A DNA stretch of 64,000 bases from IMG/VR virus record IMGVR_UViG_3300025770_000870, positions 124,001-188,000 of that record. One strand, given 5' to 3'. How positions within the stretch are numbered: position 1 is the first letter of the stretch; the number at the start of each line of letters is the position of its first letter. Positions 1-64,000 of this stretch are shown here, in pieces. The notes beneath the pieces are model-generated. The model was not told where the DNA came from. It saw only the letters and a list, made by a program, of their open reading frames with translations, and made no database searches. Both the position numbers and the translations under genes were made by a program.

Positions 1-167
1 ACAGACAATGATGGTTGTATCAAAACTGGTGGTAAGAATCCAGAAGTTTTTGAAAAATCGGGATTTACTAATGTTTGTGGCCAAGGATTACTCACAAAAG
101 CAATAATACTTGATGCTGAGTTAGATATTTTCTCTTTTAAATCTGTGATTTTGTCGAATACTCCCAT
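1..167 (-). CDS. Partial hypothetical protein running off the window start (MGVFDKITDLKEKISNSASS...)
   Basis: ATG at 167 on the minus strand, open to position 1, with a TTAATATATA motif at 175-184; not in the ORF track. Confidence 0.6.
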   Translation of the reverse strand, partial: MGVFDKITDLKEKISNSASSIIAFVSNPWPQTLVNPDFSKTSGFLPPVLIQPSLS

Positions 168-174
168 AATGATT

Positions 175-184
175 TATATATTAA
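175..184 (-). promoter_or_regulatory. TTAATATATA putative late promoter
   Basis: Exact copy of the recurrent motif, 8 nt upstream of the ATG at 167. Confidence 0.55.
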
Positions 185-226
185 AAATATCCTACTCTAA
201 TAGAAGTTTGTTGAAAATTAAGGTGA

Positions 227-2587
227 TTAAGCAGGGGCGTATTTACCAGTACCATTTTTTTCGGCTCTAACATCATTATAAGTAGCTAAAGCAGCTTCAC
301 ACTTCTTTATTCTTTCACCAGCGTGATGTTTGTAATAGTCCCTATTGGATACTCCGTTTTTATAGATTGCATCAGGCTTCTTTAGTGGTCGGCCGACTGA
401 ACCAGGAACCTCAAAGTCACATAAAATTGCTTCACAATAAGCACCTATTGTTTGTGTTGGCTTACCACCCTTTTGGTTGATAAAAGTACCATTCTTTATC
501 AACTTAGCTGAATTACCAGATGGAATACCAGCGAACATTTTTTGAATTCTACCTCCTTTACCGGAGCTCTGAGTCAATTCAGATATTAAAAAGGCACATT
601 GTGCCTCAAATAAATAAGGCACTGATTTCAAATATACTTCGAGTTTATTTAAAGTATCTCTTCCAATCTTAACAGTTCCGCCTCCATGTGGTCTTGGATC
701 TGTATCAAGGAATCCATTCTTCAAAGCTGAAGTCTTAACTCCTTTGTTAGTTAGATACTCACCACAAAATTTCTCCATGTTATATCTCCTTGAATATGTC
801 CATTGAGCTAAGCCGAGACCAGAGAATACTTGACATTTACCTTTCTTACACGTATAATGTTTTACTGATCCTTGTTTTGCGTTCTCTTTTGACCACCGTT
901 TTGCACCCATCCCACCGGGTACTATGTAATTTGCTTGATTTTCAATATTCCAAAATTTAAAACTTGATTCTGCATCGATATTACCACAGATACCAGCTGC
1001 TTGGTCTTTTGTAAACCCGCCCTCCTTGATTAACAATTCCATCAAAATATAAATCGCCTGTCGTTTCGTTTGGTTGTTACTAGGTGATGCTGGTGTAGGA
1101 GGTTCACCAGTAGCTGGATCAGCGTCTGGATCATTGGATCCATTCTGTTCCCGCGCCTCATCCCGCTCCTCAGCTGCTTCTGCTTCTGCCTCCTCTTGAC
1201 CTAAGAATGCAGTTTCTCGGTACTCATCGTCCAATTCACCAAGTTGTTCAAAATCATCCTGGAAAACAAACCCACCGGGTTCGATTAGTGTTAATTTACC
1301 AATTTTTGAATCTACTATTATTGATAAAGAATCTTCATATGATTTGAGAGAATCGTTACTAGTTGTTCCGCCGCTTGCACTTCCACTTGATAAAGGAAGA
1401 AACACTCCCTCAATTTCAACATTGAATGTTATTATATTTTTTTTTGATTCTACATCACCGCTTTGTGAACCCGTAATTACAGGCGCGGGCTCTTCTACTT
1501 CTTCTTCTGGTAGTAATTTTATGGGGCTTTTATACTCTACTAATTCTCCTGAATAATATAAACCTTTTTCACTTTTAGCAGGTGTTGAATTAGCCGCCCC
1601 CAATCTACCACCACCTTCGGGGTTATATATGTTACAAGCCACACCATTACCAAATATTTTATTAGTGTTCCCATCCTTCGCTGGCCACCTACCGAGTGAT
1701 GTTTCCTGTGGATCTATCAACTCACATTGACCAACATTATAATTAGGTACTTTTTTATTCCAAGCAGATAGTATATCATTTATGATATCAACATCATCAA
1801 CATTACCAGTATATTTCTTTTCTTGCTTCTCTAATTTTGTTGTGGTAGATTTCCCAGTATCGTCATAAGTCGTTTCATATCCAACCTTAGTAGATAATTC
1901 TAATAAATTATCCTCTGTTATATAAAGAACAGATTCTTCGGTCTTCCATTGTGGATCAAAAGAAGGGTCACTAGGAGTCCGTATGGTTACCGACTTAATT
2001 ATTCTAGATTTGATACTTTGATAAATTATCAAACCATTACCATCTCCAATACTACCATCACTATAATAGGATTGTGTGGGTGATACACCATCAGGTAATG
2101 CTAATTCATTACCTTCATCATCACTCCATTGTTCACCACCCAACATAGTATATGGACCAACAGTGCGCCCAAAGTATGTAGTATCTCCATTTTCATCGAC
2201 CTGACTAGAAGATGCGCCGAAGTCTGGTGATGTCCATCTAATATCTACCCTTGTTCCATTATTTAAATGATAATAATCGGATCCGAAGTTTCTTTTTCTA
2301 GCTATATTTACTGACCAGGGGTCCTGTATTATTTCAGAGCCTTTGGGTATTTTACCCGAGGCCGAATTCACATGCAACCAATCAGCTATGATTTCATCGG
2401 AACTCATATCTTTATACCTATTACCTTTATAATCCCCTTCACCTAGAATAGGACCGGTATCATAATCATTAACGTATCGAGTTAATCCATAAACGATTCT
2501 GCTTTTAAGTTTACCGTTATTTTTAAAATTCTCAACCACACGGACCATTATATCACCTGTAATTCTAACCTCTTTAACTATTCCCAT
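227..2587 (-). CDS. Large virion or baseplate protein with a C-terminal phage tail-lysozyme-like domain
   Basis: C-terminal QAAGICGNIDAESSF and GLGLAQWTYSRR match phage tail lysozyme motifs; acidic Pro-rich linker; TATAAATA upstream. Confidence 0.7.
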   Translation of the reverse strand: MGIVKEVRITGDIMVRVVENFKNNGKLKSRIVYGLTRYVNDYDTGPILGEGDYKGNRYKDMSSDEIIADWLHVNSASGKIPKGSEIIQDPWSVNIARKRNFGSDYYHLNNGTRVDIRWTSPDFGASSSQVDENGDTTYFGRTVGPYTMLGGEQWSDDEGNELALPDGVSPTQSYYSDGSIGDGNGLIIYQSIKSRIIKSVTIRTPSDPSFDPQWKTEESVLYITEDNLLELSTKVGYETTYDDTGKSTTTKLEKQEKKYTGNVDDVDIINDILSAWNKKVPNYNVGQCELIDPQETSLGRWPAKDGNTNKIFGNGVACNIYNPEGGGRLGAANSTPAKSEKGLYYSGELVEYKSPIKLLPEEEVEEPAPVITGSQSGDVESKKNIITFNVEIEGVFLPLSSGSASGGTTSNDSLKSYEDSLSIIVDSKIGKLTLIEPGGFVFQDDFEQLGELDDEYRETAFLGQEEAEAEAAEERDEAREQNGSNDPDADPATGEPPTPASPSNNQTKRQAIYILMELLIKEGGFTKDQAAGICGNIDAESSFKFWNIENQANYIVPGGMGAKRWSKENAKQGSVKHYTCKKGKCQVFSGLGLAQWTYSRRYNMEKFCGEYLTNKGVKTSALKNGFLDTDPRPHGGGTVKIGRDTLNKLEVYLKSVPYLFEAQCAFLISELTQSSGKGGRIQKMFAGIPSGNSAKLIKNGTFINQKGGKPTQTIGAYCEAILCDFEVPGSVGRPLKKPDAIYKNGVSNRDYYKHHAGERIKKCEAALATYNDVRAEKNGTGKYAPA

Positions 2588-2593
2588 ATTGTA

Positions 2594-2601
2594 TATTTAT
2601 A
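2594..2601 (-). promoter_or_regulatory. TATAAATA, identical to the T4 late promoter consensus
   Basis: Exact octamer just upstream of the tail lysozyme ATG. Confidence 0.45.
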
Positions 2602-2625
2602 ATTATCTTAACCCCCGCTATAAAA

Positions 2626-4869
2626 TTAATCAGAAACGTCAATTAATTCACCTACTACTTCTTTACCATCATCTGATAATGATGAAACTATAAGTTCGTA
2701 TATTTTACCATTACCATCACTAAGTCTATATGATTCACCAATATTATAGACCTCATTTGGTTTAGGTTCCTCAACAGGATTATCATTTGTTTCTGCATTA
2801 TCAACACCCTCTTTTGCTTTTGTTGGTATGTCTAATTCCTTGTTTAATTTACCTAATTCTTTTCTAGCTATTTTAACTTTTTGTGTTAATTTACCAGATC
2901 TCCAAGAATATCTAATGTCTATTATTAACCACTCACCGCTCATCCGCTCATCAAGATATGATTCTGTTGTTTCTGTTTGTGGTGTTCTTTTAGTATTTGT
3001 AAAGTTGACTTGTATTTTTTGATATTTATATATGTTAAAATTAGGTTGTGGTAATTGTAACTCGGCTGTTATTTTAACCATGTTATCTAAGTTAATTCTA
3101 TTTTGTGTTTCTGAATAGAGATAATTTTCATGAACATTATCCATATCAACTCTGCCTAAAAAATTAGTTCTATAATTTTCTTTAAATGATTTTTCATCAC
3201 CAGGTGCTCCCTTTAATGAGACAACATCATCCTTTTTTGTAGTTAAAGAGTCAATTTTGAATATCTGCATAATTTTTTTATTACTATCATAGTATTTGGT
3301 AATAGTAAATTGTCCCTTTTTAAGTGATTGGCTTGTTGAATTATTACTTATTTTGTATGATGAAAAATATAAGTTGTTACTTTGATTACTCTGCTCGTTA
3401 GATAAAGCGAGGGGTATTATTTTACTCTCATCACTTTTACCCACTGTTTGTGTAGATAAACCTGATGAATCAACACCAACATCTGATGATATATCTCTAT
3501 TCCATTCTTTTTCTATATCAACATAGTTAAAACACCAATAATGATCAATATAACCTAATACAAAAGAGTCATCTGATATATATGAGTGTTTTATAATATT
3601 GGAAACAAAATCTTTAAACAACATACCTGTATTTGTCCATTTCATCGAATCTTTTGTGTTATTTATATTTGAATTAAATCCTAGTTTTAATTCTTTTGAT
3701 ATCATATCAAATGTATCAAATGATGTTCCGGTATATGATTTATAAGCTATTTCATAAAATTTGGGTAAGTCAATAGATCCAGATATTGTATAATTTTTCC
3801 TCTTTCTTTGAAAGGTTTTAATCTTAAATTTTAGGTGTATTGATTTTAAATTTTCAGATCCAGAATTAAGAAATATTTCAAACTTAGTATCATCAAGTGG
3901 AGCACCTTCAGCTTTCATAATACCGAGCGTATCTTTGAATGTTACAATCACCGTTGGTGATATTCCTTCGTGATAAAGTTCAAGTGACTTAATATCCTTT
4001 TCAGGTATTTGTAGTGCATTATACCATAAAAACGGCATATAACCTTGTCCCTGTGAGTCCGTATTCTGTTGTGCGTCCTCGGTGACCTTATATTGAATTG
4101 GTGGTAATATTACTTCTGGTTTACGTATCTGTGCAATTATTGGTCTATCTCCTTCTACTTTTACTTCATCTGGGCCACTATCATCCTGTTCTATAAGTTC
4201 ATCCTCCGGTAATACTGTTATTGAAAATTCTGTGCTATCAAGATCTGGTGATGTTGGTGTTACTGCTATAATATAATCACCTGGTTTATCGAATTGTAAC
4301 CCAGAAAAGTCTATTTCTCCATTGACAACTTCTTTTTCGGTAATACCAATTATAACACCTGGTCCACTTTTAACACTTAATGTTATTTTTGTATTTATAG
4401 ACTTTGGATCTACTATCGCTGATGTTTGTTTATTTGATGGTTCTGGATCGCTCTGTGGTGTGCTCTGTGTACCAGTTTGTGGTTCTTCTTCTTCTTGTTT
4501 TGGTTCCTCTGGTGCTGGCTCCCAAACCAATCTTGGTCCAATAGTAGTGCCATAGATATCATCTATGATTCCAGCCATTTCACTTAATAGTATATCAATT
4601 GCGTATTTAAGGGATCCTGGACCATCACCCGTGAAAGGAGTAATTGCTTCTTGGGTTCCCTCTATGGTAAATTCACCAATATCAACTATTTCTTGTGCTG
4701 ATTTACCATCAATCGTAACACTACTATTTGTTGTGAATGGTTTGGGAAATCCATTTACGGTACCAAATACTGTTAATTTATTGAATTGGTTTTTATTATC
4801 TATTGTTCCGGTTATAGATTTCTCTGCATCTGATACAGGGTTTTTTACGAAGAGTGACCAATTTGACAT
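2626..4869 (-). CDS. Large structural protein, possibly baseplate hub-like
   Basis: 747 aa ORF co-oriented with the tail lysozyme gene, with acidic linkers and an Ig-like-looking segment; hub call is inference. Confidence 0.45.
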   Translation of the reverse strand: MSNWSLFVKNPVSDAEKSITGTIDNKNQFNKLTVFGTVNGFPKPFTTNSSVTIDGKSAQEIVDIGEFTIEGTQEAITPFTGDGPGSLKYAIDILLSEMAGIIDDIYGTTIGPRLVWEPAPEEPKQEEEEPQTGTQSTPQSDPEPSNKQTSAIVDPKSINTKITLSVKSGPGVIIGITEKEVVNGEIDFSGLQFDKPGDYIIAVTPTSPDLDSTEFSITVLPEDELIEQDDSGPDEVKVEGDRPIIAQIRKPEVILPPIQYKVTEDAQQNTDSQGQGYMPFLWYNALQIPEKDIKSLELYHEGISPTVIVTFKDTLGIMKAEGAPLDDTKFEIFLNSGSENLKSIHLKFKIKTFQRKRKNYTISGSIDLPKFYEIAYKSYTGTSFDTFDMISKELKLGFNSNINNTKDSMKWTNTGMLFKDFVSNIIKHSYISDDSFVLGYIDHYWCFNYVDIEKEWNRDISSDVGVDSSGLSTQTVGKSDESKIIPLALSNEQSNQSNNLYFSSYKISNNSTSQSLKKGQFTITKYYDSNKKIMQIFKIDSLTTKKDDVVSLKGAPGDEKSFKENYRTNFLGRVDMDNVHENYLYSETQNRINLDNMVKITAELQLPQPNFNIYKYQKIQVNFTNTKRTPQTETTESYLDERMSGEWLIIDIRYSWRSGKLTQKVKIARKELGKLNKELDIPTKAKEGVDNAETNDNPVEEPKPNEVYNIGESYRLSDGNGKIYELIVSSLSDDGKEVVGELIDVSD

Positions 4870-4900
4870 GAACTATATATTTGCCATCACATCTTCTGTC

Positions 4901-6505
4901 CTATAAGTTTATTTTAATTGTTTTATATGGGTATTTTCGTTTATCATACATACGTGCTCTCTCTTTGAAATGTCTATATAATATATTATTCATATTCTTC
5001 GGATCAAAAACATCTACTAAGTCAAATATCATAGCCTTTGTCTTATCCGTGTGTAAACGTAAGGCTCTACCAATTGATTGTATTATAATTTGCTCTGATT
5101 TGAAAGAATCTACAAATATCACATTAAATATAGCATTAATAGATACACCAGTTGATAGTGTACCATAAGAAGCAACTAATACTCTAACTTTACCATCAGT
5201 TTCCTCCATTTGTTTCTTAATAACTTCCCTCTTTTTACCCGATACACCACCATCAATATAATAAAATTCTTTATCTGGTAATTCCTCTGATAATTTATTC
5301 ATTATCTTTTGACCATATTCAATCGTGTGAAATAATAAAAGTGTATTTGATTCACATTTATCAACTATCTTCTTGATAAAGTCTAATCTTTTATCCGAAA
5401 CATGAATATATTCCTTTTCTATTTGAAAAGCTTCTTTACCATAACCACCTTTCCTTATTTGTTCCATTCTATCTGCGAATTCTAAGTCATTATGATTCAT
5501 AATGACAGCCTTTATTTCCATAGCTGATATTATACCCTTCTTCTTTAATTCATCAGCAGAAACTTCTGTTATCTTAGGACCTAAAACTGATTGTATTGTT
5601 AGTATTTCACAAGTATCATCCTCAGGGAATGTACCAGATACACCAAACCTTGAATATGCTTTACCAAACGTTCTCTTTAATATACTTAACATCGTTTTTG
5701 CTTTAGCTCCATGTGCCTCATCAGTAACAACTGTGTGAAATTGGTCAAAGAATTCTTTCGGCCATTTTTCTAATGATTGATAAGTTCCGATATAAATATT
5801 AGCATCTTGTGTACCTGTGTGTTTTCTTGGTCTTTCTGACATAACTTCCTCAACCCTTAAATCAAAGGGTACATGAGTTCCTTCTATATGGTCTATCTTT
5901 TTATCATCCATTTCTATTAAATTATTAACACCATGGTTATATTCTACAATATTATCATAAAATTGAGTAACTAATGTTATCGATGGTACTATTATTAGAA
6001 ATTTAGCTTTAGGAGTATGTTTAAGTGTATAAAACATAACAATTGATATGATTAATGATTTACCACCTGATGTAGCAACCTCAGCCATACAATATCTATT
6101 CTTTAATATTTTGTAAGCTGATTCAACTTGGTGGTCATAAGGTATAAATGGTATCCAAGTACCATCTTTTTTCTTAACTTTATGTTCTTTAAAAAATTCT
6201 TTACAAAAATCATGAACTTTTTCTAAGGTAACATCTCTATTTAATGGGAAATCTTCTTTATTTTCTAATATAAAAGGTGCTCCGATTTCTTTACAACCTT
6301 TCAAAGCTTCTTTCCAAAGACCGATGTTTATTCTACCGTCCTTAAAATATGATTGTTGTCCATTCCAAACACCCATCTTGAATGCTGGCATATATCGATA
6401 ACCTTTAACGTGTCTAGATAACCACAAATCCATTTGGTGGTATTCGATTCTCGTAGCTTCACTTACGACAATTTCTTCTGTTTCTTTATCATATCTAAAC
6501 TTCAT
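4901..6505 (-). CDS. uvsW: UvsW-like SF2 DNA helicase
   Basis: Walker A-like ATSGGKS, DEAH box, SGT motif III, QSIGRALR motif VI; T4 UvsW-like N-terminus (YRYMPAFKMGVWNG). Confidence 0.9.
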   Translation of the reverse strand: MKFRYDKETEEIVVSEATRIEYHQMDLWLSRHVKGYRYMPAFKMGVWNGQQSYFKDGRINIGLWKEALKGCKEIGAPFILENKEDFPLNRDVTLEKVHDFCKEFFKEHKVKKKDGTWIPFIPYDHQVESAYKILKNRYCMAEVATSGGKSLIISIVMFYTLKHTPKAKFLIIVPSITLVTQFYDNIVEYNHGVNNLIEMDDKKIDHIEGTHVPFDLRVEEVMSERPRKHTGTQDANIYIGTYQSLEKWPKEFFDQFHTVVTDEAHGAKAKTMLSILKRTFGKAYSRFGVSGTFPEDDTCEILTIQSVLGPKITEVSADELKKKGIISAMEIKAVIMNHNDLEFADRMEQIRKGGYGKEAFQIEKEYIHVSDKRLDFIKKIVDKCESNTLLLFHTIEYGQKIMNKLSEELPDKEFYYIDGGVSGKKREVIKKQMEETDGKVRVLVASYGTLSTGVSINAIFNVIFVDSFKSEQIIIQSIGRALRLHTDKTKAMIFDLVDVFDPKNMNNILYRHFKERARMYDKRKYPYKTIKINL

Positions 6506-6614
6506 CTCATGTTTATATATAAAAAAGTAATCTTTGTTTATTTTGGGTTTTTTCGAGGTTTTTTACAGAGGGAGGGAAAAAATATGAATATATAATAAAA
6601 AATAATTTAAAATC

Positions 6615-6989
6615 ATGAAAAGTATAATATCTTTTTTTAAGAGATTGTTTGGTAAAAAAACTACACAAGTTGTTGTTAAGGCTGAAGTTAAAATAGAAGC
6701 TGTTAAAGAAGTTACTAAACCAATCGTAAAGGCTAAACCAATCGTAAAGGCTAAATCAACAAAGGACAAGTCTAAAGTTGAAAAGCCTGTAACAGCTAAG
6801 GATATCAAAGCTAAGGTTAAAAAACCAGTGAGTAAAAAGTCAACGGTTAAAAAGTCAGATACTAAGAAATCGACTAATAAAAAGTCAACTCCTAAAGTTA
6901 AAAAGGAATCGACTAATAAAAAGTCAACGGTTAAAAAGGAATCTACTAAGAAGAGAGCTCCTAGAAAGTCAACTGCTAAAAAGGATTAA
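6615..6989 (+). CDS. Lys-rich histone H1-like putative DNA-binding protein
   Basis: About 30% Lys with repeats KPIVKA and STNKKSTVKKES; ATATATA motif upstream; terminator downstream. Confidence 0.65.
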   Translation: MKSIISFFKRLFGKKTTQVVVKAEVKIEAVKEVTKPIVKAKPIVKAKSTKDKSKVEKPVTAKDIKAKVKKPVSKKSTVKKSDTKKSTNKKSTPKVKKESTNKKSTVKKESTKKRAPRKSTAKKD

Positions 6990-7006
6990 ATTAATTGATT
7001 TTTAAC

Positions 7007-7039
7007 AAAAAACCCACTCAAATATGAGTGGGTTTTTTT
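7007..7039. terminator. Bidirectional intrinsic terminator
   Basis: AAAAAACCCACTCA-aata-TGAGTGGGTTTTTT between convergent genes. Confidence 0.85.
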
Positions 7040-7051
7040 ATTCTTAATATT

Positions 7052-7723
7052 TTATTTCCTTTTTGTTAAAATTTCATCTATCATACCATATTTCTTAGAA
7101 TCAGCGGCCGACATCCAATAGTCTCTATCACCATCTTTATAAACTCTATCATATGTTTGACCAGTTCTATCTGATATTATCTCATATAATTCTTTTTTAA
7201 GTGAGTTAATTTGTTTTGCTTCAATTTCTATATCAGATGCTTGTTGTGCCCACCCACCACCAAGTGGTTGGTGTATCATAGTTCTACTTCTTTTTAGTGA
7301 TTTTCTTTTACCTTTTGTCCCAGAACATAATATAATAGCTCCCATGGAAGCAGCTAACCCGGTATTAACCGTAATTATATCAGGTTTAACAAACTCCATA
7401 ACATCCAATAATCCTAATCCGGAATAAACTGAACCTCCTGCCGTATCTATGTATATAGATATATCTTCATCACTTTGGGATTCTAAGTATAGAAGTTGAG
7501 CTTTTATTATGTTACATACATAATCATCTATTTGTGTTGAAAGAAATATTATTCTATCATCTAATAATTTAGAGAATACATCTACTGGTATTTCATTATT
7601 ACTTAATATGTTTGGTGTGTTATTATTTTTCTGTATCTGCTTGAAGTAGTCATCACTATAATTAGATCCTATTTTATTACTACGTAGATATTTTTGTAAA
7701 TCTTTGTCGTTATTCATTATCAA
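7052..7723 (-). CDS. clpP: ATP-dependent Clp protease proteolytic subunit
   Basis: DVFSKLLDDRIIFL, GLAASMGA (catalytic Ser), MIHQPLGG (His), DRDYWMSA; true start probably the ATG at 7717. Confidence 0.95.
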   Translation of the reverse strand: MIMNNDKDLQKYLRSNKIGSNYSDDYFKQIQKNNNTPNILSNNEIPVDVFSKLLDDRIIFLSTQIDDYVCNIIKAQLLYLESQSDEDISIYIDTAGGSVYSGLGLLDVMEFVKPDIITVNTGLAASMGAIILCSGTKGKRKSLKRSRTMIHQPLGGGWAQQASDIEIEAKQINSLKKELYEIISDRTGQTYDRVYKDGDRDYWMSAADSKKYGMIDEILTKRK

Positions 7724-7825
7724 AGTTATTTTTTTGTTTTATGTTATAATGTTGTGAATGTTTAGTAAAATTGTATGTAAAGTGGCTTTATATTTTTAAT
7801 ATATAATAAAAAATAATAATATAAT

Positions 7826-8143
7826 ATGAAAACTAAAGTTGAGATTGCTGGATACGAAATTGAGGTCGAAGAAAAAGACGGCCTTATTATGGTGAAAGCT
7901 GAAAAAGATGATGAGGTTGTAGAAGAATTTACGATTGAAACAGAAGAATTTGAAGGTGAAGAAGGACAAGAAGAAGTTCAAGGACAAGAAGAAGTTCAAG
8001 GATTTGGAGACTTCGAAGGAGGAGCTCAAGAAGAAGGTGACTTTGAAGAAGGTGACTTTGAAGAAGGTGAACTTGAAGAAAAAGATGATGAGGTTCAATT
8101 AGAGTCTTTTCAATCATTTGTTAATAAGAACGCTAAAAAATAA
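7826..8143 (+). CDS. Highly acidic small protein with tandem repeats
   Basis: 105 aa Glu-rich with GQEEVQ x2 and EEGDF x3; TTAATATATA at 7796-7805. Confidence 0.75.
   Translation: MKTKVEIAGYEIEVEEKDGLIMVKAEKDDEVVEEFTIETEEFEGEEGQEEVQGQEEVQGFGDFEGGAQEEGDFEEGDFEEGELEEKDDEVQLESFQSFVNKNAKK
7964..8080 (+). repeat. Coding tandem repeats of 18 nt and 15 nt
   Basis: ggacaagaagaagttcaa x2 and gaagaaggtgacttt x2 plus a degenerate copy. Confidence 0.8.
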
Positions 8144-8151
8144 AAATAAAA

Positions 8152-9219
8152 ATGATTAAGAAGTTTAATCAATTTCTAGAAAATAAAAATTCTAGTTACC
8201 TTCTTTACTATGCGTTTGATTGGGATGATAATATATTAAATATGCCAACCGTAATACACCTAGATAAAAAAGATGGTGACTCTTGGGTACCTATTAATGT
8301 TTCAACATCTGATTTCGCTGATGTCAGAAATGATGAGAATTATAGAATGTTGAATAATGATCCTGATGAGGCTTTCTCTGAGTTTAGAGATGGCGGTCCT
8401 CGAGGGGTTGAAGCCTTTTTGATTGATACTAAAGCAGCTATTGCTAGTAACAGTTATGGTCCGGCTTGGGATGATTTTATTGAATGTTTGACAAATGGGT
8501 CAATATTTGCTATAATCACCGCTAGGGGTCACGAACCAGAGGCTATAAGATTAGGTATTGATTGGATACTTGATAATGTTCTAACCGAAGACGAAGTATA
8601 TGATATGTATAATAACTTATTAAAGTTTGAGTATATGTTTGATAGAGTTGAAGGTGAGAAAATATTAAAAGGTGATCCATCTAAGAATGAATTGGTTAAG
8701 AAGTATTTAGATCAATGTGATTTAGTTGGTGTTTCGGCTCCTTCTAGAGGTGGTTCTCCTGAGAATCCGGAAAAGGAAAAGGAAAACGCTCTTATGGATT
8801 ACAAGACTAAGATTAATGACTTTGCTAAAAACCTAGGTATGGAAGCAAAAGTTGGTTTTTCTGATGATGATTTAGGTAATGTTAAACATATTGAAGATTT
8901 AGTTGATAGTTTACATCACGAAAAATTCCCTAATATTGTTGAGTTTGTAGTTAAAAATACAAAAAACCCAGAAGATGTTACCAAAAAAGTTAGAACAATG
9001 AATCTAATAGAGGGTAATGATACCCCAGGTATGGAATCATCTGTTTTAGCATTCACTCAATTTAATAATATGACAAATAAACTGTATCCAACGGATGATA
9101 AAACAAGACAAGATGACTTTGCTAACCAATTCAGAAGACAATCTGAATATCTAGCTAAAACTTCTAAAGACATCTTAGGGAAAAAGAAAGTAAAGAAGAA
9201 ATTTCCTAAAAAGAAATAA
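8152..9219 (+). CDS. HAD-superfamily hydrolase-like protein with CTS-like N-terminus
   Basis: Motif I FDWDDN, motif II ITARGH, motif IV FSDDD; N-terminus MIKKFNQFLE. Confidence 0.7.
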   Translation: MIKKFNQFLENKNSSYLLYYAFDWDDNILNMPTVIHLDKKDGDSWVPINVSTSDFADVRNDENYRMLNNDPDEAFSEFRDGGPRGVEAFLIDTKAAIASNSYGPAWDDFIECLTNGSIFAIITARGHEPEAIRLGIDWILDNVLTEDEVYDMYNNLLKFEYMFDRVEGEKILKGDPSKNELVKKYLDQCDLVGVSAPSRGGSPENPEKEKENALMDYKTKINDFAKNLGMEAKVGFSDDDLGNVKHIEDLVDSLHHEKFPNIVEFVVKNTKNPEDVTKKVRTMNLIEGNDTPGMESSVLAFTQFNNMTNKLYPTDDKTRQDDFANQFRRQSEYLAKTSKDILGKKKVKKKFPKKK

Positions 9220-9225
9220 AAAATT

Positions 9226-9253
9226 AAAAGTCCTCTTAATGAGGATTTTTTTT
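9226..9253. terminator. Intrinsic terminator
   Basis: AAAAGTCCTC-ttaat-GAGGATTTTTTT between convergent genes. Confidence 0.7.
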
Positions 9254-9472
9254 ATGCTTTATAATTTCATCTATTTTAATATCTCTTAATATAGCTTTTT
9301 GATTTTCATTAAACCAACGTTTATAATCGTGATTATAAGCCATATGAACACCATCAATAATTGGACCAGCCTGTCCAAACATAAACTCAGTAAAGCTTTT
9401 ACGCCAATCATCAGGTATATCATCGAATGATACGGGCTCTGTATTTAAATACATCTCCATTAATTTAATCAT
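9236..9472 (-). CDS. Small hypothetical protein with C-terminal RDxKIDxI motif
   Basis: 78 aa ending ILRDIKIDEIIK; TATATTTG element upstream at 9477-9484. Confidence 0.7.
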   Translation of the reverse strand: MIKLMEMYLNTEPVSFDDIPDDWRKSFTEFMFGQAGPIIDGVHMAYNHDYKRWFNENQKAILRDIKIDEIIKHKKNPH

Positions 9473-9519
9473 GTAACAAATATAATAAACTTAACTCTAT
9501 TTTCCTAATATATCATGTA

Positions 9520-10716
9520 ATGGATAAGGGATATATAAAAAATATGATACAGAAGATTCTTGATAAAGAGTTTTCTCATAAACAGAAGCGTCGTCTTAAT
9601 GATTATCACGATAGACTTAACATGGCTTGTCCTTATTGTGGTGATAGTCACCGTCACAAACATTCTAAGAGAGGCAATCTCTATTTCAATAGATTATTCT
9701 ATATTTGCTTCAACTGTGATAAGAAGACTACCTTAGACAAGATGTGTAGGGATTTCAATGAGCAAATTGATCCAGGTAAGAAATTAGAAATGATTGAGCA
9801 CTTAGATAGTGTCATGACTTATAATGATTACGAAAATGAGTTTGTAGATGCTCAATTTGATAATCTAATTGATATGGAAGATCTTGAAGCAGCTTTCGCT
9901 TCTGATATAACTCCCATAAATGACTTCCAACCTATTAAGGTTAATGGTGGTATTTATAAGTACCTTATTGGTAGAGGAATAGGTCCCGAATTACATAAAA
10001 ATATTTATCAAGCAAAGTATCACAAAAACGAAAACGAAAGTGAGTGGATAATAGCTATGTTAAATAGAAGAGGTGATAAGATAATTGGAATGCAAGTCAG
10101 AAACCTTAAAGGTGGTAGACGAAGAATGTTCAAGATATACAATTATGAGAATCTATTAGAGTGGGTTAATCATGGTAAAGAAGAGCCTCTTAATATAGAT
10201 ATGGGTGAGATGGTTATTTATAATAAATTATCATACTATTTTAATATATTGAATGTTAACTTCGAAAAAAGAATAACCGTATTTGAGGGTTATTTAGATT
10301 CTTTATTCTATCCAAATTCAATAGGTTTGGTTGGTGTAAATACTGATTATAGATTTTTGGAGAATAATGGATTTGATATACAATATTTCTTTGATAATGA
10401 TGAAGCTGGTTTTAATAAGTCAGAAGAAAAAATGAATGATGGGTTTTCTGTCTTCTTGTGGAGAAAATTATTAAACGATATAGTTGATAAAAAGAATTCG
10501 ACAGATCCATATAAGCTATTCCATAGAATAGTTAAGGTCAAAGATATAAATAAATTGGCTGAGTTAGTACCAAATCCCTATAAGGCTCTTAAATTACCTG
10601 ATTATTTTAGCACAGATGTTCTTGATGTTAAATGGATACCTAAAATGAATAAAGGTAAGTGGGTAGAAAGAGAAACTGATTATAACAAGAAATTTGATAA
10701 TTTTAATAGATTATGA
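9520..10716 (+). CDS. DNA primase (T4 gp61-like)
   Basis: Zn-binding CPYCGDS...CFNC; TOPRIM VFEGYLDSL and FFDNDEAG. Confidence 0.88.
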   Translation: MDKGYIKNMIQKILDKEFSHKQKRRLNDYHDRLNMACPYCGDSHRHKHSKRGNLYFNRLFYICFNCDKKTTLDKMCRDFNEQIDPGKKLEMIEHLDSVMTYNDYENEFVDAQFDNLIDMEDLEAAFASDITPINDFQPIKVNGGIYKYLIGRGIGPELHKNIYQAKYHKNENESEWIIAMLNRRGDKIIGMQVRNLKGGRRRMFKIYNYENLLEWVNHGKEEPLNIDMGEMVIYNKLSYYFNILNVNFEKRITVFEGYLDSLFYPNSIGLVGVNTDYRFLENNGFDIQYFFDNDEAGFNKSEEKMNDGFSVFLWRKLLNDIVDKKNSTDPYKLFHRIVKVKDINKLAELVPNPYKALKLPDYFSTDVLDVKWIPKMNKGKWVERETDYNKKFDNFNRL

Positions 10717-10760
10717 ATTGGCATGGTGTGTGTTAATACAGGTAGTTGAGTTATTTATAT

Positions 10761-11069
10761 ATGATAAAAGATGAATTGATACAAATAAAAATATCCAATA
10801 AAACACTCTCATATTATTTGAATATTAAAGAGAGGTATCATCAACATTAATACAAGATGGATCTGGTATTTTAATAACAGGAATATGTGATTTTTGTGGG
10901 AATGAAAAGTTAATAAGTAAGAAAAAATATAACACACAAACCAAGTTTTCTAAGTTGGGATTCTCCTGTTCCAAACCAAACAGAACATTCTATAATGAAC
11001 GAAAGGGGTTATTATCGGATATTTGATTGTGGGTCTAAAAAGTGGATTAGGAAATTTAAATATCTTTAG
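10761..11069 (+). pseudogene. Fragmented homing-endonuclease-like gene
   Basis: Three out-of-frame pieces: MIKDELIQIKISNKTLSYYL, ITGICDFCGNEK...FSCSK and RGYYRIFDCGSKKW, resembling N- and C-terminal motifs of phage free-standing endonucleases. Confidence 0.6.
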
Positions 11070-11539
11070 ATAATTATATTACCTTTATTTATATACTTTT
11101 TATTTTTAGTAAAAAGAAATGACTTAAATTCTTTATTTCCTCTTTCTGCATTACAATCTTTACAACAAACAACTAGATTTACTTGACAATTATTACCACC
11201 TTCTGATATGGGTACTATATGATCCGCCGTAGCGTTTTCATAACTTAACTTTTCTTCACAATATAAACAAAGGCTACCTTTGTTTTTATTTATGAAATCT
11301 TTAGCGAATCCGCTAGTTCTTCTTTTAACATTTTTACCGCTATATTTTAGTCCGACCACAACAAAGTCTTTCATATATTTGAATTTTTTCCTATATATCT
11401 CACAAGATTTATAGTTCTTATTTACAATGACTACCAACTTTATTAAAAATTTCCATCTGTTGTATGTTTTCTTTTCTACTGAGAGAAAATGTGGGTGTTC
11501 CGATTTTACTAGGAATTTTATTACTTTTATTACTTTCAT
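11066..11539 (-). CDS. HNH endonuclease
   Basis: CLYC...TADHIVPISEGG.N...NLVVCCKDCN. Confidence 0.88.
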   Translation of the reverse strand: MKVIKVIKFLVKSEHPHFLSVEKKTYNRWKFLIKLVVIVNKNYKSCEIYRKKFKYMKDFVVVGLKYSGKNVKRRTSGFAKDFINKNKGSLCLYCEEKLSYENATADHIVPISEGGNNCQVNLVVCCKDCNAERGNKEFKSFLFTKNKKYINKGNIII

Positions 11540-11610
11540 ATTTTATCAATTTATATATTGAATTTTCTCATTTTCCTCGTTTAATATATACCTAAAATAA
11601 AATAACCACT

Positions 11611-11922
11611 ATGCGTAAATTTAAATTACCAAAAACTTTCTTTGGATGGTCTAACATTAAATGGGCTATTAAAGAGCTTACAAATGTTTATTCAACAAAC
11701 AAATCTTTCTTTTCTAAGAAAAGACTAGAATCTGGAATGGCTTTTTTAGTTGGTCAATTCGGGATGGTGTATTTCATGATACAAAATCATTCTACAATGA
11801 CTGCATCTGACTTAGCTATCTGGGCTGGGATAGAGTTTGCTATATCTGGGTATATGGTTACTCAAATACAGAAAGAAAAGAAAAAGGGTGATCCGGAAGG
11901 AAGTCACGAAGAACAAGTTTAA
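11611..11922 (+). CDS. Small membrane protein, holin-like
   Basis: Two hydrophobic segments and a charged C-terminal tail; TTAATATATA at 11581-11590. Confidence 0.5.
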   Translation: MRKFKLPKTFFGWSNIKWAIKELTNVYSTNKSFFSKKRLESGMAFLVGQFGMVYFMIQNHSTMTASDLAIWAGIEFAISGYMVTQIQKEKKKGDPEGSHEEQV

Positions 11923-11926
11923 AAAC

Positions 11927-11958
11927 AAAAAAGACCATCAATTTGATGGTCTTTTTTT
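11927..11958. terminator. Bidirectional intrinsic terminator
   Basis: AAAAAAGACCATCA-att-TGATGGTCTTTTTTT. Confidence 0.85.
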
Positions 11959-11974
11959 GTATCTATTATTTTAA

Positions 11975-12472
11975 TTACTTAAATTTTCTAGTATTCTTAT
12001 AACTTTTAGATTCACCTACTTTCATAGCATATCTTTCATCCTCATCCATTTCATCAAATTCTTTATCAGCTAATTTGTTTGATTCACCTTCTATAAAAGT
12101 AACAACTTCATCCGCCGTTTTGAATTTTTTATTACCAACGTGAAACATCTCTGTTTCTGATGGGAAAATTATCTTTTGTCCATTATATTCTACTTTACCA
12201 TTAGTAACCTCTGATCCTAATTTATCAGCAACTTCTTGTAGTTTATTTGCATAAACATCTCCACCTTCTTCTTCCATTTCTTCTTCCATTTCTTCAGATT
12301 CTAAATCTTCAATGGGAGCTTCTTTAACGTCAGATTCTAAATCTTTGAATTCATGTTCTAAGTCACGAATAGCTAATTCATGTTCTTGTTGGTTTGTATC
12401 AAACTCTTCTTCTGATTCAAACTCTTCGTTTACTCTTTCGTTAACAAATTGATTATATTTTTTAATCATCAC
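11975..12472 (-). CDS. Acidic protein with CTS-like N-terminus
   Basis: MMIKKYNQFVNE; Glu-rich; TTAATATATA at 12498-12507 on the minus strand. Confidence 0.75.
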   Translation of the reverse strand: MMIKKYNQFVNERVNEEFESEEEFDTNQQEHELAIRDLEHEFKDLESDVKEAPIEDLESEEMEEEMEEEGGDVYANKLQEVADKLGSEVTNGKVEYNGQKIIFPSETEMFHVGNKKFKTADEVVTFIEGESNKLADKEFDEMDEDERYAMKVGESKSYKNTRKFK

Positions 12473-12509
12473 TATTACTTATTTTTTGTTGTGTTTATAT
12501 ATATTAAAA

Positions 12510-13019
12510 TTAATTATCAGAATTTTTCAATTCACTTATAACATAATCAACAAAACTATCTAACTCATATTCTAATCCATTACAAAATTCGAATATGTCA
12601 TAATTATCTTGATTCTTTCTCTTTTTTATTGAGAAAAAATCAGGTGATGTTGTTCCATTACTAAATAAAACTATTTTTCCCTCTAACCTACCTTCTATTT
12701 TCTTCTTACTAGGAAATTCTAAATCAGGAACATACATTGTCCCAATATAGTGTATTTCATCACCATAATCTTCTATTTCTTCTAATTCAAATTTGAAATA
12801 TCCATAATCATCTTCGAAAACTCTTTCACTTTCTTCTTTCACTATCTCCTTATGAACTTCTTCTTCACCACCAGAAGCGTGAGCGTCCAAAAAATCTTTC
12901 TCCAGCTTGGTTATAGAAGGCATACCATATTTAGATATTTTATCTAAAATATCATCTACCCTTTCTTTGGTAGTATAACCTTCATATCTCATTAAGTGTT
13001 TCATATTGTTATTAAACAT
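12510..13019 (-). CDS. Hypothetical protein with CTS-like start and DUF6576-like motif
   Basis: MKHLMRYE (likely start 13004) followed by VDDILDKISKYGMPSITKLEKDFL. Confidence 0.7.
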   Translation of the reverse strand: MFNNNMKHLMRYEGYTTKERVDDILDKISKYGMPSITKLEKDFLDAHASGGEEEVHKEIVKEESERVFEDDYGYFKFELEEIEDYGDEIHYIGTMYVPDLEFPSKKKIEGRLEGKIVLFSNGTTSPDFFSIKKRKNQDNYDIFEFCNGLEYELDSFVDYVISELKNSDN

Positions 13020-13054
13020 TAAGGTATATATTTCATATTGAATTCCCTTTTTTA

Positions 13055-13447
13055 TCAGTAAAACTTATGTGTTGGTGTTTTACCTAACCCACTATCAACA
13101 AGGTTTCTGTTGTGGTTACCAACTAACCAAGGTTTTCCTATCTTTTTATGTATATTTTCCTTTATTGCTTTATATACTATTTCTAAATCCCCGTCTGTCT
13201 GATATATACAAATATAATTGTTGTTTACAATATCGATATCAAAATCAATAACTTCTTCATCTGATAGTATATTATCTATCTTAGACCCTCTATCGTACTT
13301 TTTAACCTCACTTACCCAATTCTCAACGAAGTAGAATATAAATCCACCAGATCCGTCCTTAGGATGCTCTTGAGCCATTTTTAGGTCTATACCATCATAG
13401 TATTTAACATTAATATCGTCTATTTTTTCCTCAGAAATTAATATCAT
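13055..13447 (-). CDS. Hypothetical protein with internal RxxKIDxIL motif
   Basis: 130 aa containing KYDRGSKIDNIL; start overlaps the end of the upstream gene. Confidence 0.7.
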   Translation of the reverse strand: MILISEEKIDDINVKYYDGIDLKMAQEHPKDGSGGFIFYFVENWVSEVKKYDRGSKIDNILSDEEVIDFDIDIVNNNYICIYQTDGDLEIVYKAIKENIHKKIGKPWLVGNHNRNLVDSGLGKTPTHKFY

Positions 13448-13664
13448 CGAATATATCGTCTATTTTTTTATCCCTTGTTTCGGATTTATGTAATCCTATT
13501 ATATTTTTATGGAAAAGTTCATCGGTTTCAAATTTTAGTTTGAAACTATCAAATGATGATCGTGACATTCTCAATAAAGAATACTCACCTCTTGATATTT
13601 TAGACTCTAAAATCCTGGTATCCAAGTAAGTTATATATTCTAGGTATAATTCCTCGTTTTTCAT
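13431..13664 (-). CDS. Small hypothetical protein with C-terminal RDKKIDDI motif
   Basis: 77 aa ending SETRDKKIDDIFDDINF. Confidence 0.7.
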   Translation of the reverse strand: MKNEELYLEYITYLDTRILESKISRGEYSLLRMSRSSFDSFKLKFETDELFHKNIIGLHKSETRDKKIDDIFDDINF

Positions 13665-13696
13665 AAATTATATATCTATATTTAATATATACCCAT

Positions 13697-14455
13697 ATGC
13701 TAAATTATAAAGAGTATTTAAAGGAGGCCCAAGATAATCAAGTCGTTGTGTTGGATGATGGACAAGGTGGTAATATGTTTAAGACTGTTAAAAATGGTAG
13801 TAAGAACTCAATTACTTATCTTAATGCTGTTATAAAAAGGTTTATCGAAAGTGTTTATGGATCATCTGGGTTTGTTTATGGTAAACATACTGATATATTT
13901 ATCGATAATAAGATAATTAATGGTGAGTATATATCAAAGATGGTTAATAATTACACCATTTTTAAAAATGTGATAAGAATTAATAATATTAAAGAGGAAG
14001 AATCTTTTTATAATTTTATGTTATCTAATCTGAATAATATTTATTCACCAAATGGTAAATTCTTTTTAGAACAATCATTACCTATTTTAATAAACACAAC
14101 TAGAAGGGGAAATGTACTTGAAAAAATGGCTAAGGAATCCTTTTTAAAGTATTCTAAAGAAAAAGATATCGAGATTACTATACAAAACCCTTCTGTTGAT
14201 GAAGATATAAACGGTGTTGATTTCAAATTCTTATCCAATGGTAGAAGTTTTACTGTTCAAGTAAAGCCATTTACTGATTATAAGTATATTGGTGATAAAA
14301 TTTTCATAAAGACAGAAGGATCTTTATCATTGAATACAAACTACTTGATACTATGTGATGGTAAGAATTGTATTAAATTAAGAAATACACCCTCTAATCC
14401 AGTTAAAATAAAAGGTAATACTTTTATTTCAAGTAAATCTAATCTACTTATTTAA
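13697..14455 (+). CDS. PD-(D/E)xK-like nuclease-fold protein with CTS-like N-terminus
   Basis: EDINGVDFKF...FTVQVKP pattern; N-terminus MLNYKEYLKE; TTAATATATA at 13682-13691. Confidence 0.55.
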   Translation: MLNYKEYLKEAQDNQVVVLDDGQGGNMFKTVKNGSKNSITYLNAVIKRFIESVYGSSGFVYGKHTDIFIDNKIINGEYISKMVNNYTIFKNVIRINNIKEEESFYNFMLSNLNNIYSPNGKFFLEQSLPILINTTRRGNVLEKMAKESFLKYSKEKDIEITIQNPSVDEDINGVDFKFLSNGRSFTVQVKPFTDYKYIGDKIFIKTEGSLSLNTNYLILCDGKNCIKLRNTPSNPVKIKGNTFISSKSNLLI

Positions 14456-15770
14456 ATCCACCGAATATATCCATTACCACACTCAATCTTCTTGTTATTT
14501 CTGGCATACCTAATGGTTCAATAATAGAATTAATTGGTGATAGTATTGATTTCTCAAATTGTATATCATAATCTATCTCAGGAGCAAATTCAATCGGGTA
14601 AGACCCTCTAGCATAAGCAAATGTGGAATTAACTGATTTATCTTTACAGATATAATATTTAATCTTTGTACCAGATTTCATAAATTCATACTTATCTTGT
14701 AATTTCTTATCATTGTTCAATAAGTAATTATGATAAGCGGCCGCTTTAACAGCAAAGTGAGCTCCACTTATAAATTGTAATGGTAATGTTTTATCATTTA
14801 AAACTTTCTCATCATATTTATTACAAGATGATTGCATTGCGATATCATCAACATCAGCCAATTCAAATTCCTTTCTAAGACCTTTTACCAATTTAAGTAA
14901 ATCCTTTATATTGAATGTATCGGGATTCTCAAATAAATACTCTACTATCCCAACAATCTTATCACGAGCAAAGGCTGGTGTGGATGACCTAACAAGTTCA
15001 ACTCCTTTAGGATAAATATATTTCAATCTATCATATGGAATACCATCCTCATATAAAATATGTTGTATGTATTTTTTCTTAGCAATATTTATAATTGATT
15101 CTGATATTCTTTCAAGTTCAAAATCTTCTTTGTTTTCAACACCATATGATTCTGCGTGTTTATCTAAACAATCTTTGAAGTAACCCTCATATTTTATTTG
15201 GTCAACTCCTAATATAAAATCAACCTCAGTAGACCAGTTCCAGATAATATCATTTGTTAAAACTCCATCATCTATCATCTTATTTAACTTCCTATCTTTC
15301 ACGAAGTTACCATCTATTAAAACTAACCCATAATCTTCTTTCAGAAGTTCTGTAAATTCCGTGATATCTTTTGACATACCCAAATAATTTGGATTATCTG
15401 TTTCTATCAAATCTCTTGATAGTATAATAAATTTCTTATCAATTGAAGATAGATATTCATCGTTAAATACTTGATCTCTCCAAGTACAATGGTCCATACA
15501 AGGTTTGAATGAAACAAAAATTGAATCGGTATCACCATAGATACTAACATCCTCTTTCGTATCAATTGGTGTGATATCTTTTATATTTAATTGTTTGTGT
15601 AGCTCAGTATCAAGATGCCATTGATTATACCAATAATCTTGGTTATCATCATCCATCTTTCTAGTCAATTCTCTACCCTCTGCTGTTATAGTACCTGCAA
15701 CGTGGTTGTTATAAAGTATGAAGTATGGTGTTGCGAAGGCTCCATAAGAACCATTCAATACAAGTTTTAG
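14448..15770 (-). CDS. Family B DNA polymerase, C-terminal portion (second half of motif B, motif C and thumb); no usable start codon upstream of the invariant Lys
   Basis: LKLVLNGSYG (frame open up to an in-frame TGA at 15773-15771), GTITAEGR, YGDTDS, AKKKY, KGVELVRSS, YDIQFEK. Confidence 0.93.
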   Translation of the reverse strand, partial: LKLVLNGSYGAFATPYFILYNNHVAGTITAEGRELTRKMDDDNQDYWYNQWHLDTELHKQLNIKDITPIDTKEDVSIYGDTDSIFVSFKPCMDHCTWRDQVFNDEYLSSIDKKFIILSRDLIETDNPNYLGMSKDITEFTELLKEDYGLVLIDGNFVKDRKLNKMIDDGVLTNDIIWNWSTEVDFILGVDQIKYEGYFKDCLDKHAESYGVENKEDFELERISESIINIAKKKYIQHILYEDGIPYDRLKYIYPKGVELVRSSTPAFARDKIVGIVEYLFENPDTFNIKDLLKLVKGLRKEFELADVDDIAMQSSCNKYDEKVLNDKTLPLQFISGAHFAVKAAAYHNYLLNNDKKLQDKYEFMKSGTKIKYYICKDKSVNSTFAYARGSYPIEFAPEIDYDIQFEKSILSPINSIIEPLGMPEITRRLSVVMDIFGGFK

Positions 15771-15807
15771 TCATTTACCCCCACTTAAAATAAAGCGGGG
15801 GTGATTA
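15768..15807 (-). other. 40-nt coding gap in polymerase motif B, a candidate ribosomal bypass element
   Basis: mRNA reads CUU|UAA UC ACCCCCGCUU UAUUUU AAGUGGGGGU AAA UGA CUA|AAA; 10-bp hairpin at 15777-15802; removing 40 nt restores QLALKLVLNGSYG. Confidence 0.8.
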
Positions 15808-15866
15808 AAGAGCGAGTTGAAGGGCATTGTAGTAATCTACTTCCTTTTTCAACTCGCTCGCTTTAA
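15805..15866 (-). other. Long RNA hairpin overlapping the putative take-off and stop codons
   Basis: UUAAAG-CG-AGCGAGUUGAA pairs with UUCAACUCGCU-CUUUAA (6 bp + 11 bp), plus an inner GUAG/CUAC stem. Confidence 0.8.
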
Positions 15867-15909
15867 TTTTTAATGACTCGATTTTTTTTATTTTTTCGGT
15901 TTTTGTCAT
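15805..15909 (-). CDS. 34-aa polymerase leader ORF (fingers helix and first half of motif B)
   Basis: MTKTEKIKKIESLKIKASELKKEVDYYNALQLAL*; the end DYYNALQLAL matches the D-x2-Q-x-A-x-(K) part of PolB motif B; missed by the ORF track. Confidence 0.88.
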   Translation of the reverse strand: MTKTEKIKKIESLKIKASELKKEVDYYNALQLAL

Positions 15910-15974
15910 ATTTAATAAATTTGTTATAAAGGGTACTTATACATTTTGATATATAAATAAACCTCTTAAAGTAT

Positions 15975-16061
15975 ATGATAAAGGAAGAAAAAGTTTCAGT
16001 AAAAATCGGACCACGTAACATAAAATATTTTAATATGTGTGGATATGATGTTACACTTTAG
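15975..16061 (+). pseudogene. N-terminal stub of a homing-endonuclease-like gene
   Basis: MIKEEKVSVKIGPRNIKYFNMCGYDVTL* resembles the stub at 10761 and typical phage free-standing endonuclease N-termini. Confidence 0.5.
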
Positions 16062-16433
16062 TCAGGCGCAATTTGGTCAGATAACAGAACTATACGCCTA
16101 TATGGTATTTGTTATGCTGATTGATAACCACTTATATTCTCACCATCATAATAGTCGATACCTATCCAATTTTCATAATCTTCTACATTCACGTTTATAT
16201 AATTCCCATTGTGGTAATAATTCACCAGGTATAATAATAAACAATATAGGATCTGCCATTAGCTCTGTACCTCTTTTAACCTTTGTTTGTTTTGATTTTA
16301 ATTTTACAATATCAACCTTTGATACATTATCAACTCCATATCTCTCTAAACAGGTTTCTTTTATTTTAGATATGATTGATTTTTTATTTATCTTATATTG
16401 ATTATAGTAATGGAAATAGTAGTAACCTATCAC
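16060..16433 (-). pseudogene. Degenerate HNH-type homing endonuclease fragment
   Basis: KIKETCLERYGVDNVSK repeat motif, WELYKRECRRL, then frameshifted ENWIGIDYYDGENI; multiple stops. Confidence 0.6.
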
Positions 16434-16495
16434 TATTTGATTAATCAGATATATTATATTTTAAATTTAATATATAATAAAAATAACAGTATCAA

Positions 16496-16879
16496 ATGAG
16501 GTTAAAGAAGTTTAATAGTTTCAAAATTAATGAATCAGAAGAGTTGATGGAAACTCCTGTTGAGACTGGTAGCAAAGCATCTACATTAACTGGTGAGGTT
16601 ACTCTTTATAGACTCACTTCTCATCCGGTTGTTGATCTTTCTTCACCTGGTGAGTATTATGTATGTGATAAAGGTGATATCGACCCTTCTATATTAGATA
16701 AGAAAGAAAGTTCTGAGTTATATTTAATTACGGTTACTTGTGATTCTTCTAATATTGACTTAGATAAATCTGAAATGGAGATTGCTAACTTAGGAAACGA
16801 TTCTATCGTAGCAGTTAAAGATGATAATGTTTGTAAGGTTATTAGTGTTACTCCTTATGGAAACAATCCAGTAGATTAA
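16496..16879 (+). CDS. Hypothetical protein with CTS-like N-terminus
   Basis: MRLKKFNSFKINE; TTAATATATA at 16467-16476. Confidence 0.75.
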   Translation: MRLKKFNSFKINESEELMETPVETGSKASTLTGEVTLYRLTSHPVVDLSSPGEYYVCDKGDIDPSILDKKESSELYLITVTCDSSNIDLDKSEMEIANLGNDSIVAVKDDNVCKVISVTPYGNNPVD

Positions 16880-16904
16880 TATGAATCGAATTTAGTTGGA
16901 TTCA

Positions 16905-17807
16905 TTAATAGATAATTGGTCCATCAAACCCCAAACGAACATTTTGACCATCAAACACAATTGTTTCCGTTATCTCAGAAGGCTTAAATGTATTTTTGTG
17001 ATAAACTTTCATTGGTCTTCTAAAGTCTTCTTCTGGTGGAGTATAGACATAATTAAAACACTCACATCCACCACCCGTTCTTTTCCAAGACTTGGTTAAA
17101 AAAAAGTTATCACCTATTAATTCCTTTATGTGAAAATAAATATAATTCTCTTTTGAGTATTCATTGATAGGCATTAAAGATACTAAACCAATATCATTTA
17201 TCTCAACAGAGTTTGCCCATTCTAAATATTTAAATACTTCTTCTGGTGTATCTATATAATTCTTTATTAAGTTACATCTGAATTGTACTTGGTGTGGATG
17301 TGTTTGTAAATGGCTTATAGCCTTTATCTCTTCTGATGTAGGAGTTTTGCATTTGAATATCTCATCATTAATCTTATCATCATAGTGGTGACGACTAAGT
17401 TGTATATAATCATATCTTTTAGCAATAGGGTCGTTAAATAACTTCTCCCATCTAAATCCGTCTGTATTCAGTGATAATTCACAATCAGGTGCATATTCCA
17501 CACCAACATTGGACATTTCCAGAAAATTATCCCAATATAAAGTTGGTTCTCCACCAGAAATGGCTATTTTTCTAATCTTAATTCTATCTGATATATGTTG
17601 TAAGACTTCTTTATATTTTTTACCGTTCCATTTGGATGCGTCTGAGTGATATGTACAGAATGAGCACTTAGCGTTACAGAATTTAGTTCTAACATAAAGA
17701 TTTATATAAGGTTCTTCAATGGCGTTTCCCTCCTCCTCTCCAAATAAGGCACAATTATGAGTTATTAGCTTAATTTCTTTCCCGAATAATTCGATTGATT
17801 CTAACAT
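16905..17807 (-). CDS. Radical SAM enzyme of unknown specificity
   Basis: CNAKCSFC (CxxxCxxC), SGGEPT, LNTDG, QLSRHHY. Confidence 0.88.
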   Translation of the reverse strand: MLESIELFGKEIKLITHNCALFGEEEGNAIEEPYINLYVRTKFCNAKCSFCTYHSDASKWNGKKYKEVLQHISDRIKIRKIAISGGEPTLYWDNFLEMSNVGVEYAPDCELSLNTDGFRWEKLFNDPIAKRYDYIQLSRHHYDDKINDEIFKCKTPTSEEIKAISHLQTHPHQVQFRCNLIKNYIDTPEEVFKYLEWANSVEINDIGLVSLMPINEYSKENYIYFHIKELIGDNFFLTKSWKRTGGGCECFNYVYTPPEEDFRRPMKVYHKNTFKPSEITETIVFDGQNVRLGFDGPIIY

Positions 17808-17817
17808 TATTTATTTA

Positions 17818-18078
17818 TTAACAAGATGATCTTGAATATGATGAATCATCGTTTCGAAATCTCGAAATTGATGATTTTGGTGTTGGTGTTACTTTTTTAT
17901 TAATTCGTGGCTCGATATCATTTTCGATACAAAACTTTATATAAACAGATCTTTTCAAATCGCCTGTGTTTATTAAATCTTCACAAGCATCATTAAATTT
18001 TGATTCAAGGTTAGTACCTTCATATCTACCTTTGTAGAATTGTAAAAGTTTTGCTAAAAGTTCTAATTGTTGGTCCAT
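17818..18078 (-). CDS. Hypothetical protein
   Basis: 86 aa ORF tightly packed between nadR and the radical SAM gene. Confidence 0.7.
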   Translation of the reverse strand: MDQQLELLAKLLQFYKGRYEGTNLESKFNDACEDLINTGDLKRSVYIKFCIENDIEPRINKKVTPTPKSSISRFRNDDSSYSRSSC

Positions 18079-18096
18079 TGTGAATTCTTATTTTAG

Positions 18097-19116
18097 TTAT
18101 ATATTAAATTGTGAATTTACAATTTCAATAGATTTGCTTAATCTATCTCTCCAATTACCACCCACTTCTATATAATTACAATTGTACTTTTCCAATTCTG
18201 ATTTAATAACATTATAATGTTCCATCCTTTCTTCTAAAAACTGTCGTGTTCCGTCTTGAACACCATCACAATCAGGTTTCAATAGTAAGTATAAATCATA
18301 ATTACTATTTTTATATACTTTATCTAGTAATATGTTTTCAATACTTTTATAACCATTTGGAAAATACATTTTTGAGAAGAGGTATGTTGTTATATCCTCT
18401 GTATCACAGAATAATAATTTATTGGATGTCTTTATTTTTTGATTTTCCAATTCTTGTCGACCAACAGATATTGGGATAAAGTCTTCTATTCCTATTTTAT
18501 TACCATTTCTTTCAAATACAGTTCTGCCATATTCCTCAACAAAATTTGTGTTATAGTATTTAGCTAAATTTTCACTCATTGTTGATTTCCCAACAGATTC
18601 CGGCCCCATAATAACAATTCTCTTAACGAAGTAGGGTTTTATTTCATCCGGTATAAATTCCCAACTATCAAAGGGGTTAGTTCTTACTTTAGTTCCTGAT
18701 ATAGGAAATTTCTTTCTTTCTTTATCAACTAGATAGTGTTTTATACCCAAATATTTAGCAAAATCATCACCGTAATTCTCAGAAGTGAATACACAATCTA
18801 ATTTACCAACAAATTTATAAACAAATGGAACCCAATAAGAATAAAATTCATCAAGTGATTTACATTCGTGTTCATATTGTGGCATCTCACTATCATCAAC
18901 AGAGTGTATTATGACATTTGGGTTACTTTCATATATTTCTCGTAAAGATTTTACTCTTAATTTACCAGGGATTGTTTGTGTAGGATTATGACAAGCTAAA
19001 ACATGAACAACTTCCGAATTTTCCAAAGCGGTGTCTATTAAATAAAGGTGCCCGGTGTGTAATCCGTAGAATTTACCCAATACTAAACTACTTTTGTACT
19101 TTTTATCCATTTCCAT
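18097..19116 (-). CDS. nadR: Bifunctional NadR-type NMN adenylyltransferase and ribosylnicotinamide kinase
   Basis: GKFYGLHTGH (HxGH), FTSENYG, Walker A GPESVGKST, EEYGR, CDT, YDLYLLLKPD...DGTR; no HTH domain. Confidence 0.92.
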   Translation of the reverse strand: MEMDKKYKSSLVLGKFYGLHTGHLYLIDTALENSEVVHVLACHNPTQTIPGKLRVKSLREIYESNPNVIIHSVDDSEMPQYEHECKSLDEFYSYWVPFVYKFVGKLDCVFTSENYGDDFAKYLGIKHYLVDKERKKFPISGTKVRTNPFDSWEFIPDEIKPYFVKRIVIMGPESVGKSTMSENLAKYYNTNFVEEYGRTVFERNGNKIGIEDFIPISVGRQELENQKIKTSNKLLFCDTEDITTYLFSKMYFPNGYKSIENILLDKVYKNSNYDLYLLLKPDCDGVQDGTRQFLEERMEHYNVIKSELEKYNCNYIEVGGNWRDRLSKSIEIVNSQFNI

Positions 19117-19631
19117 AATCCAATTGATGCTAATATTAAGAATAAACCATATACATATGATGATACGTCTAAGCCATTTGATGAGAATAATACTATTAAT
19201 AGAATGTCATTTATAATCCAAAGAATCCAAGCTTCTATTTTCTTCTTCACTAATAGGAATGTAGCCATAACACCCAATGTCATTACAGCAGAGTCTAGAA
19301 ATGGCATATTACCACCATATTCACTTGTTATACAAAACGTGGTCATGTATAGAATAATGGTGCTGGTTGTTAGATATCCTAATTGCTTTTTATTTAACCA
19401 ACTAATAGCCAATTCTTCTTTTGGTTTGCTCCAGTTTATCCAACCTAGTATAGATTGGACTAGAAATACACCTTGTAAAACTAAATCACCAAGTAAGTTA
19501 TGGTTGTAAAAGATAACAGAGTAAAAGATAACTCCTACGATACCAAATGGCCAACATAATATGTTATCTTTTACTGTTAGAATAACAGCTAGTAACGTGA
19601 ATAAAACAGCTACTGCCTCAATAATATCCAT
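19083..19631 (-). CDS. pnuC: PnuC-family nicotinamide riboside or thiamine transporter
   Basis: Multiple TM helices; CWPFGIVG, GWINW, FLDSAVM, KKKIEAWILWIIND. Confidence 0.92.
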   Translation of the reverse strand: MDIIEAVAVLFTLLAVILTVKDNILCWPFGIVGVIFYSVIFYNHNLLGDLVLQGVFLVQSILGWINWSKPKEELAISWLNKKQLGYLTTSTIILYMTTFCITSEYGGNMPFLDSAVMTLGVMATFLLVKKKIEAWILWIINDILLIVLFSSNGLDVSSYVYGLFLILASIGLWKWIKSTKVV

Positions 19632-21613
19632 TAAATCTTAAATTTAATTGTAGCGAAGAAGTTGAATGGTGGATTAACAAAGAAGTGTCTATCTGTACCA
19701 ACTGCGTATCCATTAGTGTAATAACTTTCATTAGTTATGTTATTTACTCTAATACTTAAACTGTGTTGTTTATAGAATTTATAATCAACTTGAGCATTTA
19801 ATACCACAAAATCTGGTGTTGTGAGTGTGTTCTCCATATCAATATAAGACTCTGAGTGGTACTTCACATCAAATCCAACTCTTATTCTATCTTTTGAATC
19901 TTTAATCACCACACCTTGGTTAATTATCAAATTAGGTGTGTATAATGGACTAAATTCTTTCCCATCATCATTAATTCTGTTATAAGAGTATGATGATGTA
20001 TTAACTAATAATAAGTTAATTTTCTTTTTACTAAATAAACTTAAAGTCATATCTAATTCAATACCACTTCTAAAAGAGTTTTCAACATTAGTCATTAACG
20101 GTAAACCATTTGAACCAATTGCTCCTAATAATGTTATTTCATTTTTGAAATCCATATAGTATAGATTACCTTGTAACTTAAAGTTATCTAATGTTATATT
20201 AGTACCTAATTCATAATCAACAACCGATTCTGGTTTAACATCTATGTAACTAATAGGATCATCTTCTCCCATAAAAATATCATTTCTTGTTGGTTCTCTT
20301 TGTGATTGACCAACAGAAGCATAGAAGTTATAGTGTTTACATTTCGTGAACATTATACCACCTTTTGGGTTGAAGAATGTCCATTCAAATGGTGCCATAT
20401 CCATAGTACCTTGATACTTGAAATCAACGTATCTAACTTGAGCATCTCCGAAAAGAGTAAACTTCTTTATATCATATCCGAATTTAACAAATGATGATAC
20501 TTCGTTTTTAAGTCCTTTATTAGAATATAGTTCATCTGTGTTTGCTAATACAGTCATAGCATGTCGTCTATCATACATATTACCACTAACACCAATATTC
20601 AATCTATATTTATTACCAGTTAAGTTATAGTTAGAGGTTAATCCATAGAAGTTAGAACCTAAATTGAAGTTAAGAACATCATCCCCTCCACCAAGTGGTA
20701 GTAAATCTAATCCCCAATCTCCATCTAATCTATTATAGAAAGCGGTAGTCGTTAAATTTGACTTGTTAAAAAAGTGTTTGTGTTTTAAGATAACCATACT
20801 TTGTGTAAAGTCGTCATTTTCTCTAGTAGTATTATAGTTAGTTCTTGGTTCTGATTTTATATCATCTTCTGAAACTGCGAACCAAGCCATTTCATTAGTT
20901 GTGTGTCCATTGAATGCTGTTATTTTAACAAAATCCTTTTCTCCATAATAACCACCACTTAAAAAGAATGATTGTCCTTCACCACCTGAGTTATATTTGT
21001 ATCCATCACTCGCGTAATTTGAATATCTAGTATAAAAGGCTGTTTTATTTTTTAGTAATCCTGTTGAGTTTTCAATACTAACTCTATAAGTATTAAATGA
21101 TCCATATCCAATTTGTCCTTCTGTTCCTTTCTTTAATCCCGTTGGTGATTCAAAATTAATAGAACCAGCATATGAGGAAACACCGTTTGTTGATGTACCA
21201 ACACCACGTTGTATCTGCATTGACCTAATTGAGTTTGTAAAATCTGGGTAATTTGAGAAATATACACCTTGGTCCTCTGGTTCATTAAGAGGAACCCCAT
21301 CGAGTGTCATATTAATTCTAGTTTGGTCAATACCTCTCAATCTAAAGTAAGTATATCCCATATTGTGACCGCCATCTGTTGATGATGTTACACTTGGTGT
21401 TGTGTTTAATAACAACGGTAATTCTTGTGTATGATACATAACATCTATATCATCTTTACTGATTGTTTTCTGAGTGACTGGTGTTTTAGATCCAGCTCTA
21501 ATTCCTTGTATAGTAACTTCTTCAATTTGCACCATTGATGTGTCAACCTTTAGAGTATCCTGTGAATACGATGTTGATGTTGCTAATAAAAATAAAAATA
21601 GTAATTTCTTCAT
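19631..21613 (-). CDS. TonB-dependent outer-membrane receptor (Bacteroidota vitamin-uptake type)
   Basis: Signal peptide; plug with GYTYFRLRGIDQTRIN...QIQRGVGTSTNG; beta-barrel ending in alternating aromatic residues; 1-nt overlap with pnuC. Confidence 0.92.
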   Translation of the reverse strand: MKKLLFLFLLATSTSYSQDTLKVDTSMVQIEEVTIQGIRAGSKTPVTQKTISKDDIDVMYHTQELPLLLNTTPSVTSSTDGGHNMGYTYFRLRGIDQTRINMTLDGVPLNEPEDQGVYFSNYPDFTNSIRSMQIQRGVGTSTNGVSSYAGSINFESPTGLKKGTEGQIGYGSFNTYRVSIENSTGLLKNKTAFYTRYSNYASDGYKYNSGGEGQSFFLSGGYYGEKDFVKITAFNGHTTNEMAWFAVSEDDIKSEPRTNYNTTRENDDFTQSMVILKHKHFFNKSNLTTTAFYNRLDGDWGLDLLPLGGGDDVLNFNLGSNFYGLTSNYNLTGNKYRLNIGVSGNMYDRRHAMTVLANTDELYSNKGLKNEVSSFVKFGYDIKKFTLFGDAQVRYVDFKYQGTMDMAPFEWTFFNPKGGIMFTKCKHYNFYASVGQSQREPTRNDIFMGEDDPISYIDVKPESVVDYELGTNITLDNFKLQGNLYYMDFKNEITLLGAIGSNGLPLMTNVENSFRSGIELDMTLSLFSKKKINLLLVNTSSYSYNRINDDGKEFSPLYTPNLIINQGVVIKDSKDRIRVGFDVKYHSESYIDMENTLTTPDFVVLNAQVDYKFYKQHSLSIRVNNITNESYYTNGYAVGTDRHFFVNPPFNFFATIKFKI

Positions 21614-21629
21614 ATTTTTTGTTATTGAT

Positions 21630-21989
21630 TTATATTGATTGATTTATTATTGATTCTCTGTTTTCTGATTTAAGATATTCGAAAAAGTCTTTTAGTAAAA
21701 TATTTTCTGTTCCATCATACTCATATTCACTACCACTTCCTATATTCCCATAATTTATATTTGAGTTTTTAAACTCATTAAATTTTTCTTCTAATTTCTT
21801 ACTCATTTCAGTGGATGTATGGATATCAATTGTATTGTCTCTTTCATCTAAGTAAAAAGTGAACAATTTGTTATCTAATCCAGTTCTTTTGTGGTGTACC
21901 GAGACGAATCTTTTACCAAGTACCTCAATATGGTCTGAGTTATCACATTTAAGTTCAATTCCGTAAAATGGTAAGTATAAATTTATCAT
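21630..21989 (-). CDS. Hypothetical protein
   Basis: 119 aa ending SENRESIINQSI, a variant of the RDxKI tag. Confidence 0.7.
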   Translation of the reverse strand: MINLYLPFYGIELKCDNSDHIEVLGKRFVSVHHKRTGLDNKLFTFYLDERDNTIDIHTSTEMSKKLEEKFNEFKNSNINYGNIGSGSEYEYDGTENILLKDFFEYLKSENRESIINQSI

Positions 21990-22009
21990 ATTAGATTAAA
22001 ATTATTTGA

Positions 22010-22798
22010 TTAAATATCATCCTCTTCAAAATCTTGTTCGAAGCTAAGCATCAAATTAGATTCTTCATCTTTAACTAACATAAAGGTTTCGAATATACTG
22101 AATGTGATTTTTTCTCTCTCAGCGTTTATGCAATTTAAAAACCTTTTATTAAAAATAAGGTTAGAACTTCTATCATCTTCTAAGTTATCGACTTCTAAAT
22201 CCCAAGCTGATTTTTCAGAGAAGTTAACAATACCTTTATCGATACCAATATTTATAATTCTCTCTGAGTTAATACTTGAAAGTTTTTTAATATCAGTGAA
22301 ATCATCTTTCGTAAGAGCGAATGACCATTTACTATTTTTTAGATTTAAGTTCTTAGCTAACATTTCTTTATTGATTTCTCTAGTTTCATTATTGTGTTCT
22401 CCACCAACCCAATTAATCTTAAATCGACCACAAGATACTTGGAAATATCTTACTTGATAAATGTCTCTATCATCGGCTGATGGTTTATAATTAAATTCTA
22501 TTGTTACTTTATCCGGATCCTTGATCATACCAAGGTTCTTAACAAATTTCTTGATATTAGGTATGACTAAATCTAATTGATAATCTAGGTCATCGTTTTT
22601 TATGAGAAATTCATCTGTTGGTATTAAATAGTTTTTGAAGGCGAGTAATATATTCTTACCTAAGATAGAATACATTAATACATCATCATTATCTATTTTC
22701 AACCTAACACTATCATCAATAGTTGATAAATCACTTAATTTAGAAACAAATGTATTAAATGTGTCTCCGTTTATTTTAAATTTTACTTTATTCGCCAT
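22010..22798 (-). CDS. Sliding clamp-like protein (T4 gp45-like)
   Basis: 262 aa; two-domain pattern with FALTKDDFTDIKKLSSI; context of clamp loader and PolB. Confidence 0.6.
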   Translation of the reverse strand: MANKVKFKINGDTFNTFVSKLSDLSTIDDSVRLKIDNDDVLMYSILGKNILLAFKNYLIPTDEFLIKNDDLDYQLDLVIPNIKKFVKNLGMIKDPDKVTIEFNYKPSADDRDIYQVRYFQVSCGRFKINWVGGEHNNETREINKEMLAKNLNLKNSKWSFALTKDDFTDIKKLSSINSERIINIGIDKGIVNFSEKSAWDLEVDNLEDDRSSNLIFNKRFLNCINAEREKITFSIFETFMLVKDEESNLMLSFEQDFEEDDI

Positions 22799-22868
22799 TT
22801 CGTAGAAATATTATTACTAAGTATATCATGTAAATCTTTTTTTGTTTAGTTATTTTAATATATATGTT

Positions 22869-23195
22869 ATGGTAAAAAAATGGAATCAATTTATTAGAGA
22901 ATTCATAGAGAACTCGGATAATGTTATCGATATTAAAATGCAAGAGATAAGAACACTTATAAATGGTGTTTCTGATGGCCAGAACATAGTATATGAATGG
23001 GAGAATAAAAATGATCATCAATTAATAGTTAATTTCACTAAAGATGATTTATCTATTAGATATGAATTTGACATCGATAATTTGATAGTTAAAAAAATAG
23101 TTGGTGATACTGTTGATTTCACCAATCAGGCAAAATCCATAAGTGGTGGGTTAATTAATATTGAAAAGGATATACATATGGTTTTAAGTATTTAA
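22869..23195 (+). CDS. Hypothetical protein with CTS-like N-terminus
   Basis: ATG at 22869 gives MVKKWNQFIREFIE, right after a TTTAATATAT motif; the ORF track starts at 22842. Confidence 0.7.
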   Translation: MVKKWNQFIREFIENSDNVIDIKMQEIRTLINGVSDGQNIVYEWENKNDHQLIVNFTKDDLSIRYEFDIDNLIVKKIVGDTVDFTNQAKSISGGLINIEKDIHMVLSI

Positions 23196-23576
23196 GATAG
23201 GTTTAACGTGTTCGTTAATTATTCTTTCAACTTCCTTTAACTTCTTTCTCGTAGTTTTAACATCTAATTGAATTCTCCAATTTCTAACAAGTACATCATC
23301 ATCATCTGGAATTTCTTCGATTATTATATCGAAGTCTTCATCTTCCTTTAAAATTTCAAAGAAATTCTCATCACTTTCAAAAGAAGTCTTAAATTCTTTC
23401 ATTGTCTTTTCATCAATCTGTTGATAAGCACCATAAGGATCTAGAACCTCATATGTACCATTTTCGTTTGGTTCAAATATATGACCTTTTTCATAAATGA
23501 CCTTTTCCTTTGAAAGGCCCATAAAATCAGTCTTTATACACCAATCTTCTTTTGATATAAATCTAGGATACTTCAT
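23184..23576 (-). CDS. Hypothetical protein
   Basis: 130 aa ORF with phage-typical codon usage. Confidence 0.7.
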   Translation of the reverse strand: MKYPRFISKEDWCIKTDFMGLSKEKVIYEKGHIFEPNENGTYEVLDPYGAYQQIDEKTMKEFKTSFESDENFFEILKEDEDFDIIIEEIPDDDDVLVRNWRIQLDVKTTRKKLKEVERIINEHVKPILNT

Positions 23577-23600
23577 TTTTAATTTGTTTTTTATAAAATA

Positions 23601-24098
23601 TTAACTACGACCTAAATAGTTCATTAATTCAATCATATTCTTTATTGAATATGAAAAGCTTTCAAGATTTCTTACGGTGTCTCTTAAAAATTCTATATAT
23701 GATTCTATTAATTCCATACATCTATCATTCTCGGCTAGGTGACCGTCTATTAAAATACCCTTTTCTCCTAAATTGGTTTTCATACCAAAACCCGTTGCAT
23801 AAAAAACAAATTTATCTTGTCTAAGTTTCTTTATCTTAGTCGTTTCTCTACTACGTTTATTTAAAAAGAAGTTAATTTGTTCGTTAATTTGTTGTCTGTG
23901 TGTGAGAGCGTTAGCTTGAGCATCAAGTAATGGTTTAGCATTTGAGGGAATACTTAAATCCAAAGAAAGTACTTGAAATAATGGTTCCACATTTTTATTC
24001 CAATCTGTTCTTTTGTCATTAAAGAAGTCTTCTAATTTATCATTAGTCTCCTTTGCTTTTTTGATTCTCTCTAATTCTTCTTGGTTATATGGGTTCAT
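23601..24098 (-). CDS. UvsY-like recombination mediator
   Basis: Helical 165 aa with a C-terminus IESYIEFLRDTVRNL..FSYSIKNMIELMNYLG resembling UvsY. Confidence 0.55.
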   Translation of the reverse strand: MNPYNQEELERIKKAKETNDKLEDFFNDKRTDWNKNVEPLFQVLSLDLSIPSNAKPLLDAQANALTHRQQINEQINFFLNKRSRETTKIKKLRQDKFVFYATGFGMKTNLGEKGILIDGHLAENDRCMELIESYIEFLRDTVRNLESFSYSIKNMIELMNYLGRS

Positions 24099-24175
24099 AC
24101 TTAAATATTTTTTTCATTTGTTAATCATACCTTTTATGTCTTTATCTATGTTTTGATTTAAATATTTTTCAAAAT

Positions 24176-24454
24176 TTATTTATTTATTTCATCCATAATC
24201 TTTGAGATTTTGAAATCTCTTATGATTTTAATTGTTGAATTATCGATACCCTCATATATATCATTTGATGAGTGACCATTATTATTGATAATATTTAATA
24301 CTGATATTAATGATTCTCCCATCTCATCTAGATGTTGATTGATAATATTCTTCTTATTAATATTATTATTTTTTATATAATCAGAAATTATAATTATATG
24401 TGATGTTAGGTAATCAAGGTATTCATTAATTTCTAACTCTGTTGGTTCTTGCAT
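24176..24454 (-). CDS. Small hypothetical protein with C-terminal RDFKI motif
   Basis: 92 aa ending KIIRDFKISKIMDE. Confidence 0.65.
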   Translation of the reverse strand: MQEPTELEINEYLDYLTSHIIIISDYIKNNNINKKNIINQHLDEMGESLISVLNIINNNGHSSNDIYEGIDNSTIKIIRDFKISKIMDEINK

Positions 24455-24520
24455 ATGTATCGAATTTTATCTAAAAATGGGTATTTTGTTTATTATATAT
24501 ACTAAAAATAAAAGTATCTT

Positions 24521-25252
24521 ATGAGTATAACAATAGGAAACCTTAAAAGGGTTATGAAAAACAAAGGATATAAATGGTATACAGATAGACCTAATATGAT
24601 AGGAGTGAGAACCACATTAGATATACCAGATTCGTTTAATGATTTCTTCTGTATGGTTTATTCTATCCCAGAAATGCCTTCTACTTTATCATTAAAACAA
24701 AAACAATCTTTTTTAAATAATTGGGGATTTATAGGAGCCAATGGTAGAAAATTATCGGAGGATGGTGTTAGTGGTAAAAATACTGATTATGCTATTTCTC
24801 AATATGAATCTAAGAAGGGAAAAGAAGATTTAAAAATATTTCCGAATACAACTAACCCTGGGGTTTATTGGTTAAACCACCCTATGAATAAAATGGGATC
24901 AGCTGTTCTTAAACCTGGTCAATGGGAAGATTGTTGGTCTCGTGGACAACACATAAAGCCTAGTCATAGAGCATTAAGACAAACTGGTAAGATAACAGTT
25001 TATAGAGATAATGATAAAGATAATAATTATGACTTGAATGAGTCTAATACACAAAATGGTTTATTTGGTATAAATATTCATGGTTCTGGTAGAAAGTACC
25101 CTTCTAAACAAATTGGTAAATGGTCTGCTGGTTGTCAAGTTTTCTCTAATTGGGAACATAAAGAGTTTGTGATGGATGTTTGTGATAATTTCAAAGCACA
25201 CACTGGTAATAAATTTACTTATACATTAATAGATGAAGTTGATTTAGTTTAA
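24521..25252 (+). CDS. Putative peptidoglycan hydrolase (YkuD/Tlde1-like fold) with an inserted PG-binding-like module
   Basis: GLFGINIH...WSAGCQV catalytic His/Cys pattern; insert LKQKQSFLNNWGF...DGVSGKNTDYAI. Confidence 0.65.
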   Translation: MSITIGNLKRVMKNKGYKWYTDRPNMIGVRTTLDIPDSFNDFFCMVYSIPEMPSTLSLKQKQSFLNNWGFIGANGRKLSEDGVSGKNTDYAISQYESKKGKEDLKIFPNTTNPGVYWLNHPMNKMGSAVLKPGQWEDCWSRGQHIKPSHRALRQTGKITVYRDNDKDNNYDLNESNTQNGLFGINIHGSGRKYPSKQIGKWSAGCQVFSNWEHKEFVMDVCDNFKAHTGNKFTYTLIDEVDLV

Positions 25253-25266
25253 AACTAAAATAAAGT

Positions 25267-25297
25267 AAAAACCCACTCAGATTTTGAGTGGTTTTTT
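25267..25297. terminator. Bidirectional intrinsic terminator
   Basis: AAAAACCCACTCA-gattt-TGAGTGGTTTTTT. Confidence 0.8.
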
Positions 25298-25619
25298 ATG
25301 CTTTTTTATTTATTTTGTCATATAACTTTTTGAAATGATCTCTTATCATTCTTTTAGTAACTTCTTCTAAAGATAAAATGTTATTAACTTCGTTAAGAAA
25401 ATCTTCTAATCCTAAATCATCCATGAATTCTTTGGTGAATTCTTTGTTTAATTCTCTTAGTATTGTTCTTGAATCTATTTTCTTATCCATGTTCAAAAGT
25501 ATAGAAGTTCTATATTCTTTTAATCTAAATAATAAATTATCATTTATCTGTGATAATGTATTTTCATCCAAATCAGACATTTTTAATTCTTCGTTAAACT
25601 TTTTGAAATTATAAATCAT
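25296..25619 (-). CDS. Hypothetical protein with CTS-like N-terminus
   Basis: Likely start 25619, giving MIYNFKKFNEE; the ORF track starts at 25655. Confidence 0.7.
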   Translation of the reverse strand: MIYNFKKFNEELKMSDLDENTLSQINDNLLFRLKEYRTSILLNMDKKIDSRTILRELNKEFTKEFMDDLGLEDFLNEVNNILSLEEVTKRMIRDHFKKLYDKINKKA

Positions 25620-25623
25620 ATTA

Positions 25624-26526
25624 TTATACTTTTTCGTCAAATAGATAAAGGTCATATAGTGAATTGCCTTTAACTCTTTTAATATTTTTTAATACATCTC
25701 CTGTTATAGAGTCTAATACTTTATAAACTCCTAATTGTGTACCTTTGTCTGTTAAAACTTTAACTGTATTTCCTGGTTGACCAAGTGCTCCTAAAATAGC
25801 AATATATTTATTACCATAAATACTTTTAAGAAAAGACATTCTTAACCCAACCATATCCTTAATATTATTGATATAAGCATTTTCCATTGGGTTTGTTAAA
25901 TCTACTTGACTGTCAGCATCTTTAACTTTAATTATAGCGAATTTTCTATTTTCATCTCCAATAGTAACCTCTTCTCTACTTTGAATCTTATCTTGTTTAA
26001 CAAGGTTTTGTTGGTTTCTTCTTATTTCATTGAAATCAGCACGTGCTATCATACCACCTCTCATTCCTTTATCATTCATATTGTATCCGTTTGGTGGAAG
26101 TCTATAAAATGAACCAGTAAATGTCATTGACAATACTCTATCAGTTCTAAAAAGTCTCCATATCTTATTAATGTGTCTTTTTTGTGATACTGACCAACCA
26201 TTTAAGTGCCATCCTCTAAGTAAAGTCTTACCTTTTGATGACCTACCTAATACCATTGGATATATAACTCTTTCATGGCCAGCAAAATGAGAATCCTTTT
26301 CTCCTTTGTAGTTAAGTAAGAATATCATACCATATTTAATAGCTTTAATCATTAATTCATCCGAATATTTAACTGGTTCGTTAATAGGAATATTTGCTAT
26401 ATCTCTAACATTCTTTAATGAAAATCTAGGAACAAACTCTTGATTTTCAATCAAGTCATATTTTTCTTTAATAATAAACTCAACTGGTTTTGTGTTGTAA
26501 TATGCTCTTACTTGTCTTAAATTCAT
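25624..26526 (-). CDS. WYL-domain-like protein lacking an obvious HTH
   Basis: LNYKG...ERVIYPMVLG...LLRGWHL...IWRLFRTDRVLSM resembles the WYL domain; TTAATATATA at 26531-26540. Confidence 0.6.
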   Translation of the reverse strand: MNLRQVRAYYNTKPVEFIIKEKYDLIENQEFVPRFSLKNVRDIANIPINEPVKYSDELMIKAIKYGMIFLLNYKGEKDSHFAGHERVIYPMVLGRSSKGKTLLRGWHLNGWSVSQKRHINKIWRLFRTDRVLSMTFTGSFYRLPPNGYNMNDKGMRGGMIARADFNEIRRNQQNLVKQDKIQSREEVTIGDENRKFAIIKVKDADSQVDLTNPMENAYINNIKDMVGLRMSFLKSIYGNKYIAILGALGQPGNTVKVLTDKGTQLGVYKVLDSITGDVLKNIKRVKGNSLYDLYLFDEKV

Positions 26527-26542
26527 GTCTTATATATTAAAA

Positions 26543-26684
26543 TTAACCTTTAGCTAAAAAGGATGAGTTGATGAAATAAATATCTTCCCACTCAGGATCA
26601 CGACCACTTGTATTTTTTTAGTAGTATATCATAAACATCTGATTTTATATCATTACTTTCGTTAAATTTTCTTAGATATTTCAT
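26543..26684 (-). pseudogene. Decayed CTS-tagged mini-gene
   Basis: ATG overlapping the upstream TGA gives MKYLRKFNESNDIKSDVYDILLKKYKWS* (26598-26684); another frame past an A7 run continues GRDPEWEDIYFINSSFLAKG*. Confidence 0.5.
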
Positions 26685-27253
26685 GTCTTAGCAACTATTT
26701 CTAACCATTTTGATTGATTATCATAAAGAATTCCTTCCTTTATCTCAGATGAAACTATCTCAAATTCATTTGATACTAAATCTTCCCAAGTTTCTTTATT
26801 AAATATTGTTTTACCTGTTTGTATATCATTTACTAACTTAACAGTAAATACTAAATACTCTTTTGTGATTCTACTAATGTCTTTGAATATACTTTGTAAT
26901 TCTGACTCACTGAAATAGTGAAGTCCTAATCTAGAATAAACTAAATCAAATGAATTATCAGGAAATGGGAATTTGTTTTTGGTGTCGTGTTTAACACAGT
27001 TAATCTTCTGATTAACGTGGTCTACATATTGTTGATTGTTTTCTGTTCCGAATACTACATATCCTCTTTTTAAGAGTTCTAAAGCATCAGCCCCGTTACC
27101 ACAAGAAATTTCTAAGATAGAACCACTTGAAATAAGTGATTGTATTTTCTCTACTAACTCAATATCAGCATTGTCATCTAACTTTAGTAGAGTGTCTTGA
27201 TTATTTAATTCTTCTTGATTCTCGAATATTTTTCTAGTGAGTAAGTGTTTCAT
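26681..27253 (-). CDS. Class I SAM-dependent methyltransferase with CTS-like N-terminus
   Basis: ILEISCGNG motif I, FPFPDNSFDLVYSRLGLHYF; N-terminus MKHLLTRKIFE. Confidence 0.85.
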   Translation of the reverse strand: MKHLLTRKIFENQEELNNQDTLLKLDDNADIELVEKIQSLISSGSILEISCGNGADALELLKRGYVVFGTENNQQYVDHVNQKINCVKHDTKNKFPFPDNSFDLVYSRLGLHYFSESELQSIFKDISRITKEYLVFTVKLVNDIQTGKTIFNKETWEDLVSNEFEIVSSEIKEGILYDNQSKWLEIVAKT

Positions 27254-27269
27254 TAGAGTATATATAAAA

Positions 27270-27992
27270 CTACTCTAATCTTTTTTTAGTTAAGTCAATA
27301 GCTTTCTGATTTATATCACATCCAATGAAATCCCTCTTTAGCTCCTTACAAACAACAGCACATGTACCGCTTCCTAGGTAAAAATCAGCTACCAAATCAC
27401 CTTCATCTGACGAAGCTCTTATTATTCTATCAATAAGTTCTTTCGGTTTCTGTGTATCATATCCAACTCGCTCCTTCTTATCGTTTTGTCCTAGAATATT
27501 CATTTTCCATACATCACCAATTACTTTACCGTCTTTGTGATAGTACTTTTCTTTAGCATAACCTCTTGGTGCACTTTTAGCATAAGGTTCTCTGATTGGG
27601 TTGAACTTATAATTGTTACTTTTAGTGAATCGGTATATTATATCATGTCTTTTTCCAAAATCTAATTTCTTTCTGGGAGCTGTATTGTAATTCCATATGA
27701 TTTCGTTTCTCATATTATCATACCCGAATATGTCTTCCATTATACAACGTATCCAGTGATTGATTTTAGTATCCATTTGTAGGTATATGGTTCCTGTATC
27801 CTTTAATACGCGGTGCATCTCCTTTAATCTAGGTATATAGTGTTCTTCTATATCAGATTTTATGGGTTTTAAGTCTTGGTAGTCTTTGAATTTCCTACCA
27901 GTCCCATATAAGATATCTACGTATATCAAATCTATTGAGTTGTCATCTAATGTTTTTAGTAAATCAAGATTATCTTGGCATGATATGTTCAT
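27270..27992 (-). CDS. Beta-class DNA amino-methyltransferase with atypical motif IV (DILY)
   Basis: SIDLIYVDILYG, MHRVLKDTGTIY, YDTQKPKELIDRII, ADFYLGSGT, FIGCDIN. Confidence 0.85.
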   Translation of the reverse strand: MNISCQDNLDLLKTLDDNSIDLIYVDILYGTGRKFKDYQDLKPIKSDIEEHYIPRLKEMHRVLKDTGTIYLQMDTKINHWIRCIMEDIFGYDNMRNEIIWNYNTAPRKKLDFGKRHDIIYRFTKSNNYKFNPIREPYAKSAPRGYAKEKYYHKDGKVIGDVWKMNILGQNDKKERVGYDTQKPKELIDRIIRASSDEGDLVADFYLGSGTCAVVCKELKRDFIGCDINQKAIDLTKKRLE

Positions 27993-28040
27993 ATTATGTT
28001 TATAGTTAAATTATAATTTTTGTTTTTTATATATAGTGTT

Positions 28041-28361
28041 ATGAATCATATTAAAAAATACGAATCTTTCGATTTTAGTAATACTTTACCAATATCATCT
28101 AAATCAGACTTAACAATGTATTATAATTGCAATGTTTGTAATGCTCTTTGGGAATCATTTAATGATCCTTGTGTTAAGTGTAGATTTTGTGATACGGGTA
28201 ACATTAAAGAATTGGATGAAGATGGTTACTATGATATGGTTGAGTCAAGGTTAGAGGATGATGAAGTAGAAGATTTGAGAAGTGAGAGGGAAGATAGTAA
28301 AGATAAATTTGTTAATTTATTATCATTAAAAGCAAAAGAGAAGAAAAAGTATGTCAATTAA
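28041..28361 (+). CDS. Zn-ribbon protein with CTS-like N-terminus
   Basis: ATG at 28041 gives MNHIKKYESF; CNVC...CRFC. Confidence 0.7.
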   Translation: MNHIKKYESFDFSNTLPISSKSDLTMYYNCNVCNALWESFNDPCVKCRFCDTGNIKELDEDGYYDMVESRLEDDEVEDLRSEREDSKDKFVNLLSLKAKEKKKYVN

Positions 28362-29061
28362 TAACAGAGAAGATGCTAATAAGTATTATCAAATAATGAA
28401 TGAGCTTGTTGATGAGTATATCGATAAGTGGAAAATACGTCCTGCTAAATTGAAAAAGTATCTTTCTCCTGGTTCTAGTAGGTTTAATAGATTTCTAGAA
28501 AGAAATAAATTAGGTGATATTAAAGGTGCTGGTACTATACTAACTGATATAATTGATGATAGGTTCAGTATGGAGTCTGATGGTGTTCTTACATTTGAGA
28601 ATCACAAGTTCTTAGAATCTGCTGAATTTAAAATACAATCATTAAAACAATGTCTTTATAAAGGTATTGAGAAGGCTGATATTAAAATGGAAAAAATAAT
28701 AGCTGATTATCACGATACTAATTTAGGTGAAATAGATGTTGTTGATTCTGATAAACATTTATTTAAAATTTCTTCTTGGGGAAATGATGGTTCCAATATT
28801 GTCATTTATTCAAAAGAGGATATTGATTTAATAGTAAGTAATATGATAGACCATTTATTTGATGAATTGTCTAAAAATAAAGTTGAATTAACTGATTCAA
28901 TTTCTATTGATCTTTCTGATTTGATTAAAAAAGAAAATTTTGAAGATAAAATGAATTCAATTTTTAATAAAGAATTTTCAACAAAGGTTATTACTGATTG
29001 TTTAGGTGAAGAATGTCAGTTTGATGGTGAATTAAATGGATTTTTACTATGGTCTATGTAA
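28351..29061 (+). CDS. Hypothetical protein
   Basis: 236 aa ORF overlapping the upstream gene; internal VLTFENHKFLE. Confidence 0.75.
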   Translation: MSINNREDANKYYQIMNELVDEYIDKWKIRPAKLKKYLSPGSSRFNRFLERNKLGDIKGAGTILTDIIDDRFSMESDGVLTFENHKFLESAEFKIQSLKQCLYKGIEKADIKMEKIIADYHDTNLGEIDVVDSDKHLFKISSWGNDGSNIVIYSKEDIDLIVSNMIDHLFDELSKNKVELTDSISIDLSDLIKKENFEDKMNSIFNKEFSTKVITDCLGEECQFDGELNGFLLWSM

Positions 29062-29172
29062 AACATGTAACATCATGATACCACTTTAACTATAATTTCG
29101 TATTTATATTTATCTTAATATACCATTAATAGATTTAAAATTTAATATATAAAAGAAAGAAATTAGTATTTT

Positions 29173-30204
29173 ATGTCTGTCACTGGTACATATAGTCCTC
29201 CTGGTGGAGGTCCTCCTTATGGAGGTAGCGCTTCGGCTGAGAGTTGGTCTGATTTGGATGATTTACTTATTCGTATGCCTGATAATACGGCTAACTTAAT
29301 AGTAGCTAAGAATATTAGAGATTCTGTTTACACTTTATGGGATAGAATTGATACTGTTGAGGTAATAGCAGCTTCTGCGGGTTCGGCATCTTCTTTTTTC
29401 CAAAATACAGAATCTACACCAATTACAGTTGGTGGTATACCATCAGGAACTTCGTTTCCGACACCAACTAATATGCAAGATATGTGGGATCAATTACTTT
29501 ATCCATATGTTGGACCAAGTTCTGGATTTTCACCATCATCTTTATCAAGAGAATTTGGTACACCTTTAGCGGTAACATTGAATTGGTCTGTTGTGAAAAA
29601 TAGTGATCCAATTACAGTTATAACTGTTGATGGTGTTGCTCAAATACCCACCGGTAATTCACAAGTTGGTACAAAAACAGATTCAACTGGTACACATAGC
29701 TTAACACCCGGAGTTACTGAAACTAATGTATTTGCTATGTCTGCTTATGATGGTACATCTACTACAAATTCAAATTATACATTAACATGGAAAAATAGAA
29801 TATTTTGGGGATATATTGACCTTGCTTCTATTGATAATCCAAATCTAACTACAAATCCAGGATCACAGTCAATAGTAGCATCACTTTGTACCGATACTGC
29901 TATAAAGTCATTGACTGGAGCAAATGCAAATGGGTCTATGTTAGGTAGTGAATTAGCAATTAGTAAAAATAAAACATATACGGGAATAGATGGTGATGGT
30001 AAATATTTAATATTTGCTTGGCCTAGTAATGTGAGTGGTGCGTTGATACCATCATTTAGTGTTAATGGATTGCCTAATACGGCATTTACGAGAGTTAGGA
30101 CCGCGTCAGCTTTTGTAAACTCAAATGGATTTAGTGGCACAAATTATGAAGTGTGGGTTAGTAATACATTACAAAACTCACCATTAAATATAATAATAAG
30201 TTAA
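29173..30204 (+). CDS. Ser/Thr/Gly-rich structural protein (fibre or appendage cluster)
   Basis: 343 aa, beta-rich composition; TTAATATATA at 29142-29151. Confidence 0.65.
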   Translation: MSVTGTYSPPGGGPPYGGSASAESWSDLDDLLIRMPDNTANLIVAKNIRDSVYTLWDRIDTVEVIAASAGSASSFFQNTESTPITVGGIPSGTSFPTPTNMQDMWDQLLYPYVGPSSGFSPSSLSREFGTPLAVTLNWSVVKNSDPITVITVDGVAQIPTGNSQVGTKTDSTGTHSLTPGVTETNVFAMSAYDGTSTTNSNYTLTWKNRIFWGYIDLASIDNPNLTTNPGSQSIVASLCTDTAIKSLTGANANGSMLGSELAISKNKTYTGIDGDGKYLIFAWPSNVSGALIPSFSVNGLPNTAFTRVRTASAFVNSNGFSGTNYEVWVSNTLQNSPLNIIIS

Positions 30205-30215
30205 ATATATAGAAT

Positions 30216-31838
30216 ATGGCACAAAACATAGGTACATTAGTTTCATCAGCAATCAGACCCAATGATTCATTAGATCCAATTGCGTCAGCTTTTTCTAGTG
30301 AGATAAAAGGTGGATTACATACAGTGGTATCAAGTGGTGATAGAGATGATACTATATTTGAGAGAAGAGAATGGGGTATGATGTGTTACATTATCAATGA
30401 TAAAAAAACATATCAATTAGAGTATAATTATGCGGATACTGATATAATGAACAACTCTAATTGGATTGAATTTAGTGGATCTGGTGGAGGTGGTGGAAGC
30501 GAATGGGTTGATTCTGTGTTTTCAGTTTTGTTAACTGAGCCAACGATAGGGCCCGGGTCACCAACAAGTGGTGATAGATATTTAGTAGGTACTAAACCCA
30601 CCGATGTCGTTTCTGGTACTAATTGGTCAGTTATATCTCCTGGATTTGTAGCTGAGTGGAATTCAGCTTTAATGTCTTGGGATATCACATATCCAACTGA
30701 GGGTATGTCTGTTAGGGTAGATGATGAAGATAATTCCATTTATAAATATGAAACGGATGGTGGATTAAATAATTATCCGAATGGAACTTGGGAAAAGGAA
30801 AAATTAGGACAAGTTAGATCAATAGATGCTAATTTCACCGGAGGGTTTAGTTATTCAACAACATCTGATCCTGAATTTTCAGGATATATAAAAGATATGT
30901 TATTCCTTACCAAATTTGATACAGTTAATTCCGGAGTAACAGCTTCATTGGATGTAAATGGATTGGGTAATGTTTTAATAAAAAAATCAACATCGGGTGG
31001 TGTTATAAACTTAAACCCATTTGATATAAAAACAGACATTGTTTATAGTTTAGTTTATGATGGTACATATTTTCAATTAAACAAACCTTCAAATGATGAT
31101 TTATTTAATGTTAAATATTATATAGAACCTACTGATTATATAGTTGTTCCTCAATATTATCAATATTGGGTTTATGGAGATTTAACCATTGATGGTTGGA
31201 TGGAAAATTACGGACAAGTTGTTATCGCTAATGGTTCACTTATTAACACTGGAACTTTTTCCAATTTTGGATCCTTATCATTTATTAGTTTTGACTCTGG
31301 AACTGGATCAACCCCATCAGTAACATCATATTCTGATACAGACACGATAGATTTTGATATTTTTGTAGCACCACTTGGTCCCTCGGTATCAGCTTTCATT
31401 AAAAATGATTCACTAACGGCTTCACACTTAAACACTGGATCTTCCGGTGGAGCAACTGCTGGATATGTATTATCTGTTGATGAATCAGGATTATTTAACT
31501 GGAAAGGCGGAGGAGGAGGAGCTTTATCGTATTCTGATAAAAGTTATGTAATGAGTACTAATACTAGTGGTGACGGTTCACCTACTGGATTGGTTATATC
31601 AAATACACCTCTTGTAAATTCTTATGTTGGTGTTTTTATAAATGGTCAAGAATTTCAAGTTGGTTTTGGTACAACTTCTAGCGTTCCATGTTATTTTAGT
31701 GATGATGGTGGAACAACTGCTAAAACATCAACTTCACCTAATAATGTACAGATAGGTGACGAATTATATTGGAATGGAGTTGTAGTTGGAATGGATTTAT
31801 TCACTACTTGGAGGATTTCATTATTTTATCAAGAATAA
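30216..31838 (+). CDS. Structural fibre or appendage protein
   Basis: 540 aa; C-terminal domain paralogous to that of 31917-35105. Confidence 0.65.
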   Translation: MAQNIGTLVSSAIRPNDSLDPIASAFSSEIKGGLHTVVSSGDRDDTIFERREWGMMCYIINDKKTYQLEYNYADTDIMNNSNWIEFSGSGGGGGSEWVDSVFSVLLTEPTIGPGSPTSGDRYLVGTKPTDVVSGTNWSVISPGFVAEWNSALMSWDITYPTEGMSVRVDDEDNSIYKYETDGGLNNYPNGTWEKEKLGQVRSIDANFTGGFSYSTTSDPEFSGYIKDMLFLTKFDTVNSGVTASLDVNGLGNVLIKKSTSGGVINLNPFDIKTDIVYSLVYDGTYFQLNKPSNDDLFNVKYYIEPTDYIVVPQYYQYWVYGDLTIDGWMENYGQVVIANGSLINTGTFSNFGSLSFISFDSGTGSTPSVTSYSDTDTIDFDIFVAPLGPSVSAFIKNDSLTASHLNTGSSGGATAGYVLSVDESGLFNWKGGGGGALSYSDKSYVMSTNTSGDGSPTGLVISNTPLVNSYVGVFINGQEFQVGFGTTSSVPCYFSDDGGTTAKTSTSPNNVQIGDELYWNGVVVGMDLFTTWRISLFYQE

Positions 31839-31916
31839 ATTGAGAATAAACAAAACATAGATATATAATTAAGTTTCATATTTAATATATAATCTAAGAA
31901 AAATTAAAAATGAAGA

Positions 31917-34900
31917 ATGGCATTATTAGATGGTAAGCAAATGAGAGATAACTCACTCTCATTAGATAAATTAAATGGATCCAGTGGTTTAGTTACTTTC
32001 ACTTCTGCAACAATGAGTTTTTCTACGGGTGCTTTTTTAAGAACATCCGATGATAATATTTTAGATGGATTAGATGTTGTTAATAAAAATTATGTTGATT
32101 CTGTTTCATCTGGATTAAATCCAAAAGAATCTTCTACTGCTATTTATGAGGATGACGTTGCATCAGAGACAGGATATGTATATAATAATGGTGCTTCTGG
32201 AGTTGGAGCTACATTAACATTTACAAACGTTAATAGTCTTGATTTTGATGGTGTTACACTATCTGTAACCTCACCACTAACAAGAGTTATTATAAATTCT
32301 AACACAGACACATTTGTGAATGGTATTTATGATGTTACTAGTTTGACAGTACTTACAAGATCTACTGACTTTGATGGTTCTCCATCTCAAGAGGTTGATG
32401 GTGGTGAATATTCATTCGTTACGGAAGGTAGTTTATATGCTGATACAGGATGGGTTGTTTCCTCTCCTAATAGCACAGCTACAATAGGAACAACTCCAAT
32501 TATTTGGACTCAATTCTCATCTGCTGGTGTTGTACAAGCTGGATCTGGATTAACAAAAACCGGTAACACATTAAATGTTGGATCTGGAACAGGATTATCA
32601 GCATCATCAACAGAAGTTTTTCTTGAAGATACATCCGTTACTCCTACTACTTATGGTGCTGATGATACAATACCAACATTTACAGTAGATCAACAAGGTA
32701 GATTAACATCAGCGAGTGATGTTACGATTGATATAACGGCATCTCAAGTAAATGATTTTACATCCGCTTCAGAAACAGCTATCTTTACAGATGCGAATTT
32801 TGTGGATGGTATAACAGTCACATTCTCAGTAACACCTGGGTCCGATATTACTGCTGAAGTAGTTGATGGTTCGTTAGGAACTGTTAAACTTGATGCTAGT
32901 GGTGGAGCAACTGCTGGTTATTCTTTACTATCAAACGGAACAGGATTTGATTGGGTTCTTAACGCAGGAGACATATCAGCAGTTACTGCTGGAGCCGGAT
33001 TAACTGGTGGTGGTTCGTCAGGAGCGGTTTCATTATCTGTTAATGTTTCTAATGGTTTAAATTTAGATGGCGATGATGTTGAATTAGGTGGTACATTAGA
33101 TAAGACAACAACAATAGATACTGATGGTAATGTTTTAGATATAACAAATGTGGCTGATTCATACACTTTGATGAAAAATCAGAACCTAGCGGATAAATCT
33201 GGTACATTTAGTACACTTTCTATTGGTTCTGATATTGATAATGGTATTTCGGAACCTTCGACTAATAGAGTTGATGATTTACAAGTGGAAGCAGACTCAG
33301 TTTATATCATCGGCGCGAGTGATAGTAGTAATTTAGGATTTTTAAATATAAATAAAGAACAAGGTACTTTAGGCGTAGATGCACCTGGAGGACAATCATC
33401 AATTAACATATTGGCAACTCAGATGTTAGTAGGTGATACTTTAAATCTAACAGGTTTAAAGTATCAAGCTGATTACTCATCTAACTATACTGATCGTTCT
33501 TTAGTTGATAAAGAATATGTTGATGATGCTATTTCAATAGTTACTGGATCAGATATCGATGAAGTTACTGCTGGTGCTGGTTTAAGTGGAGGTGGTACTC
33601 AAGGAGTTGTTACTTTAGATGTTAATGTTAATGCTGACTCTATGGAGATAGTAACTGATGTTATTAGATTAAAAAATACTATTACAGGAGATAGAACATT
33701 TGCTGATTCGGTTATCGTATCAGGAAACTTAACAATTGCTGGAACAGCAACTTATGTAAATACAGAAAATCTTTATGTAGTTGATAATACTATTACATTG
33801 AACGCTACTTATAGTGGTTCTCCATCAGCAGTACCTTATTCAGGTATCGAAATTAACTTAGGTGATGGTACATATTCTACATTTTTACACGAAGAATCAA
33901 CTGGGTATTTTGTTGGTGGTGTTTCTGGATCAGAATCAGCATTTATACAAGAAGCTGGTACAGGATTAACAAAAACTGGTAATGCACTATCTGCTGATTT
34001 AACAGAAATTGCTGAATCAACACAAGGTGCTGGATTAACAGCAAGTGCCGGTGTTATTAATGTTGGTCAAGGAACTGGTATTACAGTAAATGTTGATGAT
34101 GTGGCAATTGATTTTGTTTCAATCACTGGTAATGGTTTAACACAATCGGGTGGAGTTATTAATGTTGATGTTGATAATACAACAATTCAAATTGTAAATG
34201 GTGAATTAGTCGCTACTACATTGGGTGATATACAAGGAGTTACTGCTGGTGCTGGTTTAAGTGGAGGAGGTGATTCTGGATTTGTTACTTTAGATGTTAA
34301 TCTTGGAGTTGATGGTGGTTTAACATTCTCTAGTGATGATATAGTAGTTGATGAGGCTAACTTTAATTATACGATAATAAATACTAACTTACAAGGAAAT
34401 GGTTTAACTGCAAATGGTGTAGTTCTTGACGTAAATACTGGAAATGGTTTAACAATCAATTCTGATGTTGTTGAAGCTGACTTATTATCTAATGGAGGTT
34501 TAACATTCTCTAGTGGCCAAATTGAAGTATCTGTTGATAATAGTACAATAACAATTATAGATGGTGAATTAGTTGCTTCTGCACAAGGAGATATTACGGG
34601 AGTTACAGCCGGATCTGGTTTAAGTGGAGGTGGTAATTCTGGATTCTTACAGATGGATGCTGATATTACCGCACAAGGTGGTTTAACATTCTCAGGAGTT
34701 ATTGTTGATAACAACAGCACTTTACAAGTTGAAACTGATGGTACAACTATAACAGTTAATGCAAGTGGTCAATTAGAAGCAATTGGTACAACAGCTCAAC
34801 CAGTTTATAATCAAATGAATGAAACTTCTGTATTAACTACACCAAACACTGATAATGTTAGTACACAAATTGCTATCGCGAACCCACCATCTAAATATTC

Positions 34901-35105
34901 AAGAGTACAAGTATTTGTTAATGGACAATTACAAAACTTGGGTGATAATAACACAACCAAAGATTGTTACTTTAGAGATTCTGGTAATACAACAACTAGA
35001 GCAATAAGTCTTATAGTTGCTACTGATGTTCTTTATTGGAATGGGGCAATTGCTGGATTTAACTTAACAACTACTGATACAATTTCTCTTTCTTACGAAA
35101 CATAA
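31917..35105 (+). CDS. Long repeat-rich fibre protein
   Basis: Four DIxxVTAGxGLxGGGxxGxVxLxV repeats and many GL(T)xxxxxxxV shaft-like repeats; TTAATATATA at 31882-31891. Confidence 0.7.
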   Translation: MALLDGKQMRDNSLSLDKLNGSSGLVTFTSATMSFSTGAFLRTSDDNILDGLDVVNKNYVDSVSSGLNPKESSTAIYEDDVASETGYVYNNGASGVGATLTFTNVNSLDFDGVTLSVTSPLTRVIINSNTDTFVNGIYDVTSLTVLTRSTDFDGSPSQEVDGGEYSFVTEGSLYADTGWVVSSPNSTATIGTTPIIWTQFSSAGVVQAGSGLTKTGNTLNVGSGTGLSASSTEVFLEDTSVTPTTYGADDTIPTFTVDQQGRLTSASDVTIDITASQVNDFTSASETAIFTDANFVDGITVTFSVTPGSDITAEVVDGSLGTVKLDASGGATAGYSLLSNGTGFDWVLNAGDISAVTAGAGLTGGGSSGAVSLSVNVSNGLNLDGDDVELGGTLDKTTTIDTDGNVLDITNVADSYTLMKNQNLADKSGTFSTLSIGSDIDNGISEPSTNRVDDLQVEADSVYIIGASDSSNLGFLNINKEQGTLGVDAPGGQSSINILATQMLVGDTLNLTGLKYQADYSSNYTDRSLVDKEYVDDAISIVTGSDIDEVTAGAGLSGGGTQGVVTLDVNVNADSMEIVTDVIRLKNTITGDRTFADSVIVSGNLTIAGTATYVNTENLYVVDNTITLNATYSGSPSAVPYSGIEINLGDGTYSTFLHEESTGYFVGGVSGSESAFIQEAGTGLTKTGNALSADLTEIAESTQGAGLTASAGVINVGQGTGITVNVDDVAIDFVSITGNGLTQSGGVINVDVDNTTIQIVNGELVATTLGDIQGVTAGAGLSGGGDSGFVTLDVNLGVDGGLTFSSDDIVVDEANFNYTIINTNLQGNGLTANGVVLDVNTGNGLTINSDVVEADLLSNGGLTFSSGQIEVSVDNSTITIIDGELVASAQGDITGVTAGSGLSGGGNSGFLQMDADITAQGGLTFSGVIVDNNSTLQVETDGTTITVNASGQLEAIGTTAQPVYNQMNETSVLTTPNTDNVSTQIAIANPPSKYSRVQVFVNGQLQNLGDNNTTKDCYFRDSGNTTTRAISLIVATDVLYWNGAIAGFNLTTTDTISLSYET

Positions 35106-35125
35106 TAATTAATAATTAATTAATC

Positions 35126-35157
35126 AAAAAGGAGTGAAGAAATTCACTCCTTTTTTT
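35126..35157 (+). terminator. Intrinsic terminator
   Basis: AAAAAGGAGTGAA-gaaa-TTCACTCCTTTTTTT. Confidence 0.85.
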
Positions 35158-35226
35158 ATGTACATTTTTAAAATAGAGTATCCTGTTTTAATATATAAGA
35201 CTAGATAAAAATATTAAATCCATTAA

Positions 35227-36018
35227 ATGGCTCAACAGAATATTAAACAAATAAAAGGTGCTTCACAAGGTTCAGTACTTTTCTTAGGTACTAATAGTGT
35301 AGTTAGTGAAGATTATAATAATTTAAATTGGGATCAAGGTACCTTTTCGATAAATGGTAATTTAGTAACATCTGGTATAATAAATGGTATAGATATAGCT
35401 ACTGATGTAGCAGCGAACACAGCTAAAGTAACTAATGCTACTCATACTGGTGATGTTACAGGAGATACCGCATTGACTATTGCAGCAGGATCCGTAGATA
35501 TACCAATGCTTTCAGCTAGTGGTACATCTGACACTACTACTTTTTTAGGAGGAGATAATGTTTGGAATGTTGCTCTTAAAAGCTTAACGGTAGGAAGTAG
35601 CACATTTGTAAGCTTACAAAATGTAGGTACAGTAAATGTTCCTGATATCACTTCTACATTATCTGCTACTGGTACACCGGATTCTACTACATTCTTACGA
35701 GGTGATAATACTTGGTCTGTTCCAGCAGGAGGAGGCGGAGCAACAGTATCTTTTACATTAAGAAATGTGAGTTCAGGTGATACTTTTTCAACAGCACAAG
35801 AAACTATTAACGCTACTGCTGGTACATTTATAGTAAACTTACCAACATCAGTAGGTATTCAAGGCGTAACCTATACACTCGTAAACAGTGGTACAGGGAT
35901 AATAACATTAAAAGGTAATAGTGGTGAGACAATAAACGGTTCCACAACTATTACTTTGTCAACTCAATATACAAGTAGAACAGTACAATCAGATGGTGCA
36001 AATTGGATCATCATATAA
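35227..36018 (+). CDS. Short fibre-like structural protein
   Basis: Duplicated LSAxGTxDxTTFLxGDNxW motif; N-terminus MAQQNIKQIKG; TTAATATATA at 35188-35197. Confidence 0.65.
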   Translation: MAQQNIKQIKGASQGSVLFLGTNSVVSEDYNNLNWDQGTFSINGNLVTSGIINGIDIATDVAANTAKVTNATHTGDVTGDTALTIAAGSVDIPMLSASGTSDTTTFLGGDNVWNVALKSLTVGSSTFVSLQNVGTVNVPDITSTLSATGTPDSTTFLRGDNTWSVPAGGGGATVSFTLRNVSSGDTFSTAQETINATAGTFIVNLPTSVGIQGVTYTLVNSGTGIITLKGNSGETINGSTTITLSTQYTSRTVQSDGANWIII

Positions 36019-36048
36019 ACAAGAAGAATAAAAATAAATATATAAGAC

Positions 36049-38193
36049 ATGAGTTATACACCACCATTAGAAGCAGAAGTAACTGCATTTAAAACTACCG
36101 CACTTTTAGCAAATGGAGCGACTTACACTTCATCTGATGTAGATTGGGATGGAGATGTAAATGGTTGTTCACAAGTTCAAACAGAGATATTAGCCTCTCA
36201 CGATGGTAATATTGATATTTCATTTTGTGAAGATTCAGCTTTTACAGATGTTGTTAGAACTATATCAATTCCTTATACTGCAAGTGGGGGTTATCAATTC
36301 TTTGCCGCACCTGCTTTTGCGAACTTTATAAAATATGAGTTTACAAATAACGGTGGAGTAACACAAACAGATTTTTATTATACTACTAAGCTTTTAACAA
36401 CTGCAATATCTCCTCAGTTATTAACAACGGGCGCTTTTATTGCCCCCGCGATGGTTACTACCCTAAATAGAAGTATAACAGTAGGACAAGACCCAAATGC
36501 TGTTTTTACAAATACTCCAAGCGGAGGAATAAGTGATGTAAATTCATCAGTTGCACCTCTTGGTGCAGGAGCAACATTTAGCGGAACATTCACCGACACT
36601 AGTGGTTATGCTTCAACTTCTATTTTTATGAAATCGGATCAAGATTCAGCCGCAGATGGACTTAAAATTATACATTCGAGTGATGGTGTTACTGATGAAA
36701 GAGTAATAAGTTTTACATATTTAACAGCATCAAATCCACAAGGACTTGTGTATATGATACCAGCTTCAACTAAATATTTTAGAGTTCAGTATATCAACGG
36801 ATCCACCCCTCAAAGTTCATTTGTCATGAGTATTAAGAATGAAACATCACCACAACAAACAATAGCATTACCTGTTAATTTACCAATTAAAGATGGCACT
36901 CTTTCTAATGTAACTAAGTCAGTTATAGTTGGTCAGAATGATGCAGGTAATTTTGAAAATGTCCCAATAGATACTAAAGGTCATTTAGAAGTAAACGTTA
37001 CAAATCCTAATACCTCTTATGATGAAGTTCAAGTAGCACAACTTACTCCAGTATCTCAATTAAGTTTTCCATATAATATTAATGCAGATATAGTAACTAC
37101 TATTTTAGGAGGAAGTGGAACAGTTACACAAGGTGATAATATGGCTGTTCTTTCTACAAGCGTAGATCAAACCGCAGTAGAATCAGCAGCATTAGAAAGT
37201 AAAGAAACTATTACATTTAGAGCAGGACAAGGATCGTTAGCAAGATTTTCAGTCTTGTTTACAAACTCATCAAATGGACCAACAAGCATTCAAGGAATGG
37301 GAGTAGGAGATGCAAATGATGGATATGGTTTTGCTCTAATAGGTTCAGTTATGAATATATCGTATAGAACAAACGGAGCAGTTGATACACCTCCTGCTAA
37401 CCAGACTAACGTAGTACAGACCTTATGGAATAATGATGTGATGGACGGCACAGGAAGTGTGGATAATCCATCAGGAATGTTATTAGACCCAACACTAGGT
37501 AATGTTTACCAAATTAGTTATGGAAGCGGGTTTGGTTGTATTAACTTTTCTATTGAAAGCGATGTAACAGGAAGAATGATATTAGTTCACGTATTGCATC
37601 TTGCAAATATATTGGATGCTCCATCCGCCTACAATCCAACTTTTGCATTAAGAGCAGAAGTTTTCAAAGTAGGAACATCAGATGCCAACAATTATGTAAT
37701 GAAAGTTGCTGATATGTCAAGTTTCGTGGAAGGAAATAACTTACCAACTGGTCCTGTTAATGGATTCACAAACATAGAAGATACTAATAATACAACTGAC
37801 GTACTAATGTTTACACTATATAACAATGCTACCTTCGCAAGTAAAACGAATAAAGTATCTTGTTTATTACAAAGTATTAGTATTGCAAGTGGTTCAGGTG
37901 AGCCTGGTGTAGTTAAAATAATAGAGGATGGTTCTTTGACTGGAGCGGGAACACCTAATGATATATCAACTGGAACATCTGTTGTATCTACTGATATTAC
38001 CGCAACTGCAATAAGTGGAGGTAGAGTACTATGGGTAGGTTCTGTCGCAAAAGATGGTGGGACCTCTGTTGATATAAGTAATTTAGGTATAAGAATGCGA
38101 CCTGGTAGCCATTACACTGTTACTACTGCTTTGGTTACTACCGCTCAAAACAAAAAGATTTCAGCAGGAGTTGTTTGGAAAGAAGATTTTTAA
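36049..38193 (+). CDS. Beta-rich structural or receptor-binding-like protein
   Basis: 714 aa at the end of the fibre cluster; composition typical of virion appendage proteins. Confidence 0.55.
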   Translation: MSYTPPLEAEVTAFKTTALLANGATYTSSDVDWDGDVNGCSQVQTEILASHDGNIDISFCEDSAFTDVVRTISIPYTASGGYQFFAAPAFANFIKYEFTNNGGVTQTDFYYTTKLLTTAISPQLLTTGAFIAPAMVTTLNRSITVGQDPNAVFTNTPSGGISDVNSSVAPLGAGATFSGTFTDTSGYASTSIFMKSDQDSAADGLKIIHSSDGVTDERVISFTYLTASNPQGLVYMIPASTKYFRVQYINGSTPQSSFVMSIKNETSPQQTIALPVNLPIKDGTLSNVTKSVIVGQNDAGNFENVPIDTKGHLEVNVTNPNTSYDEVQVAQLTPVSQLSFPYNINADIVTTILGGSGTVTQGDNMAVLSTSVDQTAVESAALESKETITFRAGQGSLARFSVLFTNSSNGPTSIQGMGVGDANDGYGFALIGSVMNISYRTNGAVDTPPANQTNVVQTLWNNDVMDGTGSVDNPSGMLLDPTLGNVYQISYGSGFGCINFSIESDVTGRMILVHVLHLANILDAPSAYNPTFALRAEVFKVGTSDANNYVMKVADMSSFVEGNNLPTGPVNGFTNIEDTNNTTDVLMFTLYNNATFASKTNKVSCLLQSISIASGSGEPGVVKIIEDGSLTGAGTPNDISTGTSVVSTDITATAISGGRVLWVGSVAKDGGTSVDISNLGIRMRPGSHYTVTTALVTTAQNKKISAGVVWKEDF

Positions 38194-38265
38194 AATACAC
38201 AACCATCCATATAATTTATAAACAGAAAAGTCTAGCGTTCTGTTTTTATATTTAATATATACTTT

Positions 38266-39012
38266 ATGAAACTTACTAAATATTTAGAATTTGTCCAGTC
38301 TGATTTAGAACCTGTTAAATCTTTCTATATTAAAGATGAATTAAACCCAAAAGTTTGGGAAAATGAAGAGATGATACCTGAGGTAAGAGAACAATTACTT
38401 CAAATTGCTCAAGATTTTTACGATGGTACAGATTTAAAGGCTGATGTTCAAGACATTATACTAACTGGATCTTTGGCTAATTATAATTGGTCGGAAAAAT
38501 ACTCTGATTATGATATACATATATTAATTGATTTCAAGGATGTTAATGATGATGAAGAATTGGTTAAGAAATATGCGGATAGTGTTAAGAACATATGGAA
38601 CGGATTACATGATATTGAGATTGGAGGATATGAGGTTGAAGTTTATATACAAGGTATAAAAGAAATACATAAAGCATCTGGGATTTATTCAGTTATGAAT
38701 GATGAATGGAATGTAAAGCCGAGTAAAAAAGATTTCGAACCAAATGAAGAATTAATCAAAGAAAAGGCTAAATCAGCTATGATGATGGTTGATGATTTAG
38801 AGGGAGATATCGATGAAGATAAATATGAAGAATTTCAAAAGAAGGTAAAGAAAGTTTGGGATAAGATTAAGAATTATCGTAAGAGTGGATTAGCTACACA
38901 AGGTGGTGAATTCTCTACTGGTAATTTAGTATTTAAGTTACTTAGAAGAAATGGATATATTGGAAAAGTTCTTGTTCTAAAGAGAAAATCTTATGATAAT
39001 CAATTTAATTAA
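38266..39012 (+). CDS. Pol-beta-superfamily nucleotidyltransferase with CTS-like N-terminus
   Basis: DIILTGSLANYNWS...SDYDIHILID (GS and DxD), EVEVYIQ; N-terminus MKLTKYLE; TTAATATATA at 38252-38261. Confidence 0.8.
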   Translation: MKLTKYLEFVQSDLEPVKSFYIKDELNPKVWENEEMIPEVREQLLQIAQDFYDGTDLKADVQDIILTGSLANYNWSEKYSDYDIHILIDFKDVNDDEELVKKYADSVKNIWNGLHDIEIGGYEVEVYIQGIKEIHKASGIYSVMNDEWNVKPSKKDFEPNEELIKEKAKSAMMMVDDLEGDIDEDKYEEFQKKVKKVWDKIKNYRKSGLATQGGEFSTGNLVFKLLRRNGYIGKVLVLKRKSYDNQFN

Positions 39013-39015
39013 ATT

Positions 39016-39711
39016 ATGGCTAGAATTTCAGAAATAGAAGAATTGCTTAAAGAAGTATTTGATGAGGAAAAGGGTGTTGTTAACTCTGTTGAATCTATTT
39101 ATGAGTCACCCGAAGAAGGTGATTTTCTTAAATTGGTTATATCTATACATGGTTTAGTAACGGAAGATACTACTATCATACACACAAAGTTTATATTTAA
39201 AGTTGATTTAGAAAAAAGAAAAACCGTAGAGGATTCTTTTATTTATTTATATGATGTTAATTGTGTTTATCATAAATTAGATTTCAAAAATATTATTGAC
39301 TTGAAAGATAAGATAACTAATATTATAGAATCTAAAGATTTTGGAGAGGACTTACAAATACTTTCTGACTTCATTGAGGCACCTGCTATGTTCTTAAATT
39401 ACTACATGAGAAGACACAAGATAACAGATTATTCTATTTTTGATGTGGTGTATCAACCAAAATTTAAGACTACTCCGTGTGATAAAACAACGTTTGATTT
39501 CAAAGTCAATATTAATAATAACTATGATATGGGATTATCTATTAGTAAGGTAGATCGAGATGAAGAAGAGAATGAAATTGACTCCTATAAATTCCAATTT
39601 AGGTTTATGGATGATATAGAAACACTTGAAACAGATTCTTTGTCAAATGTTCACTTTTTTATCGGGTCTAATATCGCTAAGATGTTGGATAAAAAGTTAA
39701 AGAATAAATGA
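39016..39711 (+). CDS. Hypothetical protein
   Basis: 231 aa ORF 3 nt after the nucleotidyltransferase gene. Confidence 0.75.
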   Translation: MARISEIEELLKEVFDEEKGVVNSVESIYESPEEGDFLKLVISIHGLVTEDTTIIHTKFIFKVDLEKRKTVEDSFIYLYDVNCVYHKLDFKNIIDLKDKITNIIESKDFGEDLQILSDFIEAPAMFLNYYMRRHKITDYSIFDVVYQPKFKTTPCDKTTFDFKVNINNNYDMGLSISKVDRDEEENEIDSYKFQFRFMDDIETLETDSLSNVHFFIGSNIAKMLDKKLKNK

Positions 39712-40358
39712 AACATCTAGAGAAATTTTATAACTATATTACGGAGTCTGATTCATATTCTAAAGATGAATTGAATGAATTGTTAGTACCTATTAGGGAT
39801 TTGGGTGTGTCTTGTGATATTGGTGATAAAAGAACAATAACAGAGGGTAAATTTTATGGTAGTGAATACATTAGTGTTGGATTTTCATTTAATGACTATG
39901 AAAAAACACCTGGTTTTGGATACCGAACCGATATTATGTCTGATAATAGAATATGGGATTTTTTCGATGAGTTAATTTCTTTGAGAAATAGGTTAGAGAA
40001 TGATAAAATATTAATACATTTTTATAACACTAAGTATGGTAGTTATGGTGTTAGTATAATGTTTGTTACTGGTGAGGTAACTGATAATAAATTATTTGAA
40101 CTAGAAAAGGTTTATAATGTATTAAGAACTAGATCTAATTCTGGTACAACAGATTTTTATTATAGTATGTTACTGAAATTAAATAAAGAGGAACCCTCTA
40201 TAAATATTGAGGTTTCTCAATATACTAGTAGGAAATTCAAATACTTTACTAGACAAATTGATATGTCTGGTTTTGATATTAGAATTGTAATTATTGGAGC
40301 TGGTAGTTATGGTTATGGCGGTACAAAAGCAGATATTAAGATAACACCTAAAGGTTAA
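39708..40358 (+). CDS. Hypothetical protein with CTS-like N-terminus
   Basis: MKHLEKFYNYITE; 4-nt overlap with the upstream stop codon. Confidence 0.7.
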   Translation: MKHLEKFYNYITESDSYSKDELNELLVPIRDLGVSCDIGDKRTITEGKFYGSEYISVGFSFNDYEKTPGFGYRTDIMSDNRIWDFFDELISLRNRLENDKILIHFYNTKYGSYGVSIMFVTGEVTDNKLFELEKVYNVLRTRSNSGTTDFYYSMLLKLNKEEPSINIEVSQYTSRKFKYFTRQIDMSGFDIRIVIIGAGSYGYGGTKADIKITPKG

Positions 40359-40548
40359 AACCCTCATCATGTAACCTACTATCTGATAGATTTTTCACAA
40401 CAATACACTTTTCATATTCTTCATCATTCTCAAATGAAATTAGAACTCTTTCTAATAAAACTTCTGAATAAGGCTTTAAGTCCTTATCATAAGGTTTACC
40501 TGATATAATTCTATTATAAATTTTGTTATTATCTATTATCTTAAACAT
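40348..40548 (-). CDS. Small protein with a UVR-like motif
   Basis: FENDEEYEKCIVVKN; coupled downstream of the gp47-like gene. Confidence 0.6.
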   Translation of the reverse strand: MFKIIDNNKIYNRIISGKPYDKDLKPYSEVLLERVLISFENDEEYEKCIVVKNLSDSRLHDEGFNL

Positions 40549-41662
40549 CGTCTTTTTTATTAGTGTAGTTTTCTTTATAAATTTTAATTACTTCATCATA
40601 CTCGTTTAATATACCATCCTTGAACTTACCATTATCATAGGTTTGTTTAAGTATGTACTCTTTTACATAGTCTTCGTAGTCTAGTTGTATAGATATATCT
40701 AAAGTCTCTTCATCCAATTCTATGATATCATCCTCACTTTTTTCTGTTATTAATGAAACATCATCTATATACTCAACAGATGCGAAATTACTACTTTCTA
40801 ATATAACTTCCAATTTTCTTCTCAATTTTCTATTACTCATAAGTAATGAATTTGATATAGCTATATCAACATAATCTTTGGTGTTTTTTATCTCATCAAG
40901 ACTCTCAACATCATCCTCATTTTCTACACGAACTTTCTTAAAACTAGGTGAATAAGTGTTGTGTATAAATGAAATTTCATCAGTATCTAAATCCAACATT
41001 GTTATGCCTTTTTGGTCACCATAGTCATTTCTATCCATTTGATATAAACTACCAATAAACATAAAGTTTTTATTTTCTTGTCTTATATGTATGTGTCCAG
41101 AGAAAACATTCTTATATCCTTTGAATTCTTCAACATCAATCTTATCACCATTTCTATGAGCTATTGAATTTAGGTGCATCTGACACCCATTTAAGTCTGA
41201 GTGACACAATAAGTAGTCTCCAGGACTTATACTTATTTGATCAATCATATCTCTTCGTCTTTCAATCCAAGGCATTAGAACGAGTTTTTGACCTCCCAAT
41301 TCTAATGTTGTTGTTTCTTCATACACTTGAATATCTTTATTCATATATCCGAATAATCTAACTGAATTAACTTCATTACTACCTTTATTCCATAAATCGT
41401 GGTTACCCACCATTATATGTAATGGTAATATATCAGACATTTCTTTAAGAATTTTCTCTACTTTGTTAATAACAATAATAGGTAAACTATTTCTATTATC
41501 AAATAGATCACCTAAATGTATTAGTACATCACCTTCTTTAGCATTTTCTTTTAGATAAGGTATAACAAAATCATAAAACGTTGATTCCATCATATTTAAC
41601 CACTTATCTAAATTATTAAGATAGATACCAAAGTGTGTATCTGTTATCATGAATACTCTCAT
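40541..41662 (-). CDS. Mre11/SbcD-like recombination nuclease (T4 gp47-like)
   Basis: ITDTHFG, HLGDLFDNR, VGNHD, FSGHIH metallophosphoesterase motifs. Confidence 0.92.
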   Translation of the reverse strand: MRVFMITDTHFGIYLNNLDKWLNMMESTFYDFVIPYLKENAKEGDVLIHLGDLFDNRNSLPIIVINKVEKILKEMSDILPLHIMVGNHDLWNKGSNEVNSVRLFGYMNKDIQVYEETTTLELGGQKLVLMPWIERRRDMIDQISISPGDYLLCHSDLNGCQMHLNSIAHRNGDKIDVEEFKGYKNVFSGHIHIRQENKNFMFIGSLYQMDRNDYGDQKGITMLDLDTDEISFIHNTYSPSFKKVRVENEDDVESLDEIKNTKDYVDIAISNSLLMSNRKLRRKLEVILESSNFASVEYIDDVSLITEKSEDDIIELDEETLDISIQLDYEDYVKEYILKQTYDNGKFKDGILNEYDEVIKIYKENYTNKKDDV

Positions 41663-41709
41663 ATAAAAACATTTCTTTTTTAATTATATGAATATTTAAT
41701 ATATAGTTT

Positions 41710-41868
41710 ATGAAATATATTAAGACTTTTGAATCTTTCTATATTGGATGTTGGATGATATTGGACGGTCACCATAGGTTATTGAAAGATATTAATAATG
41801 GTATTGTTAATATAAAGGATAGAATTTTGGACTTAAAAAGTTTTTTATCAAAAAATGATTTTTGGTAA
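41710..41868 (+). pseudogene. 52-aa CTS-tagged stub containing a ParB/Srx-like motif
   Basis: MKYIKTFESFYIGCWMILDGHHRLLK...; TTAATATATA at 41696-41705; too short for a full ParB domain; not in the ORF track. Confidence 0.55.
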
Positions 41869-41957
41869 TTTATATATACTAATAGAGAAAGGAGAGATTA
41901 TAATATATAAATTATAATTTAACCAAAACAAATTAATTAAAAAATAATAAAAAGATA

Positions 41958-42578
41958 ATGGGATTACCACACTTTACACAAGTAATAAATTCAGGATCAC
42001 CAGGTGGACCAGGAACCTTACCGGATGAGGTTGTATATTTAAACCTTTTTGAAATAACTTTTATTTTACCAGTTATTTTACAAGCACAGGGAAGAGACCC
42101 AATTTTATTGCTACAAAACGCAACTAAGGTTGATTTAAACTTAACAGAGTTTGATTCTAGTACTGTACAACAAAGATTTAAATACTCAACTAGAGAGTTT
42201 ATAACTACACCAACTAAAACTAGTGGTACTATAGCTATACCGATTCAAGTTAACGTAAATCAACAAGGTTCTATGGAGACTTGGAACACTATGAAATCTT
42301 GGTACGATTTAATGTTTAATTCACAAAATGGTGCATTACACTATAAAAGTGATATGATTGGTACTATTATAGTTAATCAGCATGATAAGAAAGGTGTTGT
42401 TTTAAGAAGAGTAACATTTCAGAATTGTCAGATAACAAAATTAGGTGGATATTCACTCGATTGGTCATCTAATAATATATTAACTGAAGCATCAGCAGAT
42501 TTTGTTTATGATTACTTTATTGATGAGTATATAGATCAAAACTTTACAATTAATCCTCCTTTAGTAACAGGATATTAA
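41958..42578 (+). CDS. Tail tube protein (T4 gp19-like)
   Basis: NLFEITFILP, ETWNTMKSWYDL, GTIIVNQHDKKG...RRVTFQNC, LDWSSN. Confidence 0.8.
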   Translation: MGLPHFTQVINSGSPGGPGTLPDEVVYLNLFEITFILPVILQAQGRDPILLLQNATKVDLNLTEFDSSTVQQRFKYSTREFITTPTKTSGTIAIPIQVNVNQQGSMETWNTMKSWYDLMFNSQNGALHYKSDMIGTIIVNQHDKKGVVLRRVTFQNCQITKLGGYSLDWSSNNILTEASADFVYDYFIDEYIDQNFTINPPLVTGY

Positions 42579-42600
42579 AATTAAGATTAATAAGAATAAT

Positions 42601-42635
42601 AAAAAAACCCACTCAAAATTTGAGTGGGTTTTTTT
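42601..42635. terminator. Bidirectional intrinsic terminator
   Basis: AAAAAAACCCACTCAAA-a-TTTGAGTGGGTTTTTTT. Confidence 0.85.
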
Positions 42636-42668
42636 ATTATTGTCTATCCCCAATAGGTCGCCTAGTAT

Positions 42669-42920
42669 TTATAATTTCGGCATTTTCATGTTTTTTGTCA
42701 TATCAGAAGCACTTTTCATCATAGAATTTGCATCGAAGTTTCCTTGTTGTCCATCTTCTTGTTTCTTCTGATTAGAATCTTCTTCTTCAAGAATTTCATT
42801 TACTAACTTAACATTTTCTTCAAATAACCAATAAGGCCAATTGTCCATAGCTAATTCTTGTGTATGGAAATGTTTCTGTAATAATAACTTATTCTTTAAG
42901 ATATGCTTCAAAGGCATCAT
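42669..42920 (-). CDS. gp51-like baseplate hub assembly protein
   Basis: MPLKHILKNKLLLQKHFH.QE..MDNWPYW pattern of the small gp51-like genes that follow gp26 in T4-like phages. Confidence 0.55.
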   Translation of the reverse strand: MMPLKHILKNKLLLQKHFHTQELAMDNWPYWLFEENVKLVNEILEEEDSNQKKQEDGQQGNFDANSMMKSASDMTKNMKMPKL

Positions 42921-43839
42921 GAATAACGAAAATACCTGAGGCTCCGTTGGGAAACGTCATATCTGTGAGGACCTCCATTCCACACTCACCACATGATTTT
43001 TTAAGTTCCTTTATTCCAAATGTCATTTTACCAATTGCTGCGTTTAAGAATTGAAATGAAATATCATCCATATCTTCAAAATCTACAAGTTTAGATTTTA
43101 TACCATCATATGATATGCTAGTTCTACCAGCTAACATAAATGGTATTATCTTCAAGAAAGCTAGATTAGGAGTTTTCTTTTCATTATTTTCTTTTATGAT
43201 ATAATCAGTAAAAGCTTTTTGTAAACCAATATTAGGTGGTGAAATTTCATAGTCTTTACCATTAACTGTTTTGAACTGGTATGTTTTTGTTGATAGATTT
43301 AAGAACTTAGATAAGTTCTCATCAACTTCGTGATAATTAAAACTATCTCTTTTCAATTCAACCTGAAATTCACTACCACATCCACATCTTGCTGGTATAG
43401 CTAAGCTATTTCCTTGTTGAAATGTTAATTCTCTTATTAAGAATACAAGATATAATCTATCTTGGTCTTTAATTTCTAAATAAGATCCTACCTTACCATC
43501 TGTGTATTTAATCCTAACACATGATTGTAACATATCATTCATCTTCTCAACAATATCATAGAAGTTATTATCATCAACCATTGAGTATGCTTGTATTTCT
43601 CTAACTTGAGCTGGTCTTACCATAAAAAGAGTACCTGTTGGGTAAAACTCACCACAAGGTAATTCTTTAACATCAAAATTAAAGTATTGTAAATCATCAA
43701 CTCTTGATCCTGATTTATTTTCTGAAATAAATGGTGTGTCAGTACTAGCTGACGCTGCCTCTTTACCAACTTCCAAGTCTGTTAAGTGTCTTTTTAAGTA
43801 GTCCTCTTCGGACATCTTATCTTGTTTTTTATCTGACAT
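42889..43839 (-). CDS. gp26-like baseplate hub assembly protein
   Basis: MVRPAQVREI, QDRLYLVFLIRELTF, CGCG and CGEC Zn motifs. Confidence 0.65.
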   Translation of the reverse strand: MSDKKQDKMSEEDYLKRHLTDLEVGKEAASASTDTPFISENKSGSRVDDLQYFNFDVKELPCGEFYPTGTLFMVRPAQVREIQAYSMVDDNNFYDIVEKMNDMLQSCVRIKYTDGKVGSYLEIKDQDRLYLVFLIRELTFQQGNSLAIPARCGCGSEFQVELKRDSFNYHEVDENLSKFLNLSTKTYQFKTVNGKDYEISPPNIGLQKAFTDYIIKENNEKKTPNLAFLKIIPFMLAGRTSISYDGIKSKLVDFEDMDDISFQFLNAAIGKMTFGIKELKKSCGECGMEVLTDMTFPNGASGIFVIHDAFEAYLKE

Positions 43840-43926
43840 AAAATTATCTTTATTTTTTAATTATATATTCTATATAACTCTTCCTCTATTATAAATAATA
43901 ATATACACTTTGTTTAGTTTAAAATG

Positions 43927-43955
43927 AAAAAACCCTCGAAATTCGAGGGTTTTTT
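43927..43955 (-). terminator. Intrinsic terminator after the tail sheath gene
   Basis: AAAAAACCCTCGAA-a-TTCGAGGGTTTTTT. Confidence 0.85.
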
Positions 43956-43972
43956 AATTTATTTTGATATTT

Positions 43973-46900
43973 TTATGAGTTTTGAAACCCACCCGCGTTA
44001 ATAGCTCCTGTTCTAAGTATAGTAATGTTGTTAACAATTATACCCATACCTTTGATTGGTTCTACATAAGTATCAATAACACCAATTTGGTTATCAATAA
44101 TTTCAGATGTGTTATTCTCTTCATCCATTTTGTTAAAGAAGTTGTATAAACCATTCTTACTTACATAAGTTTCACAAATAACATCTGCTCTAAGTTTAAT
44201 TTCTGCTCTTACATCAGGAGTGTTAAACTTCCATTGGTAGTCTAATAACATTCTTGATAATTCTCTTTCAAGTTCAATAAGTACTTCTCTTACGTGTATG
44301 TAAGAAAGAGCTGATTTATAAAGAGTTTGAGCTGTATTCTCAGTTTCAATTTGGTAACCTCTATTTCTCTTGAATACAATTGGATTCATTTGAGCTTGAT
44401 TCAAGTATTCGATGTCTTCTTGTGTGAAGTCCATTTCTATACCAGAAGTGTTAGTAATCTTACCATTTGTTACACCAGCTGCTATTGTCCAAGGAGTAAC
44501 AGATGTTATATTAGAAATATGCTTTCTCATATAAGTTGTTGCTACAAAGGATGCAGGTGGGAATTCTAATGGTCTACCATTATCATTCACCGTAACATAA
44601 GGTGTGAAATAACCAACAGTAGTTGTACCTGCTCCATCACCGAATGAGTAAAGGAATGCTGGGTTACTTTCTGGGTCACCTCCACTTGCTACATATTTAA
44701 CTTGTAATGTACCTTCTGAATTAACAAATGATGGAGAAGATGAATTTTTGAACGATCTAAGTGATGGCATATTTAAGAAACCAAAGGCATCTAATCTATC
44801 ACCACATATATCAACTAATTGTTGTTTTGATCTTTCGGTTAATCCTAATCCAAATGAGTCAATTAAATATCTAAAGTCTAATGCTTCTTTGTTAATTAAA
44901 GCTTTGAACATTGGAGTTCCTTTAGCTACTAAGTTAAGTACTTGATTTTGTTTATCTTCTGTTCCATCAGGTAAAGAAGCTTGTCTAACCTTGAATCCTT
45001 TCATAGTGATAGCTTTGTATGTTGTCGCATATTGGTCAACTGATACATATCTCATTGTTTGTACATCACCATTAAAAACATAAGTAGCTATTCTAGAATC
45101 ACAAGATATTTCAGTTAAACTAGCATCACCTACATATTGTCTCTTACTAAGAATTCTTGTTAATCTTCTTGGTACTTCACCAACTGCAAGAGTTGTAGGG
45201 TCATAATAAGCTTCTAAGAAATCACCAACTTTTATTTCGGTGTATCTAGAACCATCTATTAATATCTTATTTGGTATTTGAATATATCCAGTAGGTAATT
45301 CTACTTCAACTGTTTGTTTGAAGTTTGTTTTACCTGATTGTATATAAAATGTGTTATTAGCTTGTATATCAACTGCTTCAGTTGCTAGTAATAACTCATC
45401 CATAAATTGAACATTCAATACGCCATCGTTATCAAGATATAATTTAAGGTAGTGTCTTCTAGAAGAATAGTTATAAACTATACTCTGTGAGAATAAAGTT
45501 TCAGTCTCTACTTCCTCAGTTACTTGATAAGCGTAGAATGTACCGCCTAGAATACCATATCCTAATTTTACAGCCAATTCATTTGGAGTATCTCCTGGCT
45601 CTACTGAGTTTCCTACTATTGTAAATGTTCCTTTATTTACTTTCGAAGTAGGGAACAATAATTGCTCAAATGTTTGTAAATCAATTTCATCAGAGAAGGA
45701 CGCGACACTTGAATCAAATACGATATAATCATATCCAGCGTATGATGAAGTAGCTGATGTAGCATTTTCACCATCGATAAATGATATATCAACTGTTGTT
45801 CCAAGAACATTAGTAGCACTCGCACTATTATCAACATAAAGTCTATTATCATAAAAGAAATCTTTTGTGTTAATAACACCATCATAGTATTTACCATAAA
45901 GGTTAGAGTATTTAGCTACTACCCCAGAAGCTGGTGTCGAGACTAAATCAGTTGTTGTTACTTCGTCAGTACCTAATATAAACTCATTATCTTCTGTATA
46001 GAATACTAATAAACCATCAGTTATTACATTTACTAATTCAACTGTTGTTAATCCAGTATTTAATGTGAATGATTTATTTTCTAATGTAGAAGTAACAATA
46101 TCAGTTATAGTCATTAATCCCAAACTAACTTTAGTCATTGAATTATCCAATAACATAGTCATTTTATTTTTATTAGGACTATCAATCAGATTAACCAATC
46201 TGTTATACATTTTGAATCTTCTATATTGTTCGTAGTTTTTAACATCTGATTTTGTATTAGTTCCTAAAAATTCAATTTTTAATGAACCACTTCCTAAATC
46301 AGTTATTGAATAATCGGTACCTAATCTAAAATCAAGGTAATCGAATGTCCCGCTATCACCAACTGTTACATCAGTTACTCCACTCGATATGGCTGTTACG
46401 CTATCAATTGAACCTTGATAGACAGTAAAATCTATATACCCAAGTATAATATCACTTGTGTTAACCGATGGGTTAACATTAGGAGTTAAGCTATTTACTA
46501 ATACAACCTCACCAGTAGCGTCTAATACAAATGTTGATGTATAAGATGCTGTTGAGCTTGTATATGTATAATCACTAGCACTTATAGTAAGTGATGTAGT
46601 TCCTGATACCGGAATATGAGTATCACCTATTACTGCGAATGCGTTTGTTCCAGTAACATACTCTATTACTAAAGATGCTGATGATCCTGTTATTGGTGTA
46701 GATCTAGTAACATTATAAACAGACCCTTCACCGAAAAATCCAGTTCTATTATTACCATTCTCCAATATTCCACTTGATAATGGTCCAATAGAACCATTTA
46801 TCGGACCATCAAATGCATGTGATGCTTGACTTCCGTATGCTGAATATGTTCCTAACATAGCAGTTACGTTACCTGGTAAATCAAGAGGTGTATTTGTCAT

Positions 46901-47905
46901 CACCACTGATTCTGCGATTGTTTCCTTATATGATAAGAATTCAATATCAGTTTCGTTAACACCAACTAATGTATTACCTAATAAATCAAGTAATCCTGTA
47001 TAATAATCTTGTTCAACTAAATCATTGTTAAATGAACAAAATAGCCCAGTTGAATCTGTATCTCTGTTTATTGATGTTTCAATAAATATATTTCTTCCGT
47101 TTAAGTCTCTGAAATAAGGTATTAAAGATAAACCTTCGTAATAAGAAAGTAAAGTGACATTTCTATCATTAGCAAAATTACTAACTTGGTCTTTTACTAA
47201 ACCAGAAGCGTTGAAATATTCACTCCATCTTGGATCAACTGCTAATTCTTGATAGTTTGACCAGTCTCCAGCAATAACAACAACATCAATTAAGTAATCT
47301 GATGCAAAATCATTAGCATTTACATAAGTTGGCATTTTCTCAACAGAACCATACCATTCTAGTAATGTTCTATCAAAACCATTTAGTTGAGATTTGAACA
47401 CAAAAGTAGTTATAGGCTTATCCGATAAATTAGTAAGATTAAATGCTCTTTCAGTATATCCTGTGTTATTTTTTGTTAAGTTGATAAATGATTCGGTATC
47501 TCTTTTCCAGAAACCTGTTGTATCAAACATTCTTCTATAAGGTCCTTCTCTCTTTATATCATTCTTGTATTCAGCAGAAGCAGATAGTGATTTATATTCA
47601 ATCACATCTAAGTTATCATCTGTTAATAACAAGTTCATAGCATATATAGGAGCAGTCTCTAACATTTTAGCAATCGTTCTGTGGAAGAAAGAACCTTTTC
47701 TTTCTAAATTACGATCTAATTGTCCAAAGATAGCTTCTAAATCTGTTATATTAGTTAGTCTAATCGGTGTGTTAACAGGTCCTTTTCTGGATACACCCAT
47801 CACAAGATTGGTAATCCCTTCAACAGTTGGACTGCTGATTACAGACGCGTCAAATTCTTCGATGAAGATTCCTGGTCTTTTGTATTTTCCAATTTGAATT
47901 GCCAT
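43973..47905 (-). CDS. Contractile tail sheath protein (T4 gp18-like), 1310 aa
   Basis: N-terminal KRPGIFIEEFD...GVSRKGPVNTP; C-terminal YLNQAQMNPIV, LSYIHVREVLI, IDTYVEP. Confidence 0.92.
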   Translation of the reverse strand: MAIQIGKYKRPGIFIEEFDASVISSPTVEGITNLVMGVSRKGPVNTPIRLTNITDLEAIFGQLDRNLERKGSFFHRTIAKMLETAPIYAMNLLLTDDNLDVIEYKSLSASAEYKNDIKREGPYRRMFDTTGFWKRDTESFINLTKNNTGYTERAFNLTNLSDKPITTFVFKSQLNGFDRTLLEWYGSVEKMPTYVNANDFASDYLIDVVVIAGDWSNYQELAVDPRWSEYFNASGLVKDQVSNFANDRNVTLLSYYEGLSLIPYFRDLNGRNIFIETSINRDTDSTGLFCSFNNDLVEQDYYTGLLDLLGNTLVGVNETDIEFLSYKETIAESVVMTNTPLDLPGNVTAMLGTYSAYGSQASHAFDGPINGSIGPLSSGILENGNNRTGFFGEGSVYNVTRSTPITGSSASLVIEYVTGTNAFAVIGDTHIPVSGTTSLTISASDYTYTSSTASYTSTFVLDATGEVVLVNSLTPNVNPSVNTSDIILGYIDFTVYQGSIDSVTAISSGVTDVTVGDSGTFDYLDFRLGTDYSITDLGSGSLKIEFLGTNTKSDVKNYEQYRRFKMYNRLVNLIDSPNKNKMTMLLDNSMTKVSLGLMTITDIVTSTLENKSFTLNTGLTTVELVNVITDGLLVFYTEDNEFILGTDEVTTTDLVSTPASGVVAKYSNLYGKYYDGVINTKDFFYDNRLYVDNSASATNVLGTTVDISFIDGENATSATSSYAGYDYIVFDSSVASFSDEIDLQTFEQLLFPTSKVNKGTFTIVGNSVEPGDTPNELAVKLGYGILGGTFYAYQVTEEVETETLFSQSIVYNYSSRRHYLKLYLDNDGVLNVQFMDELLLATEAVDIQANNTFYIQSGKTNFKQTVEVELPTGYIQIPNKILIDGSRYTEIKVGDFLEAYYDPTTLAVGEVPRRLTRILSKRQYVGDASLTEISCDSRIATYVFNGDVQTMRYVSVDQYATTYKAITMKGFKVRQASLPDGTEDKQNQVLNLVAKGTPMFKALINKEALDFRYLIDSFGLGLTERSKQQLVDICGDRLDAFGFLNMPSLRSFKNSSSPSFVNSEGTLQVKYVASGGDPESNPAFLYSFGDGAGTTTVGYFTPYVTVNDNGRPLEFPPASFVATTYMRKHISNITSVTPWTIAAGVTNGKITNTSGIEMDFTQEDIEYLNQAQMNPIVFKRNRGYQIETENTAQTLYKSALSYIHVREVLIELERELSRMLLDYQWKFNTPDVRAEIKLRADVICETYVSKNGLYNFFNKMDEENNTSEIIDNQIGVIDTYVEPIKGMGIIVNNITILRTGAINAGGFQNS

Positions 47906-47965
47906 AGTATTATCTTTAATTTTTTGATTTAGTATATATATAAAAAGTAAAAAATGGTATTTTTT

Positions 47966-48526
47966 CTATTTTTGCTCTTGAGATGAGAGATTTTTTACAT
48001 GATCCCTCATATCTTGCTCCATTTTAACCATTTTTTCTTTGTGGTCTTTTTCTTTTCCTACTAAATCTTGTTGTATTTCACTTATTTTGCTGGATCTTTC
48101 GGACATTCTATTTTTAATATCACTTATTTTGAATTCAACAGCTTTTTTTGTTTCACTATCCTCTGATAAACCAAGAGATTGTTGTAAATCATCTAATTTT
48201 ATTTTATCATTTGAATTATCATCTTGTGATTTATTTATATCCTTTTCTAACTTAGCTAAGTGTGCATATTCTACTAGAAAGGGATTTCTATCCTTTCCGC
48301 TCTGAACATCTGTCTCACCTAGTATCTTTTCTAGCTCTGGTTTGATATCAGCGCCTTCTTTAGAATATAATGCATCGATTTGTGATTTCTTAGTCTTATA
48401 GTCTTTCATATTAGACATAATAGTATTCATCTTCTCTTTAGACATAACAACGTCTGGAGTATCAGTATCTCCTATCTCAAATTCATCAGCTTCTAGAAAT
48501 AATTTATACTTTTTTAGATATTTCAT
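47966..48526 (-). CDS. Coiled-coil protein with CTS-like N-terminus
   Basis: MKYLKKYKLFLE; heptad-rich; 4-nt overlap with the upstream gene. Confidence 0.75.
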   Translation of the reverse strand: MKYLKKYKLFLEADEFEIGDTDTPDVVMSKEKMNTIMSNMKDYKTKKSQIDALYSKEGADIKPELEKILGETDVQSGKDRNPFLVEYAHLAKLEKDINKSQDDNSNDKIKLDDLQQSLGLSEDSETKKAVEFKISDIKNRMSERSSKISEIQQDLVGKEKDHKEKMVKMEQDMRDHVKNLSSQEQK

Positions 48527-51369
48527 TTTTCTAAATAACCTTTTGCTTTATCAACTGATATATCACCATAAGCATTTTGTGTTGCTGATGTTGGTAGTAA
48601 GTATTGTTCACCGGAACCTTCACCTTCTTTTACATAAAATGTGTATAAATCTTCTATCTTGCCTAAGTCAACTTCTTCTGTTTTCAGTTCTGAGGAACGT
48701 TCTTTAAGAGTAGTTAAATTAATAGATTTCAATTTTAAATTGATACCTTCTTTTAAGAGACCACCTTTAGCATCGAATAATTTATTAGATATTCTAGCAT
48801 AATGTATAGTAGAGTCATTATCATTTAATGATGATGATAAGTCACCTTTCATACCCTTAACATTTTCACCTTTAATATATTTACTGATGTATCCAAATGT
48901 TTTTGAATATTTCAAATAAGTAAAATCACTATCACCTGCTATTACTATCATAAAATATGAATTATTTAGGTTAAAAATACAACCAGGTTTATCATTTACC
49001 TCTTTAGACTTTTTGAACTCAGCTATTATATTACCTTTTGTTTCATCAGCAACTTCAGCATTTCCTTCAACCTCTTTTCCACCCGTATAATCTAATTTAT
49101 TTGAATCAACATCAACTTTGAAGTATTTGCTGATAAATTTATGTTGTGCGCCACCACCTTTTCCACCCGAGGACCTGTATAAAGTATCTCCGTCTAACAT
49201 ATCGTTCATAAATTTGAGTAGTACTTTACCACCACCTTCTACTCTACCACTTTTCTTACCTTTATCACTAATTGATGTTGGTGAAACATTTACCCTATCA
49301 TCTGCTTTACCAACTTGTATAATAGTCGATTCATCGAATAAAACTGTATATTTTGAATCCTTTATTATATCAAGAACAGCATCTTCCCATTTGGTGAATA
49401 TTCTTATGTTTCTATAAGGGCCCATTCCAACTTTAAATCCACTTGATTCAGTATTAACCTCAGGAGATCCACTACCTATATACTCATACTCTCTGAATTT
49501 TTTATTAGATACTTTACCACCACTTCTACCCGTTGGTATTGTCTGTGATGTGTGTAATTTATAAGCTCTGTTAAATATCTTAACAATTTCTAGTATAGGA
49601 TCAATACCGTTTATTTTATATGTAGTACCCTCTTTCTCCATTTTTACCAACCTCTGTTCCAGATTTTTAGCATCTTGTTCGGTAACAGACCATTTTCTCA
49701 AATATTCTTCACTGAAAAATTTATTCCATGGTATGGATAAATCATATCTATTCTCTTTTTCGATAGATTGATCCTCTTTTGAAACATCTCCAGATGGTTT
49801 ATCTTTTGTTGTATCATCAACCACATCTTCACCTTCCGCTTCAAATATTTTTCTGAAACTTTTATATCTTAATAACTTACCTTCGTTTTTCTCTACCTTA
49901 TCCTCTGGTTTTTCATTTTCTGTAACCTCTGGCTCCTGTTCTAAAATAGCACTCATTGTTTCATTAAATGATTTTATTGAATTTTTCAATGCACCATCTA
50001 TATCTTTCCCCCATTCATCAATTTCGGTTAAATCTCCTGATTTTGAAACACTATATAAATTTTTAATATGATTACCAAGTGCCTCACTACCGGATAATAA
50101 ACTATCTAAATTTTCTGATACTGATGTTTTCTTAATATGATCATATAGGTTTTTAACAGAAGCATATTTTTGCATCATTTCCGCGTTACCAGCTGATAAT
50201 TTATTTTTATTGTCATCAGACATTTTATCATAACTTGATATCAATCCTTGTAATTCTACTAGATTATTAGGATCTTCATTCATAAAATTAAATAATGCCT
50301 TTGTAGCATTTAGAATAGGTATATTATCTTGCTTTTTATCATCAGTTCCCTCATTTAGTGAGAATTTTCTAAAACTATCGTTCATAGACTCGGCATATAA
50401 TTCGGTATCTGGTACTTTATTCCATGTTTCAGCTTTAGCAACAGATTTTAGAAAACTTTCTCCTTCTTTGGATTTTTTGAAATCCTCCATAGTACCAGAA
50501 TTTCCTTTTTCTGACCAAATTTTGTAAGCAACTTCCTGTTTAAATTTCTTTCTAGTATGTTCTCCTGGTTTAAGATTAGCTCCCTTACCAAGAGCTTTTT
50601 GACTTTTTAGCAACTCAGCTAGTTTTTTCTGATAAAGATCTTCACCTTTAACTCCCCATTCAAAATGAACCTGTTCGGGTTCTTCAACTTCTTTTGGAGC
50701 TGGTAATGACCTTACTGATTTAATCTTCTTAAAAGACTCTAATATACTAGATATGGATTTTATATTTGCCATATAAAGTTGATAAGGTATTTTTTCACCA
50801 TCAGTTTCCTCACCATCAGTTTCCTCATCATCAGTTTCCTCATCATCAGTTTCCTCATCATCAGTTTCCTCCATTTCTTTAAGTTCTGCTAAAAATTCAG
50901 TTAACTTTTCTAAAACTTCTTGTCTATCACCTTCACTTTCATCAGAGTATAATACCACTTCTGTTATTGCATAAATAGTTTCAGTTGTAACTCTTATTAT
51001 TTCATCTAAATGATTTTTACCTTCCGCTTCAGGTTCTTTTATTGCTTTTATTAATTTCCCTATTAAAATAGAAATAGACAACATATCAATTTCTTTATTT
51101 GTTGCTTCATCAATCTCAGCTCCGTTTAATTTAGCAGTATCTACTAAATAATCAAATTGTGTTTTTAGTCTTTTAATAACAGAGTCTATTCTAACTAAAT
51201 CTATTCCTATTTGAGCCTTTCTAGCAAATGAGTGTAACATTCTTCCTAATAATGAGTCTCCCCATGCTATATCATTGGCGAATGGTCCTGCTCCTGAAAC
51301 AACAGCTTCGTTAACGACTTTATATTTTGCTGACTTTAAGTATTCAGTTCTACTTGATAGATACTTCAT
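48523..51369 (-). CDS. Large putative internal virion protein
   Basis: 948 aa; MKYLSSRTEYL start; internal SFRKFSLNE and LLRYKSFRKIFE segments; acidic repeats. Confidence 0.7.
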   Translation of the reverse strand: MKYLSSRTEYLKSAKYKVVNEAVVSGAGPFANDIAWGDSLLGRMLHSFARKAQIGIDLVRIDSVIKRLKTQFDYLVDTAKLNGAEIDEATNKEIDMLSISILIGKLIKAIKEPEAEGKNHLDEIIRVTTETIYAITEVVLYSDESEGDRQEVLEKLTEFLAELKEMEETDDEETDDEETDDEETDGEETDGEKIPYQLYMANIKSISSILESFKKIKSVRSLPAPKEVEEPEQVHFEWGVKGEDLYQKKLAELLKSQKALGKGANLKPGEHTRKKFKQEVAYKIWSEKGNSGTMEDFKKSKEGESFLKSVAKAETWNKVPDTELYAESMNDSFRKFSLNEGTDDKKQDNIPILNATKALFNFMNEDPNNLVELQGLISSYDKMSDDNKNKLSAGNAEMMQKYASVKNLYDHIKKTSVSENLDSLLSGSEALGNHIKNLYSVSKSGDLTEIDEWGKDIDGALKNSIKSFNETMSAILEQEPEVTENEKPEDKVEKNEGKLLRYKSFRKIFEAEGEDVVDDTTKDKPSGDVSKEDQSIEKENRYDLSIPWNKFFSEEYLRKWSVTEQDAKNLEQRLVKMEKEGTTYKINGIDPILEIVKIFNRAYKLHTSQTIPTGRSGGKVSNKKFREYEYIGSGSPEVNTESSGFKVGMGPYRNIRIFTKWEDAVLDIIKDSKYTVLFDESTIIQVGKADDRVNVSPTSISDKGKKSGRVEGGGKVLLKFMNDMLDGDTLYRSSGGKGGGAQHKFISKYFKVDVDSNKLDYTGGKEVEGNAEVADETKGNIIAEFKKSKEVNDKPGCIFNLNNSYFMIVIAGDSDFTYLKYSKTFGYISKYIKGENVKGMKGDLSSSLNDNDSTIHYARISNKLFDAKGGLLKEGINLKLKSINLTTLKERSSELKTEEVDLGKIEDLYTFYVKEGEGSGEQYLLPTSATQNAYGDISVDKAKGYLEK
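50795..50872 (-). repeat. 15-nt coding tandem repeat x5 (ETDDE/ETDGE)
   Basis: catcagtttcctca(t/c) units. Confidence 0.85.
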
Positions 51370-51587
51370 AAAAGAGTATTATTTTTTATTATATATTATT
51401 TCTACATACTCTATTTTTATTTTTATTGATATTTATCTATAAAAATTAGGTTTATCAATATATAATTACTATATTGTGTATAGAAACAATAATAATGAAT
51501 TAATAATAAAGAAAAGTAATAAAAAATTAGGTTACTTGGTATATTATCCTTATATTGTATTATAATCATTAAATAAAACAAACCACT

Positions 51588-51941
51588 ATGAAAAACAACA
51601 TAATTTGCATCGACCTTACTAAATTCAACAACGAGAAACTTAAAGAAGTTTCTAATGAATTAAACTTATCTTATGATATTGTTTTAAACAATAAGAAAAA
51701 GGGATTCGCTAAAATTTACTTAAAAGGTATTGAAGTTATAGCATTCACAACTAAGAAAGATAAAGGAAACATAATCTTTATGGAATCTTTCAAACTTGGA
51801 TTATTATTTATGGATTCTTTCGAATTAACTGATGAGCCAATTCAGTTCGAATTAGATTCAGTTTTAGAAAAAATCACAAAGTATGGAATTGATTCTTTGA
51901 GTAAAAAAGAGAAATATTACCTTGATAACCTTTCAAAATAA
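51588..51941 (+). CDS. Hypothetical protein with C-terminal DUF6576-like motif
   Basis: LDSVLEKITKYGIDSLSKKEKYYL. Confidence 0.7.
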   Translation: MKNNIICIDLTKFNNEKLKEVSNELNLSYDIVLNNKKKGFAKIYLKGIEVIAFTTKKDKGNIIFMESFKLGLLFMDSFELTDEPIQFELDSVLEKITKYGIDSLSKKEKYYLDNLSK

Positions 51942-51970
51942 GGAAAAAAACAGGAAATAGTTAATATATT

Positions 51971-51998
51971 AAAAAACCGGGATATTTCCCGGTTTTTT
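51971..51998 (+). terminator. Intrinsic terminator
   Basis: AAAAAACCGGGA-tatt-TCCCGGTTTTTT. Confidence 0.85.
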
Positions 51999-52110
51999 AA
52001 TTTTAAATAATTTTTTTTATTTACATAGTCGATTTTATTAAAAAAAAGAGGGCGGTATAATTTTCTATAAAAAATGTCGAATATATAAAGATGTAAATAA
52101 TTATTAAATT

Positions 52111-52410
52111 ATGAATTTTCAAGAACTAAAGTATAACGGTAAGACTTATACAGAATACAATCAAATCATTAAAATTATTAAAGAAGAAGGATTCTATTGG
52201 TTAATAGACTCCGAGACTGATGGTGCTATTTTAGAAATAGAGAATAACACTCTTATATGGCACGAAGGTATTTATATGGTTGGTGATTGGGAATATGGTA
52301 TATTCAAAAATGGAGGTTTCTACGGCAATTGGAAAAATGGTATCTGGGAGGATGGATATTTTAAGGGCAATTGGGAAAGTGGAATAAATTTATCAAAAAA
52401 TAATGTTTAG
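52111..52410 (+). CDS. Small protein with W/F-x-x-G beta-repeats
   Basis: WHEG, WEYG, FKNG, WKNG, WEDG, WESG. Confidence 0.7.
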   Translation: MNFQELKYNGKTYTEYNQIIKIIKEEGFYWLIDSETDGAILEIENNTLIWHEGIYMVGDWEYGIFKNGGFYGNWKNGIWEDGYFKGNWESGINLSKNNV

Positions 52411-52867
52411 TATTATGAGAAGAAAAAAAGATTTACTTAAAGAATTATCAGAAATGACTTATGTTAATGATAAAGTTGTGATTAATAAAGATAGTGGTGG
52501 GTGGTTTTTTGAAATTGGTAAAGAAGTAACAACTGATGTCGCTGAAGCGGCGGTTATTCTTATGAGAGATTTTGGTTATAATCACCCAGTTTGGGAAACC
52601 GATATTATTGATGTTGAAATTGAGGAGCTAACACCTGAGAAAAGTTTGTTTTGGTTAACAGGTGGTTATAAGGAGTGGAGAAGTTTAGAACATTATAATA
52701 GACCTTGGTGTGATTGTTATTTAGACTTTCAGGAAGAATTTGGATTTTTGATTATAAATATTGTTAAAAAGGCTAATACGATGGGAGATATTAGAGATGG
52801 TTTTATTAGATATTTGAATTTGCCTGTCTTGTATGACTTTGCTATTGGTAAAGATTTTGTGAAATAA
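52403..52867 (+). CDS. Hypothetical protein
   Basis: 154 aa ORF overlapping the upstream gene. Confidence 0.7.
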   Translation: MFSIMRRKKDLLKELSEMTYVNDKVVINKDSGGWFFEIGKEVTTDVAEAAVILMRDFGYNHPVWETDIIDVEIEELTPEKSLFWLTGGYKEWRSLEHYNRPWCDCYLDFQEEFGFLIINIVKKANTMGDIRDGFIRYLNLPVLYDFAIGKDFVK

Positions 52868-52870
52868 TAT

Positions 52871-52900
52871 AAAAACCCATCAATTTGATGGGTTTTCTTT
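52871..52900 (+). terminator. Intrinsic terminator
   Basis: AAAAACCCATCA-att-TGATGGGTTTTCTTT. Confidence 0.8.
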
Positions 52901-52915
52901 TTTTATATATACAAT

Positions 52916-53152
52916 ATGGAATATAAAAGTGTATGTAGAAACCCTTGGTGTAAAGCACATTTTATCTATAACGATATTGATATACAAGATATTGATGGTA
53001 AGAAATTATCACCAAGTCAGTGTAAAAAGTGTGAAAGTTTTGATAGTGAATTGAGTGGTGGTGTTACTTGGACGGATAAAGAATATGAAGGGCCTCGGGA
53101 TGATGGAAAACCTCATGAGATGAGCTATAAAGTAACAAATTTTAAATTATAA
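52916..53152 (+). CDS. Small Zn-binding protein
   Basis: CRNPWC...CKKC. Confidence 0.7.
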   Translation: MEYKSVCRNPWCKAHFIYNDIDIQDIDGKKLSPSQCKKCESFDSELSGGVTWTDKEYEGPRDDGKPHEMSYKVTNFKL

Positions 53153-53153
53153 T

Positions 53154-54005
53154 ATGGGTGCTCATTTTTTCGATATAGATGTATTAGTTGATGTTAATAG
53201 TAAGGTTTGGGTTATATCTAAGATAAAACCAGATATTCCTGTTATTAAAATTTCAAAACATGAATTTAAACTCATAAAAAGGGGCATTTATAAGAAATAT
53301 AAACAAAACCTTAATATAGGAGGAAAATCATATTGGTTACCAGAAGATTTAATGAATAACCTAAAGGTTAGGTGTAAAAATTTAAAATGTGATATAACAG
53401 ATTTATCATTTTCGATGCAAGAATTTATGAACCCGTTAGTTATAGATCACTTAGAATTTAAGGTACTGGTTGAACACTTTCAACAATTGAAAAATACTAA
53501 GGATGATATTTATATTATTTGTTCAAAGAACACAGAAAAGAATTATAAAAAAGTAGTTGATACGTTAATAGAAAAAATGGCTGATTTTGGTTTGGTTATT
53601 AAGGATTTCTATTATTTATCAGAAACATTCTATAATAGAGATAAAGATAATATATCACATACTAAAGTTAAGTTACTATTACAACACTTGATTGGTTATA
53701 GAAGCGAGAGTGATAAATTTATCGATGAGGAAATAACACAATATGATAGAGTTTATTTTTATGATGATGACTCTAGTGTGATTTCATTGGCTAATGATTG
53801 TAACAAAACATTCGATTTCATTGTTTCAAACACAGAAGATTCAATAAAATCTAACATAAAAGATGTTGTTAAAGAGGATGATAAAATAATTATTGTTAAT
53901 AAAGTAACAAATAATAAAGTAAATCCTTTTATAACCAAGGAGGTTTTAATAGAATGGAGTAATATAAAGAAAACTTTCGAGAGTTTTATCTACAAAAGAG
54001 ATTAA
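53154..54005 (+). CDS. HAD-fold-like hypothetical protein
   Basis: N-terminal FFDID, ICSKN and VYFYDDD resemble HAD motifs I, II and IV. Confidence 0.5.
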   Translation: MGAHFFDIDVLVDVNSKVWVISKIKPDIPVIKISKHEFKLIKRGIYKKYKQNLNIGGKSYWLPEDLMNNLKVRCKNLKCDITDLSFSMQEFMNPLVIDHLEFKVLVEHFQQLKNTKDDIYIICSKNTEKNYKKVVDTLIEKMADFGLVIKDFYYLSETFYNRDKDNISHTKVKLLLQHLIGYRSESDKFIDEEITQYDRVYFYDDDSSVISLANDCNKTFDFIVSNTEDSIKSNIKDVVKEDDKIIIVNKVTNNKVNPFITKEVLIEWSNIKKTFESFIYKRD

Positions 54006-54656
54006 TTATTTCTTTTTCTTATCTTCTTCTTTACCGGTCATCGCCCTTTTAATTAAATCATTCAATTTTCTATTATCCATTACTTCACCACCTTCATCCT
54101 TTACTCCTTCATCGGCAGCGTGAGCGACTTGTGATTTAAGAACATCTGGACTTTCAATATCATTCAAGCCTAAATCGCTTCTTAGTGTTTTGTAGAATTT
54201 TTCAAGATCTGTTCTTTGTGTTGATAGAAATTTAGAATTTTCTCTTATCTGACCAATTGTTTGATTGACAACTTCGTGCATTCTAGCTGAGTTATCACCG
54301 TTATCTACCTGCCTTAGTTGATTTAAGAAGTTTTTACGAGTCATTTTAGAAAGAAATATAGCCTCGGCATAAACTAAAGCATCTTCCCTCATTTTTGTTT
54401 TTATGTATGAGTGTTCTTTTAATTGTGGTACATCACTTAGATATAAATCTACAAGTGACTCTAAGACTTCCATTGATTGTTGTGATGAAACACTTAAATC
54501 TGAATCGTAATCATATATCTCTATTTCTCCTAGATCTGGTAAGTCCTCGGGTTTAGCTAAGTGGTCAGATATATCAAAATTGAAATCATTACTTTCTGAC
54601 TGAATTTGGTCAAATTCATCTTGTAATCTATTTCTTTCATTCTCACTTTTAGACAT
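54006..54656 (-). CDS. Helical hypothetical protein divergent from terL
   Basis: 216 aa, coiled-coil-rich; a small-terminase role is speculation from position only. Confidence 0.6.
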   Translation of the reverse strand: MSKSENERNRLQDEFDQIQSESNDFNFDISDHLAKPEDLPDLGEIEIYDYDSDLSVSSQQSMEVLESLVDLYLSDVPQLKEHSYIKTKMREDALVYAEAIFLSKMTRKNFLNQLRQVDNGDNSARMHEVVNQTIGQIRENSKFLSTQRTDLEKFYKTLRSDLGLNDIESPDVLKSQVAHAADEGVKDEGGEVMDNRKLNDLIKRAMTGKEEDKKKK

Positions 54657-54701
54657 AGAGGTGGTTTTTTACAATATATATAAAAAAAATATGCTTTCTT
54701 T

Positions 54702-56834
54702 ATGGCTAAGGAACAAGTACAGAGACAAATGATATTCACAACCATTCTGGTTGATGATGCTACTGATAAAATAAATGATGGTGTTGTTGTTAAGAGATAC
54801 CAGAACCCTTGGCTAAAAAGTGAAGTTGGTTTAAGAAGAGCTGGTGTTACTTTTAAGATGACTACTACTGAACAACAAGAGTATATTAGATGTGCTTTGG
54901 ATGTTCACTATTTCACTGAAAAATATTGTAAGGTTAAAACAGAGGACGGTAGTGTAGGTAATATAAAACTTCGAGATTATCAAAAAGATATGATGGATAA
55001 TTTTGTTAATAATAGATTTAATATATTAATGGCATCCAGGCAGGTCGGTAAGACTATATCATCCTCTATTTTTATGTTACATACAATTTTATTTAATAAT
55101 GATAAGAATGTGATGATAGTTGCGAATAAAGGTGATACTGCGGTTGAGATTGTTGATAAGATGAAATCTATTTATACTTTATTACCTTTCTTTCTAAAGC
55201 CTGGTATAAAAACCTGGAACCAGAAATCATTAACATTTGAGAATGGGTGTAGGATAAAGACATCTGCTAGAACAAAGACACCTGCGATTGGTTTTACTAT
55301 TGATGTTTTATATCTTGATGAGTTTGCTCATATACCATCCAATATTATAGAACCATACTACACGGCTGTATTTCCAACTGTATCAGCAATTAAGAATTCT
55401 AAGATTATAATAACATCAACACCCAATGGTATGAACTTATTCCATAAATTACTTACTGATGGTGAGAGACCAGATGGTGATCCTAGAAGGAATAACTTTA
55501 AAGCTCATAGGGTTTATTGGTATCAAGTACCGGGTAGGTTTGTTACTTATGTTAGATTGAATGATCATAAATTATATGAACAGGGTATTGATAAGGAATA
55601 TATTTTAAAATTTCTTCAAGAAAACCTTGGTGATATTACTAAAGTTGATATGTCTTATAATATTGATTTACAAAAAAATATTATAAGTGTACTTAATAAT
55701 GATAAATGCTCTGATGATGATATTAGATCATTGATGATAGTAAATTCAAAGGACGAGGAGATTCCTTTATTTTCTGTTGCTGAGTTAACAACTTGGAAAG
55801 AAGAAGCTATTAAGGATATTGGTGGAGAAGATGCTTTTAACCAAGAGTACGGTTTGAGATTTATCAATGCTAGTAAATCTCTATTAAATGAGTCTATTAT
55901 AGATGATTTATTAAAGTCTAAGAAAAATTATATTCATGAGGAAATTTCAGAATTTGAAAAACTTAGATTTAGTTATAATGAATTAAGATGGGTTGATGAT
56001 GATGTTTACCTACCATTAATGAGAAAGGATTATAAAATTGTATTATCTGTGGATATCGCCGAGGGTTTAGGACAAGATTATTCAATAATAAATATATTCA
56101 GAGTTAATAATAAGACAAAGGAAGTCATAGATAACCAAAAGGCAGCATATACATCAATTGTTGATTTCTTTAAATTAGAACAAATAGGTATATATAGGAG
56201 TAATTTAGTATCTGTTAAGCAATTGGCTGAGATTTTATATCTTATTGCCTTTGAGTATTTTAATCCAGATAATGTTAAAGTTGTTTTAGAATTAAATAAT
56301 TATGGCAATACATTATTAGCTGAGCTACCACATGTTTTTGAGGGTAATAATGATTATGGTTCTTCTATTTTTGTTAGATATAAACATAGAGCTGATGCTA
56401 ACGAAGAGAAGGTTGGGTTAAAAGTTGGAGAAAATAAAAATTTATTGGTTAAGGATTATCAAGACTTAATGATATCTAAGGGATTCTCAATTAATAATGA
56501 GGAAACAATTAGAGAGATAACAACCTTTGTTAAACACACAACAACTGCTGGTAATACCAGATATGCTGCTGATGTAGGTCATGATGATTGCGTTATGACT
56601 ATTGTTAACTCAACATCTATATTTAAAAAGAGTGAATTTCGTGAAATGGTTGAGGAATGGTCGAGTAAATTTACAGATAGAGATCTTATGTCTTATATAA
56701 ATGGGTGCTTGAAAAACTTTGATTATGTTGAGGGTGTGGATTATGGACAAGTACTAAAGGTTAGAAGAAATTTCCAAAATCGTAATAAGAATACTGGATT
56801 AGATAATAACATTGGTACTTGGTTTGGTCAATAA
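54702..56834 (+). CDS. terL: Terminase large subunit (T4 gp17-like)
   Basis: IKLRDYQ, ASRQVGKT Walker A, LYLDEFAH Walker B, ITSTPNG, VDIAEGLGQDYS, HDDCVM. Confidence 0.95.
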   Translation: MAKEQVQRQMIFTTILVDDATDKINDGVVVKRYQNPWLKSEVGLRRAGVTFKMTTTEQQEYIRCALDVHYFTEKYCKVKTEDGSVGNIKLRDYQKDMMDNFVNNRFNILMASRQVGKTISSSIFMLHTILFNNDKNVMIVANKGDTAVEIVDKMKSIYTLLPFFLKPGIKTWNQKSLTFENGCRIKTSARTKTPAIGFTIDVLYLDEFAHIPSNIIEPYYTAVFPTVSAIKNSKIIITSTPNGMNLFHKLLTDGERPDGDPRRNNFKAHRVYWYQVPGRFVTYVRLNDHKLYEQGIDKEYILKFLQENLGDITKVDMSYNIDLQKNIISVLNNDKCSDDDIRSLMIVNSKDEEIPLFSVAELTTWKEEAIKDIGGEDAFNQEYGLRFINASKSLLNESIIDDLLKSKKNYIHEEISEFEKLRFSYNELRWVDDDVYLPLMRKDYKIVLSVDIAEGLGQDYSIINIFRVNNKTKEVIDNQKAAYTSIVDFFKLEQIGIYRSNLVSVKQLAEILYLIAFEYFNPDNVKVVLELNNYGNTLLAELPHVFEGNNDYGSSIFVRYKHRADANEEKVGLKVGENKNLLVKDYQDLMISKGFSINNEETIREITTFVKHTTTAGNTRYAADVGHDDCVMTIVNSTSIFKKSEFREMVEEWSSKFTDRDLMSYINGCLKNFDYVEGVDYGQVLKVRRNFQNRNKNTGLDNNIGTWFGQ

Positions 56835-56839
56835 AAATA

Positions 56840-57121
56840 CTAATTTACTTCCATAGTTACTGATAACCCAGCACTTTCCAATTTATCTTTCATTGTTGAA
56901 ATAGTTTCTAAGTCTCCGTACTTTACATCACAGATTCCTTTGAAGTGTACAAGATGAGCACATTGATTAGCTTGTTCTTGTTCATGGTCACAAACCTTCA
57001 TTAAACAAGTGATTACCCAATCAAATGAATTGTGATCATCGTTATGTAAATCAAGTCTAAATGGTTTAGAAAGTATTTCATCTACCTTAGTCTCACTTTT
57101 TTTCTTTGTAATAGTTGCCAT
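56840..57121 (-). CDS. clpS: ClpS N-degron adaptor
   Basis: LHNDDHNSFDWVITCLMKVC...AHLVHFKG.C.VKYG. Confidence 0.9.
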   Translation of the reverse strand: MATITKKKSETKVDEILSKPFRLDLHNDDHNSFDWVITCLMKVCDHEQEQANQCAHLVHFKGICDVKYGDLETISTMKDKLESAGLSVTMEVN

Positions 57122-57146
57122 TTTTATTATTTCCTTTTTGTATATA

Positions 57147-57662
57147 TTAATATGTATTTGTTATCTTATTTACTATATCAACAACTGTTACCTCACAATC
57201 TTGTTCACTAGCCCATTCTCTGAACTTTACAAGGTGTTCGTGTCTATCATCATACATGATGAAATTATCACAGTTTGTTTTTTCAATTAATTTTTCGAAA
57301 AGTTTGGTTTTGAATTTGAATGTATCTCCACCATCATTTAAGTGAATTTCATCAAATGATAAATTGTGTTTATTTAGAATTTTTTCAACATTTCCTCTCA
57401 TTCCTGGTGATTTTTCTAATCTACCAGTTGCCATTATTATGTAGTTATCCTCATCTGATACTGCTTCAAGATATCTTTGATATACCCATTCATTTTTATC
57501 AACTTCGAAAACATCATTATCCAAAGATTCCGATTTACCCCACCATCCAACATATGGCCATGTCATCTCGGTCTTTTTCAACCAAATATCTTTACCTTCA
57601 GTCGGCATTGGTGAGTGTACTAATGTACCATCAAAATCGAAACAGTATAATGTTTTTGTCAT
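57147..57662 (-). CDS. HAD phosphatase, Swiss-Army-knife RNA-repair-like
   Basis: FDFDGTLVHSP, WWGKSESL, MATGR, MYDDRHEH. Confidence 0.8.
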   Translation of the reverse strand: MTKTLYCFDFDGTLVHSPMPTEGKDIWLKKTEMTWPYVGWWGKSESLDNDVFEVDKNEWVYQRYLEAVSDEDNYIIMATGRLEKSPGMRGNVEKILNKHNLSFDEIHLNDGGDTFKFKTKLFEKLIEKTNCDNFIMYDDRHEHLVKFREWASEQDCEVTVVDIVNKITNTY

Positions 57663-57701
57663 GTTGTTATATATTTATTTTGTCATGTTGTTATATATTT
57701 A
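57654..57701. repeat. Perfect 24-nt tandem duplication covering the start codon and upstream motif
   Basis: ttttgtcatgttgttatatattta x2 (57654-57677 and 57678-57701). Confidence 0.9.
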
Positions 57702-57704
57702 ATA

Positions 57705-57736
57705 CAAATATAAGTAAAATCCTTGAATTTTTCAAA
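57705..57736 (-). promoter_or_regulatory. Bacteroidota-type housekeeping promoter
   Basis: TTTG-N20-TATATTTG matches the -33/-7 consensus TTTG-N19-21-TAnnTTTG. Confidence 0.65.
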
Positions 57737-57790
57737 TAATACAAGGAGATAATTTGTTAATTTATATATACACCAAAATAAAAAAGTTTT

Positions 57791-58204
57791 ATGAAGTTAG
57801 ATATTAAGTCAATTCTCATATTAATACTTCTAGGGTTTACACTTATATTTGGGTATAAGTGGTACTTTAGTACTGATGGTGAGATTGGTGAAAAATTAGA
57901 CCAATTACAGGAAAGGTATGATGAGATTGAATTAAAGAAACAAGAATCTAATAAAAGGTTAGAAGATAATTCCTTTATTATAGATTCTTTGATGTTAGTT
58001 GATAGTCTAAATGGTGAAAAAATTGCATTACTAGAATTTAATATTAGAGAAGCTGAGGATAAAGCTACCGAAAGCGCTGATAACCTTAGTAGGATAAAAA
58101 GAGAATTAGCGGATACTAGAAAGAAGATAGAAGAATTAAAGAAAAATCCACCAAATAGAACAGGAGACGATTTACTTAATTCTATAAAAAATAAAACGAA
58201 ATAA
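57791..58204 (+). CDS. N-terminal TM plus coiled-coil protein (i-spanin-like)
   Basis: Hydrophobic ILILILLGFTLIFGY followed by a long heptad-rich region. Confidence 0.5.
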   Translation: MKLDIKSILILILLGFTLIFGYKWYFSTDGEIGEKLDQLQERYDEIELKKQESNKRLEDNSFIIDSLMLVDSLNGEKIALLEFNIREAEDKATESADNLSRIKRELADTRKKIEELKKNPPNRTGDDLLNSIKNKTK

Positions 58205-58704
58205 TGAAAAGTTTATTAACATTGTTGGTTGGGTTATTAATTTCTATTAATGTACTTTCACAAGAAATAGAATATCCTAGATATGAATTAGATTCTTTGG
58301 GTCAAAGTGTTGTTGTTATGACAATAGAACAAGCTCAAAAGCTTGATAATAATTCTGATTTATTACAACTATTTGAGCAGTTAAATGTCCAGATTGGTAG
58401 TTATGATTCGGTTTGTGTTAAGGCGGTTAATGATAAGAATATTTTGATATCAGAACAAAAAGTTTTAATAGAACAATTAAACACTAGTATTGATACTAAG
58501 GACACCACAATCGAAACTTTACAAAAACAAGTAACTGAGTATCAGTTAAGGGAGGTTATGTTTAATGATCAATTGATAAATCTAAAGGATCAGATAGATT
58601 TGAAAGATAAACAGATACGTGAGATGAAAACTAAGATGATAATAGGAGGAGGTCTCGGAGGTCTCGCTATTGTTGGTTTAATAATATCTATATTATTACC
58701 ATAA
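58204..58704 (+). CDS. Signal peptide, coiled-coil and C-terminal TM protein (spanin partner candidate)
   Basis: 1-nt overlap with the upstream gene; C-terminal MIIGGGLGGLAIVGLIISILL; no lipobox Cys. Confidence 0.45.
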   Translation: MKSLLTLLVGLLISINVLSQEIEYPRYELDSLGQSVVVMTIEQAQKLDNNSDLLQLFEQLNVQIGSYDSVCVKAVNDKNILISEQKVLIEQLNTSIDTKDTTIETLQKQVTEYQLREVMFNDQLINLKDQIDLKDKQIREMKTKMIIGGGLGGLAIVGLIISILLP

Positions 58705-58766
58705 TTAAGTTGTAAAAAACGGCTTTTAATACTTAATATATAACTTATAAAAAAATTCTATTAAAT

Positions 58767-59360
58767 ATGAAGCATATTAGAACGTATGAAAAATATCGTA
58801 TTGTAAAGAACAGATCTGAAATTATCAAAGAAGCTGTTCTACAAGTTAATGATATTTATAAAGTAAAGACAATGATTGATATTCCTCAATCTTTGATTAA
58901 CTCTTATGTTAAGAAAGTTAAAGAAACTACTGGTAAGAACCTAAGACAATTTTTTGGTGATGTTGACATCGCTGAGGAAATTGTTAAATATATTAATATG
59001 AACAATCTTGATATAGAGAAGATTCCAGGTGGAGCTTTGATGGGTGGTCAAGAAGAAACACAAGTTCAGCAAGCTCAACCAGAAGCACAACCACAAGCTC
59101 AAATGCAACCTCAGGTTCAACCAGAAGCACAACAAACACAACCACAAGGTGAGTTTGAAGAGCCACAAGCAGATGCTCAAGTACAGGCTCAAGATGGTCA
59201 AGTACAAGTTCAAGCAGATGGTCAAACACAAGTACAAGATGGTCAAGTACAGGCTCAAGATGGTCAAGTACAGGCTCAAGATGGTCAAACACAAGGTCAA
59301 GTACAAGGTCAAGCACAAGACGAAGATGAAGAAGAGGACGAAGAAGAACTTCCACTTTAA
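58767..59360 (+). CDS. Protein with CTS-like N-terminus and Gln-rich repeat tail
   Basis: MKHIRTYE; QAQDGQV repeats; TTAATATATA at 58733-58742. Confidence 0.75.
   Translation: MKHIRTYEKYRIVKNRSEIIKEAVLQVNDIYKVKTMIDIPQSLINSYVKKVKETTGKNLRQFFGDVDIAEEIVKYINMNNLDIEKIPGGALMGGQEETQVQQAQPEAQPQAQMQPQVQPEAQQTQPQGEFEEPQADAQVQAQDGQVQVQADGQTQVQDGQVQAQDGQVQAQDGQTQGQVQGQAQDEDEEEDEEELPL
59175..59320 (+). repeat. 21-nt coding repeats (QVQAQDG)
   Basis: caagtacaggctcaagatggt and degenerate copies. Confidence 0.8.
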
Positions 59361-59383
59361 TTTATAGAAAATATTAAAAAATG

Positions 59384-59415
59384 AAACCCATCAAATAAAC
59401 TTTGATGGGTTTTTT
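59384..59415 (+). terminator. Intrinsic terminator
   Basis: AAACCCATCAAA-taaac-TTTGATGGGTTTTTT. Confidence 0.85.
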
Positions 59416-59433
59416 ATTTAATATATACTTACA

Positions 59434-60048
59434 ATGAGATACCTAAAGGCATATGAGAATTATAATACTGATACAACACTTATAATTGTTGATGTTCAAA
59501 AATCATTTAAGAAATTCTTTTCTGAGATGTACATAAATAAATTAAAAAAGTATTGTAATGAATTTGTCAATGTTTATCAAATCTGGGATAACCATACAGA
59601 TGGTAAAATTGTTGATAAAGACTACTTATATGATAAAAATCCTGAAATTCCAATACATGATGATTTATACCATTTTCCTAACCAAAGTGAGTTAATCGAA
59701 AAGAGATATAATTATGATGTAGATGCTGATTTTTATAAAAAAATTCTAGATAAGGAAGTTTATAAAGAGATTAGTGATAAAGAGGATAATAAACAATTAA
59801 AAAAAGGTGACTTTTTCCGAACAAAAGAGGGAACTATTATAGTTTATATTGGTAATAATCATAAATGGTTCCAAGTTCCTATTAAATTATATAAACATCT
59901 TGTTGAATTAAGGGGTAAGAGTGTTATTATTGTTGGTGGTTCTGATTCTGAATGTTTGGAGGATATTATTACATCTGCTGAAAGTCTTGGTGTTAATATT
60001 AAAAGAGATTATAAGTATATCTACTCAGCAAATCATTGTCCTATCTAA
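59434..60048 (+). CDS. Isochorismatase/nicotinamidase-fold cysteine hydrolase with CTS-like N-terminus
   Basis: LIIVDVQKSF, IWDNH, IEKRY, VGGSDSECL (Asp/Lys/Cys-like triad); N-terminus MRYLKAYE; TTAATATATA at 59418-59427. Confidence 0.6.
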   Translation: MRYLKAYENYNTDTTLIIVDVQKSFKKFFSEMYINKLKKYCNEFVNVYQIWDNHTDGKIVDKDYLYDKNPEIPIHDDLYHFPNQSELIEKRYNYDVDADFYKKILDKEVYKEISDKEDNKQLKKGDFFRTKEGTIIVYIGNNHKWFQVPIKLYKHLVELRGKSVIIVGGSDSECLEDIITSAESLGVNIKRDYKYIYSANHCPI

Positions 60049-60422
60049 ATTACTGAAGCATAAACCTCATAGTCTTTGAGATTGAATGTTATAACCATAT
60101 ACTCTTGGTGTCTATCTGGATCTTCGAAAAACTCAACTGTTAGCCCATAGTCTATACCATCTATTTCCTCTATATAATCTGATATTTGTGCTCTAATATC
60201 TCCTTCGATAGCTTCTGCTGATAATCTTGTTTCATATAATAGAGCTGGTAAATCTGCTCCGAAGTTTGGATCACCTAATAAATCACCTTTATTAGTGAAA
60301 ATGACCATTTCGTATTTTTGTACGATCACCCTAATCACATCATCCTCAATCATTTCTTTATCGGTGAATCTTGGGTGACCAGGGTAACCTATGTAGAAGT
60401 CTATAAAATTAATATCTGCCAT
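60045..60422 (-). CDS. Baseplate wedge protein (gp25-like)
   Basis: IFTNKGDLLGDPNFGADLPALLYE. Confidence 0.8.
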   Translation of the reverse strand: MADINFIDFYIGYPGHPRFTDKEMIEDDVIRVIVQKYEMVIFTNKGDLLGDPNFGADLPALLYETRLSAEAIEGDIRAQISDYIEEIDGIDYGLTVEFFEDPDRHQEYMVITFNLKDYEVYASVI

Positions 60423-60427
60423 GTGTT

Positions 60428-60449
60428 TATATATTAATTTTTATATATA
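60428..60449. promoter_or_regulatory. Back-to-back late-promoter-like motifs
   Basis: TTAATATATA on minus (60428-60437) and TTTATATATA on plus (60440-60449) serve divergent genes in a 32-nt gap. Confidence 0.55.
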
Positions 60450-60454
60450 CTCAT

Positions 60455-61024
60455 ATGAAATATCTGAAATTTTTTGAATCTTATAGAGGAACTGTATCTG
60501 TTAATAGAGATATTTTTATAAAGGTTTTATCTGATTATAGTAGTATATATGATGATGGTTTGGTTACACAATTAGAGGAATTGGGATTTGAGAGTAGTGA
60601 TGTAATTGCTGATATGATAGAAGATTCATTGAATAATGGTGATCGTATAAGTTTAGAGGCTATAACACTTTTAGTTGATGAGATATCAAGAGGTAATTCT
60701 GAGAGGAGCGCAAGTAAGTTACAGGATATTTATAATGAATGTGAATATCATTTAAATAATAGTACTGTTGATGTTATTGATAACTTGAAAGATATATTCT
60801 CTGAATATGTTGATGATAATAAAGCAATGATATATAAAACTGGTGATAAATCTGACAACCGATGTGTCGTTTTACTAAAACAGGTTGATGTTTTGTTAAA
60901 TATCGATTTCGATGAAGTATTAAATAGGGTTAAAGAATTTGTAAACTTAAAACATATGGAATATGTTGGTAGTAAAGACCGAATTAAATTTGAGTTTTAT
61001 GAAAGATATCCTGATGAAGATTAG
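60455..61024 (+). CDS. Hypothetical protein with CTS-like N-terminus
   Basis: MKYLKFFES. Confidence 0.72.
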   Translation: MKYLKFFESYRGTVSVNRDIFIKVLSDYSSIYDDGLVTQLEELGFESSDVIADMIEDSLNNGDRISLEAITLLVDEISRGNSERSASKLQDIYNECEYHLNNSTVDVIDNLKDIFSEYVDDNKAMIYKTGDKSDNRCVVLLKQVDVLLNIDFDEVLNRVKEFVNLKHMEYVGSKDRIKFEFYERYPDED

Positions 61025-61980
61025 TTCAATATATCTCTTAACTTACCAATTATAGTCATCCCTAAAACAATAGGATCTGTGTTAGTCTCTAATTTTGACG
61101 AATAATCTGATATTATATAATTACACTCGAATAACTTATCAACATTTTTACCTTGTTCCATAGACCATTTTATAAATGGTGTTCCTAATACTTTAATCAT
61201 ACCATCTATTTTCTCAGGACCGAACATATTCATTAAGAAATGATAGATTTTTTCGTAATCCATTGATGTGTCATATATAGTCTTGTATAAATCTAACCTA
61301 ACCTTATTAGAAACATTAGATGATGATGTCGATTCTCCAGTTTTTATGTGTGTTTCAAGATCAACCATTATTTCTCTGAAATCTGGGAACTTCTTATTGA
61401 TAATAGTAACTAAACTTTCCTTTGATATTTCTTCTTCTTCTGTTGGTAATACAGTATTATTAATTCTCTTGTATATTGCTTGTTTTAGAAACTTTTCTTC
61501 TTCTAAATTCTCACAATCGAAGTTTAATCTAGGTATTCTGGATTTAATACCACCATCTATCTTATTTAAGTGATTGGTTGTTATTATAAACCTAACATTT
61601 TTACTATACTTTTCTATAAATGCTTTAAACCCATCTTGAAACTGAGCGGATGTTCTTTCAAACTCATCAAAAAATATATATTTATAATCTGATTCTGTTT
61701 CCATCATAGGTGAAAACTTACAAAAATCATCAATTTCATTTCTAAGTAAATCAATTGATGTCTCGATAGAACTATTTATTTCTAGGAATGGTTTATCCTT
61801 GGTGTATTTACCAATGAGTATTCTAGCTAAGCTGGTTTTGCCAGTTCCATAATTTCCATGAAAAATATAATTTCCATCAATTCCGTTTTCAAAATGCTTT
61901 CTGATTCTAGGTAATAGAATCACATCATCCATAGTCTTTGGACGCCATCTTTCCCATAATAATAATTTTTTTACGCTCAT
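61021..61980 (-). CDS. Clamp loader small subunit (T4 gp44/RFC-like)
   Basis: WERWRPKTMDDVIL, Walker A GNYGTGKT, FFDEFE, FIITTN, IKSR. Confidence 0.92.
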   Translation of the reverse strand: MSVKKLLLWERWRPKTMDDVILLPRIRKHFENGIDGNYIFHGNYGTGKTSLARILIGKYTKDKPFLEINSSIETSIDLLRNEIDDFCKFSPMMETESDYKYIFFDEFERTSAQFQDGFKAFIEKYSKNVRFIITTNHLNKIDGGIKSRIPRLNFDCENLEEEKFLKQAIYKRINNTVLPTEEEEISKESLVTIINKKFPDFREIMVDLETHIKTGESTSSSNVSNKVRLDLYKTIYDTSMDYEKIYHFLMNMFGPEKIDGMIKVLGTPFIKWSMEQGKNVDKLFECNYIISDYSSKLETNTDPIVLGMTIIGKLRDILN

Positions 61981-62042
61981 AACATGTATATTGATATTTT
62001 GTGATAAGTTTTGGAGAAGATTTAGTTTTTATATATACATCT

Positions 62043-63086
62043 ATGATAGGTGAAAGATTTAATATGGAGGATGTTTTCTTCCGAGATTTAACAGTTTGTG
62101 TTCTTGATACCTTAGAAGGTCAAGTTAATTGGGTTAATAGATTTTCTTCTGGGGATGTTTATGTAAAAGTACCTTTTTATTACTCATTGACGGGTGATGA
62201 GAGGTTTTTATTGGATACATTTCAGGATGATGTGGTTTCTGAAAATAGATTTGTTGAATTAAACACCGATATTATACCAAGGGGTCACATAACAATGACT
62301 GGATTTAATATTAATTCTGATGAATTCTCCAATCCTAATGTTTGGTTGAGAATGGTTGTCGAGAATGAGGTTGAGATAAGAAAGATTTTAGCTAAAGTTA
62401 GAGCAGTTCCTATTACTGTTAGTTATGATTTGGAAATATTACTTTCTAGTGAAGTAGATACGTTCAAGTGTAGTCAGGCAATAATGGATACTTTATGGTT
62501 ATATAAATTTATGTATTTTGAGCATAACTTTATGAATATAGATGCTGTTATATTAATGCCAGATGGTAATTCAATAGAAATGGCACGTGAAAAAAATATG
62601 TCTTCTGATAATAATATTAAGATGAAGGTCTCATTTGAGGTACAAACATATTATCCAGCTTTTAGAAAAGATAGATATAATGGTGTGGGTTATCCTAGGA
62701 ATTATGGTGATGGTATGACTGATTTAAATGGTCATACAATAGTAGATGGGTTTTCGGAGGGATTTGGTACTGATAACCCATCGAATTCTCCTGGACCGTT
62801 CGCGCCCGGAGGTGGTACTAATAACGTACCGAATTCTCCTTATGATTATATTGGTGGTCTAGATCCTAATATTAATACTGGTACTACACCATATGGTGCT
62901 ACTGGTAATTATACATACATTCAAAATCCTAATGGTTCCGGTGATCCTGATTATTATATCACACCTAAAAGAACTAGATGGTTTAATAATATACTAAGAG
63001 CTAGACAAAAATCTAGTATACCAATAAATAACCCAAATTCACAAGATCCTAATAATGGATCATCAGGAAATCCTTACACTCCGTAA
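62043..63086 (+). CDS. Tail terminator or sheath stabiliser (T4 gp15-like) with a Gly/Pro/Asn-rich tail
   Basis: VKVPFYY...IIPRG...RAVPITVSYDLEIL; likely ATG at 62043 after TTTATATATA; the ORF track starts at 62001. Confidence 0.7.
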   Translation: MIGERFNMEDVFFRDLTVCVLDTLEGQVNWVNRFSSGDVYVKVPFYYSLTGDERFLLDTFQDDVVSENRFVELNTDIIPRGHITMTGFNINSDEFSNPNVWLRMVVENEVEIRKILAKVRAVPITVSYDLEILLSSEVDTFKCSQAIMDTLWLYKFMYFEHNFMNIDAVILMPDGNSIEMAREKNMSSDNNIKMKVSFEVQTYYPAFRKDRYNGVGYPRNYGDGMTDLNGHTIVDGFSEGFGTDNPSNSPGPFAPGGGTNNVPNSPYDYIGGLDPNINTGTTPYGATGNYTYIQNPNGSGDPDYYITPKRTRWFNNILRARQKSSIPINNPNSQDPNNGSSGNPYTP

Positions 63087-63187
63087 ATATTTTACGATCT
63101 GTTAAAGGAATATATAAAAATGGTAAAAAATGACTTTTTACTATTAATATATAATAATAAGTAGAAAAAAAAATAATATTTTAAAGT

Positions 63188-64000
63188 ATGAAGAATCTTA
63201 AACTCGAGTTGTTTAACTTCAAGAAAAATCTTTCACTTGATCAAGAAGACGTTGCACTTATTGTAGAGGGGCATATGAATGCTTGTAATGAGCATGCCGA
63301 GAAAGCAATAATTAATTCTCTTAATGAGAAATTAAGATCTTTCACGTATGATAGCGCTGTGAAGGGTCTATTGGAGAGTTTAAACGATGATATGTCAAAT
63401 CACGAACTAATATATGAATTAAAAAGTTTATATAATGTTCTTAATACCCAAAACCAAGGAGAGCTTTATAGACAACCAATTAATGTTCTTTTACAAACAA
63501 TCAATTTAGAATCTGATGAAGATAGAATGTCTAAGGTTTTGAATGAATTAGCTATTTATGACTGGGTTCCAGAAATTAAAGTATTTGTTCATAACTTAAC
63601 AAAGTCTCCGGAGAAAAGAAATAACCTATTGAGTGGTGGTTCTGGTGAGTCAGTATTCACTATTGTTGAATCTGTTGAAGATGGTCACATCGCTTTAATT
63701 AAAGATTCTTGGTTCTTACTTACAGAAAATGTTATTGAAAAAACACTTTTAGAAAACCATGTTAAAAATGAAGAAGACTTAAAAAGTCTTAGAATGATTG
63801 AATCAGCTATGAAATATGCTACTATCAGTGAAGATAGAGTTAATTTCAGAATATCTGAATATCTAACAATTGGTCTTTCTGTTAGTAAAAAAGGTGGTAT
63901 CTTTATTAATGAAGATGAATTAAATGAAGAAACTACATTAGAAAGTCTTTTCTCATCTCCAATTGTTCCTATTGTTAACAAAAACTTTTACCCTATTTTA
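63188..64000 (+). CDS. Partial large hypothetical protein running off the window end (MKNLKLELFNFKK...)
   Basis: ATG at 63188, open for 271 codons to the window end; TTAATATATA at 63144-63153; not in the ORF track. Confidence 0.8.
   Translation, partial: MKNLKLELFNFKKNLSLDQEDVALIVEGHMNACNEHAEKAIINSLNEKLRSFTYDSAVKGLLESLNDDMSNHELIYELKSLYNVLNTQNQGELYRQPINVLLQTINLESDEDRMSKVLNELAIYDWVPEIKVFVHNLTKSPEKRNNLLSGGSGESVFTIVESVEDGHIALIKDSWFLLTENVIEKTLLENHVKNEEDLKSLRMIESAMKYATISEDRVNFRISEYLTIGLSVSKKGGIFINEDELNEETTLESLFSSPIVPIVNKNFYPIL

Follow-up and report, generated by a model that had tools for sequence, protein, structure and literature searches.

A T4-like putative capsid-loading tag at the N-termini of more than 80 proteins of a marine phage

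In phage T4, the capsid-targeting sequence (CTS) of the internal proteins IPI-III, together with the related propeptides of Alt and gp24, is a peptide of about 10 residues located at the extreme N-terminus of otherwise unrelated proteins. The tag reads MKTYQEFIAE and is cut once next to it (PMC8442874, PMC5694885), while Alt begins with MELITELFDE and gp24 with MAKINELLRE. Its function is proven, but only a handful of proteins carry it, and the T4 internal proteins are highly basic (PMC8442874). The giant phages phiKZ and SPN3US package tens of head proteins, some of which are injected, and these are processed after Glu by a gp21-related protease at an A/S/G-x-E motif (PMC5694885, PMC13282480). 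Furthermore, polyvalent proteins of phages and conjugative elements are injected together with the DNA and carry enzymes which act on host defences, such as methyltransferase, GNAT, NUDIX-like and peptidase domains (Iyer et al., as cited in PMC7824862).

The stretch analysed here, hereafter the window, comprises 64,000 nucleotides (positions 124,001 to 188,000) of the 241,918-bp IMG/VR record IMGVR_UViG_3300025770_000870, a marine myovirus of the Mahaphage clade, the largest known phage clade. A sequence-only reading of the window had proposed that about 18 unrelated proteins share a CTS-like N-terminal tag, that most of their genes lie behind the motif TTAATATATA, that replication genes lack the tag, and that the phage possesses a greatly expanded tag-directed system for packaging and injecting cargo. 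The observation was confirmed and proved to be understated. All 18 peptides are encoded where they were placed, 10 on the + strand and 8 on the - strand, although one start codon had to be corrected and two members are doubtful (Table 1). Across the whole record, 84 of the 363 genes called are tagged, about a quarter of the total, of which 16 solid ones lie in the window; the count of about 18 is therefore too low by a factor of four or more, and the system belongs to a whole clade and not to this phage alone.

Table 1. Features of the window, in window coordinates unless marked "genome" (coordinates of the whole record). The arrow marks the boundary after Glu at which cleavage would occur; LR745206 is a related genome used for ortholog comparison.
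Position	Strand	Feature	N-terminus	Observations
8152..9219	+	Tagged gene, 355 aa	MIKKFNQFLE↓N	Followed by a HAD-like DWDDN motif; the ortholog in LR745206 keeps the tag
11975..12469	-	Tagged gene, 164 aa	MIKKYNQFVNE↓R	Likely start is the ATG at 12469; the extra M of the sequence-only reading is a GTG at 12472; an acidic stretch follows the tag
12510..13004	-	Tagged gene, 164 aa	MKHLMRYE↓G	DUF6576 match
13697..14455	+	Tagged gene, 252 aa	MLNYKEYLKE↓A	Ortholog in LR745206 begins MKKFTEYIKE; promoter motif ends 6 nt before the ATG
16496..16879	+	Tagged gene, 127 aa	MRLKKFNSFKINE↓S	
22869..23195	+	Tagged gene, 108 aa	MVKKWNQFIRE↓F	Promoter motif ends about 4 nt before the ATG
25296..25619	-	Tagged gene, 107 aa	MIYNFKKFNEE	Start at the internal ATG at 25619
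26598..26684	-	28-aa ORF, doubtful gene	MKYLRKFNES...	A tag with almost no cargo, probably a remnant
26681..27253	-	Tagged SAM-dependent methyltransferase, 190 aa	MKHLLTRKIFE↓N	Pfam domain starts at residue 46
28041..28361	+	Tagged gene, 106 aa	MNHIKKYE↓SF	
38266..39012	+	Tagged gene, 248 aa	MKLTKYLE↓F	Weaker tag; the ortholog begins MKLNKFYEF; promoter motif ends 4 nt before the ATG
39708..40358	+	Tagged gene, 216 aa	MKHLEKFYNYITE↓S	Inside an operon, with no promoter motif of its own
41710..41868	+	Tagged ORF, 52 aa	MKYIKTFE↓SF	Promoter motif ends 4 nt before the ATG
47966..48526	-	Tagged gene, 186 aa	MKYLKKYKLFLE↓A	Acidic linker; lies between the sheath gene and the 948-aa gene
48523..51369	-	948-aa protein, doubtful member	MKYLSSRTEYLKSAKYKVVNE↓A	MKYLSSRTEYL is below the motif threshold, but the N-terminus is conserved in LR745206; no family match
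58767..59360	+	Tagged gene, 197 aa	MKHIRTYE↓K	
59434..60048	+	Tagged gene, 204 aa	MRYLKAYE↓NYNTD	Followed by the domain starting TLIIVDVQ; clade-wide family with 1213 homologs; fold weakly isochorismatase-like
60455..61024	+	Tagged gene, 189 aa	MKYLKFFE↓S	Promoter variant TTTATATATA ends about 5 nt before the ATG
7052..7717	-	ClpP/S49-like serine protease, untagged		Second protease candidate; not the T4-type protease, which lies outside the window at genome 198213-200354
43973..47905	-	Tail sheath, untagged		Promoter motif ends 27 nt before the ATG; reference for the late, structural promoter class

The motif is confined to N-termini to a degree not expected by chance. A position matrix built from the tags scores 8 or more at 60 of 363 N-termini, against 5 of 63,057 internal positions, and the four best internal hits all begin with Met. 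At the DNA level, the pattern ATGAARYAYHTNAAR occurs 33 times in the record, against 1 for the reversed control. The claim that the tagged proteins are otherwise unrelated holds as well: after removal of the first 14 residues, the 84 proteins form 76 groups with no BLASTP link at E below 1e-3, and Pfam finds one member each of lysozyme, NUDIX, methyltransferase, GNAT, HD, NFACT-R and others. The tag is 8 to 14 residues long, with a hydrophobic-K-K/T-aromatic-x(0-3)-aromatic-x(0-2)-Glu core often followed by Ser, Asn or Gly. In 81 of 84 tags a Glu is found at positions 7-14, against 106 of 279 untagged proteins, and 59 of 84 have hydrophobic-x-Glu there, against 50 of 279 (p = 1e-18).

The association with TTAATATATA holds loosely. 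By inspection of the upstream sequences, 13 of the 18 genes have the motif or a one-base variant within 60 nt, and genome-wide the figure is 55 of 84 tagged genes against 73 of 279 untagged. The same motif precedes the capsid protein, portal, sheath, terminase and fibre-like genes, but not the polymerase, SbcD or clamp loader genes, and 35 of its 77 exact sites sit upstream of tagged genes. That this promoter is late is inferred from which genes carry it; a gp55-like late sigma factor is encoded. The statement that replication genes lack the tag holds for the helicase, DNA polymerase, SbcD and clamp loader, but the sheath, tube and terminase also lack it.

Several lines of evidence indicate that selection acts on the peptide and not on the RNA. 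Synonymous codon use within the tags equals that of the genome (K AAA 0.67 against 0.72, Y TAT 0.78 against 0.81, and L spread over five codons), and orthologs keep the pattern through substitutions. In the orthologous family of the gene at 59434, Glu8 has zero entropy in 109 sequences, whereas residues 11-13, in the linker which follows, are the most variable in the protein. AlphaFold2 gives pLDDT below 50 and no secondary structure for residues 1-11, with the predicted fold starting at residue 15, placing the tag outside the folded domain. In the ortholog family just downstream of the capsid gene, the flavours MIKKYNYFFES, MKYLKYFES and MRNLKKFNNFLKEG replace one another in front of the same domain.

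The genome encodes a T4-type head module. PF07068 (Gp23) scores 81 bits on genome 200440-202170, and the N-terminus of this capsid protein, KKWSPVLENMG, aligns with NKWKPLLEGEG of T4 gp23. The upstream 713-aa protein, a gp21-type protease fused to a scaffold, aligns with T4 gp21 and keeps NRNxRxY, GExxHP and VSSR; since its Peptidase_S77 Pfam match is below the curated cut-off (19-20 bits against 27), the protease assignment rests on the alignment and on gene position. Its scaffold carries ten tandem repeats KNIAYSEYIAEN (YSEYIAE↓N), which the tag resembles. The tag also resembles the end of the capsid-protein propeptide, WMSEYAEFHSINE↓NAY (EYAEFHSINE↓NAY), which is almost invariant in about 60 relatives. 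This predicted cleavage site aligns with FLTE↓AEIGG of T4 gp23 and with ALME↓N of phage PAU, whose mature length of 520 of 585 residues comes from N-terminal sequencing (PMC5646251). Moreover, an 84-aa ORF at genome 103604-103858 reads MRYLRTYKKFTE↓NAYVAAS..., joining a tag to a copy of the mature capsid N-terminus exactly at that Glu. BLASTP aligns it to capsid-protein residues 30-120 (E 4e-9), with the tag lying over the propeptide end and Glu over Glu.

An analogous tag was found in the cultured relative Sphingomonas (Sphingobacterium) phage PAU (GenBank JQ362498), where at least 14 genes start with MKT[LI][ST]xL[YF]E and cluster around the portal, protease and capsid genes. They include the scaffold gp152 as well as gp142 and gp154, which the depositors annotated as internal capsid proteins.

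The interpretation given by the sequence-only reading is partly supported: the analogy to the T4 CTS survived every test that could be run and is strengthened by the new evidence, and the tag probably serves to load a very large protein cargo into the virion. In this view, which is held with moderate confidence, the tagged genes would be transcribed late together with the head genes from the TTAATATATA promoter, probably read by the gp55-like sigma factor. The flexible tag would imitate the scaffold repeat and the last helix of the capsid-protein propeptide and would co-assemble with the scaffold core inside the prohead; the gp21-type protease would then cut after the Glu, releasing the mature cargo inside the capsid, and the cargo would leave with the DNA at infection. 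What the analysis establishes is that the tag is real, N-terminal only, present on unrelated folds, under selection at the protein level and outside the folded domain, that it resembles the capsid-protein and scaffold sites, and that it co-occurs with a T4-type head module, whereas docking, cleavage, retention in the virion and injection are inferred, in the absence of a virion proteome or N-terminal sequence for any tag-bearing protein. Some features fit this model poorly. A set of 84 of 363 genes (23%) is far beyond any known internal-protein set, and most tagged genes are scattered and not in the head module. Tagged proteins are net acidic (-0.058 charge per residue against -0.006 for untagged ones), and acidic cargo packed next to DNA is unusual. 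Furthermore, 25 of 84 tags lack a hydrophobic-x-Glu site, and the commonest flavour (LKTFE↓S) has Thr or Lys at P3.

An alternative which remains possible, although less likely, is that the tag is a protein-level address or handle for something other than the capsid, e.g. docking to a shared phage or host hub, sorting to a phage-made compartment, or a degron allowing a phage protease, such as the ClpP-like enzyme of the window, to time the life of many accessory proteins. A modular, disordered N-terminal peptide under selection fits any short linear recognition motif, and the number of tagged proteins, their acidity and their cytoplasm-type enzymes (methyltransferase, NUDIX, GNAT, HAD) look more like an intracellular effector set than like classic head proteins. 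However, this reading does not explain why the tag copies the propeptide end and the scaffold repeat, why a tag replaces the propeptide exactly at the cleavage Glu in the 84-aa ORF, why the PAU scaffold carries PAU's version of the tag, or why tagged genes share the structural-gene promoter.

Two further readings, in which the peptide would be a by-product or would itself have no function, are considered improbable. Many of these genes look leaderless or translationally coupled, and Bacteroidota make little use of Shine-Dalgarno pairing, so that an A/U-rich 5' coding block could be selected for initiation. Indeed, the promoter-like motif ends only 4-6 nt before the ATG in 35 of 84 tagged genes, against 21 of 279 untagged (odds ratio 8.8, p = 3e-12), no Shine-Dalgarno sequence is visible upstream of tagged genes, and several allowed substitutions are single-base neighbours, for example Y/H/N = NAY codons. 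Against this stand the synonymous codon frequencies, the invariance of Glu8, and the variation of tag length while the aromatic and Glu pattern is kept; in addition, 49 of 84 tagged genes lack the short-spacing arrangement, 34 have no motif at all, and untagged genes with the same spacing start with quite different peptides, such as signal peptides. Alternatively, promoter and first codons could form a recombination cassette spreading by duplication and illegitimate or homologous exchange, similar to the mobile regulatory cassettes which shuffle genes and are reportedly described for T4-type phages (PMC2839356). Tagged genes do occur in tandem arrays (for example genome 8238-13359, 19638-25948 and 207573-209626), promoter and tag are often contiguous, and internal or duplicated tags exist alongside the tag-only 28-aa ORF. 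Nevertheless, the peptide pattern is maintained by purifying selection over deep divergence, in MCP-related genomes with 52-78% capsid-protein identity and in ortholog families at 70% identity, while the underlying DNA is not conserved beyond what codon usage predicts. Cassette spread may thus explain how tags are acquired, but not why they are kept.

In comparison with T4, the pattern is nearly the same, as tags such as MKSYTEFLLE, MKKYTEFVNE and MIKKYNQFVNE also end in Glu and likewise occur in a genome with a gp23-type capsid protein, a gp21-type protease and a scaffold core. The differences lie in the number and acidity of the tagged proteins, in the fusion of the protease to the scaffold, and in the commonest flavour (MKYLKTFES), which has a two-residue N-terminal extension and often no Ile/Leu at P3. 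PAU belongs to the same broad group of T4-like jumbo phages of Bacteroidota hosts, with a capsid protein 26% identical; the consensus and spacing of its tag differ, the family, for which no describing paper was found, is smaller, and it is confined to the head module. In phiKZ and SPN3US the propeptides are long (20 to more than 100 residues) and are not a shared short tag, and only about 8-19 proteins are processed. With the polyvalent proteins the idea of delivering enzymes together with the DNA is shared, but there many domains are fused into one giant protein, while here each domain would be a separate small protein with its own address tag.

The virus record under study measures 241,918 bp; the window covers its bases 124001-188000, and the GC content of the window is about 30%. 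Its major capsid protein is encoded outside the window and is gp23-like, with PF07068 scoring 81 bits, whereas a PDB sequence search with the same protein returned no hit. Comparison by tblastn yielded capsid-protein identities of 78% with LR745206 (634 kb), 73% with LR756502 (642 kb), 52-53% with LR756504 (636 kb) and LR756501 (735 kb), 36% with LR756500, 30% with the Lak megaphages, and 25-28% with the Tenacibaculum phages PTm1 and pT24 and with phage PAU. The four complete genomes of 634, 636, 642 and 735 kb are the largest reported by Al-Shayeb et al., who place all their largest genomes in the Mahaphage clade and predict Bacteroidetes hosts for them (PMC7162821). The record is labelled 89% complete, but an identical capsid gene lies on the 483-kb contig IMGVR_UViG_3300027996_002186 and the nearest complete relatives measure 634-642 kb; the record is therefore a fragment of a much larger genome. 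The DNA occurs in seawater metagenomes from 2012 to 2020. Within the window, PHROG scans identified a helicase, part of a DNA polymerase, NMNAT, a radical-SAM protein, a DNA methyltransferase, SbcD, the tail tube, the sheath, the large terminase, the clamp loader and a ClpP-like protease, none of which carries the tag, in agreement with the earlier claim that replication genes lack it. The DNA polymerase match covers only a 402-aa ORF and the C-terminal part of the PHROG profiles, and the polymerase may be split or interrupted.

The sequence-only reading had listed about 18 unrelated proteins sharing an N-terminal tag similar to the T4 capsid-targeting sequence, and this observation holds, since all 18 N-termini are encoded as it stated. 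Three of them call for caution: one start is a GTG, the ATG three bases further on giving MIKKYNQFVNE; one ORF is only 28 aa long, consists of little more than a tag (MKYLRKFNES...) abutting the stop codon of the tagged methyltransferase gene, and is probably the remnant of a lost cargo gene; and MKYLSSRTEYL, on a protein of 948 aa, is a weak match. In the whole record, 363 genes were called (91% coding). A position matrix built from the clearest tags scores 8 or more at 60 N-termini, but at only 5 of 63,057 internal positions; the four best internal hits all start with Met, and two are probably the true starts. After curation, 84 tagged genes were retained. The two flavours distinguished in the sequence-only reading are one motif in different registers, as MKYLKKFNE and MIKKFNQFLE share the core [LI]-K-K-aromatic-x-x-aromatic ... 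Glu. In the ortholog family just downstream of the capsid gene, MIKKYNYFFES, MKYLKYFES, MKHLKQFES and MRNLKKFNNFLKEG replace one another in front of the same domain. A further flavour may be represented by a 427-aa protein at the end of the window which starts MKNLKLELFNFKKNL and corresponds to MKNFKLELFNFKNRL in LR756501; this conserved N-terminus is tag-like but falls below the threshold. A relative seen in metatranscriptome run X16 has a 9-nt tandem duplication inside the tag, giving MKYLKYLKFFES, which echoes MKYLMKYLKTYES in the present record and suggests that tags tolerate, or arise by, small duplications.

The tagged proteins are otherwise unrelated, as had been claimed. After removal of the first 14 residues, the 84 proteins form 76 groups with no BLASTP link, and Pfam finds single examples of phage lysozyme, NFACT-R, SAM methyltransferase, NUDIX, HD, GNAT, a winged helix and others, while most tagged proteins have no family in the Pfam and PHROG scans. 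Derivation from one diverged paralog family was rejected by the BLAST clustering and the distinct Pfam folds. Domain paralogs exist with and without the tag: a tagged and an untagged NUDIX protein are both present, and HAD-like proteins start MTKTLYCFDFDGTL or MRINRFEEYDTLYVFDFDDTL.

Coordinates of the features discussed (window, positions in the window; record, positions in the 241,918-bp record; PAU, positions in the phage PAU genome)
Feature	Reference	Position	Strand
ClpP/S49-like 'head maturation protease' (phrog_94, E 1e-33), in addition to the T4-type protease next to the capsid gene	window	7052-7717	-
GTG start, with the likely ATG start of MIKKYNQFVNE	window	12472 (GTG), 12469 (ATG)	
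Promoter-like motif, examples for spacing to the ATG	window	13677-13696, 38246-38265, 41690-41709, 59414-59433	
DNA polymerase match	window	14448-15656	-
28-aa tag-only ORF	window	26598-26684	-
Tagged SAM methyltransferase	window	26681-27253	
Metatranscriptome depth peak	window	59140-59533	
Tagged gene of the family with 1213 homologs	window	59434	
Tag with a 9-nt duplication in the relative of run X16	window	60455	
427-aa protein with tag-like N-terminus	window	63188-64000 (gene runs on to 64471)	
Tag MKYLMKYLKTYES	record	8238	
84-aa ORF joining a tag and a capsid-protein copy (1604-1855 in the excerpt L020)	record	103604-103858	+
gp55-like late sigma factor	record	188610-188975	
713-aa protease-scaffold fusion	record	198213-200354	+
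Major capsid protein	record	200440-202170	
Stretches L035 and L216, with the PAU tag family	PAU	95131-136639 (L035), 1-50000 (L216)	

Several lines of evidence indicate that the conserved unit is the peptide. Synonymous codon frequencies within tag codons 2-12 match the genome (K AAA 0.67 against 0.72, Y TAT 0.78 against 0.81, E GAA 0.70 against 0.74, with Leu using five codons), without the excess conservation expected of an RNA-level element. Orthologs in LR745206 keep the pattern through amino-acid changes, for example MRYLKAYENY against MKYIRTYESY. One tagged gene of the window belongs to a family with 1213 database homologs; in 109 aligned members Met1, Lys5, Phe7 and Glu8 are near-invariant, Glu8 having zero entropy, residues 11-13 are the most variable in the protein, and the conserved domain starts at TLIIVDVQ. 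An AlphaFold2 prediction on that alignment gave a pTM of 0.79, with pLDDT below 50 and no secondary structure for residues 1-11 and the first strand beginning at residue 15. The tag is therefore a separately constrained, flexible N-terminal peptide outside the fold. A Foldseek search with the same protein returned only weak isochorismatase-like matches (E 0.02, TM 0.44). The tags also differ from Sec, Tat and lipoprotein signal peptides, which have a hydrophobic core of 10-20 residues after a basic N-region, being hydrophilic and amphipathic and followed by acidic linkers; true signal peptides in this genome look different, for example MKYKILLLSIALFF.

The genome encodes a T4-type head module. 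The 713-aa gene upstream of the capsid gene aligns over its first ~190 residues (of the 200 submitted) with T4 gp21, PAU gp151 and the PTm1 'prohead core scaffolding protein and protease', and keeps NRNxRxY, GExxHP and VSSR, although its Pfam S77 score is below the cut-off. Its middle part holds ten tandem 14-residue repeats, KNI[AS]Y[SA]EY[IL][AS]EN[LV]D (KNIAYSEYIAENLD), and it ends in a long acidic tail. The T4 tag is MKTYQEFIAE; it is cut once next to the tag and suffices to load foreign proteins (PMC8442874, PMC5694885, PMC3012670). In the T4 genome itself, gp24 starts MAKINELLRE, Alt starts MELITELFDE, and in gp23 the sequence FLTE is followed by AEIGG. The capsid protein described here starts MSHIRIDKQKAMKKWSPVLENMG...DWMSEYAEFHSINENAYANASNV, and the stretch W-M-[SA]-E-Y-A-E-[FY]-H-S-I-N-E-N-A-Y is almost invariant in about 60 relatives whose capsid proteins are 69-100% identical. 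By alignment, the predicted cleavage site INE|NAY corresponds to T4 LTE|AE and to PAU ALME|N. The mature PAU capsid protein has 520 of 585 residues by N-terminal sequencing (PMC5646251), which places the cut within one residue of this Glu. Three elements therefore share aromatic-x-x-aromatic-(hydrophobic-x)-Glu: the tags, the scaffold repeats and the end of the capsid-protein propeptide. Moreover, an 84-aa ORF reads MRYLRTYKKFTENAYVAASTAGSGSVVAAQPGSLPG... and is made of a tag, a copy of the mature N-terminus of the major capsid protein and an acidic tail. BLASTP aligns it to capsid-protein residues 30-120 (E 4e-9), with its tag over the propeptide end and its Glu12 over the predicted cleavage residue, Glu44, of the capsid protein. 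In this natural chimera, which may be a decoy or a small internal peptide, a tag stands exactly where the propeptide stands. In T4, cleavage occurs C-terminal to Glu in the context (L/I)-x-E; here, where mature N-termini can only be predicted, 81 of 84 tags have Glu at positions 7-14 and 59 of 84 have hydrophobic-x-Glu.

The exact motif TTAATATATA occurs 77 times in the record, against 11 for the reversed control, and 64 sites lie within 60 nt upstream of a gene start on the correct strand, 35 of them preceding tagged genes. The motif or a one-base variant precedes the capsid protein, portal, sheath, terminase, protease-scaffold and the large fibre-like genes at 19-31 nt, whereas the polymerase, SbcD, clamp loader, NMNAT and radical-SAM genes lack it. 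A gp55-like late sigma factor is also encoded. By analogy with T4 TATAAATA, the motif is inferred to be the late promoter, an inference drawn from sequence and gene content alone. Metatranscriptomes contributed only short contigs from the phage and its relatives, with no transcript starts and no timing, and a depth peak in the window is a low-complexity GAA repeat shared with other organisms. The spacing between motif and ATG is bimodal, the short class occurring mostly at tagged genes and at some signal-peptide genes. In 35 of 84 tagged genes the motif ends only 4-6 nt before the ATG, against 21 of 279 untagged genes (p = 3e-12), an arrangement which would give leaderless or nearly leaderless mRNAs in a phage of Bacteroidota. 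The remaining 49 tagged genes lack that arrangement, so the tag does not depend on it.

On a broader scale, strict counts of the pattern ATGAARYAYHTNAAR gave 33 matches in this record (reversed control 1), 59 in LR745206 (control 1), 30-37 in each of four IMG/VR genomes of 385-676 kb that are at least 95% complete (controls 0-4 each), 1 in PTm1 (control 1) and 5 in Lak-B5 (control 3). Tags are also visible in LR756502, LR756504, LR756501 and LR756500, while none was found in the regions of PTm1, pT24 and Lak-B5 that were read; the tag is therefore not general to all T4-like phages of Bacteroidota. The 24-nt pattern encoding MKYLK[KT]FE hits more than 116 stretches of viral contigs, a lower bound, and 90 of 94 matches examined start an ORF of at least 40 aa, each with different cargo. 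In 596 Gb of bacterial and archaeal genomes the same pattern hits only 6 stretches, all of them MAG contigs. Many very AT-rich contigs (GC 17-25%; among the IMG/VR stretches L037-L116, e.g. IMGVR_UViG_3300029983_000007) carry MKYLK[KT]FE genes behind a different conserved upstream motif, AAATAAATTTAACAT-ATG. To determine whether these are giant eukaryotic viruses, five records were searched, and neither an NCLDV capsid hit nor a gp23 hit was found, although these records are only 7-46% complete according to CheckV and the possibility is not excluded. The cultured phage PAU lacks the tag motif described here but has its own, MKT[LI][ST]xL[YF]E, on at least 14 genes, 13 within the 41.5 kb around its head module and one elsewhere, which include the scaffold gp152 (MKTLTQLYEA) and gp142/gp154, annotated as internal capsid proteins.

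The interpretation advanced in the sequence-only reading, an expanded tag-directed system for packaging and injecting cargo, is partly supported, and in a sharpened form it remains the best reading: the tag would be a T4-type capsid-targeting and cleavage peptide that imitates the scaffold repeat and the propeptide end, multiplied to an unprecedented number of cargo proteins. The analysis itself establishes a short N-terminal peptide, constrained at the protein level and shared by unrelated proteins in a genome with a T4-type head module, whereas docking, cleavage, retention in the virion and ejection are inferred in the absence of proteomic evidence. Other features weigh against this reading. 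Tagged proteins are net acidic (-0.058 charge per residue against -0.006 for untagged ones), the 28 residues after the tag are 21% Asp/Glu, 25 of 84 tags lack hydrophobic-x-Glu, and 23% of genes is a very large cargo set.

Among the alternatives, a chance or AT-bias artefact is rejected by the contrast between N-terminal and internal positions and by the reversed-pattern control. A translation-initiation element is opposed by the codon analysis, and a recombination cassette carrying a functionless peptide by the deep conservation of the pattern. A non-capsid address or degron is the most serious rival.

If the tag works as in T4, a quarter of the genes of a globally distributed clade of huge phages, which includes the 634-735 kb record holders, would gain a first functional label as virion cargo delivered at infection. 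This would offer an explanation for what part of the giant capsid and genome is for, and it would define a large candidate set of immediate-early effectors against Bacteroidota defences, comprising methyltransferase, NUDIX, GNAT, HD, HAD, lysozyme and many unknown acidic proteins. It would also provide a sequence rule that can be scanned in metagenomes, and the idea is directly testable on the cultured relative PAU. A more far-reaching possibility, which is tentative and considered somewhat less likely than not, is that the largest known phages (the non-Lak Mahaphages, 385-735 kb) carry inside the capsid a ready-made proteome of roughly 100 or more different tagged enzymes and small acidic proteins, addressed by imitation of a scaffold repeat and of the end of the capsid-protein propeptide. 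Much of their extra coding capacity and capsid volume would then serve protein delivery, and the tag would be a natural, programmable cargo-loading signal.

In the literature searched, no paper was found that links capsid targeting to huge phages or describes this motif, its scale or the PAU tag family. The capsid-targeting principle is known from T4, and short conserved N-termini have been noted in SPN3US paralogs (PMC5694885). The T4 internal proteins IPI-III are small, highly basic, DNA-associated proteins, a few per genome (basic character, PMC8442874), whereas the tagged proteins are net acidic, have a median length of 160 aa and number 84 in 242 kb. In relation to T4, the system described here is a clade-wide expansion of about tenfold or more, with a proposed mechanism of scaffold and propeptide mimicry, and if the tag works as in T4 it would extend a protein-packaging tool known only from T4 to another host phylum.

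Follow-up and report, generated by a model that had tools for sequence, protein, structure and literature searches.

A 64,000-nt window of a huge bacteriophage genome (positions 124,001 to 188,000 of the 241,918-bp record IMGVR_UViG_3300025770_000870) carries small genes whose products share a short peptide close to the C terminus, in a region that also encodes replication proteins (primase, polymerase, clamp, and UvsY). The features considered here, in window coordinates, are as follows.

7052 to 7723 (-), ClpP-like protease subunit (PF00574, E = 9e-66), one of two in the record; the second copy is at genome positions 99,158 to 99,697.
9236 to 9472 (-), carrier gene of 78 aa beside the primase-like gene; tag KAILRDIKIDEIIK, encoded at 9257 to 9298, with Arg 16 residues from the end.
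13055 to 13447 (-), gene of 130 aa with an internal copy of the tag, KKYDRGSKIDNILS, at residues 49 to 62 (encoded at 13262 to 13303; YDRGSKIDNIL is at residue 53).
13431 to 13664 (-), carrier gene of 77 aa, a predicted four-helix protein immediately downstream of the DNA polymerase C-terminal half; tag KSETRDKKIDDIFD, encoded at 13446 to 13487, with Arg 14 residues from the end.
14448 to 15758 (-), C-terminal half of a family-B DNA polymerase (phrog_262, E = 8e-44), with the conserved tail EITRRLSVVMDIFGGFK encoded around 14451 to 14501.
21630 to 21989 (-), gene of 119 aa downstream of the clamp gene, ending in KSENRESIINQSI; not a tag carrier (see below).
22010 to 22798 (-), predicted PCNA/gp45-like sliding clamp of 262 aa, the leading candidate partner for the tag.
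24176 to 24454 (-), carrier gene of 92 aa upstream of the UvsY-like gene; tag IKIIRDFKISKIMD, encoded at 24191 to 24232, with Arg 14 residues from the end.

A first-pass annotation made from the sequence alone proposed a recurrent peptide, R(D/E)xKI(D/S)xI, in five small non-late proteins, citing ILRDIKIDEII (9236), ETRDKKIDDIF (13431), YDRGSKIDNIL (13055, internal), IIRDFKISKIM (24176), and the weaker ENRESIINQSI (21630). All five peptides are present in the open reading frames (ORFs) at these coordinates. To determine whether the peptide is more frequent than chance, as that annotation had asked, we scanned 367 ORFs of the whole record. The pattern R[DEG].KI[DS].I occurred 4 times, compared to 0.06 in residue shuffles, and a looser form occurred 10 times, compared to 0.65. 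Thirteen proteins carried the tag in their last 25 residues, against a mean of 0.074 (maximum of 2) in 1000 shuffles of those C termini, and the rate per residue was about 25 times higher at C termini than inside proteins. In 55 related loci, 50 carriers were found against 0.28 expected. The observation therefore held, and the tag is more widespread than first noted.

We next built a scoring matrix from 23 unrelated carrier families of other genomes only. This matrix recovered about 14 C-terminal carriers in the record, with at most 0.5 expected. The 9236 protein gave the top score (28.3), the 24176 protein scored 13.0 (0.12 expected), and the internal copy in the 13055 protein scored 19.9. 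In contrast, the 21630 protein scored -7.2, rank 194 of 367 C termini, which is background; its orthologue tails are NREQIINNLKTK and MRDEVLTEIIQ. Thus, four of the five peptides are true members and the fifth is not.

The full motif is longer than first proposed: K(-4), R0, D/E1, K3, I/L4, N/D/K/E5, I/L7, and L/I/F8, followed by 1 to 6 residues and the stop. Across 34 unrelated families, position 1 is D in 21, E in 7, N in 3, and G in 3; position 4 is I in 23 and L in 10; position 7 is I in 24 and L in 7; and position 8 is L in 24, I in 6, and F in 2. Lysine at -4, which the search pattern did not require, is present in 16 of 34 families. After position +8, 0 to 7 further residues (most often one) of variable identity were counted.

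To examine how far the tag extends, we searched related genomes. A nucleotide pattern for the tag gave 52 hits in five related genomes, against 2 for a reversed-pattern control, and 26 of 31 hits examined lay in frame 9 to 15 codons before a stop. The same pattern gave 60 hits against 0 in the complete genome LR745206.1 (634 kb) and 48 against 2 in the complete genome LR756502.1. In LR745206.1, 77 of 969 ORFs carry the strict form and 124 the generic form, so that about one in ten proteins of this lineage ends in the tag. A K-for-D variant marks 65 to 102 ORFs of the distant LR756504.1. Position 1 is D/E/N in 80% of LR745206.1 carriers and K in 59 of 102 LR756504.1 carriers. The related huge phage LR756501.1, with only 6 generic hits in 1040 ORFs, lacks the tag and has a different recurrent peptide, DPYGEExW. 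We found no published description of the tag.

The carriers are mostly small (66 to 250 aa) and otherwise unrelated. BLAST on masked carriers gave 41 clusters, and four jackhmmer rounds on 90 tag-less bodies gave 79 clusters, with links only between orthologues. The bodies include an all-helical protein, a P-loop protein, a capsid-protein-like fragment, and a protein with a hydrophobic N-terminal segment that looks membrane-spanning by eye. Among 30 carriers scanned against Pfam and/or PHROGs, only one gave a weak hint of a DNA-related function (the P-loop protein, DnaC-like helicase loader); no carrier had a PHROG function, and none of the 10 largest LR745206.1 carriers had a Pfam domain above threshold. 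The tag avoids core genes: 1 of 137 core proteins carries it, compared to 76 of 832 noncore proteins.

Orthologues of the 9236 protein only 35 to 48% identical keep ERDIKI(D/N)xI, and the 13431 family was found in 27 related loci with the tag kept. The internal 13055 copy is likewise conserved in orthologues (RESKIDSIL, REAKINSLF, and others). Some orthologous bodies lack the tag, indicating gain and loss, and the 24176 protein has no homologue in LR745206.1. An AF2 model of the 13431 protein (mean pLDDT, 86.5) places the tag in the last helix, H49-75.

The first-pass annotation interpreted the peptide as a docking helix that targets diverse proteins to one partner, and this interpretation was partly supported. 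Its claims that the peptide is mostly C terminal, that the carriers are small and unrelated, and that none has the capsid targeting sequence (CTS)-like N terminus all held; for the last, 0 of 155 carriers had such an N terminus, compared to 89 of 2132 other ORFs (P = 0.004). Its description of the carriers as non-late is only tentative. In LR745206.1, carriers were enriched in units with a host-type TAnnTTTG word upstream (26 of 168 against 13 of 392) and depleted in AATATATA units and in the units that precede structural genes. However, this promoter classification is crude and was not reproduced for the window's own carriers, two of which have AATATATA-like words upstream.

We consider it likely that the peptide, placed 9 to 16 residues from the C terminus, is a short linear docking motif forming one face of a terminal amphipathic helix, gained repeatedly by unrelated, mostly small, lineage-specific accessory proteins of a huge-phage clade and tying them to one common partner. 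A single partner fits the lineage flavor at position 1, the retention of the tag by divergent orthologues, and its gain and loss on orthologous bodies. The analysis establishes the enrichment, the C-terminal position, the unrelatedness of the carriers, selection at the peptide level, conservation and lineage flavor, and the existence of the clamp; that the tag docks to a partner at all, and to which one, is inferred, as are clamp binding and degradation through the tag.

Our most likely specific partner, proposed only tentatively, is the phage's own PCNA-like clamp. In this view, the tag is a diverged PIP-box or T4 LDFL-type peptide that docks in the hydrophobic pocket of the clamp and would tether the carriers to replicating phage DNA. 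The position of the window's carriers among replication genes fits this view. The clamp protein had no PHROG match and no PDB sequence match, and no match to Pfam PF02916 (gp45 N-terminal domain) was found anywhere in the genome; however, its AF2 model (mean pLDDT, 81.8) matched PCNA and T4 gp45 (6drt and 3u61) in Foldseek at E values of about 1e-9 to 1e-10. Complex prediction of the clamp with the 13431 protein scored 0.00, 0.67, and 0.59 in three runs (median, 0.59; best of 3 controls, 0.01), a result graded as weak support, without a reported interface. The mark was reached by 58 of 80 solved complexes and 2 of 110 mismatched pairs, but scores of 0.60 or under were seen in only 7 of those 80 solved complexes and in both mismatches that passed. 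The runs agreed in at least 0% of their contacts, and the partner's pLDDT was at least 67. Since PCNA-peptide complexes are common among solved structures, the score may also come from the model's memory.

In T4, the unrelated proteins gp43, gp55, and gp33 share one interchangeable clamp-binding epitope at the extreme C terminus (PMC2988020), and the tag has the same h-(D/N)-x-h-h core spacing as its LDFL motif (PMC9690074). It differs in being basic plus aliphatic (K, R, K, I, I/L, and L) rather than hydrophobic plus acidic and in sitting on about 100 proteins per genome rather than 3, a very large clientele for a clamp. A search for the gp33 family PF16805 gave no match at E ≤ 10. The tag also has the register of the PIP box (Qxx[I/L]xxFF), with position 1 polar, position 4 aliphatic, and positions 7 and 8 hydrophobic; both are often C terminal with a basic flank, and the PIP box serves many clients of one hub (PMC9690074), as the tag may. 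However, the Gln at position 1 and the aromatic pair at positions 7 and 8 of a canonical PIP box are absent.

The polymerase tail, the presumed clamp ligand, also argues against this partner, as does the finding of only one weak hint of a DNA-related function among the 30 carriers scanned. The tail is conserved in 58 related loci, but RRLSVVMDIFGGFK scores -10.6 on the tag matrix (rank 265 of 367) and shares only the skeleton R0/h4/h7/F8 with the tag, a loose skeleton found in 5 of 354 noncarrier C termini. Polymerase tails differ completely between lineages (RLSVVMDIFGGF; GMLFDADDY...DDLLD; KLTFTLSLF), while the tag stays similar in two of them. The last of these tails, from LR756504.1, is unlike that lineage's own tag.

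An equally possible reading is that the tag docks to some other single hub, either a host protein (RNA polymerase, beta-clamp, SSB, ClpX, or a membrane or division protein) or another phage protein, and would serve host takeover by early accessory proteins. The evidence for a docking motif applies equally here, the carriers are lineage-specific proteins without detectable relatives or domains, the flavor at position 1 could follow a host as easily as a phage partner, and neither the clamp nor Clp is firmly supported. There is, however, no positive evidence for any particular alternative.

Less likely, the tag addresses proteins to a phage-encoded Clp machine (two ClpP paralogues plus a ClpC-like unfoldase that lacks the N-domain), acting as a C-terminal degron that would give early accessory proteins a short life or as a docking peptide of adaptors that would deliver bound host targets for degradation. 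The evidence is co-occurrence only. ClpP genes are present in all nine tag-bearing records examined (two in the present record [G000], two in LR745206.1, three each in LR756502.1 and LR756504.1, and one or two each in the related records G001 to G005), whereas LR756501.1 has none. A 701-aa ClpC-like protein with a VGF loop and a UVR-like middle region is present in LR745206.1, with homologues in LR756502.1, LR756504.1, and G005. The small, accessory nature of the carriers, their avoidance of CTS-like N termini, and the enrichment of host-type promoter words also fit this reading. The ssrA tag, the MuA C terminus, and the ClpX-binding tail of SspB are C-terminal peptides that address many unrelated proteins to one machine, and C-terminal placement is typical of Clp degrons. 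However, the co-occurrence rests on about three independent lineages, and 69 LR745206.1 proteins share the same phyletic pattern (a homologue in LR756504.1 but none in LR756501.1). Moreover, ssrA-type degrons need a defined free C terminus, while the residues after the tag vary in number and identity; the motif is also predicted to be helical and has conserved internal copies.

The tag is not a T4 capsid targeting sequence. Both are short terminal peptides on diverse small phage proteins, the CTS sending its carriers to one destination, and CTS-like N termini (MIKKFNQF...) occur in this genome, but the CTS is N terminal and cleaved off, and the two tags are mutually exclusive here.

It is unlikely that the peptide is the last recognizable helix of one paralogous superfamily, a by-product of a DNA or RNA signal (promoter, terminator, translational-coupling region, or recombination site) near gene ends, or a reflection of A+T-rich composition, given the 79 body clusters, the variable codons, and the shuffled controls. 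Arg is encoded by AGA (7), CGT (4), and AGG (2) and Ile by ATT, ATC, and ATA; same-codon pairs number 238 against 205.6 expected; and substitutions are conservative at the protein level (I/L, D/E/N, and K/R). Downstream contexts vary, and tags also occur before convergent neighbors. Reversed sequences gave 0 hits and N termini 0 carriers in G000, and LR756501.1, which has few generic hits, is itself A+T rich. Some observations do fit such readings: some local paralogue arrays exist, for example six tandem genes in G005 that all end in RExKLNxLL(N/D)EY, many carriers overlap the start of the next gene, K codons in the tag are almost all AAA, and a 16-nt repeat duplicates tag-coding DNA across the 13431/13055 junction.

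The window is bases 124,001 to 188,000 of a single 241,918-bp, 30% G+C viral record, which is related, among deposited phage genomes, only to uncultured huge phages of 634 to 735 kb. LR745206.1 is 79% identical in DNA over most of the region of interest, and the clamp protein encoded there is 79% identical in LR745206.1, 55% in LR756502.1, 28% in LR756501.1, and 24% in LR756504.1. Polymerase loci identical to that of the window lie on IMG/VR contigs of 154 and 483 kb, the 90% cluster of the clamp includes a contig of 551 kb, and the nearest complete relatives are 634 to 642 kb. The record (CheckV estimate, 89% complete) is therefore probably a fragment of a genome larger than 550 kb. The region of interest is a replication neighborhood (window coordinates), with a run of metabolic-looking genes, recognized by eye from the translations only, between the polymerase and the clamp:

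4901-6505, UvsW-like helicase, identified by homology across the huge phages and by its helicase motifs
7052-7723 (-), ClpP
9520-10716, primase-like gene
14448-15758 (-), C-terminal half of a family-B DNA polymerase
16905-21613 (-), metabolic-looking run: radical-SAM-like protein (16905-17807), NadR-like protein (18097-19116), PnuC-like protein (19083-19631), and TonB-dependent-receptor-like protein with a signal peptide (19631-21613)
22010-22798 (-), 262-aa protein with a predicted PCNA/gp45-like clamp fold
23601-24098, weak UvsY-like gene

The family-B DNA polymerase is split into two genes about 96 kb apart, at window 14448-15758(-) and genome 234401-235939(+), and the same split is seen in LR745206.1, LR756501.1, and LR756504.1. 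Some relatives extend the polymerase tail to an SSB-like ...DDFPW end.

To determine whether the recurrent peptide exceeds chance, we called 367 ORFs on the whole record. All five peptides reported in the first-pass annotation are present in the ORFs to which they had been assigned. The pattern proposed in that annotation occurs 4 times, against 0.06 in shuffled sequences, and a looser pattern occurs 10 times, against 0.65; 9 of 12 loose hits lie 10 to 16 residues from a C terminus. When C termini were shuffled, the test proposed in that annotation, 13 proteins carried the motif in their last 25 residues, compared to a mean of 0.074 (maximum of 2 in 1,000 shuffles). The rate per residue is about 25 times the internal rate, and there were no hits in reversed sequences or in N termini. 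A position matrix built only from 23 unrelated carrier families of other genomes recovered about 14 C-terminal carriers in this record, with at most 0.5 expected. On that matrix, the genes at 9236, 13431, and 24176 score 28.3, 25.1, and 13.0, and the internal copy in the 13055 gene scores 19.9. The tail of the 21630 gene, which had been listed as a weaker example, scores -7.2 (rank 194 of 367) and is not a member. Thus, the observation itself holds, with the exception of this one peptide.

To define the tag, we took one sequence from each of 34 mutually unrelated carrier families.

Residues at each position of the tag in 34 carrier families, numbered from the invariant Arg
Position -4: K in 16 of 34 (not required by the search pattern)
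Position 0: R
Position 1: D 21, E 7
Position 3: K 30, R 4
Position 4: I 23, L 10
Position 5: N 12, D 9, K 6, E 6
Position 7: I 24, L 7
Position 8: L 24, I 6, F 2

One to six further residues follow position 8, and in 11 families only one residue follows. By our own helical-wheel geometry, K-4, R0, K3, I4, I7, and L8 share one face. The AF2 model of the 13431 protein (mean pLDDT, 86.5) has four helices and places the tag at the end of the last helix (residues 49 to 75), where confidence falls to 63 to 72. A fold search with this model returned no match at an E value of ≤0.001.

We next asked whether the signal resides in the DNA or reflects paralogy. Arg is encoded by AGA (7), CGT (4), and AGG (2), and Ile is encoded by ATA, ATT, and ATC; identical-codon pairs number 238, against 205.6 expected from genome codon usage. 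Tags also occur before convergent, overlapping, and distant downstream genes, and substitutions are conservative at the protein level. An explanation by a DNA motif, promoter, or translational coupling was rejected on this codon evidence. At one site, window 13409-13472, tag-coding DNA is duplicated across the junction of the overlapping 13431 and 13055 genes; the two copies lie 40 nt apart and share an exact 16-nt core, and as a result the next gene starts MILISEEKIDDIN..., echoing ...RDKKIDDIF of the gene before it. Carriers share no BLAST similarity outside the tag. Ninety-four carriers with the tag masked fall into 41 clusters, and 90 tag-less bodies from this record and LR745206.1 fall into 79 clusters after four jackhmmer rounds, with links essentially all between orthologues. 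The carriers are therefore not full-length paralogues, and neither of the refuting conditions set in the first-pass annotation, no enrichment or full-length paralogy, holds. Regions following internal tags were also compared, and they share no recurrent domain beyond orthologues, which led us to reject a Rosetta-stone relationship. A local paralogue expansion of one carrier family was seen in the related genome G005 (the contig behind locus L056, 3.8 to 6.2 kb; loci L071, L076, and L081), where a tandem array of six paralogous small genes all end in (R/M)DNPKAE(I/L)xRL(N/Q)-RExKLNxLL(N/D)EY.

To examine the distribution of the tag, we searched 58 polymerase-centered loci from related IMG/VR contigs (polymerase 56 to 100% identical). 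These loci hold 91 motif hits, 67 of them within 20 residues of a C terminus. A nucleotide pattern for the tag was then run against related genomes, with the same pattern read backwards as the control.

Hits to a nucleotide pattern for the tag and to the reversed-pattern control
Five related genomes (G001 to G005): 52 hits, control 2
LR745206.1: 60 hits, control 0
LR756502.1: 48 hits, control 2
LR756501.1: 2 hits, control 1
LR756504.1: 2 hits, control 1

Among 31 hits examined in the five related genomes, 26 lie in frame 9 to 15 codons before a stop. A full ORF scan of LR745206.1 (969 ORFs) found 77 C-terminal carriers; nearly all are 66 to 246 aa, and they account for 67 of the 438 ORFs of 60 to 150 aa. 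A de novo search for words enriched at C termini recovered RD.KI in LR745206.1. In LR756504.1, the same search found a variant with Lys at position 1, R-K-x-(R/K)-I-(E/D/N)-x-L, in 65 small proteins (102 when position 1 was left free), 8 to 14 residues from the end and often in tandem gene arrays (for example, record 606076-609209 and 25825-28075).

Generic carriers per genome, with position 1 left free
LR745206.1: 124 of 969 ORFs; position 1 is D 59, E 24, N 16, K 10
LR756504.1: 102 of 951 ORFs; position 1 is K 59, D 1, E 4
LR756501.1: 6 of 1,040 ORFs; no preference at position 1
This record: 15 of 367 ORFs; position 1 is D 9, E 2, G 2

The tag is therefore old within the group, and the carriers of a lineage share that lineage's flavor. 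The sister huge phage LR756501.1 (735 kb), which lacks the RDxKI tag, carries a different recurrent peptide, (L/I)DPYGEExW(D/N/E), with 106 copies in 91 of 1,040 ORFs (for example, record 145582-145887, 500835-501278, and 44452-46983). About 39 copies lie exactly 9 to 11 residues from the C terminus, while others are internal, repeated, or placed just after MIKKFxxFE-type N termini; many are preceded by (K/R)R(V/I)(F/Y)(S/T). None occurs in this record or in LR745206.1, and a literature search found no paper that mentions this peptide in a phage context.

Orthologues of the 9236 protein are only 35 to 48% identical but keep ERDIKI(D/N)xI. Between this record and LR745206.1, 12 of 14 carriers with a homologue keep a tag, and one orthologue ends before the tag. 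Between LR745206.1 and LR756504.1, some orthologous bodies have the tag in one genome only, and one pair shows the lineage flavor (LRDSKIKKILDE against TRKRRIQRFLNK). The tag avoids conserved genes: 1 of 137 LR745206.1 proteins with homologues in both distant genomes carries it, compared to 76 of 832 others (P = 1e-4). N termini of the type M(I)KK(F/Y/W)NxF..E, designated a CTS-like tag in the first-pass annotation, recur in about 4% of ORFs of three genomes, including 18 ORFs of this record (for example, at the window gene starts 8152, 11975, 16496, 22842, and 25296), but were never found on a protein with the C-terminal tag (0 of 155 carriers against 89 of 2,132 other ORFs; P = 0.004).

The carriers had also been described as non-late. 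Two word classes are enriched upstream of genes in LR745206.1 genome-wide, and the locations noted in this record are upstream of 198213 and 200440. One, AATATATA ((T)TAATATATA(A/C)), is enriched 19-fold, precedes the capsid-region genes, and peaks 25 to 35 and 10 to 14 nt before the start codon; the other, TAnnTTTG, resembles the Bacteroidota housekeeping promoter. They may be late-type and host-type promoters, respectively. Carriers make up 26 of 168 genes in TAnnTTTG units but 13 of 392 in AATATATA units (P = 1.5e-6). This classification is crude, however, and it is not reproduced for carriers of the window, since the 13431 and 24176 genes have AATATATA-like words upstream. "Non-late" is therefore only a tendency, and any assignment of timing is tentative.

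A peptide with one conserved helical face, its terminal position, its presence on many unrelated bodies, its gain and loss on orthologous bodies, its retention in divergent orthologues, and a flavor shared by the carriers of a lineage together indicate a short linear docking motif recognized by one partner. We consider this likely, and to that extent the core of the earlier inference is upheld; as a whole, that interpretation is only partly supported, because the partner remains a matter of inference. What the analysis establishes solidly is the tag itself, a lineage-specific peptide on 8 to 13% of the proteins of a huge phage, while docking, binding to any particular partner, and degradation through the tag are inferred from sequence and predicted structure.

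The most likely single partner, although still a tentative one, is the phage's own predicted sliding clamp. The 262-aa protein at 22010-22798(-) has no PHROG match and no PDB sequence match (phmmer), and the genome holds no match to the gp45 family PF02916; searches for gp33 (PF16805) and gp32 (PF08804) likewise found nothing. The protein is conserved in more than 460 metagenomic proteins, all of them named hypothetical, and was recognized only by fold: its model (mean pLDDT, 81.8) is a two-domain clamp subunit that matches PCNA and T4 gp45 at E values of about 1e-9 to 1e-10, and by predicted fold it is clearly PCNA/gp45. Its C terminus, EQDFEEDDI, is conserved and acidic. T4 provides a precedent, as the unrelated proteins gp43, gp55, and gp33 share an interchangeable C-terminal clamp-binding epitope, the LDFL motif (PMC2988020; PMC9690074). 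In addition, the tag has the PIP register (positions 1, 4, and 7-8) and an h-(D/N)-x-h-h core like LDFL(F/Y/L). Complex prediction of the clamp with the 13431 protein scored 0.00, 0.67, and 0.59 in three runs (median, 0.59; best of three controls, 0.01), which is classed as weak support. The mark was reached by 58 of 80 solved complexes and 2 of 110 mismatched pairs; scores of 0.60 or under were seen in only 7 of those 80 solved complexes and in both mismatches that passed. The runs agree in at least 0% of their contacts, the pLDDT of the partner is at least 67, and no interface was given; moreover, PCNA-peptide complexes are common among solved structures, and so the pass may come from the model's memory.

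Several findings argue against the clamp. The clade-wide polymerase tail, (T)KRLSVVMDIF(G/S)GF, shares only R0/h4/h7/F8 with the tag and scores -10.6 on the matrix, and that loose skeleton occurs in 5 of 354 non-carrier C termini; the tail was thus rejected as a member of the tag family. Polymerase tails change completely between lineages (GMLFDADDY...DDLLD in LR756501.1 and KLTFTLSLF in LR756504.1), while the tag does not follow them. More than 100 clients per genome is also a great many for a clamp. Scans of 30 carriers (10 against both Pfam and PHROGs, 10 against PHROGs only, and 10 against Pfam only) returned nothing useful. The hits were weak: a match to part of the T4 major capsid protein gp23 (Pfam Gp23) for genome 206626-207378, a DnaC-like/thymidine-kinase P-loop for 231157-231633, which was the only hint of this kind, and a subthreshold PolyA_pol hit. 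None of the ten largest LR745206.1 carriers has a Pfam domain above threshold. Finally, homologues of gp33 and gp55 could not be found for comparison.

Some other hub is about as possible as the clamp. A phyletic search for the hub was not discriminating, as 69 LR745206.1 proteins have homologues in LR756504.1 but not in LR756501.1, too many to single out one.

A less likely candidate is the phage's own Clp system. The record encodes two ClpP paralogues, at window 7052-7723(-) and at genome 99,158-99,697(-), and LR745206.1 also encodes a 701-aa ClpC-like unfoldase (423224-425329, +) that lacks the usual N-domain but keeps a UVR-like middle region and a VGF loop. ClpP is present in every tag-bearing record examined and absent from LR756501.1, which lacks the tag. 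This correlation is suggestive, but it rests on about three independent lineages, and the 69 proteins mentioned above share the same phyletic pattern. The variable residues after the motif and the conserved internal copies do not look like ssrA-type degrons, and we regard the Clp reading as doubtful.

A broader version of this idea is speculative and, on present evidence, improbable, although it is not excluded. In this view, huge phages of this group would run proteome-wide addressing systems that differ between lineages, in which one peptide carried by about 10% of all proteins (RDxKI..IL; RKxRI..L in LR756504.1; perhaps DPYGEExW in LR756501.1) marks the fast-evolving early accessory proteins of the phage for a phage-encoded machine. 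In its most interesting form, that machine would be the N-domain-less ClpC with ClpP1/ClpP2, and the tag would either time the removal of early proteins or turn dozens of diverse small proteins into adaptors that feed host targets to a viral protease, a bacterial-virus counterpart of the F-box/PRANC logic of poxviruses. Explanations that do not involve docking are unlikely, given the codon and clustering evidence.

Full-text searches for the tag peptides returned no relevant paper. If the clamp reading holds, the tag would be a strongly expanded and diverged variant of the T4 clamp epitope; if the Clp or another reading holds, it would be a new kind of proteome-wide addressing system in a virus of bacteria. 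Most genes of huge phages are small and have no detectable relatives or domains, leaving no handle on their function, and a single peptide shared by 8 to 13% of the proteome gives such a handle. Identification of the partner could place about 100 unknown proteins per genome in one pathway, whether that is replication-coupled tethering, timed proteolysis, or host takeover. The tag would also be the largest known clientele for a linear motif in any phage, and the lineage variants (D/E against K at position 1 and a wholly different DPYGEExW peptide in a sister lineage) form a natural experiment in how a motif and its hub evolve together. In practice, the tag is also a sequence marker for this clade and for its accessory gene class.

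Two of the carriers, at genome 206626-207378(+) and 110653-111060(+), are homologous to each other, and one of them is also homologous to part of the 576-aa gp23-like capsid protein at 200440-202170 (BLAST E value of 3e-13; weak Pfam Gp23 hit). They are capsid-protein fragments with the putative docking tag.

Follow-up and report, generated by a model that had tools for sequence, protein, structure and literature searches.

The stretch of marine phage DNA analysed here (the window: 64,000 nucleotides, positions 124,001 to 188,000 of IMG/VR record IMGVR_UViG_3300025770_000870) carries, next to its DNA polymerase gene, the broken remains of a free-standing homing endonuclease gene of the DUF7487 family. 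In related phages the intact gene always comes with a short hairpin insert inside polymerase motif B, so that the two look like one mobile cassette, as in mobA/gene 60 of phage T4 but in a different gene. A first-pass annotation had proposed from the sequence alone that a decayed HNH-type endonuclease and a 40-nt polymerase insert might form such a cassette. We examined the two grounds on which it would have been refuted, a non-nuclease origin of the fragments and a lack of correlation between insert and endonuclease among relatives, and neither refuted it. Our data thus support this reading, to which we assign a probability of about 0.75, although the cleavage target, protection by the insert and ribosomal bypass itself are inferred.

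Remnants of a DUF7487-family gene beside the polymerase

The polymerase gene encodes the C-terminal half of a split family-B enzyme whose N-terminal half lies 96 kb away. Its main coding part occupies 14448-15767 on the minus strand (Pfam DNA_pol_B, E 5e-15; phrog_262 DNA polymerase, E 7.8e-44, profile positions 520-839), with the stop codon at 14450-14448. This is the only polB in the 242-kb record and in a 483-kb record that carries this same polymerase gene; the 483-kb record has no PolA. The ATG at 15909 opens a 34-codon leader (MTKTEKIKK...YYNALQLAL; 15808-15909, minus strand), which is conserved in all 58 related loci, and a 65-nt divergent spacer (15910-15974) separates it from the ATG of the endonuclease stub.

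The stub, on the plus strand at 15975-16058 (MIKEEKVSVKIGPRNIKYFNMCGYDVTL, followed by TAG at 16059-16061), aligned to residues 1-28 of 12 intact proteins encoded upstream of the polymerase in relatives, a region with the N-terminal module MIKExK..V.I..RN..YY..LGY. Identity was 36-63% by locus and 54% to the ORF of L030, one of the related loci. Its profile score alone was weak (phrog_5104 positions 1-27, E 0.06), but its position and orientation are identical to those of the intact genes. A minus-strand open frame at 16460-16176 contains ETCLERYGVDNVSK at 16358-16317 and matched Pfam DUF7487 (PF24308) at E 7.6e-7 (29.7 bits, cut-off 27) and phrog_3339 'homing endonuclease' at E 7.6e-6. Homologous over 16391-16176, it represents the last KYGV repeat plus the linker, residues ~220-292 of intact proteins, with residues 241-292 of the L030 ORF aligned. 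After a frameshift, a second minus-strand frame (16115-16258, YENWIGIDYYDGENISGYQS) continues the homology over 16183-16118, with WIGIDYYDGE at 16168-16139. It aligned to residues 299-320 at 68% identity, and in tblastn showed 65-75% identity to the long-clade (339-389 aa) ORFs and 50-72% to the others.

Residues ~29-219 (the Cys cluster and most KYGV repeats) and ~321 to the end have no counterpart, the sequence ending just before the HNH motif should start. The window copy is a pseudogene that no longer holds the catalytic part. Interestingly, the stub and the larger piece lie on opposite strands, which simple in-place decay does not explain; either there was an inversion or there are two dead copies, a detail that the first-pass annotation could not evaluate. 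In a 97-98% identical contig (L009), window positions 16028-16424, which hold the minus-strand fragment, are absent altogether (blastn of locus L007 against L009), marking either ongoing loss or a secondary insertion in the window's lineage. A search with tblastn of the 95-aa fragment against 50,697 phage records found no match, and intact homologues were found instead through synteny. An antisense 120-aa ORF at 16039-16401 on the plus strand has no homologues and is taken as spurious.

Intact relatives, their predicted HNH domain and the motif-B insert

In 19 related IMG/VR loci an intact gene (255-389 aa) sits in the same place, divergent from and 43-90 nt upstream of the polymerase C-half gene. 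These intact neighbours scored 47-87 bits against DUF7487, with E-values of 1e-12 to 3e-24 for the long forms, and the family is large, with 16,252 cluster representatives. Sequence searches alone did not reach HNH models: a profile search of PDB returned only a spurious GpsB hit, and Pfam on the isolated C-terminal domains gave only a faint GmrSD_C hit (E 0.019). The HNH assignment therefore rests on the predicted fold and on invariant residues. An AlphaFold (AF2) model of the L030 ORF had a pLDDT of 95.9, and Foldseek matched it with probability 0.97-0.98 to 4h9d (the Gme HNH nicking endonuclease, 0.97) and 4l0k, and also found Cas9 HNH domains, albeit with weak E-values (0.1-0.5) because the domain is small. 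VIA-align gave a Z of 7.3, and 41 chains reached Z>=5, nearly all HNH and all aligned to residues 280-386. D332, H333, N355, N364 and K367 were invariant in 114 sequences.

Importantly, every locus with this gene has a 36-48-nt hairpin insert inside motif B. Of 43 distinct related loci, 18 have both elements, 12 have the insert only, none has the gene only and 13 have neither (Fisher p 1.6e-4, not tree-corrected). Insert-only loci are what persistence after nuclease loss predicts. Both states are scattered over the polymerase tree, where the insert state changes at least 8 times and the nuclease state at least 13 times. The phylogenetically controlled test is, however, underpowered: of 11 independent pairs, about 4 go the same way, 0 the opposite way and about 7 are unchanged (p about 0.125).

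Loci L023, L025 and L020 are 90-95% identical and differ by a clean ~860-bp nuclease gene and a 39-nt insert, with the leader between them at only 84%. L014, with an insert after QLA plus the nuclease, and L018, with an insert after NGSY and no nuclease, have identical polymerase tails, and their DNA similarity starts exactly at motif B. The nuclease clades also track the insert sites, the long clade going with sites A and B and the short clade with sites C and B2, with one exception each. The closest GenBank relatives, LR745206 and LR756502, have neither element.

Recoding signals around the insert

The 40-nt insert of the window (15768-15807, minus strand) was defined against uninterrupted relatives. 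The putative take-off codon CTT (15810-15808) is followed directly by the stop TAA (15807-15805), a 10-bp gap hairpin (CCCCCGC...GTGGGGG, 15801-15778), an A/T-rich spacer and the putative landing codon CTA (15770-15768). Reading resumes at AAA (15767-15765), giving KLVLNGSYGAF (motif B) and then motif C, palm and thumb. The CTT/CTA join, both codons specifying Leu, is the only one that restores ALQLALKLVLNGSYG. At other sites the pairs are GCT/GCA, GCT/GCT, GTT/GTA, GTT/GTT, GGT/GGT and TCT/TCA, synonymous or identical everywhere except at site C (after NGSY), where the nine such loci lack a match. Inserts after NGSY also lack the upstream stem, so one uniform bypass rule does not fit all inserts.

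That upstream stem-loop, with arms at 15859-15848 and 15821-15810, forms a 12-bp stem ending at the take-off codon. It was present in all 16 loci examined that carry the insert at this site and absent from uninterrupted loci. The gap hairpin covaries in 15 loci, and the upstream stem also covaries. Compensatory changes were seen in 9 of 16 base pairs, 95% of cells were paired against 39-52% when slid, and 0/500 shuffles reached the observed value. The window RNA folded with z = -6.56, and the downstream frame stays open and conserved in all loci. A genome-wide search for further C-run/G-run hairpin inserts found only a bidirectional terminator at G000 215687; the insert is the only such hairpin inside a gene in the 242-kb record and is therefore not a dispersed repeat. 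Membership of the group I/II introns or inteins was not supported, as the insert is 40 nt, is not a multiple of 3 and contains stops, and no Rfam family matched in 15400-16700.

Proposed mechanism, alternatives and precedents

We propose that the nuclease cuts or nicks insert-free motif-B DNA of a co-infecting relative, and that recombinational repair copies the nuclease gene, the ~130-nt leader and the insert into the recipient. The insert would break up the recognition site and make the carrier immune, whereas the polymerase would still be made because ribosomes take off at CTT before the TAA stop, skip 37 nt and land on CTA, helped by the upstream stem-loop, the gap hairpin and a G-run before the landing site. 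Once a population is fixed for the cassette, the nuclease would be useless and decay, which is the state seen in the window, as it is for mobA in laboratory T4.

Alternatively, two independent selfish elements might share a hot spot, with endonucleases settling next to the conserved polymerase gene and hairpin inserts invading motif B on their own. The 12 insert-only loci, the non-significant test on independent pairs, a GIY-YIG nuclease that occupies the same slot without any insert in loci L032-34, and other elements hitting this gene (0.5-kb and 1.6-kb insertions at motif C) would agree with this view. We consider it unlikely, since 0 of 13 uninterrupted loci against 18 of 30 interrupted ones carry the DUF7487-HNH gene, no independent pair goes the opposite way, nuclease clade correlates with insert site, and divergence islands run exactly from the nuclease gene to the insert. 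That the fragments are merely chance ORFs in AT-rich intergenic DNA, or a small functional ORF, is very improbable despite their shortness, the weak stub score and the lack of matches in cultured phages: the Pfam hit exceeds the curated cut-off, and three collinear or inverted segments map to successive parts of intact proteins at 48-68% identity.

A further possibility is that the cassette is real but the insert is removed from the RNA, by an unknown mini-intron or hairpin-processing route, or that a 34-aa leader peptide and a re-initiated downstream protein are made. Inserts after NGSY, which form one long hairpin with both junctions at its base, and the G-run, which could act as a ribosome-binding site, leave some room for this. 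However, there is no in-frame start codon after the gap in the window; the only ATG is in the wrong frame, and TTG would delete the motif-B lysine. Nor does splicing explain the matched codons and the stop right after take-off at all sites but the one after NGSY. Three metatranscriptome runs and one DNA run showed no joints, albeit only in contigs from diverged relatives, which makes this weak evidence. We regard this reading, too, as unlikely.

The closest precedent is the T4 MobA element (Bonocora et al. 2011, as summarised in Manning & Atkins, 10.1101/2022.08.31.505936), in which a free-standing HNH nuclease sits next to a split essential replication gene and a short untranslatable insert lies a few dozen codons into the downstream ORF, in a highly conserved motif. 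There, too, the bypass occurs in every phage with the nuclease and in several that lost it, the nuclease is pseudogenised in T4 and is replaced by GIY-YIG in some, and the signals comprise matched take-off and landing codons, a stop after take-off, a take-off hairpin, an upstream stem-loop and a G-rich element before landing. In contrast, the target here is polymerase motif B rather than topoisomerase, the gap is 33-45 nt rather than 50, and inserts occupy at least four positions within 24 nt rather than one. The leader is native polymerase sequence (the second fingers helix) rather than an added N-terminal extension, the nuclease gene is divergent and upstream rather than between the two halves as in 39-mobA-60, and hosts are probably marine Bacteroidota-type bacteria. 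The nuclease is not a MobA homologue: hhalign of T4 gp60.1, the C-terminal remnant of MobA, against the family profile gave a probability of 0.1%, and the T4 mobA fragment hits Pfam HNH whereas the HNH of this family is C-terminal.

Apart from the mitochondrial 'byp' elements of Magnusiomyces capitatus, which seem to be numerous 27-55-nt bypass inserts without a linked homing endonuclease, programmed bypass of a long coding gap has so far been known from T4 gene 60 and its homologues, all in topoisomerase genes, a cassette that the most recent survey calls 'unique' (10.1101/2022.08.31.505936). It is somewhat more likely than not that the DUF7487-HNH endonucleases of large marine phages represent a second, independently evolved family of such cassettes, spreading with a transferable module of leader stem-loop, hairpin gap and perhaps a nascent-peptide Ser. 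This would show that gene 60-type ribosome hopping is a general, portable solution for hiding a nuclease target, and that a nuclease with a protective, translationally invisible insert is a recurrent strategy of selfish DNA. If confirmed, the dozens of natural variants, with different sites, gap lengths and codon pairs, would give an independent test set for the rules of take-off, sliding and landing. Such polymerase genes will be called broken or truncated unless the gap is recognised.

Collaborative homing by F-CphI and the psbA group I intron of cyanophage S-PM2 (Zeng et al. 2009, as described in PMC6083498) similarly involves a free-standing nuclease that cleaves the uninterrupted allele of an adjacent gene, and an intervening sequence that protects the carrier and is carried along during repair. 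The insert here is far too small to be a ribozyme intron, and F-CphI belongs to the Endo VII-like DHHRN family, with Cys pairs flanking DHDH, whereas the present family has D-H...N...N without those cysteines. Split gp43 and other fragmented replication genes of T4-related phages (PMC2988022; split nrdA with MobE, PMC3045599) likewise appear to encode an essential enzyme in two genes, with homing endonuclease genes associated with the break. In the clade studied here the split, at the tip of the fingers domain, is conserved in all 58 loci whether or not a nuclease is present, and the nuclease is linked to the motif-B insert, not demonstrably to the split.

Remains of an endonuclease gene upstream of a split polymerase gene

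The sequence under study belongs to a 241,918-bp IMG/VR virus record (G000), and seawater and marine metagenomes from many studies hold the same sequence. A 483-kb record that CheckV rates 98% complete carries this same polymerase gene. The family-B DNA polymerase of the phage is encoded in two genes, separated at the tip of the fingers domain and lying 96 kb apart. The N-terminal half (exonuclease, N-terminal palm and the first fingers helix; a 515-codon frame) is located outside the window at G000:C1:234392-235936 (+), whereas the C-terminal half occupies 15909-14448 on the minus strand of the window. The C-half gene starts with a 34-codon leader (MTKTEKIKK...YYNALQLAL) that ends in TAA. Forty nucleotides later, in another frame, the sequence continues as KLVLNGSYGAF. 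When joined, the two parts give exactly polymerase motif B (Q.A.K...N..YG), and the 40 nt between them are the polymerase insert named in the first-pass annotation.

That annotation had also noted, just upstream of the leader, broken pieces of an endonuclease-like gene, and our analysis confirmed them as real homologues of a gene family. The plus-strand stub (15975-16058) comprises 28 codons followed by TAG. The minus-strand pieces are the open frame 16460-16176 and, after a frameshift, 16258-16115. The longer piece hit Pfam DUF7487 above the curated threshold (E 7.6e-7) as well as PHROG 3339, annotated as homing endonuclease. Mapped onto intact proteins found in relatives, the stub corresponds to residues 1-28 and the minus-strand pieces to residues ~220-292 and ~299-320; everything between, and the whole catalytic tail, is gone. 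Because the stub and the larger piece lie on opposite strands, there was either an inversion or there are two dead copies. Interestingly, a contig 97-98% identical in the flanks (L009) lacks window 16028-16424 altogether, so the remnant is dispensable and probably still eroding. A second truncated DUF7487 copy, with only the N-terminal ~140 residues and no nuclease domain, lies outside the window at G000:C1:197645-198067 (-), between an RNase R-like gene and the scaffold and major capsid genes.

The intact gene in related phages and its predicted HNH fold

To find out what the gene had been, we scanned IMG/VR with the polymerase C-half, which returned 58 loci (designated by L numbers) at 56-100% identity. 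All of them start the C-half gene with the same kind of leader, whether or not a nuclease or an insert is present, so the split polymerase is ancestral to the clade. In 19 loci, an intact ORF of 255-389 aa is transcribed divergently, 43-90 nt upstream of the leader ATG, and begins with the same MIKEEK... as the stub in the window. These ORFs are DUF7487 proteins (Pfam E down to 3e-24; PHROGs 5104, 3339 and 12131, the last two annotated as homing endonuclease). They consist of an N-terminal beta-hairpin module, a Cys cluster, one to six K.T..EKYGV.N repeats, and an invariant C-terminal block W.G.D.Y...YP..DHK.S...G..N......NLC.TK...NS.K.

Although sequence profiles did not reach HNH models, an AlphaFold model (pLDDT 95.9) placed residues 280-386 on HNH nucleases, namely the Gme HNH nicking endonuclease (Foldseek probability 0.97, VIA-align Z 7.3), many Cas9 HNH domains, McrA, PacI, Cap5 and ZRANB3, with 41 chains reaching Z>=5. 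Together with the invariant D-H, N and N residues, this justifies the term HNH-type that the first-pass annotation had used, for the family at least, as the remnant in the window has lost exactly that part. We consider it nearly certain that the fragments are a dead DUF7487/HNH homing endonuclease gene. The family is large, with 16,252 cluster representatives. It is not related to T4 MobA beyond the superfamily, and it lacks the Cys-flanked DHDH motif of the F-CphI/Endo VII family.

Co-occurrence of the nuclease gene with the motif-B insert

The first-pass annotation had proposed that the insert and the endonuclease spread together, to be tested by their co-occurrence across relatives. Motif B is uninterrupted in 17 loci (13 distinct) and in the two closest GenBank genomes, LR745206 and LR756502. 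All other loci carry a 36-48-nt insert with a C-run/G-run hairpin at one of at least four positions: after QLA(L), as in the window (site A), after KLV (site B), after LNG (site B2), or after NGS(Y) (site C). Every locus with the DUF7487-HNH gene has an insert, and no uninterrupted locus has the gene. Among 43 distinct loci, 18 have both, 12 have the insert only, 0 have the gene only, and 13 have neither (Fisher p 1.6e-4, with the window-type remnant counted as nuclease-positive). In the insert-only loci, the upstream neighbor is instead an IF-3 gene, a clamp-like gene, a methylase or purB. Many relatives encode a full translation initiation factor IF-3 (IF3_N + IF3_C, E 1e-16 to 1e-26) immediately upstream of the polymerase C-half gene, for example at L013 5107-5646 (+), with equivalents in L018-L021, L025 and L047; the lineage of the window has a radical SAM gene and a 127-aa unknown ORF there instead.

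The Fisher value ignores relatedness. On a tree of the polymerase tail, the insert state changes at least 8 times, the nuclease state at least 13 times and the site state at least 17 times. Among about 11 independent pairs that differ in the nuclease, the insert changes the same way in about 4, never the opposite way, and does not change in about 7, giving a sign-test p of about 0.125; this test is thus underpowered. Comparisons between near-isogenic genomes were more telling. L014 (site A plus nuclease) and L018 (site C, no nuclease) have identical polymerase tails, and their DNA similarity begins exactly at motif B. L023 and L025 are 95% identical except for a clean ~860-bp nuclease gene, whereas L023 and L020 differ by that gene plus the 39-nt insert. 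The ~135-nt leader between the two is only 84% identical, against 90-95% in the flanks, which is the footprint of a co-converted tract. Furthermore, the two nuclease clades track insert positions: the long forms go with sites A and B and the short forms with sites C and B2, with one exception each.

Two groups of loci carry a GIY-YIG/NUMOD3 nuclease in the same slot, one with an insert (L049) and one, L032-L034 (intact at 5061-5801 (-)), upstream of an uninterrupted motif B. The latter is the only counter-example, and it concerns a different nuclease family. DUF7487-like fragments also lie directly downstream of the polymerase gene in L032-34, L037 and L040. On balance, it is likely that nuclease and insert are, or were, one mobile unit, while protection against this nuclease by the insert is only somewhat more probable than not.

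Probable reading of the interrupted gene and comparison with known cassettes

Since this is the only family-A/B polymerase of the phage, and the frame downstream of the insert stays open and conserved in all loci, the gap must be tolerated. For the window, the only join that restores the consensus motif takes off at CTT (Leu), directly followed by TAA, and lands on CTA (Leu) 37 nt later. At every site except site C, the restoring join likewise has identical or synonymous codons (GCT/GCA, GCT/GCT, GTT/GTA, GTT/GTT, GGT/GGT, TCT/TCA). The gap begins with a 9-12-bp hairpin. In all 16 loci examined with a site-A insert, and in site-B loci, the ~50 nt before take-off form a 9-15-bp stem whose 3' arm ends at the take-off codon; in contrast, uninterrupted loci lack that stem. 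Across 15 loci, 9 of the 16 consensus pairs show compensatory double changes, and 95% of cells pair, against 39-52% when partners are slid; 0 of 500 shuffles reached the observed values. The window's own 126 nt of this region fold at -42.4 kcal/mol (z -6.56). In addition, a leader residue 19 positions before the motif-B Gln (window about 15876-15874 (-), in 'IE-S-LK') is Ser in 18 of 23 insert-bearing distinct loci and in 0 of 14 uninterrupted ones (Fisher 2.4e-6, not tree-corrected). It could be a nascent-peptide signal, or it could be hitch-hiking with the cassette.

Matched codons, a stop after take-off, a take-off hairpin, an upstream stem-loop, a G-rich element before landing and perhaps a nascent-peptide signal are the signals catalogued for gene 60. 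There is no in-frame start after the gap, no matching Rfam family, and no second copy of the hairpin in any other gene; the only other C-run/G-run hairpin in the 242-kb record, at G000:C1:215687-215708 outside the window, is bidirectional and terminator-like and lies between convergent genes. The insert is probably bypassed by ribosomes, although bypass itself remains an inference; the available metatranscriptome contigs were uninformative. The nine loci with an insert after NGSY (L018, L022-L025, L028, L031, L035, L057) do not obey the matched-codon rule, with TAT/TAC against AAC, GAC, TAA, AGC or CAA, and they lack the upstream stem. Their whole gap is one long hairpin of up to 19 bp with both junctions at its base.

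The pattern reproduces, point for point, what Manning and Atkins (10.1101/2022.08.31.505936) describe for the T4 MobA element. That nuclease is pseudogenised in T4 itself, as is also visible in the T4 annotation; it is replaced by GIY-YIG nucleases in some genomes, and there are 'hit-and-run' losses. The pattern also parallels the collaborative homing of F-CphI and the psbA intron. The differences lie in the target (polymerase motif B), the nuclease family and its C-terminal HNH, the divergent placement of the nuclease gene, the multiple insert positions, the shorter gaps, and the leader, which is native polymerase sequence. The same survey found bypass cassettes only in topoisomerase genes and does not mention polymerase, and our literature search found no report of bypass in a phage polymerase. 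While a decayed nuclease gene by itself is ordinary, its linkage to the motif-B insert is what makes this locus valuable. The comparative tests that could be run support the interpretation of a possible MobA/gene 60-style cassette offered by the first-pass annotation, in which the cleavage target, protection by the insert and bypass are inferred, and we put the probability of the explanation as a whole at about 0.75.

Further interruptions of the polymerase C-half occur at motif C (YxDTDS), of ~0.5 kb in L036/L038/L039 and L051 and of ~1.6 kb in L045, L050, L052 and L061-L063. They are probably inteins, introns or additional splits, and the gene is a hot spot for selfish elements. Elsewhere in the window, 18097-21613 (-) holds a block of host-like metabolic genes: a NadR-like nucleotidyltransferase/kinase (AAA_28), a PnuC nicotinamide-mononucleotide transporter, and a TonB-dependent receptor with a plug domain.

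Follow-up and report, generated by a model that had tools for sequence, protein, structure and literature searches.

Ribosomes appear to hop over a 40-nt hairpin insert that interrupts the catalytic motif B of a DNA polymerase gene in a huge phage. The insert belongs to a widespread, mobile and homing endonuclease-linked family whose conserved signals favor programmed translational bypass, although hopping is inferred from comparative sequence evidence alone (probability of roughly 0.75). Efficient programmed bypassing of tens of nucleotides has been documented in only two natural systems, the T4 gene 60 family, whose cassette was called unique as late as 2022 and is found only in topoisomerase genes, and the byps of yeast mitochondria. 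The family described here would be a second phage family of such elements, apparently undescribed, since we found no report of bypassing in a polymerase or in huge phages in a full-text literature that lacked most subscription journals.

A precise insert in motif B

The interruption lies on the minus strand of the window, the whole 64,000-nt stretch of DNA that was analyzed. An ATG at 15909 opens a 34-codon ORF (15808-15909; MTKTEK...DYYNALQLAL), which corresponds to the first fingers helix of the polymerase C-terminal half, aligns to residues 1-34 of the uninterrupted ortholog (L001:4018-5442) and ends in CTT (15810-15808) followed directly by TAA (15807-15805). The coding gap, counted from this stop through the landing triplet, occupies 15807-15768. 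In the +1 frame, the putative landing triplet CTA (15770-15768) is preceded by an in-frame TGA and followed by AAA (15767-15765), the motif B lysine codon with which the second ORF (14448-15767) begins; this ORF encodes KLVLNGSYG, YGDTDS and the thumb in 439 codons plus the stop. The first canonical start in its frame, TTG at 15758, is downstream of the lysine codon.

In LR745206, a relative with 85% protein identity, the same gene is an uninterrupted 474-aa ORF reading ...GCT CTT AAA TTA GTA..., so the window carries a precise 40-nt insertion between the leucine and lysine codons. The insert is present base for base in six assemblies from different samples, and more than 50 diverged variants exist in other contigs from several projects. 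A sequencing or assembly artifact, for which we found no support, is therefore very improbable. The motif B and motif C assignments were confirmed by a Pfam search (DNA_pol_B, E=5e-15) and by alignment of the uninterrupted ortholog to herpesvirus PolB structures over KxxxNSxYG and YGDTDS. However, the 473-aa product, which the preliminary description treated as a phage DNA polymerase, is only the C-terminal half of a split family B enzyme. Split genes are annotated in Chryseobacterium phage MA9V-2, and the two halves lie hundreds of kb apart in LR756501, while neither a Pfam search of 20 large ORFs nor tblastn with the MA9V-2 N-half found an N-half in the window.

A family of inserts with reading-frame signals

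The insert is not unique to this lineage. Of 136 related loci, 76 carry a 36-49-nt insert at one of six positions within ten codons of motif B, and removal of the insert always restores the 24-aa motif B stretch exactly (QLALKLVLNGSYG in the window). Among 51 distinct inserts, lengths are spread over all three residues mod 3 (15/17/19), and those divisible by 3 carry in-frame stops. A zero-frame stop occurs at the 1st (8) or 2nd (32) codon after take-off in 40/51 inserts, against 1/102 in the other two frames. Reassignment of a stop codon was rejected as an explanation, since all three stops occur in the inserts and a frame change is needed in two thirds of them. In 32 of 51 inserts, a sense codon separates the take-off codon from the stop, which differs from T4, and how A-site decoding would be avoided in these variants is unexplained.

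The codons flanking the gap are also matched. In the window, CUU (15808-15810) and CUA (15768-15770) are synonymous, and across the family the landing triplet shares its first two bases with the take-off codon in 33/33 distinct inserts of five classes. The match is only partial for most inserts of the sixth (Tyr|Gly) class, where 7/18 share the first two bases and 14/18 match TAY at 2 or more of 3 positions, against 19% of neighboring triplets. Premature cognate dinucleotides are depleted in the tail of the gap (5 observed, 11.7 expected). The T-to-A asymmetry of take-off and landing codons carries little weight, since NNT and NNA are simply the commonest codons in this genome. No tRNA genes that might explain the reading of CUU and CUA were found in the window.

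All 51 inserts contain a hairpin of 9-16 bp (mean dG -21.7, z -6.6) whose stem sequences vary in a compensatory way. In the window, the hairpin (15777-15802) has a 10-bp stem (ACCCCCGCTT / AAGTGGGGGT) with a 6-nt loop, ends 6 nt before the landing triplet and is the only C5..G5 hairpin in the 64 kb; the insert alone folds at -18.1 kcal/mol (z = -6.3). The other strong hairpins in the window are A-run/T-run and terminator-like, and no further copy of the element was found there. The hairpin begins 5-6 nt after the take-off codon in the window and in most variants, and thus cannot sit in the A site as the T4 take-off stem-loop does; only six extended variants start directly after the take-off codon.

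Furthermore, insert-bearing genes usually possess a long-range 5' stem-loop (mean z -3.7 to -5.9) that is absent from 43 insert-free genes (mean z -0.63) and moves with the take-off site. In the window, its 5' arm is at 15848-15859 (GAGCGAGTTGAA, codons of A-S-E-L-K), and its 3' arm at 15810-15821 (TTCAACTCGCTC) ends in the first base of the take-off codon. In every insertion class the 3' arm abuts the take-off codon, while loci that lack the stem have an extended 16-bp gap hairpin. Across 23 sequences of classes 9/10, 89% of cells in this 12-bp helix are paired, against 31-38% when slid, and 7 of 12 pairs have double changes, which 0/500 shuffles reached. For another class, class 18, the fixed-register covariation test was only modest (69% paired against up to 57% when slid) because members use different registers, so that the claim for this class rests on per-sequence energies.

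These patterns support the central inference of the preliminary description, that this is a new translational bypass element in an essential replicative enzyme. In this reading, the ribosome would translate the 34-codon leader and reach CUU in the P site with UAA in the A site, whereupon peptidyl-tRNA-Leu leaves CUU and the mRNA slides by about 40 nt. Sliding may be helped by zipping of the 5' stem-loop as its 3' arm leaves the ribosome, and by the compact gap hairpin. The tRNA would then re-pair at CUA and decoding resume at AAA, giving one 473-aa polypeptide with a predicted ...NALQLALK / LVLNGSYGAFATPYF junction.

Two of the parallels to T4 gene 60 proposed in the preliminary description are not clearly supported. 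The GGGGGU lying 6 nt before CUA was taken as an SD-like element, and the G-run is always on the 3' arm of the hairpin, but none of 47 long ORFs in the window has an SD-like motif upstream. This is Bacteroidota-style initiation and makes a role for SD-antiSD pairing, one known landing aid, doubtful. The lysine-rich leader is the ordinary fingers helix, shared by insert-free orthologs, and is therefore not evidence for a nascent-peptide signal; no distinctive peptide signature was found.

Alternatively, the insert could be removed from the mRNA by an unknown hairpin-guided cleavage and ligation, as a mini-intron, followed by ordinary translation. A conserved hairpin with flanking long-range helices could equally be a recognition structure for an RNA-processing enzyme, and early stops could serve as a fail-safe for unprocessed mRNA. 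We consider this unlikely. The inserts are far below the size of any known self-splicing intron, and an Rfam search of 15500-16500 gave only a chance-level hit; the 40-nt insert likewise fits neither a group I/II intron, with a ribozyme core of at least 200 nt, nor an intein, since it has stops in frame. Excision needs no duplicated codon, yet the flanking triplets in the five classes stay matched when the site shifts by a codon. The stop is confined to the 1st or 2nd zero-frame codon rather than lying anywhere in the insert, and the 5' stem ends exactly at the last decoded codon; these are reading-frame and P-site features.

Termination at UAA followed by re-initiation, yielding two chains that reassemble, is less likely still. 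This polymerase already works as separate N and C halves, and ATG and GTG triplets occur in several gap tails. However, no start codon is present in the frame of the second ORF at or upstream of the lysine codon, TGA lies directly before CTA in that frame, the ATG in the tail is out of frame, and many variants have none. In class 18, re-initiation downstream would lose all of motif B.

Association with a homing endonuclease

An HNH-like endonuclease gene lies upstream of the polymerase gene in 35 of 61 insert-bearing loci, with a remnant in 6 more, and upstream in 0 of 44 insert-free loci. Its assignment rests on PHROG 3339 and 12131 ('homing endonuclease'), DUF7487 repeats, an invariant DH..N..N C-terminal motif and best fold matches to HNH domains, though these were weak (E 0.08-0.2), and a PDB sequence search with the endonuclease profile gave no hit. 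The window retains a decayed remnant at 16118-16394 (-), covering residues ~220-320 of ~375 with a frameshift (tblastn E about 1e-15; PHROG 3339, E=7.7e-6).

The preliminary description did not note that the insert arrived in this lineage as part of a roughly 670-nt cassette (15768-16435, -) comprising the endonuclease remnant, a new upstream region, a diverged leader and the insert. Relative to L065, among the closest insert-free relatives, the flanks are 86-90% identical and the leader only 73%, and 15913-16435 has no counterpart. The nearest insert-free relatives have TTG/TTA at the take-off position, so CTT came with the cassette. Near-identical backbones differ in insert state or class, and the PolB tree needs at least 33 changes; one locus (L133) has two inserts eight codons apart. 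We infer that the insert disrupts the endonuclease's target in the conserved motif B DNA, which would protect the carrier from self-cleavage, as shown for T4 MobA and gene 60.

It is also possible, though improbable, that a parasitic insertion has inactivated this copy, with polymerase function supplied from elsewhere or by a co-infecting phage. Most insertions look recent on the tree and the endonuclease in the window has decayed. However, the second ORF is intact over 439 codons, the gene is equally open in the 76 insert-bearing loci, and dN/dS is 0.085 against the nearest relative. The lineage recurs unchanged in six assemblies, and the inserts carry conserved, covarying, frame-aware signals that a dead insertion would not maintain. 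The complete 634-kb relative has a single C-half and no other is present in the window, although the rest of the 483-493-kb genome could not be searched. A cassette that inactivated the only PolB C-half could not spread.

Comparison with known bypass systems

The closest known system is the T4 gene 60/MobA cassette, a 50-nt coding gap in the topoisomerase II large-subunit gene (Manning & Atkins, bioRxiv 10.1101/2022.08.31.505936). In both cases, the host gene is essential and split, a freestanding HNH-type homing endonuclease sits next to the start of the downstream half, and the insert lies 33-46 codons into that half in a highly conserved stretch. Both have a stop at or just after take-off, a stem-loop in the gap, a 5' stem-loop and an A/U-rich tail before landing, and in both the endonuclease is often pseudogenised or lost while the insert stays, and insertions look recent and mobile. 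Nevertheless, the interrupted gene is PolB, the gaps are 36-49 nt, the hairpin does not include the take-off codon, and most variants have one sense codon before the stop. The 5' stem-loop is strong and covarying here but poorly conserved in the gene 60 family, and there are six insertion positions rather than two adjacent ones. The endonuclease is transcribed divergently from the interrupted gene, and the endonucleases show no detectable similarity (tblastn of 39 endonuclease ORFs against T4 1-7000 gave nothing better than E=0.1).

The mitochondrial byps of Magnusiomyces capitatus (Lang et al. 2014) are likewise short (27-55 nt) inserts in essential genes of an AT-rich genome, with a poorly decoded A-site codon after take-off, sometimes several inserts per gene, and mobile behavior. 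However, byps are spread over many genes rather than confined to ten codons of one gene, have no linked endonuclease gene, and use an unassigned sense codon rather than a stop as the slow A-site codon. Freestanding homing endonucleases of T-even phages (Seg and Mob families) and 'fractured genes' also resemble this system in the placement of the endonuclease gene beside a conserved target, co-conversion of flanks and patchy distribution among near-identical genomes, but donor immunity here would come from a hairpin insert within the coding sequence that must be bypassed, rather than from silent polymorphisms, an intron or an intein.

A more speculative possibility, which we hold only tentatively, is that this is a mechanistically distinct hop: a portable module working on SD-independent Bacteroidota ribosomes, in which take-off is set by the 5' stem-loop zipping up behind the ribosome, a compact hairpin is carried across, and landing can occur without full codon-anticodon re-pairing, as in the Tyr|Gly class. 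Such a module could slide codon by codon along the gene and act twice within eight codons (L133). An independent family in another essential enzyme, with another endonuclease and in another host phylum, would turn a curiosity into a recurrent evolutionary solution and show how a homing endonuclease protects its carrier by breaking a conserved DNA target without breaking the protein. Its more than 50 natural variants, with six take-off sites, five amino-acid/tRNA types, forms with and without the 5' stem, stops at position 1 or 2 and one putative double hop, constitute a ready-made mutational series. There is no evidence for the element in other genes: a scan of viral contigs for CCCCC..GGGGGTAAATGA gave 22 hits, of which seven are the known PolB sites and 15 are unrelated chance contexts. 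In practice, gene callers will split or truncate these polymerase genes in huge-phage genomes, and annotation pipelines need to take such inserts into account.

A precise insertion in a split polymerase gene

The interrupted reading frame proposed in the preliminary description is confirmed. On the minus strand, ATG 15909 opens a 34-codon ORF (MTKTEKIKKIESLKIKASELKKEVDYYNALQLAL) that ends with CTT (15810-15808) followed by TAA. Forty bases later, in the +1 frame and directly after a TGA in that frame, come CTA (15770-15768), AAA (15767-15765) and CTT GTA TTG AAT GGT TCT TAT GGA, after which the frame stays open to 14448. The first canonical start in that frame is TTG 15758, downstream of the Lys codon. 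The gap holds a 10-bp hairpin (15802-15777), the only C5..G5 hairpin in the window, and the insert alone folds with z = -6.3 (z = -3.7 in its 101-nt context). The downstream ORF matches Pfam DNA_pol_B, and its uninterrupted ortholog aligns with solved herpesvirus PolB over KxxxNSxYG and YGDTDS.

The 40 nt are a precise insertion and not an error. The 634-kb uncultured huge phage LR745206, which is about 80% identical in DNA over this region and 85% identical in the C-half protein, has one 474-aa ORF reading ...GCT CTT AAA TTA GTA... at this point. Six assemblies from different samples (loci L002-L005, L064 and L066) carry the 40 nt base for base, while the closest relatives, L065 (97% protein identity), L067/68, L069 and L070, lack the insert.

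The window is phage DNA, encoding a terminase, a tail lysozyme and a UvsW-like helicase, with about 30% G+C. None of 47 long ORFs has an SD-like motif upstream, and upstream regions are A/T-rich, which is the initiation style of Bacteroidota. There are no tRNA genes in the 64 kb. This fits a Bacteroidota host; the cultured relatives infect Chryseobacterium, Flavobacterium, Tenacibaculum and Prevotella. On the minus strand, 16905-21613 holds a run of host-like genes: a radical SAM protein (16905-17807), a NadR-like cytidylyltransferase/AAA_28 protein (18097-19116), a PnuC nicotinamide-riboside transporter (19083-19631) and a TonB-dependent receptor with plug domain (19631-21613). Perfect hairpins flanked by an A-run and a T-run (AAAAAACCCACTC...GAGTGGGTTTTTT type) at 7007-7038, 42595-42641, 43927-43955 and 51968-52001 look like bidirectional intrinsic terminators, and the same motif recurs in relatives.

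The polymerase is gp43-like but split into two genes throughout this lineage. In the cultured relative Chryseobacterium phage MA9V-2 (150871-154172), a 495-aa N-half and a 425-aa C-half are separated by three genes, two hypothetical and one encoding a TnpB-family RNA-guided endonuclease, and in the 735-kb phage LR756501 the halves lie about 620 kb apart. The 473-aa product is therefore the fingers-palm-thumb half only. The N-half is not in the window, and LR745206 has one place only that matches the C-half.

A family of inserts with conserved signals

Using the C-half as query, we collected 59 viral and 80 metagenomic loci. Of 136 loci that could be parsed, 76 carry an insert of 36-49 nt and 60 do not. 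In insert-free genes the stretch from DYYN to YFILY is always 24 residues, and in every insert-bearing gene removal of the insert restores those 24 residues exactly. The inserts occupy six positions within ten codons, listed here by junction and by take-off and landing triplets: class 9 (A/L, GCT to GCT or GCA), class 10 (L/K, CTT to CTA, the class found in the window), class 13 (V/L, GTT to GTA or GTT), class 16 (G/S, GGT to GGT), class 17 (S/Y, TCT to TCA) and class 18 (Y/G, TAT to various triplets, with partial matches only). One metagenomic relative (L133:2390-2505) has both a class-10 and a class-18 insert eight codons apart in the same motif B, and the 5' stems for the two are nested. 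Insert lengths fall equally into the three residues mod 3 (15/17/19), and the inserts seen with lengths divisible by 3 all carry in-frame stops. Some relatives have much larger interruptions or length changes at or near motif C (YGDTDS) of the same gene (1.6-2 kb in L041, L045 and L049; about 475 nt in L047; about 360 nt in L033/L035/L036; a variable region, residues 145-213, in L051-L060), which may be introns, inteins or further endonuclease insertions.

All 51 distinct inserts fold into one hairpin of 9-16 bp (mean -21.7 kcal/mol, z -6.6), in which the outer C-run/G-run is kept while the inner stem varies in a compensatory way. The hairpin starts 5-6 nt after the take-off codon, or directly after it in six variants with extended 15-16-bp stems, and is followed by a tail of median 9 nt that includes the landing triplet. 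A zero-frame stop is the 1st (8) or 2nd (32) codon after take-off in 40 of 51 inserts, compared with 1 of 102 in the other two frames, and TAA, TAG and TGA are all used.

The landing triplet shares its first two bases with the take-off codon in 33 of 33 distinct inserts of classes 9, 10, 13, 16 and 17. In class 18 this holds for only 7 of 18, although 14 of 18 match TAY at 2 of 3 positions, compared with 19% of neighboring triplets. Premature cognate dinucleotides in the tails are about half the expected number (5 against 11.7). Furthermore, class 9 and class 10 inserts with almost the same hairpin differ by a one-codon shift on both flanks, so the match is preserved when the site moves.

The stretch from the leader ATG to the take-off codon folds far better in insert-bearing genes (class means -21 to -33 kcal/mol, z -3.7 to -5.9) than in 43 insert-free genes (-10.5 kcal/mol, z -0.63). 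The cause is a 10-13-bp long-range helix whose 3' arm ends at the take-off codon in every class: A-S-E-L-K codons pair with L-Q-L-A-L codons in classes 9 and 10, AGCTTCAGAG pairs with CTCTGAAGCT in class 13, and I-E-S-L-K codons pair with L-N-G-S codons in classes 16-18. In the window, the arms are 15859-15848 and 15821-15810. For classes 9 and 10 (23 sequences), 89% of cells pair, against 31-38% when slid; seven of 12 pairs show double changes, which 0 of 500 shuffles reach, and insert-free genes pair at 49% in the same columns. For class 18, a fixed register gives only modest support, because the register differs among members. The five loci without this stem (L021, L025, L094, L103 and L113) are among those with the extended gap hairpin. 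A further 5-bp helix, in which AUGAC at the start codon (15905-15909) can pair with GUCAU in the E-S codons (15873-15877), is predicted in many insert-bearing leaders; the Ser codon TCA is enriched in insert-bearing leaders but is also present in a few insert-free ones.

Endonuclease linkage and mobility

An ORF family of 255-404 aa lies about 80-100 nt upstream of the leader and is transcribed divergently from it. Among loci with at least 500 nt of upstream sequence, it is found in 39 of 70 insert-bearing loci and in 0 of 53 insert-free loci; with at least 1300 nt, there are 35 full copies plus 6 remnants among 61 insert-bearing loci and 0 upstream copies among 44 insert-free loci. Insert-free loci of one clade (L028, L029, L031, L032, L138, L139, L141 and L142) carry, just downstream of the PolB C-half and about 1.5 kb downstream of the leader, an ORF similar to the N-terminal 175 residues of this protein. 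The protein has an N-terminal CxxC..CxxC, DUF7487 repeats (E=1e-19), PHROG 'homing endonuclease' matches and an invariant C-terminal W.G.D.Y..YP..DHK.S..GF.N..NLC.TKR..NS.K motif. HNH nuclease domains are the best, though statistically weak, structural matches to an AlphaFold model (pLDDT 86.5). Long forms accompany classes 9, 10 and 13, while short forms accompany classes 16-18.

The window retains only a frameshifted remnant of this HNH-like gene, with DUF7487 repeats (16394-16118, minus strand), which runs in the same direction as the polymerase gene, whereas intact copies in relatives are divergent from it. Compared with L065, the flanks are 86-90% identical but the leader only 73%, and window 15913-16435 has no counterpart in L065. 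The nearest relatives have TTG or TTA where the window has the CTT take-off codon, and identity resumes right after the landing triplet. So the endonuclease gene, upstream region, leader with the 5' arm, take-off codon and insert came in as one block of about 670 nt.

On a maximum-likelihood tree of 87 C-half proteins, the insert classes are scattered, needing at least 33 changes, and near-identical backbones differ in state. L010 (class 9) and L015 (class 18) have identical proteins, and L065, the nearest relative of the window, is insert-free. The insert-free genes of L095 and L016 are almost identical, including the leader, to the class 18 genes of L107 and L018, respectively, which suggests either precise loss of the insert or very recent gain. 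A cassette that destroyed the only C-half of the replicative polymerase could not spread through progeny phage, and in the window lineage the downstream ORF shows dN/dS 0.085 against L065 (dS 0.20).

Translational interpretation and comparison with known systems

The central interpretation of the preliminary description, a programmed translational bypass, is supported by strong comparative evidence and can be extended to a family of homing-endonuclease-linked bypass cassettes, although hopping itself is inferred and has not been shown experimentally. At the DNA level, we infer that the insert interrupts the endonuclease's target in motif-B DNA and so protects the carrier, the function demonstrated for the T4 MobA/gene 60 cassette, as summarized by Manning & Atkins. 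During translation, we infer that peptidyl-tRNA-Leu leaves CUU while UAA occupies the A site; the 5' stem, whose 3' arm is inside the ribosome at that moment, zips up as the mRNA moves and biases movement forward; the hairpin shortens the path; and the tRNA re-pairs at CUA, with AAA decoded next. This mechanism does not explain the sense codon before the stop in most variants, the loose landing triplets of class 18, or the conserved C-on-5'/G-on-3' polarity of the stem in a host evidently without SD usage. Alternatively, the insert could be excised from the RNA, but frame-aware stops, P-site-aware codon matching and a stem that tracks the last decoded codon are translation-level features, and we therefore rank the hop above RNA excision. 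Of the T4 parallels claimed in the preliminary description, the SD-like element is doubtful and the leader gives no evidence for a nascent-peptide signal.

Our full-text literature searches found no report of bypassing in a polymerase or in huge phages, and the 2022 survey found the gene 60 cassette only in topoisomerase genes and does not mention polymerases. The closest system is the T4 gene 60/MobA cassette, with which the inserts share a split essential gene, an adjacent HNH-type endonuclease that often decays, a position tens of codons into the downstream half, matched codons, a stop, stem-loops, and recent mobile insertions. They are not members of that family: the gene differs, the endonuclease shows no detectable similarity, the hairpin does not include the take-off codon, and the 5' stem is the best-conserved feature here but the least conserved there. 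The mitochondrial byps of Magnusiomyces share the short inserts, tolerant codon matching and multiple inserts per gene, but differ in lacking an endonuclease and in being spread over many genes.
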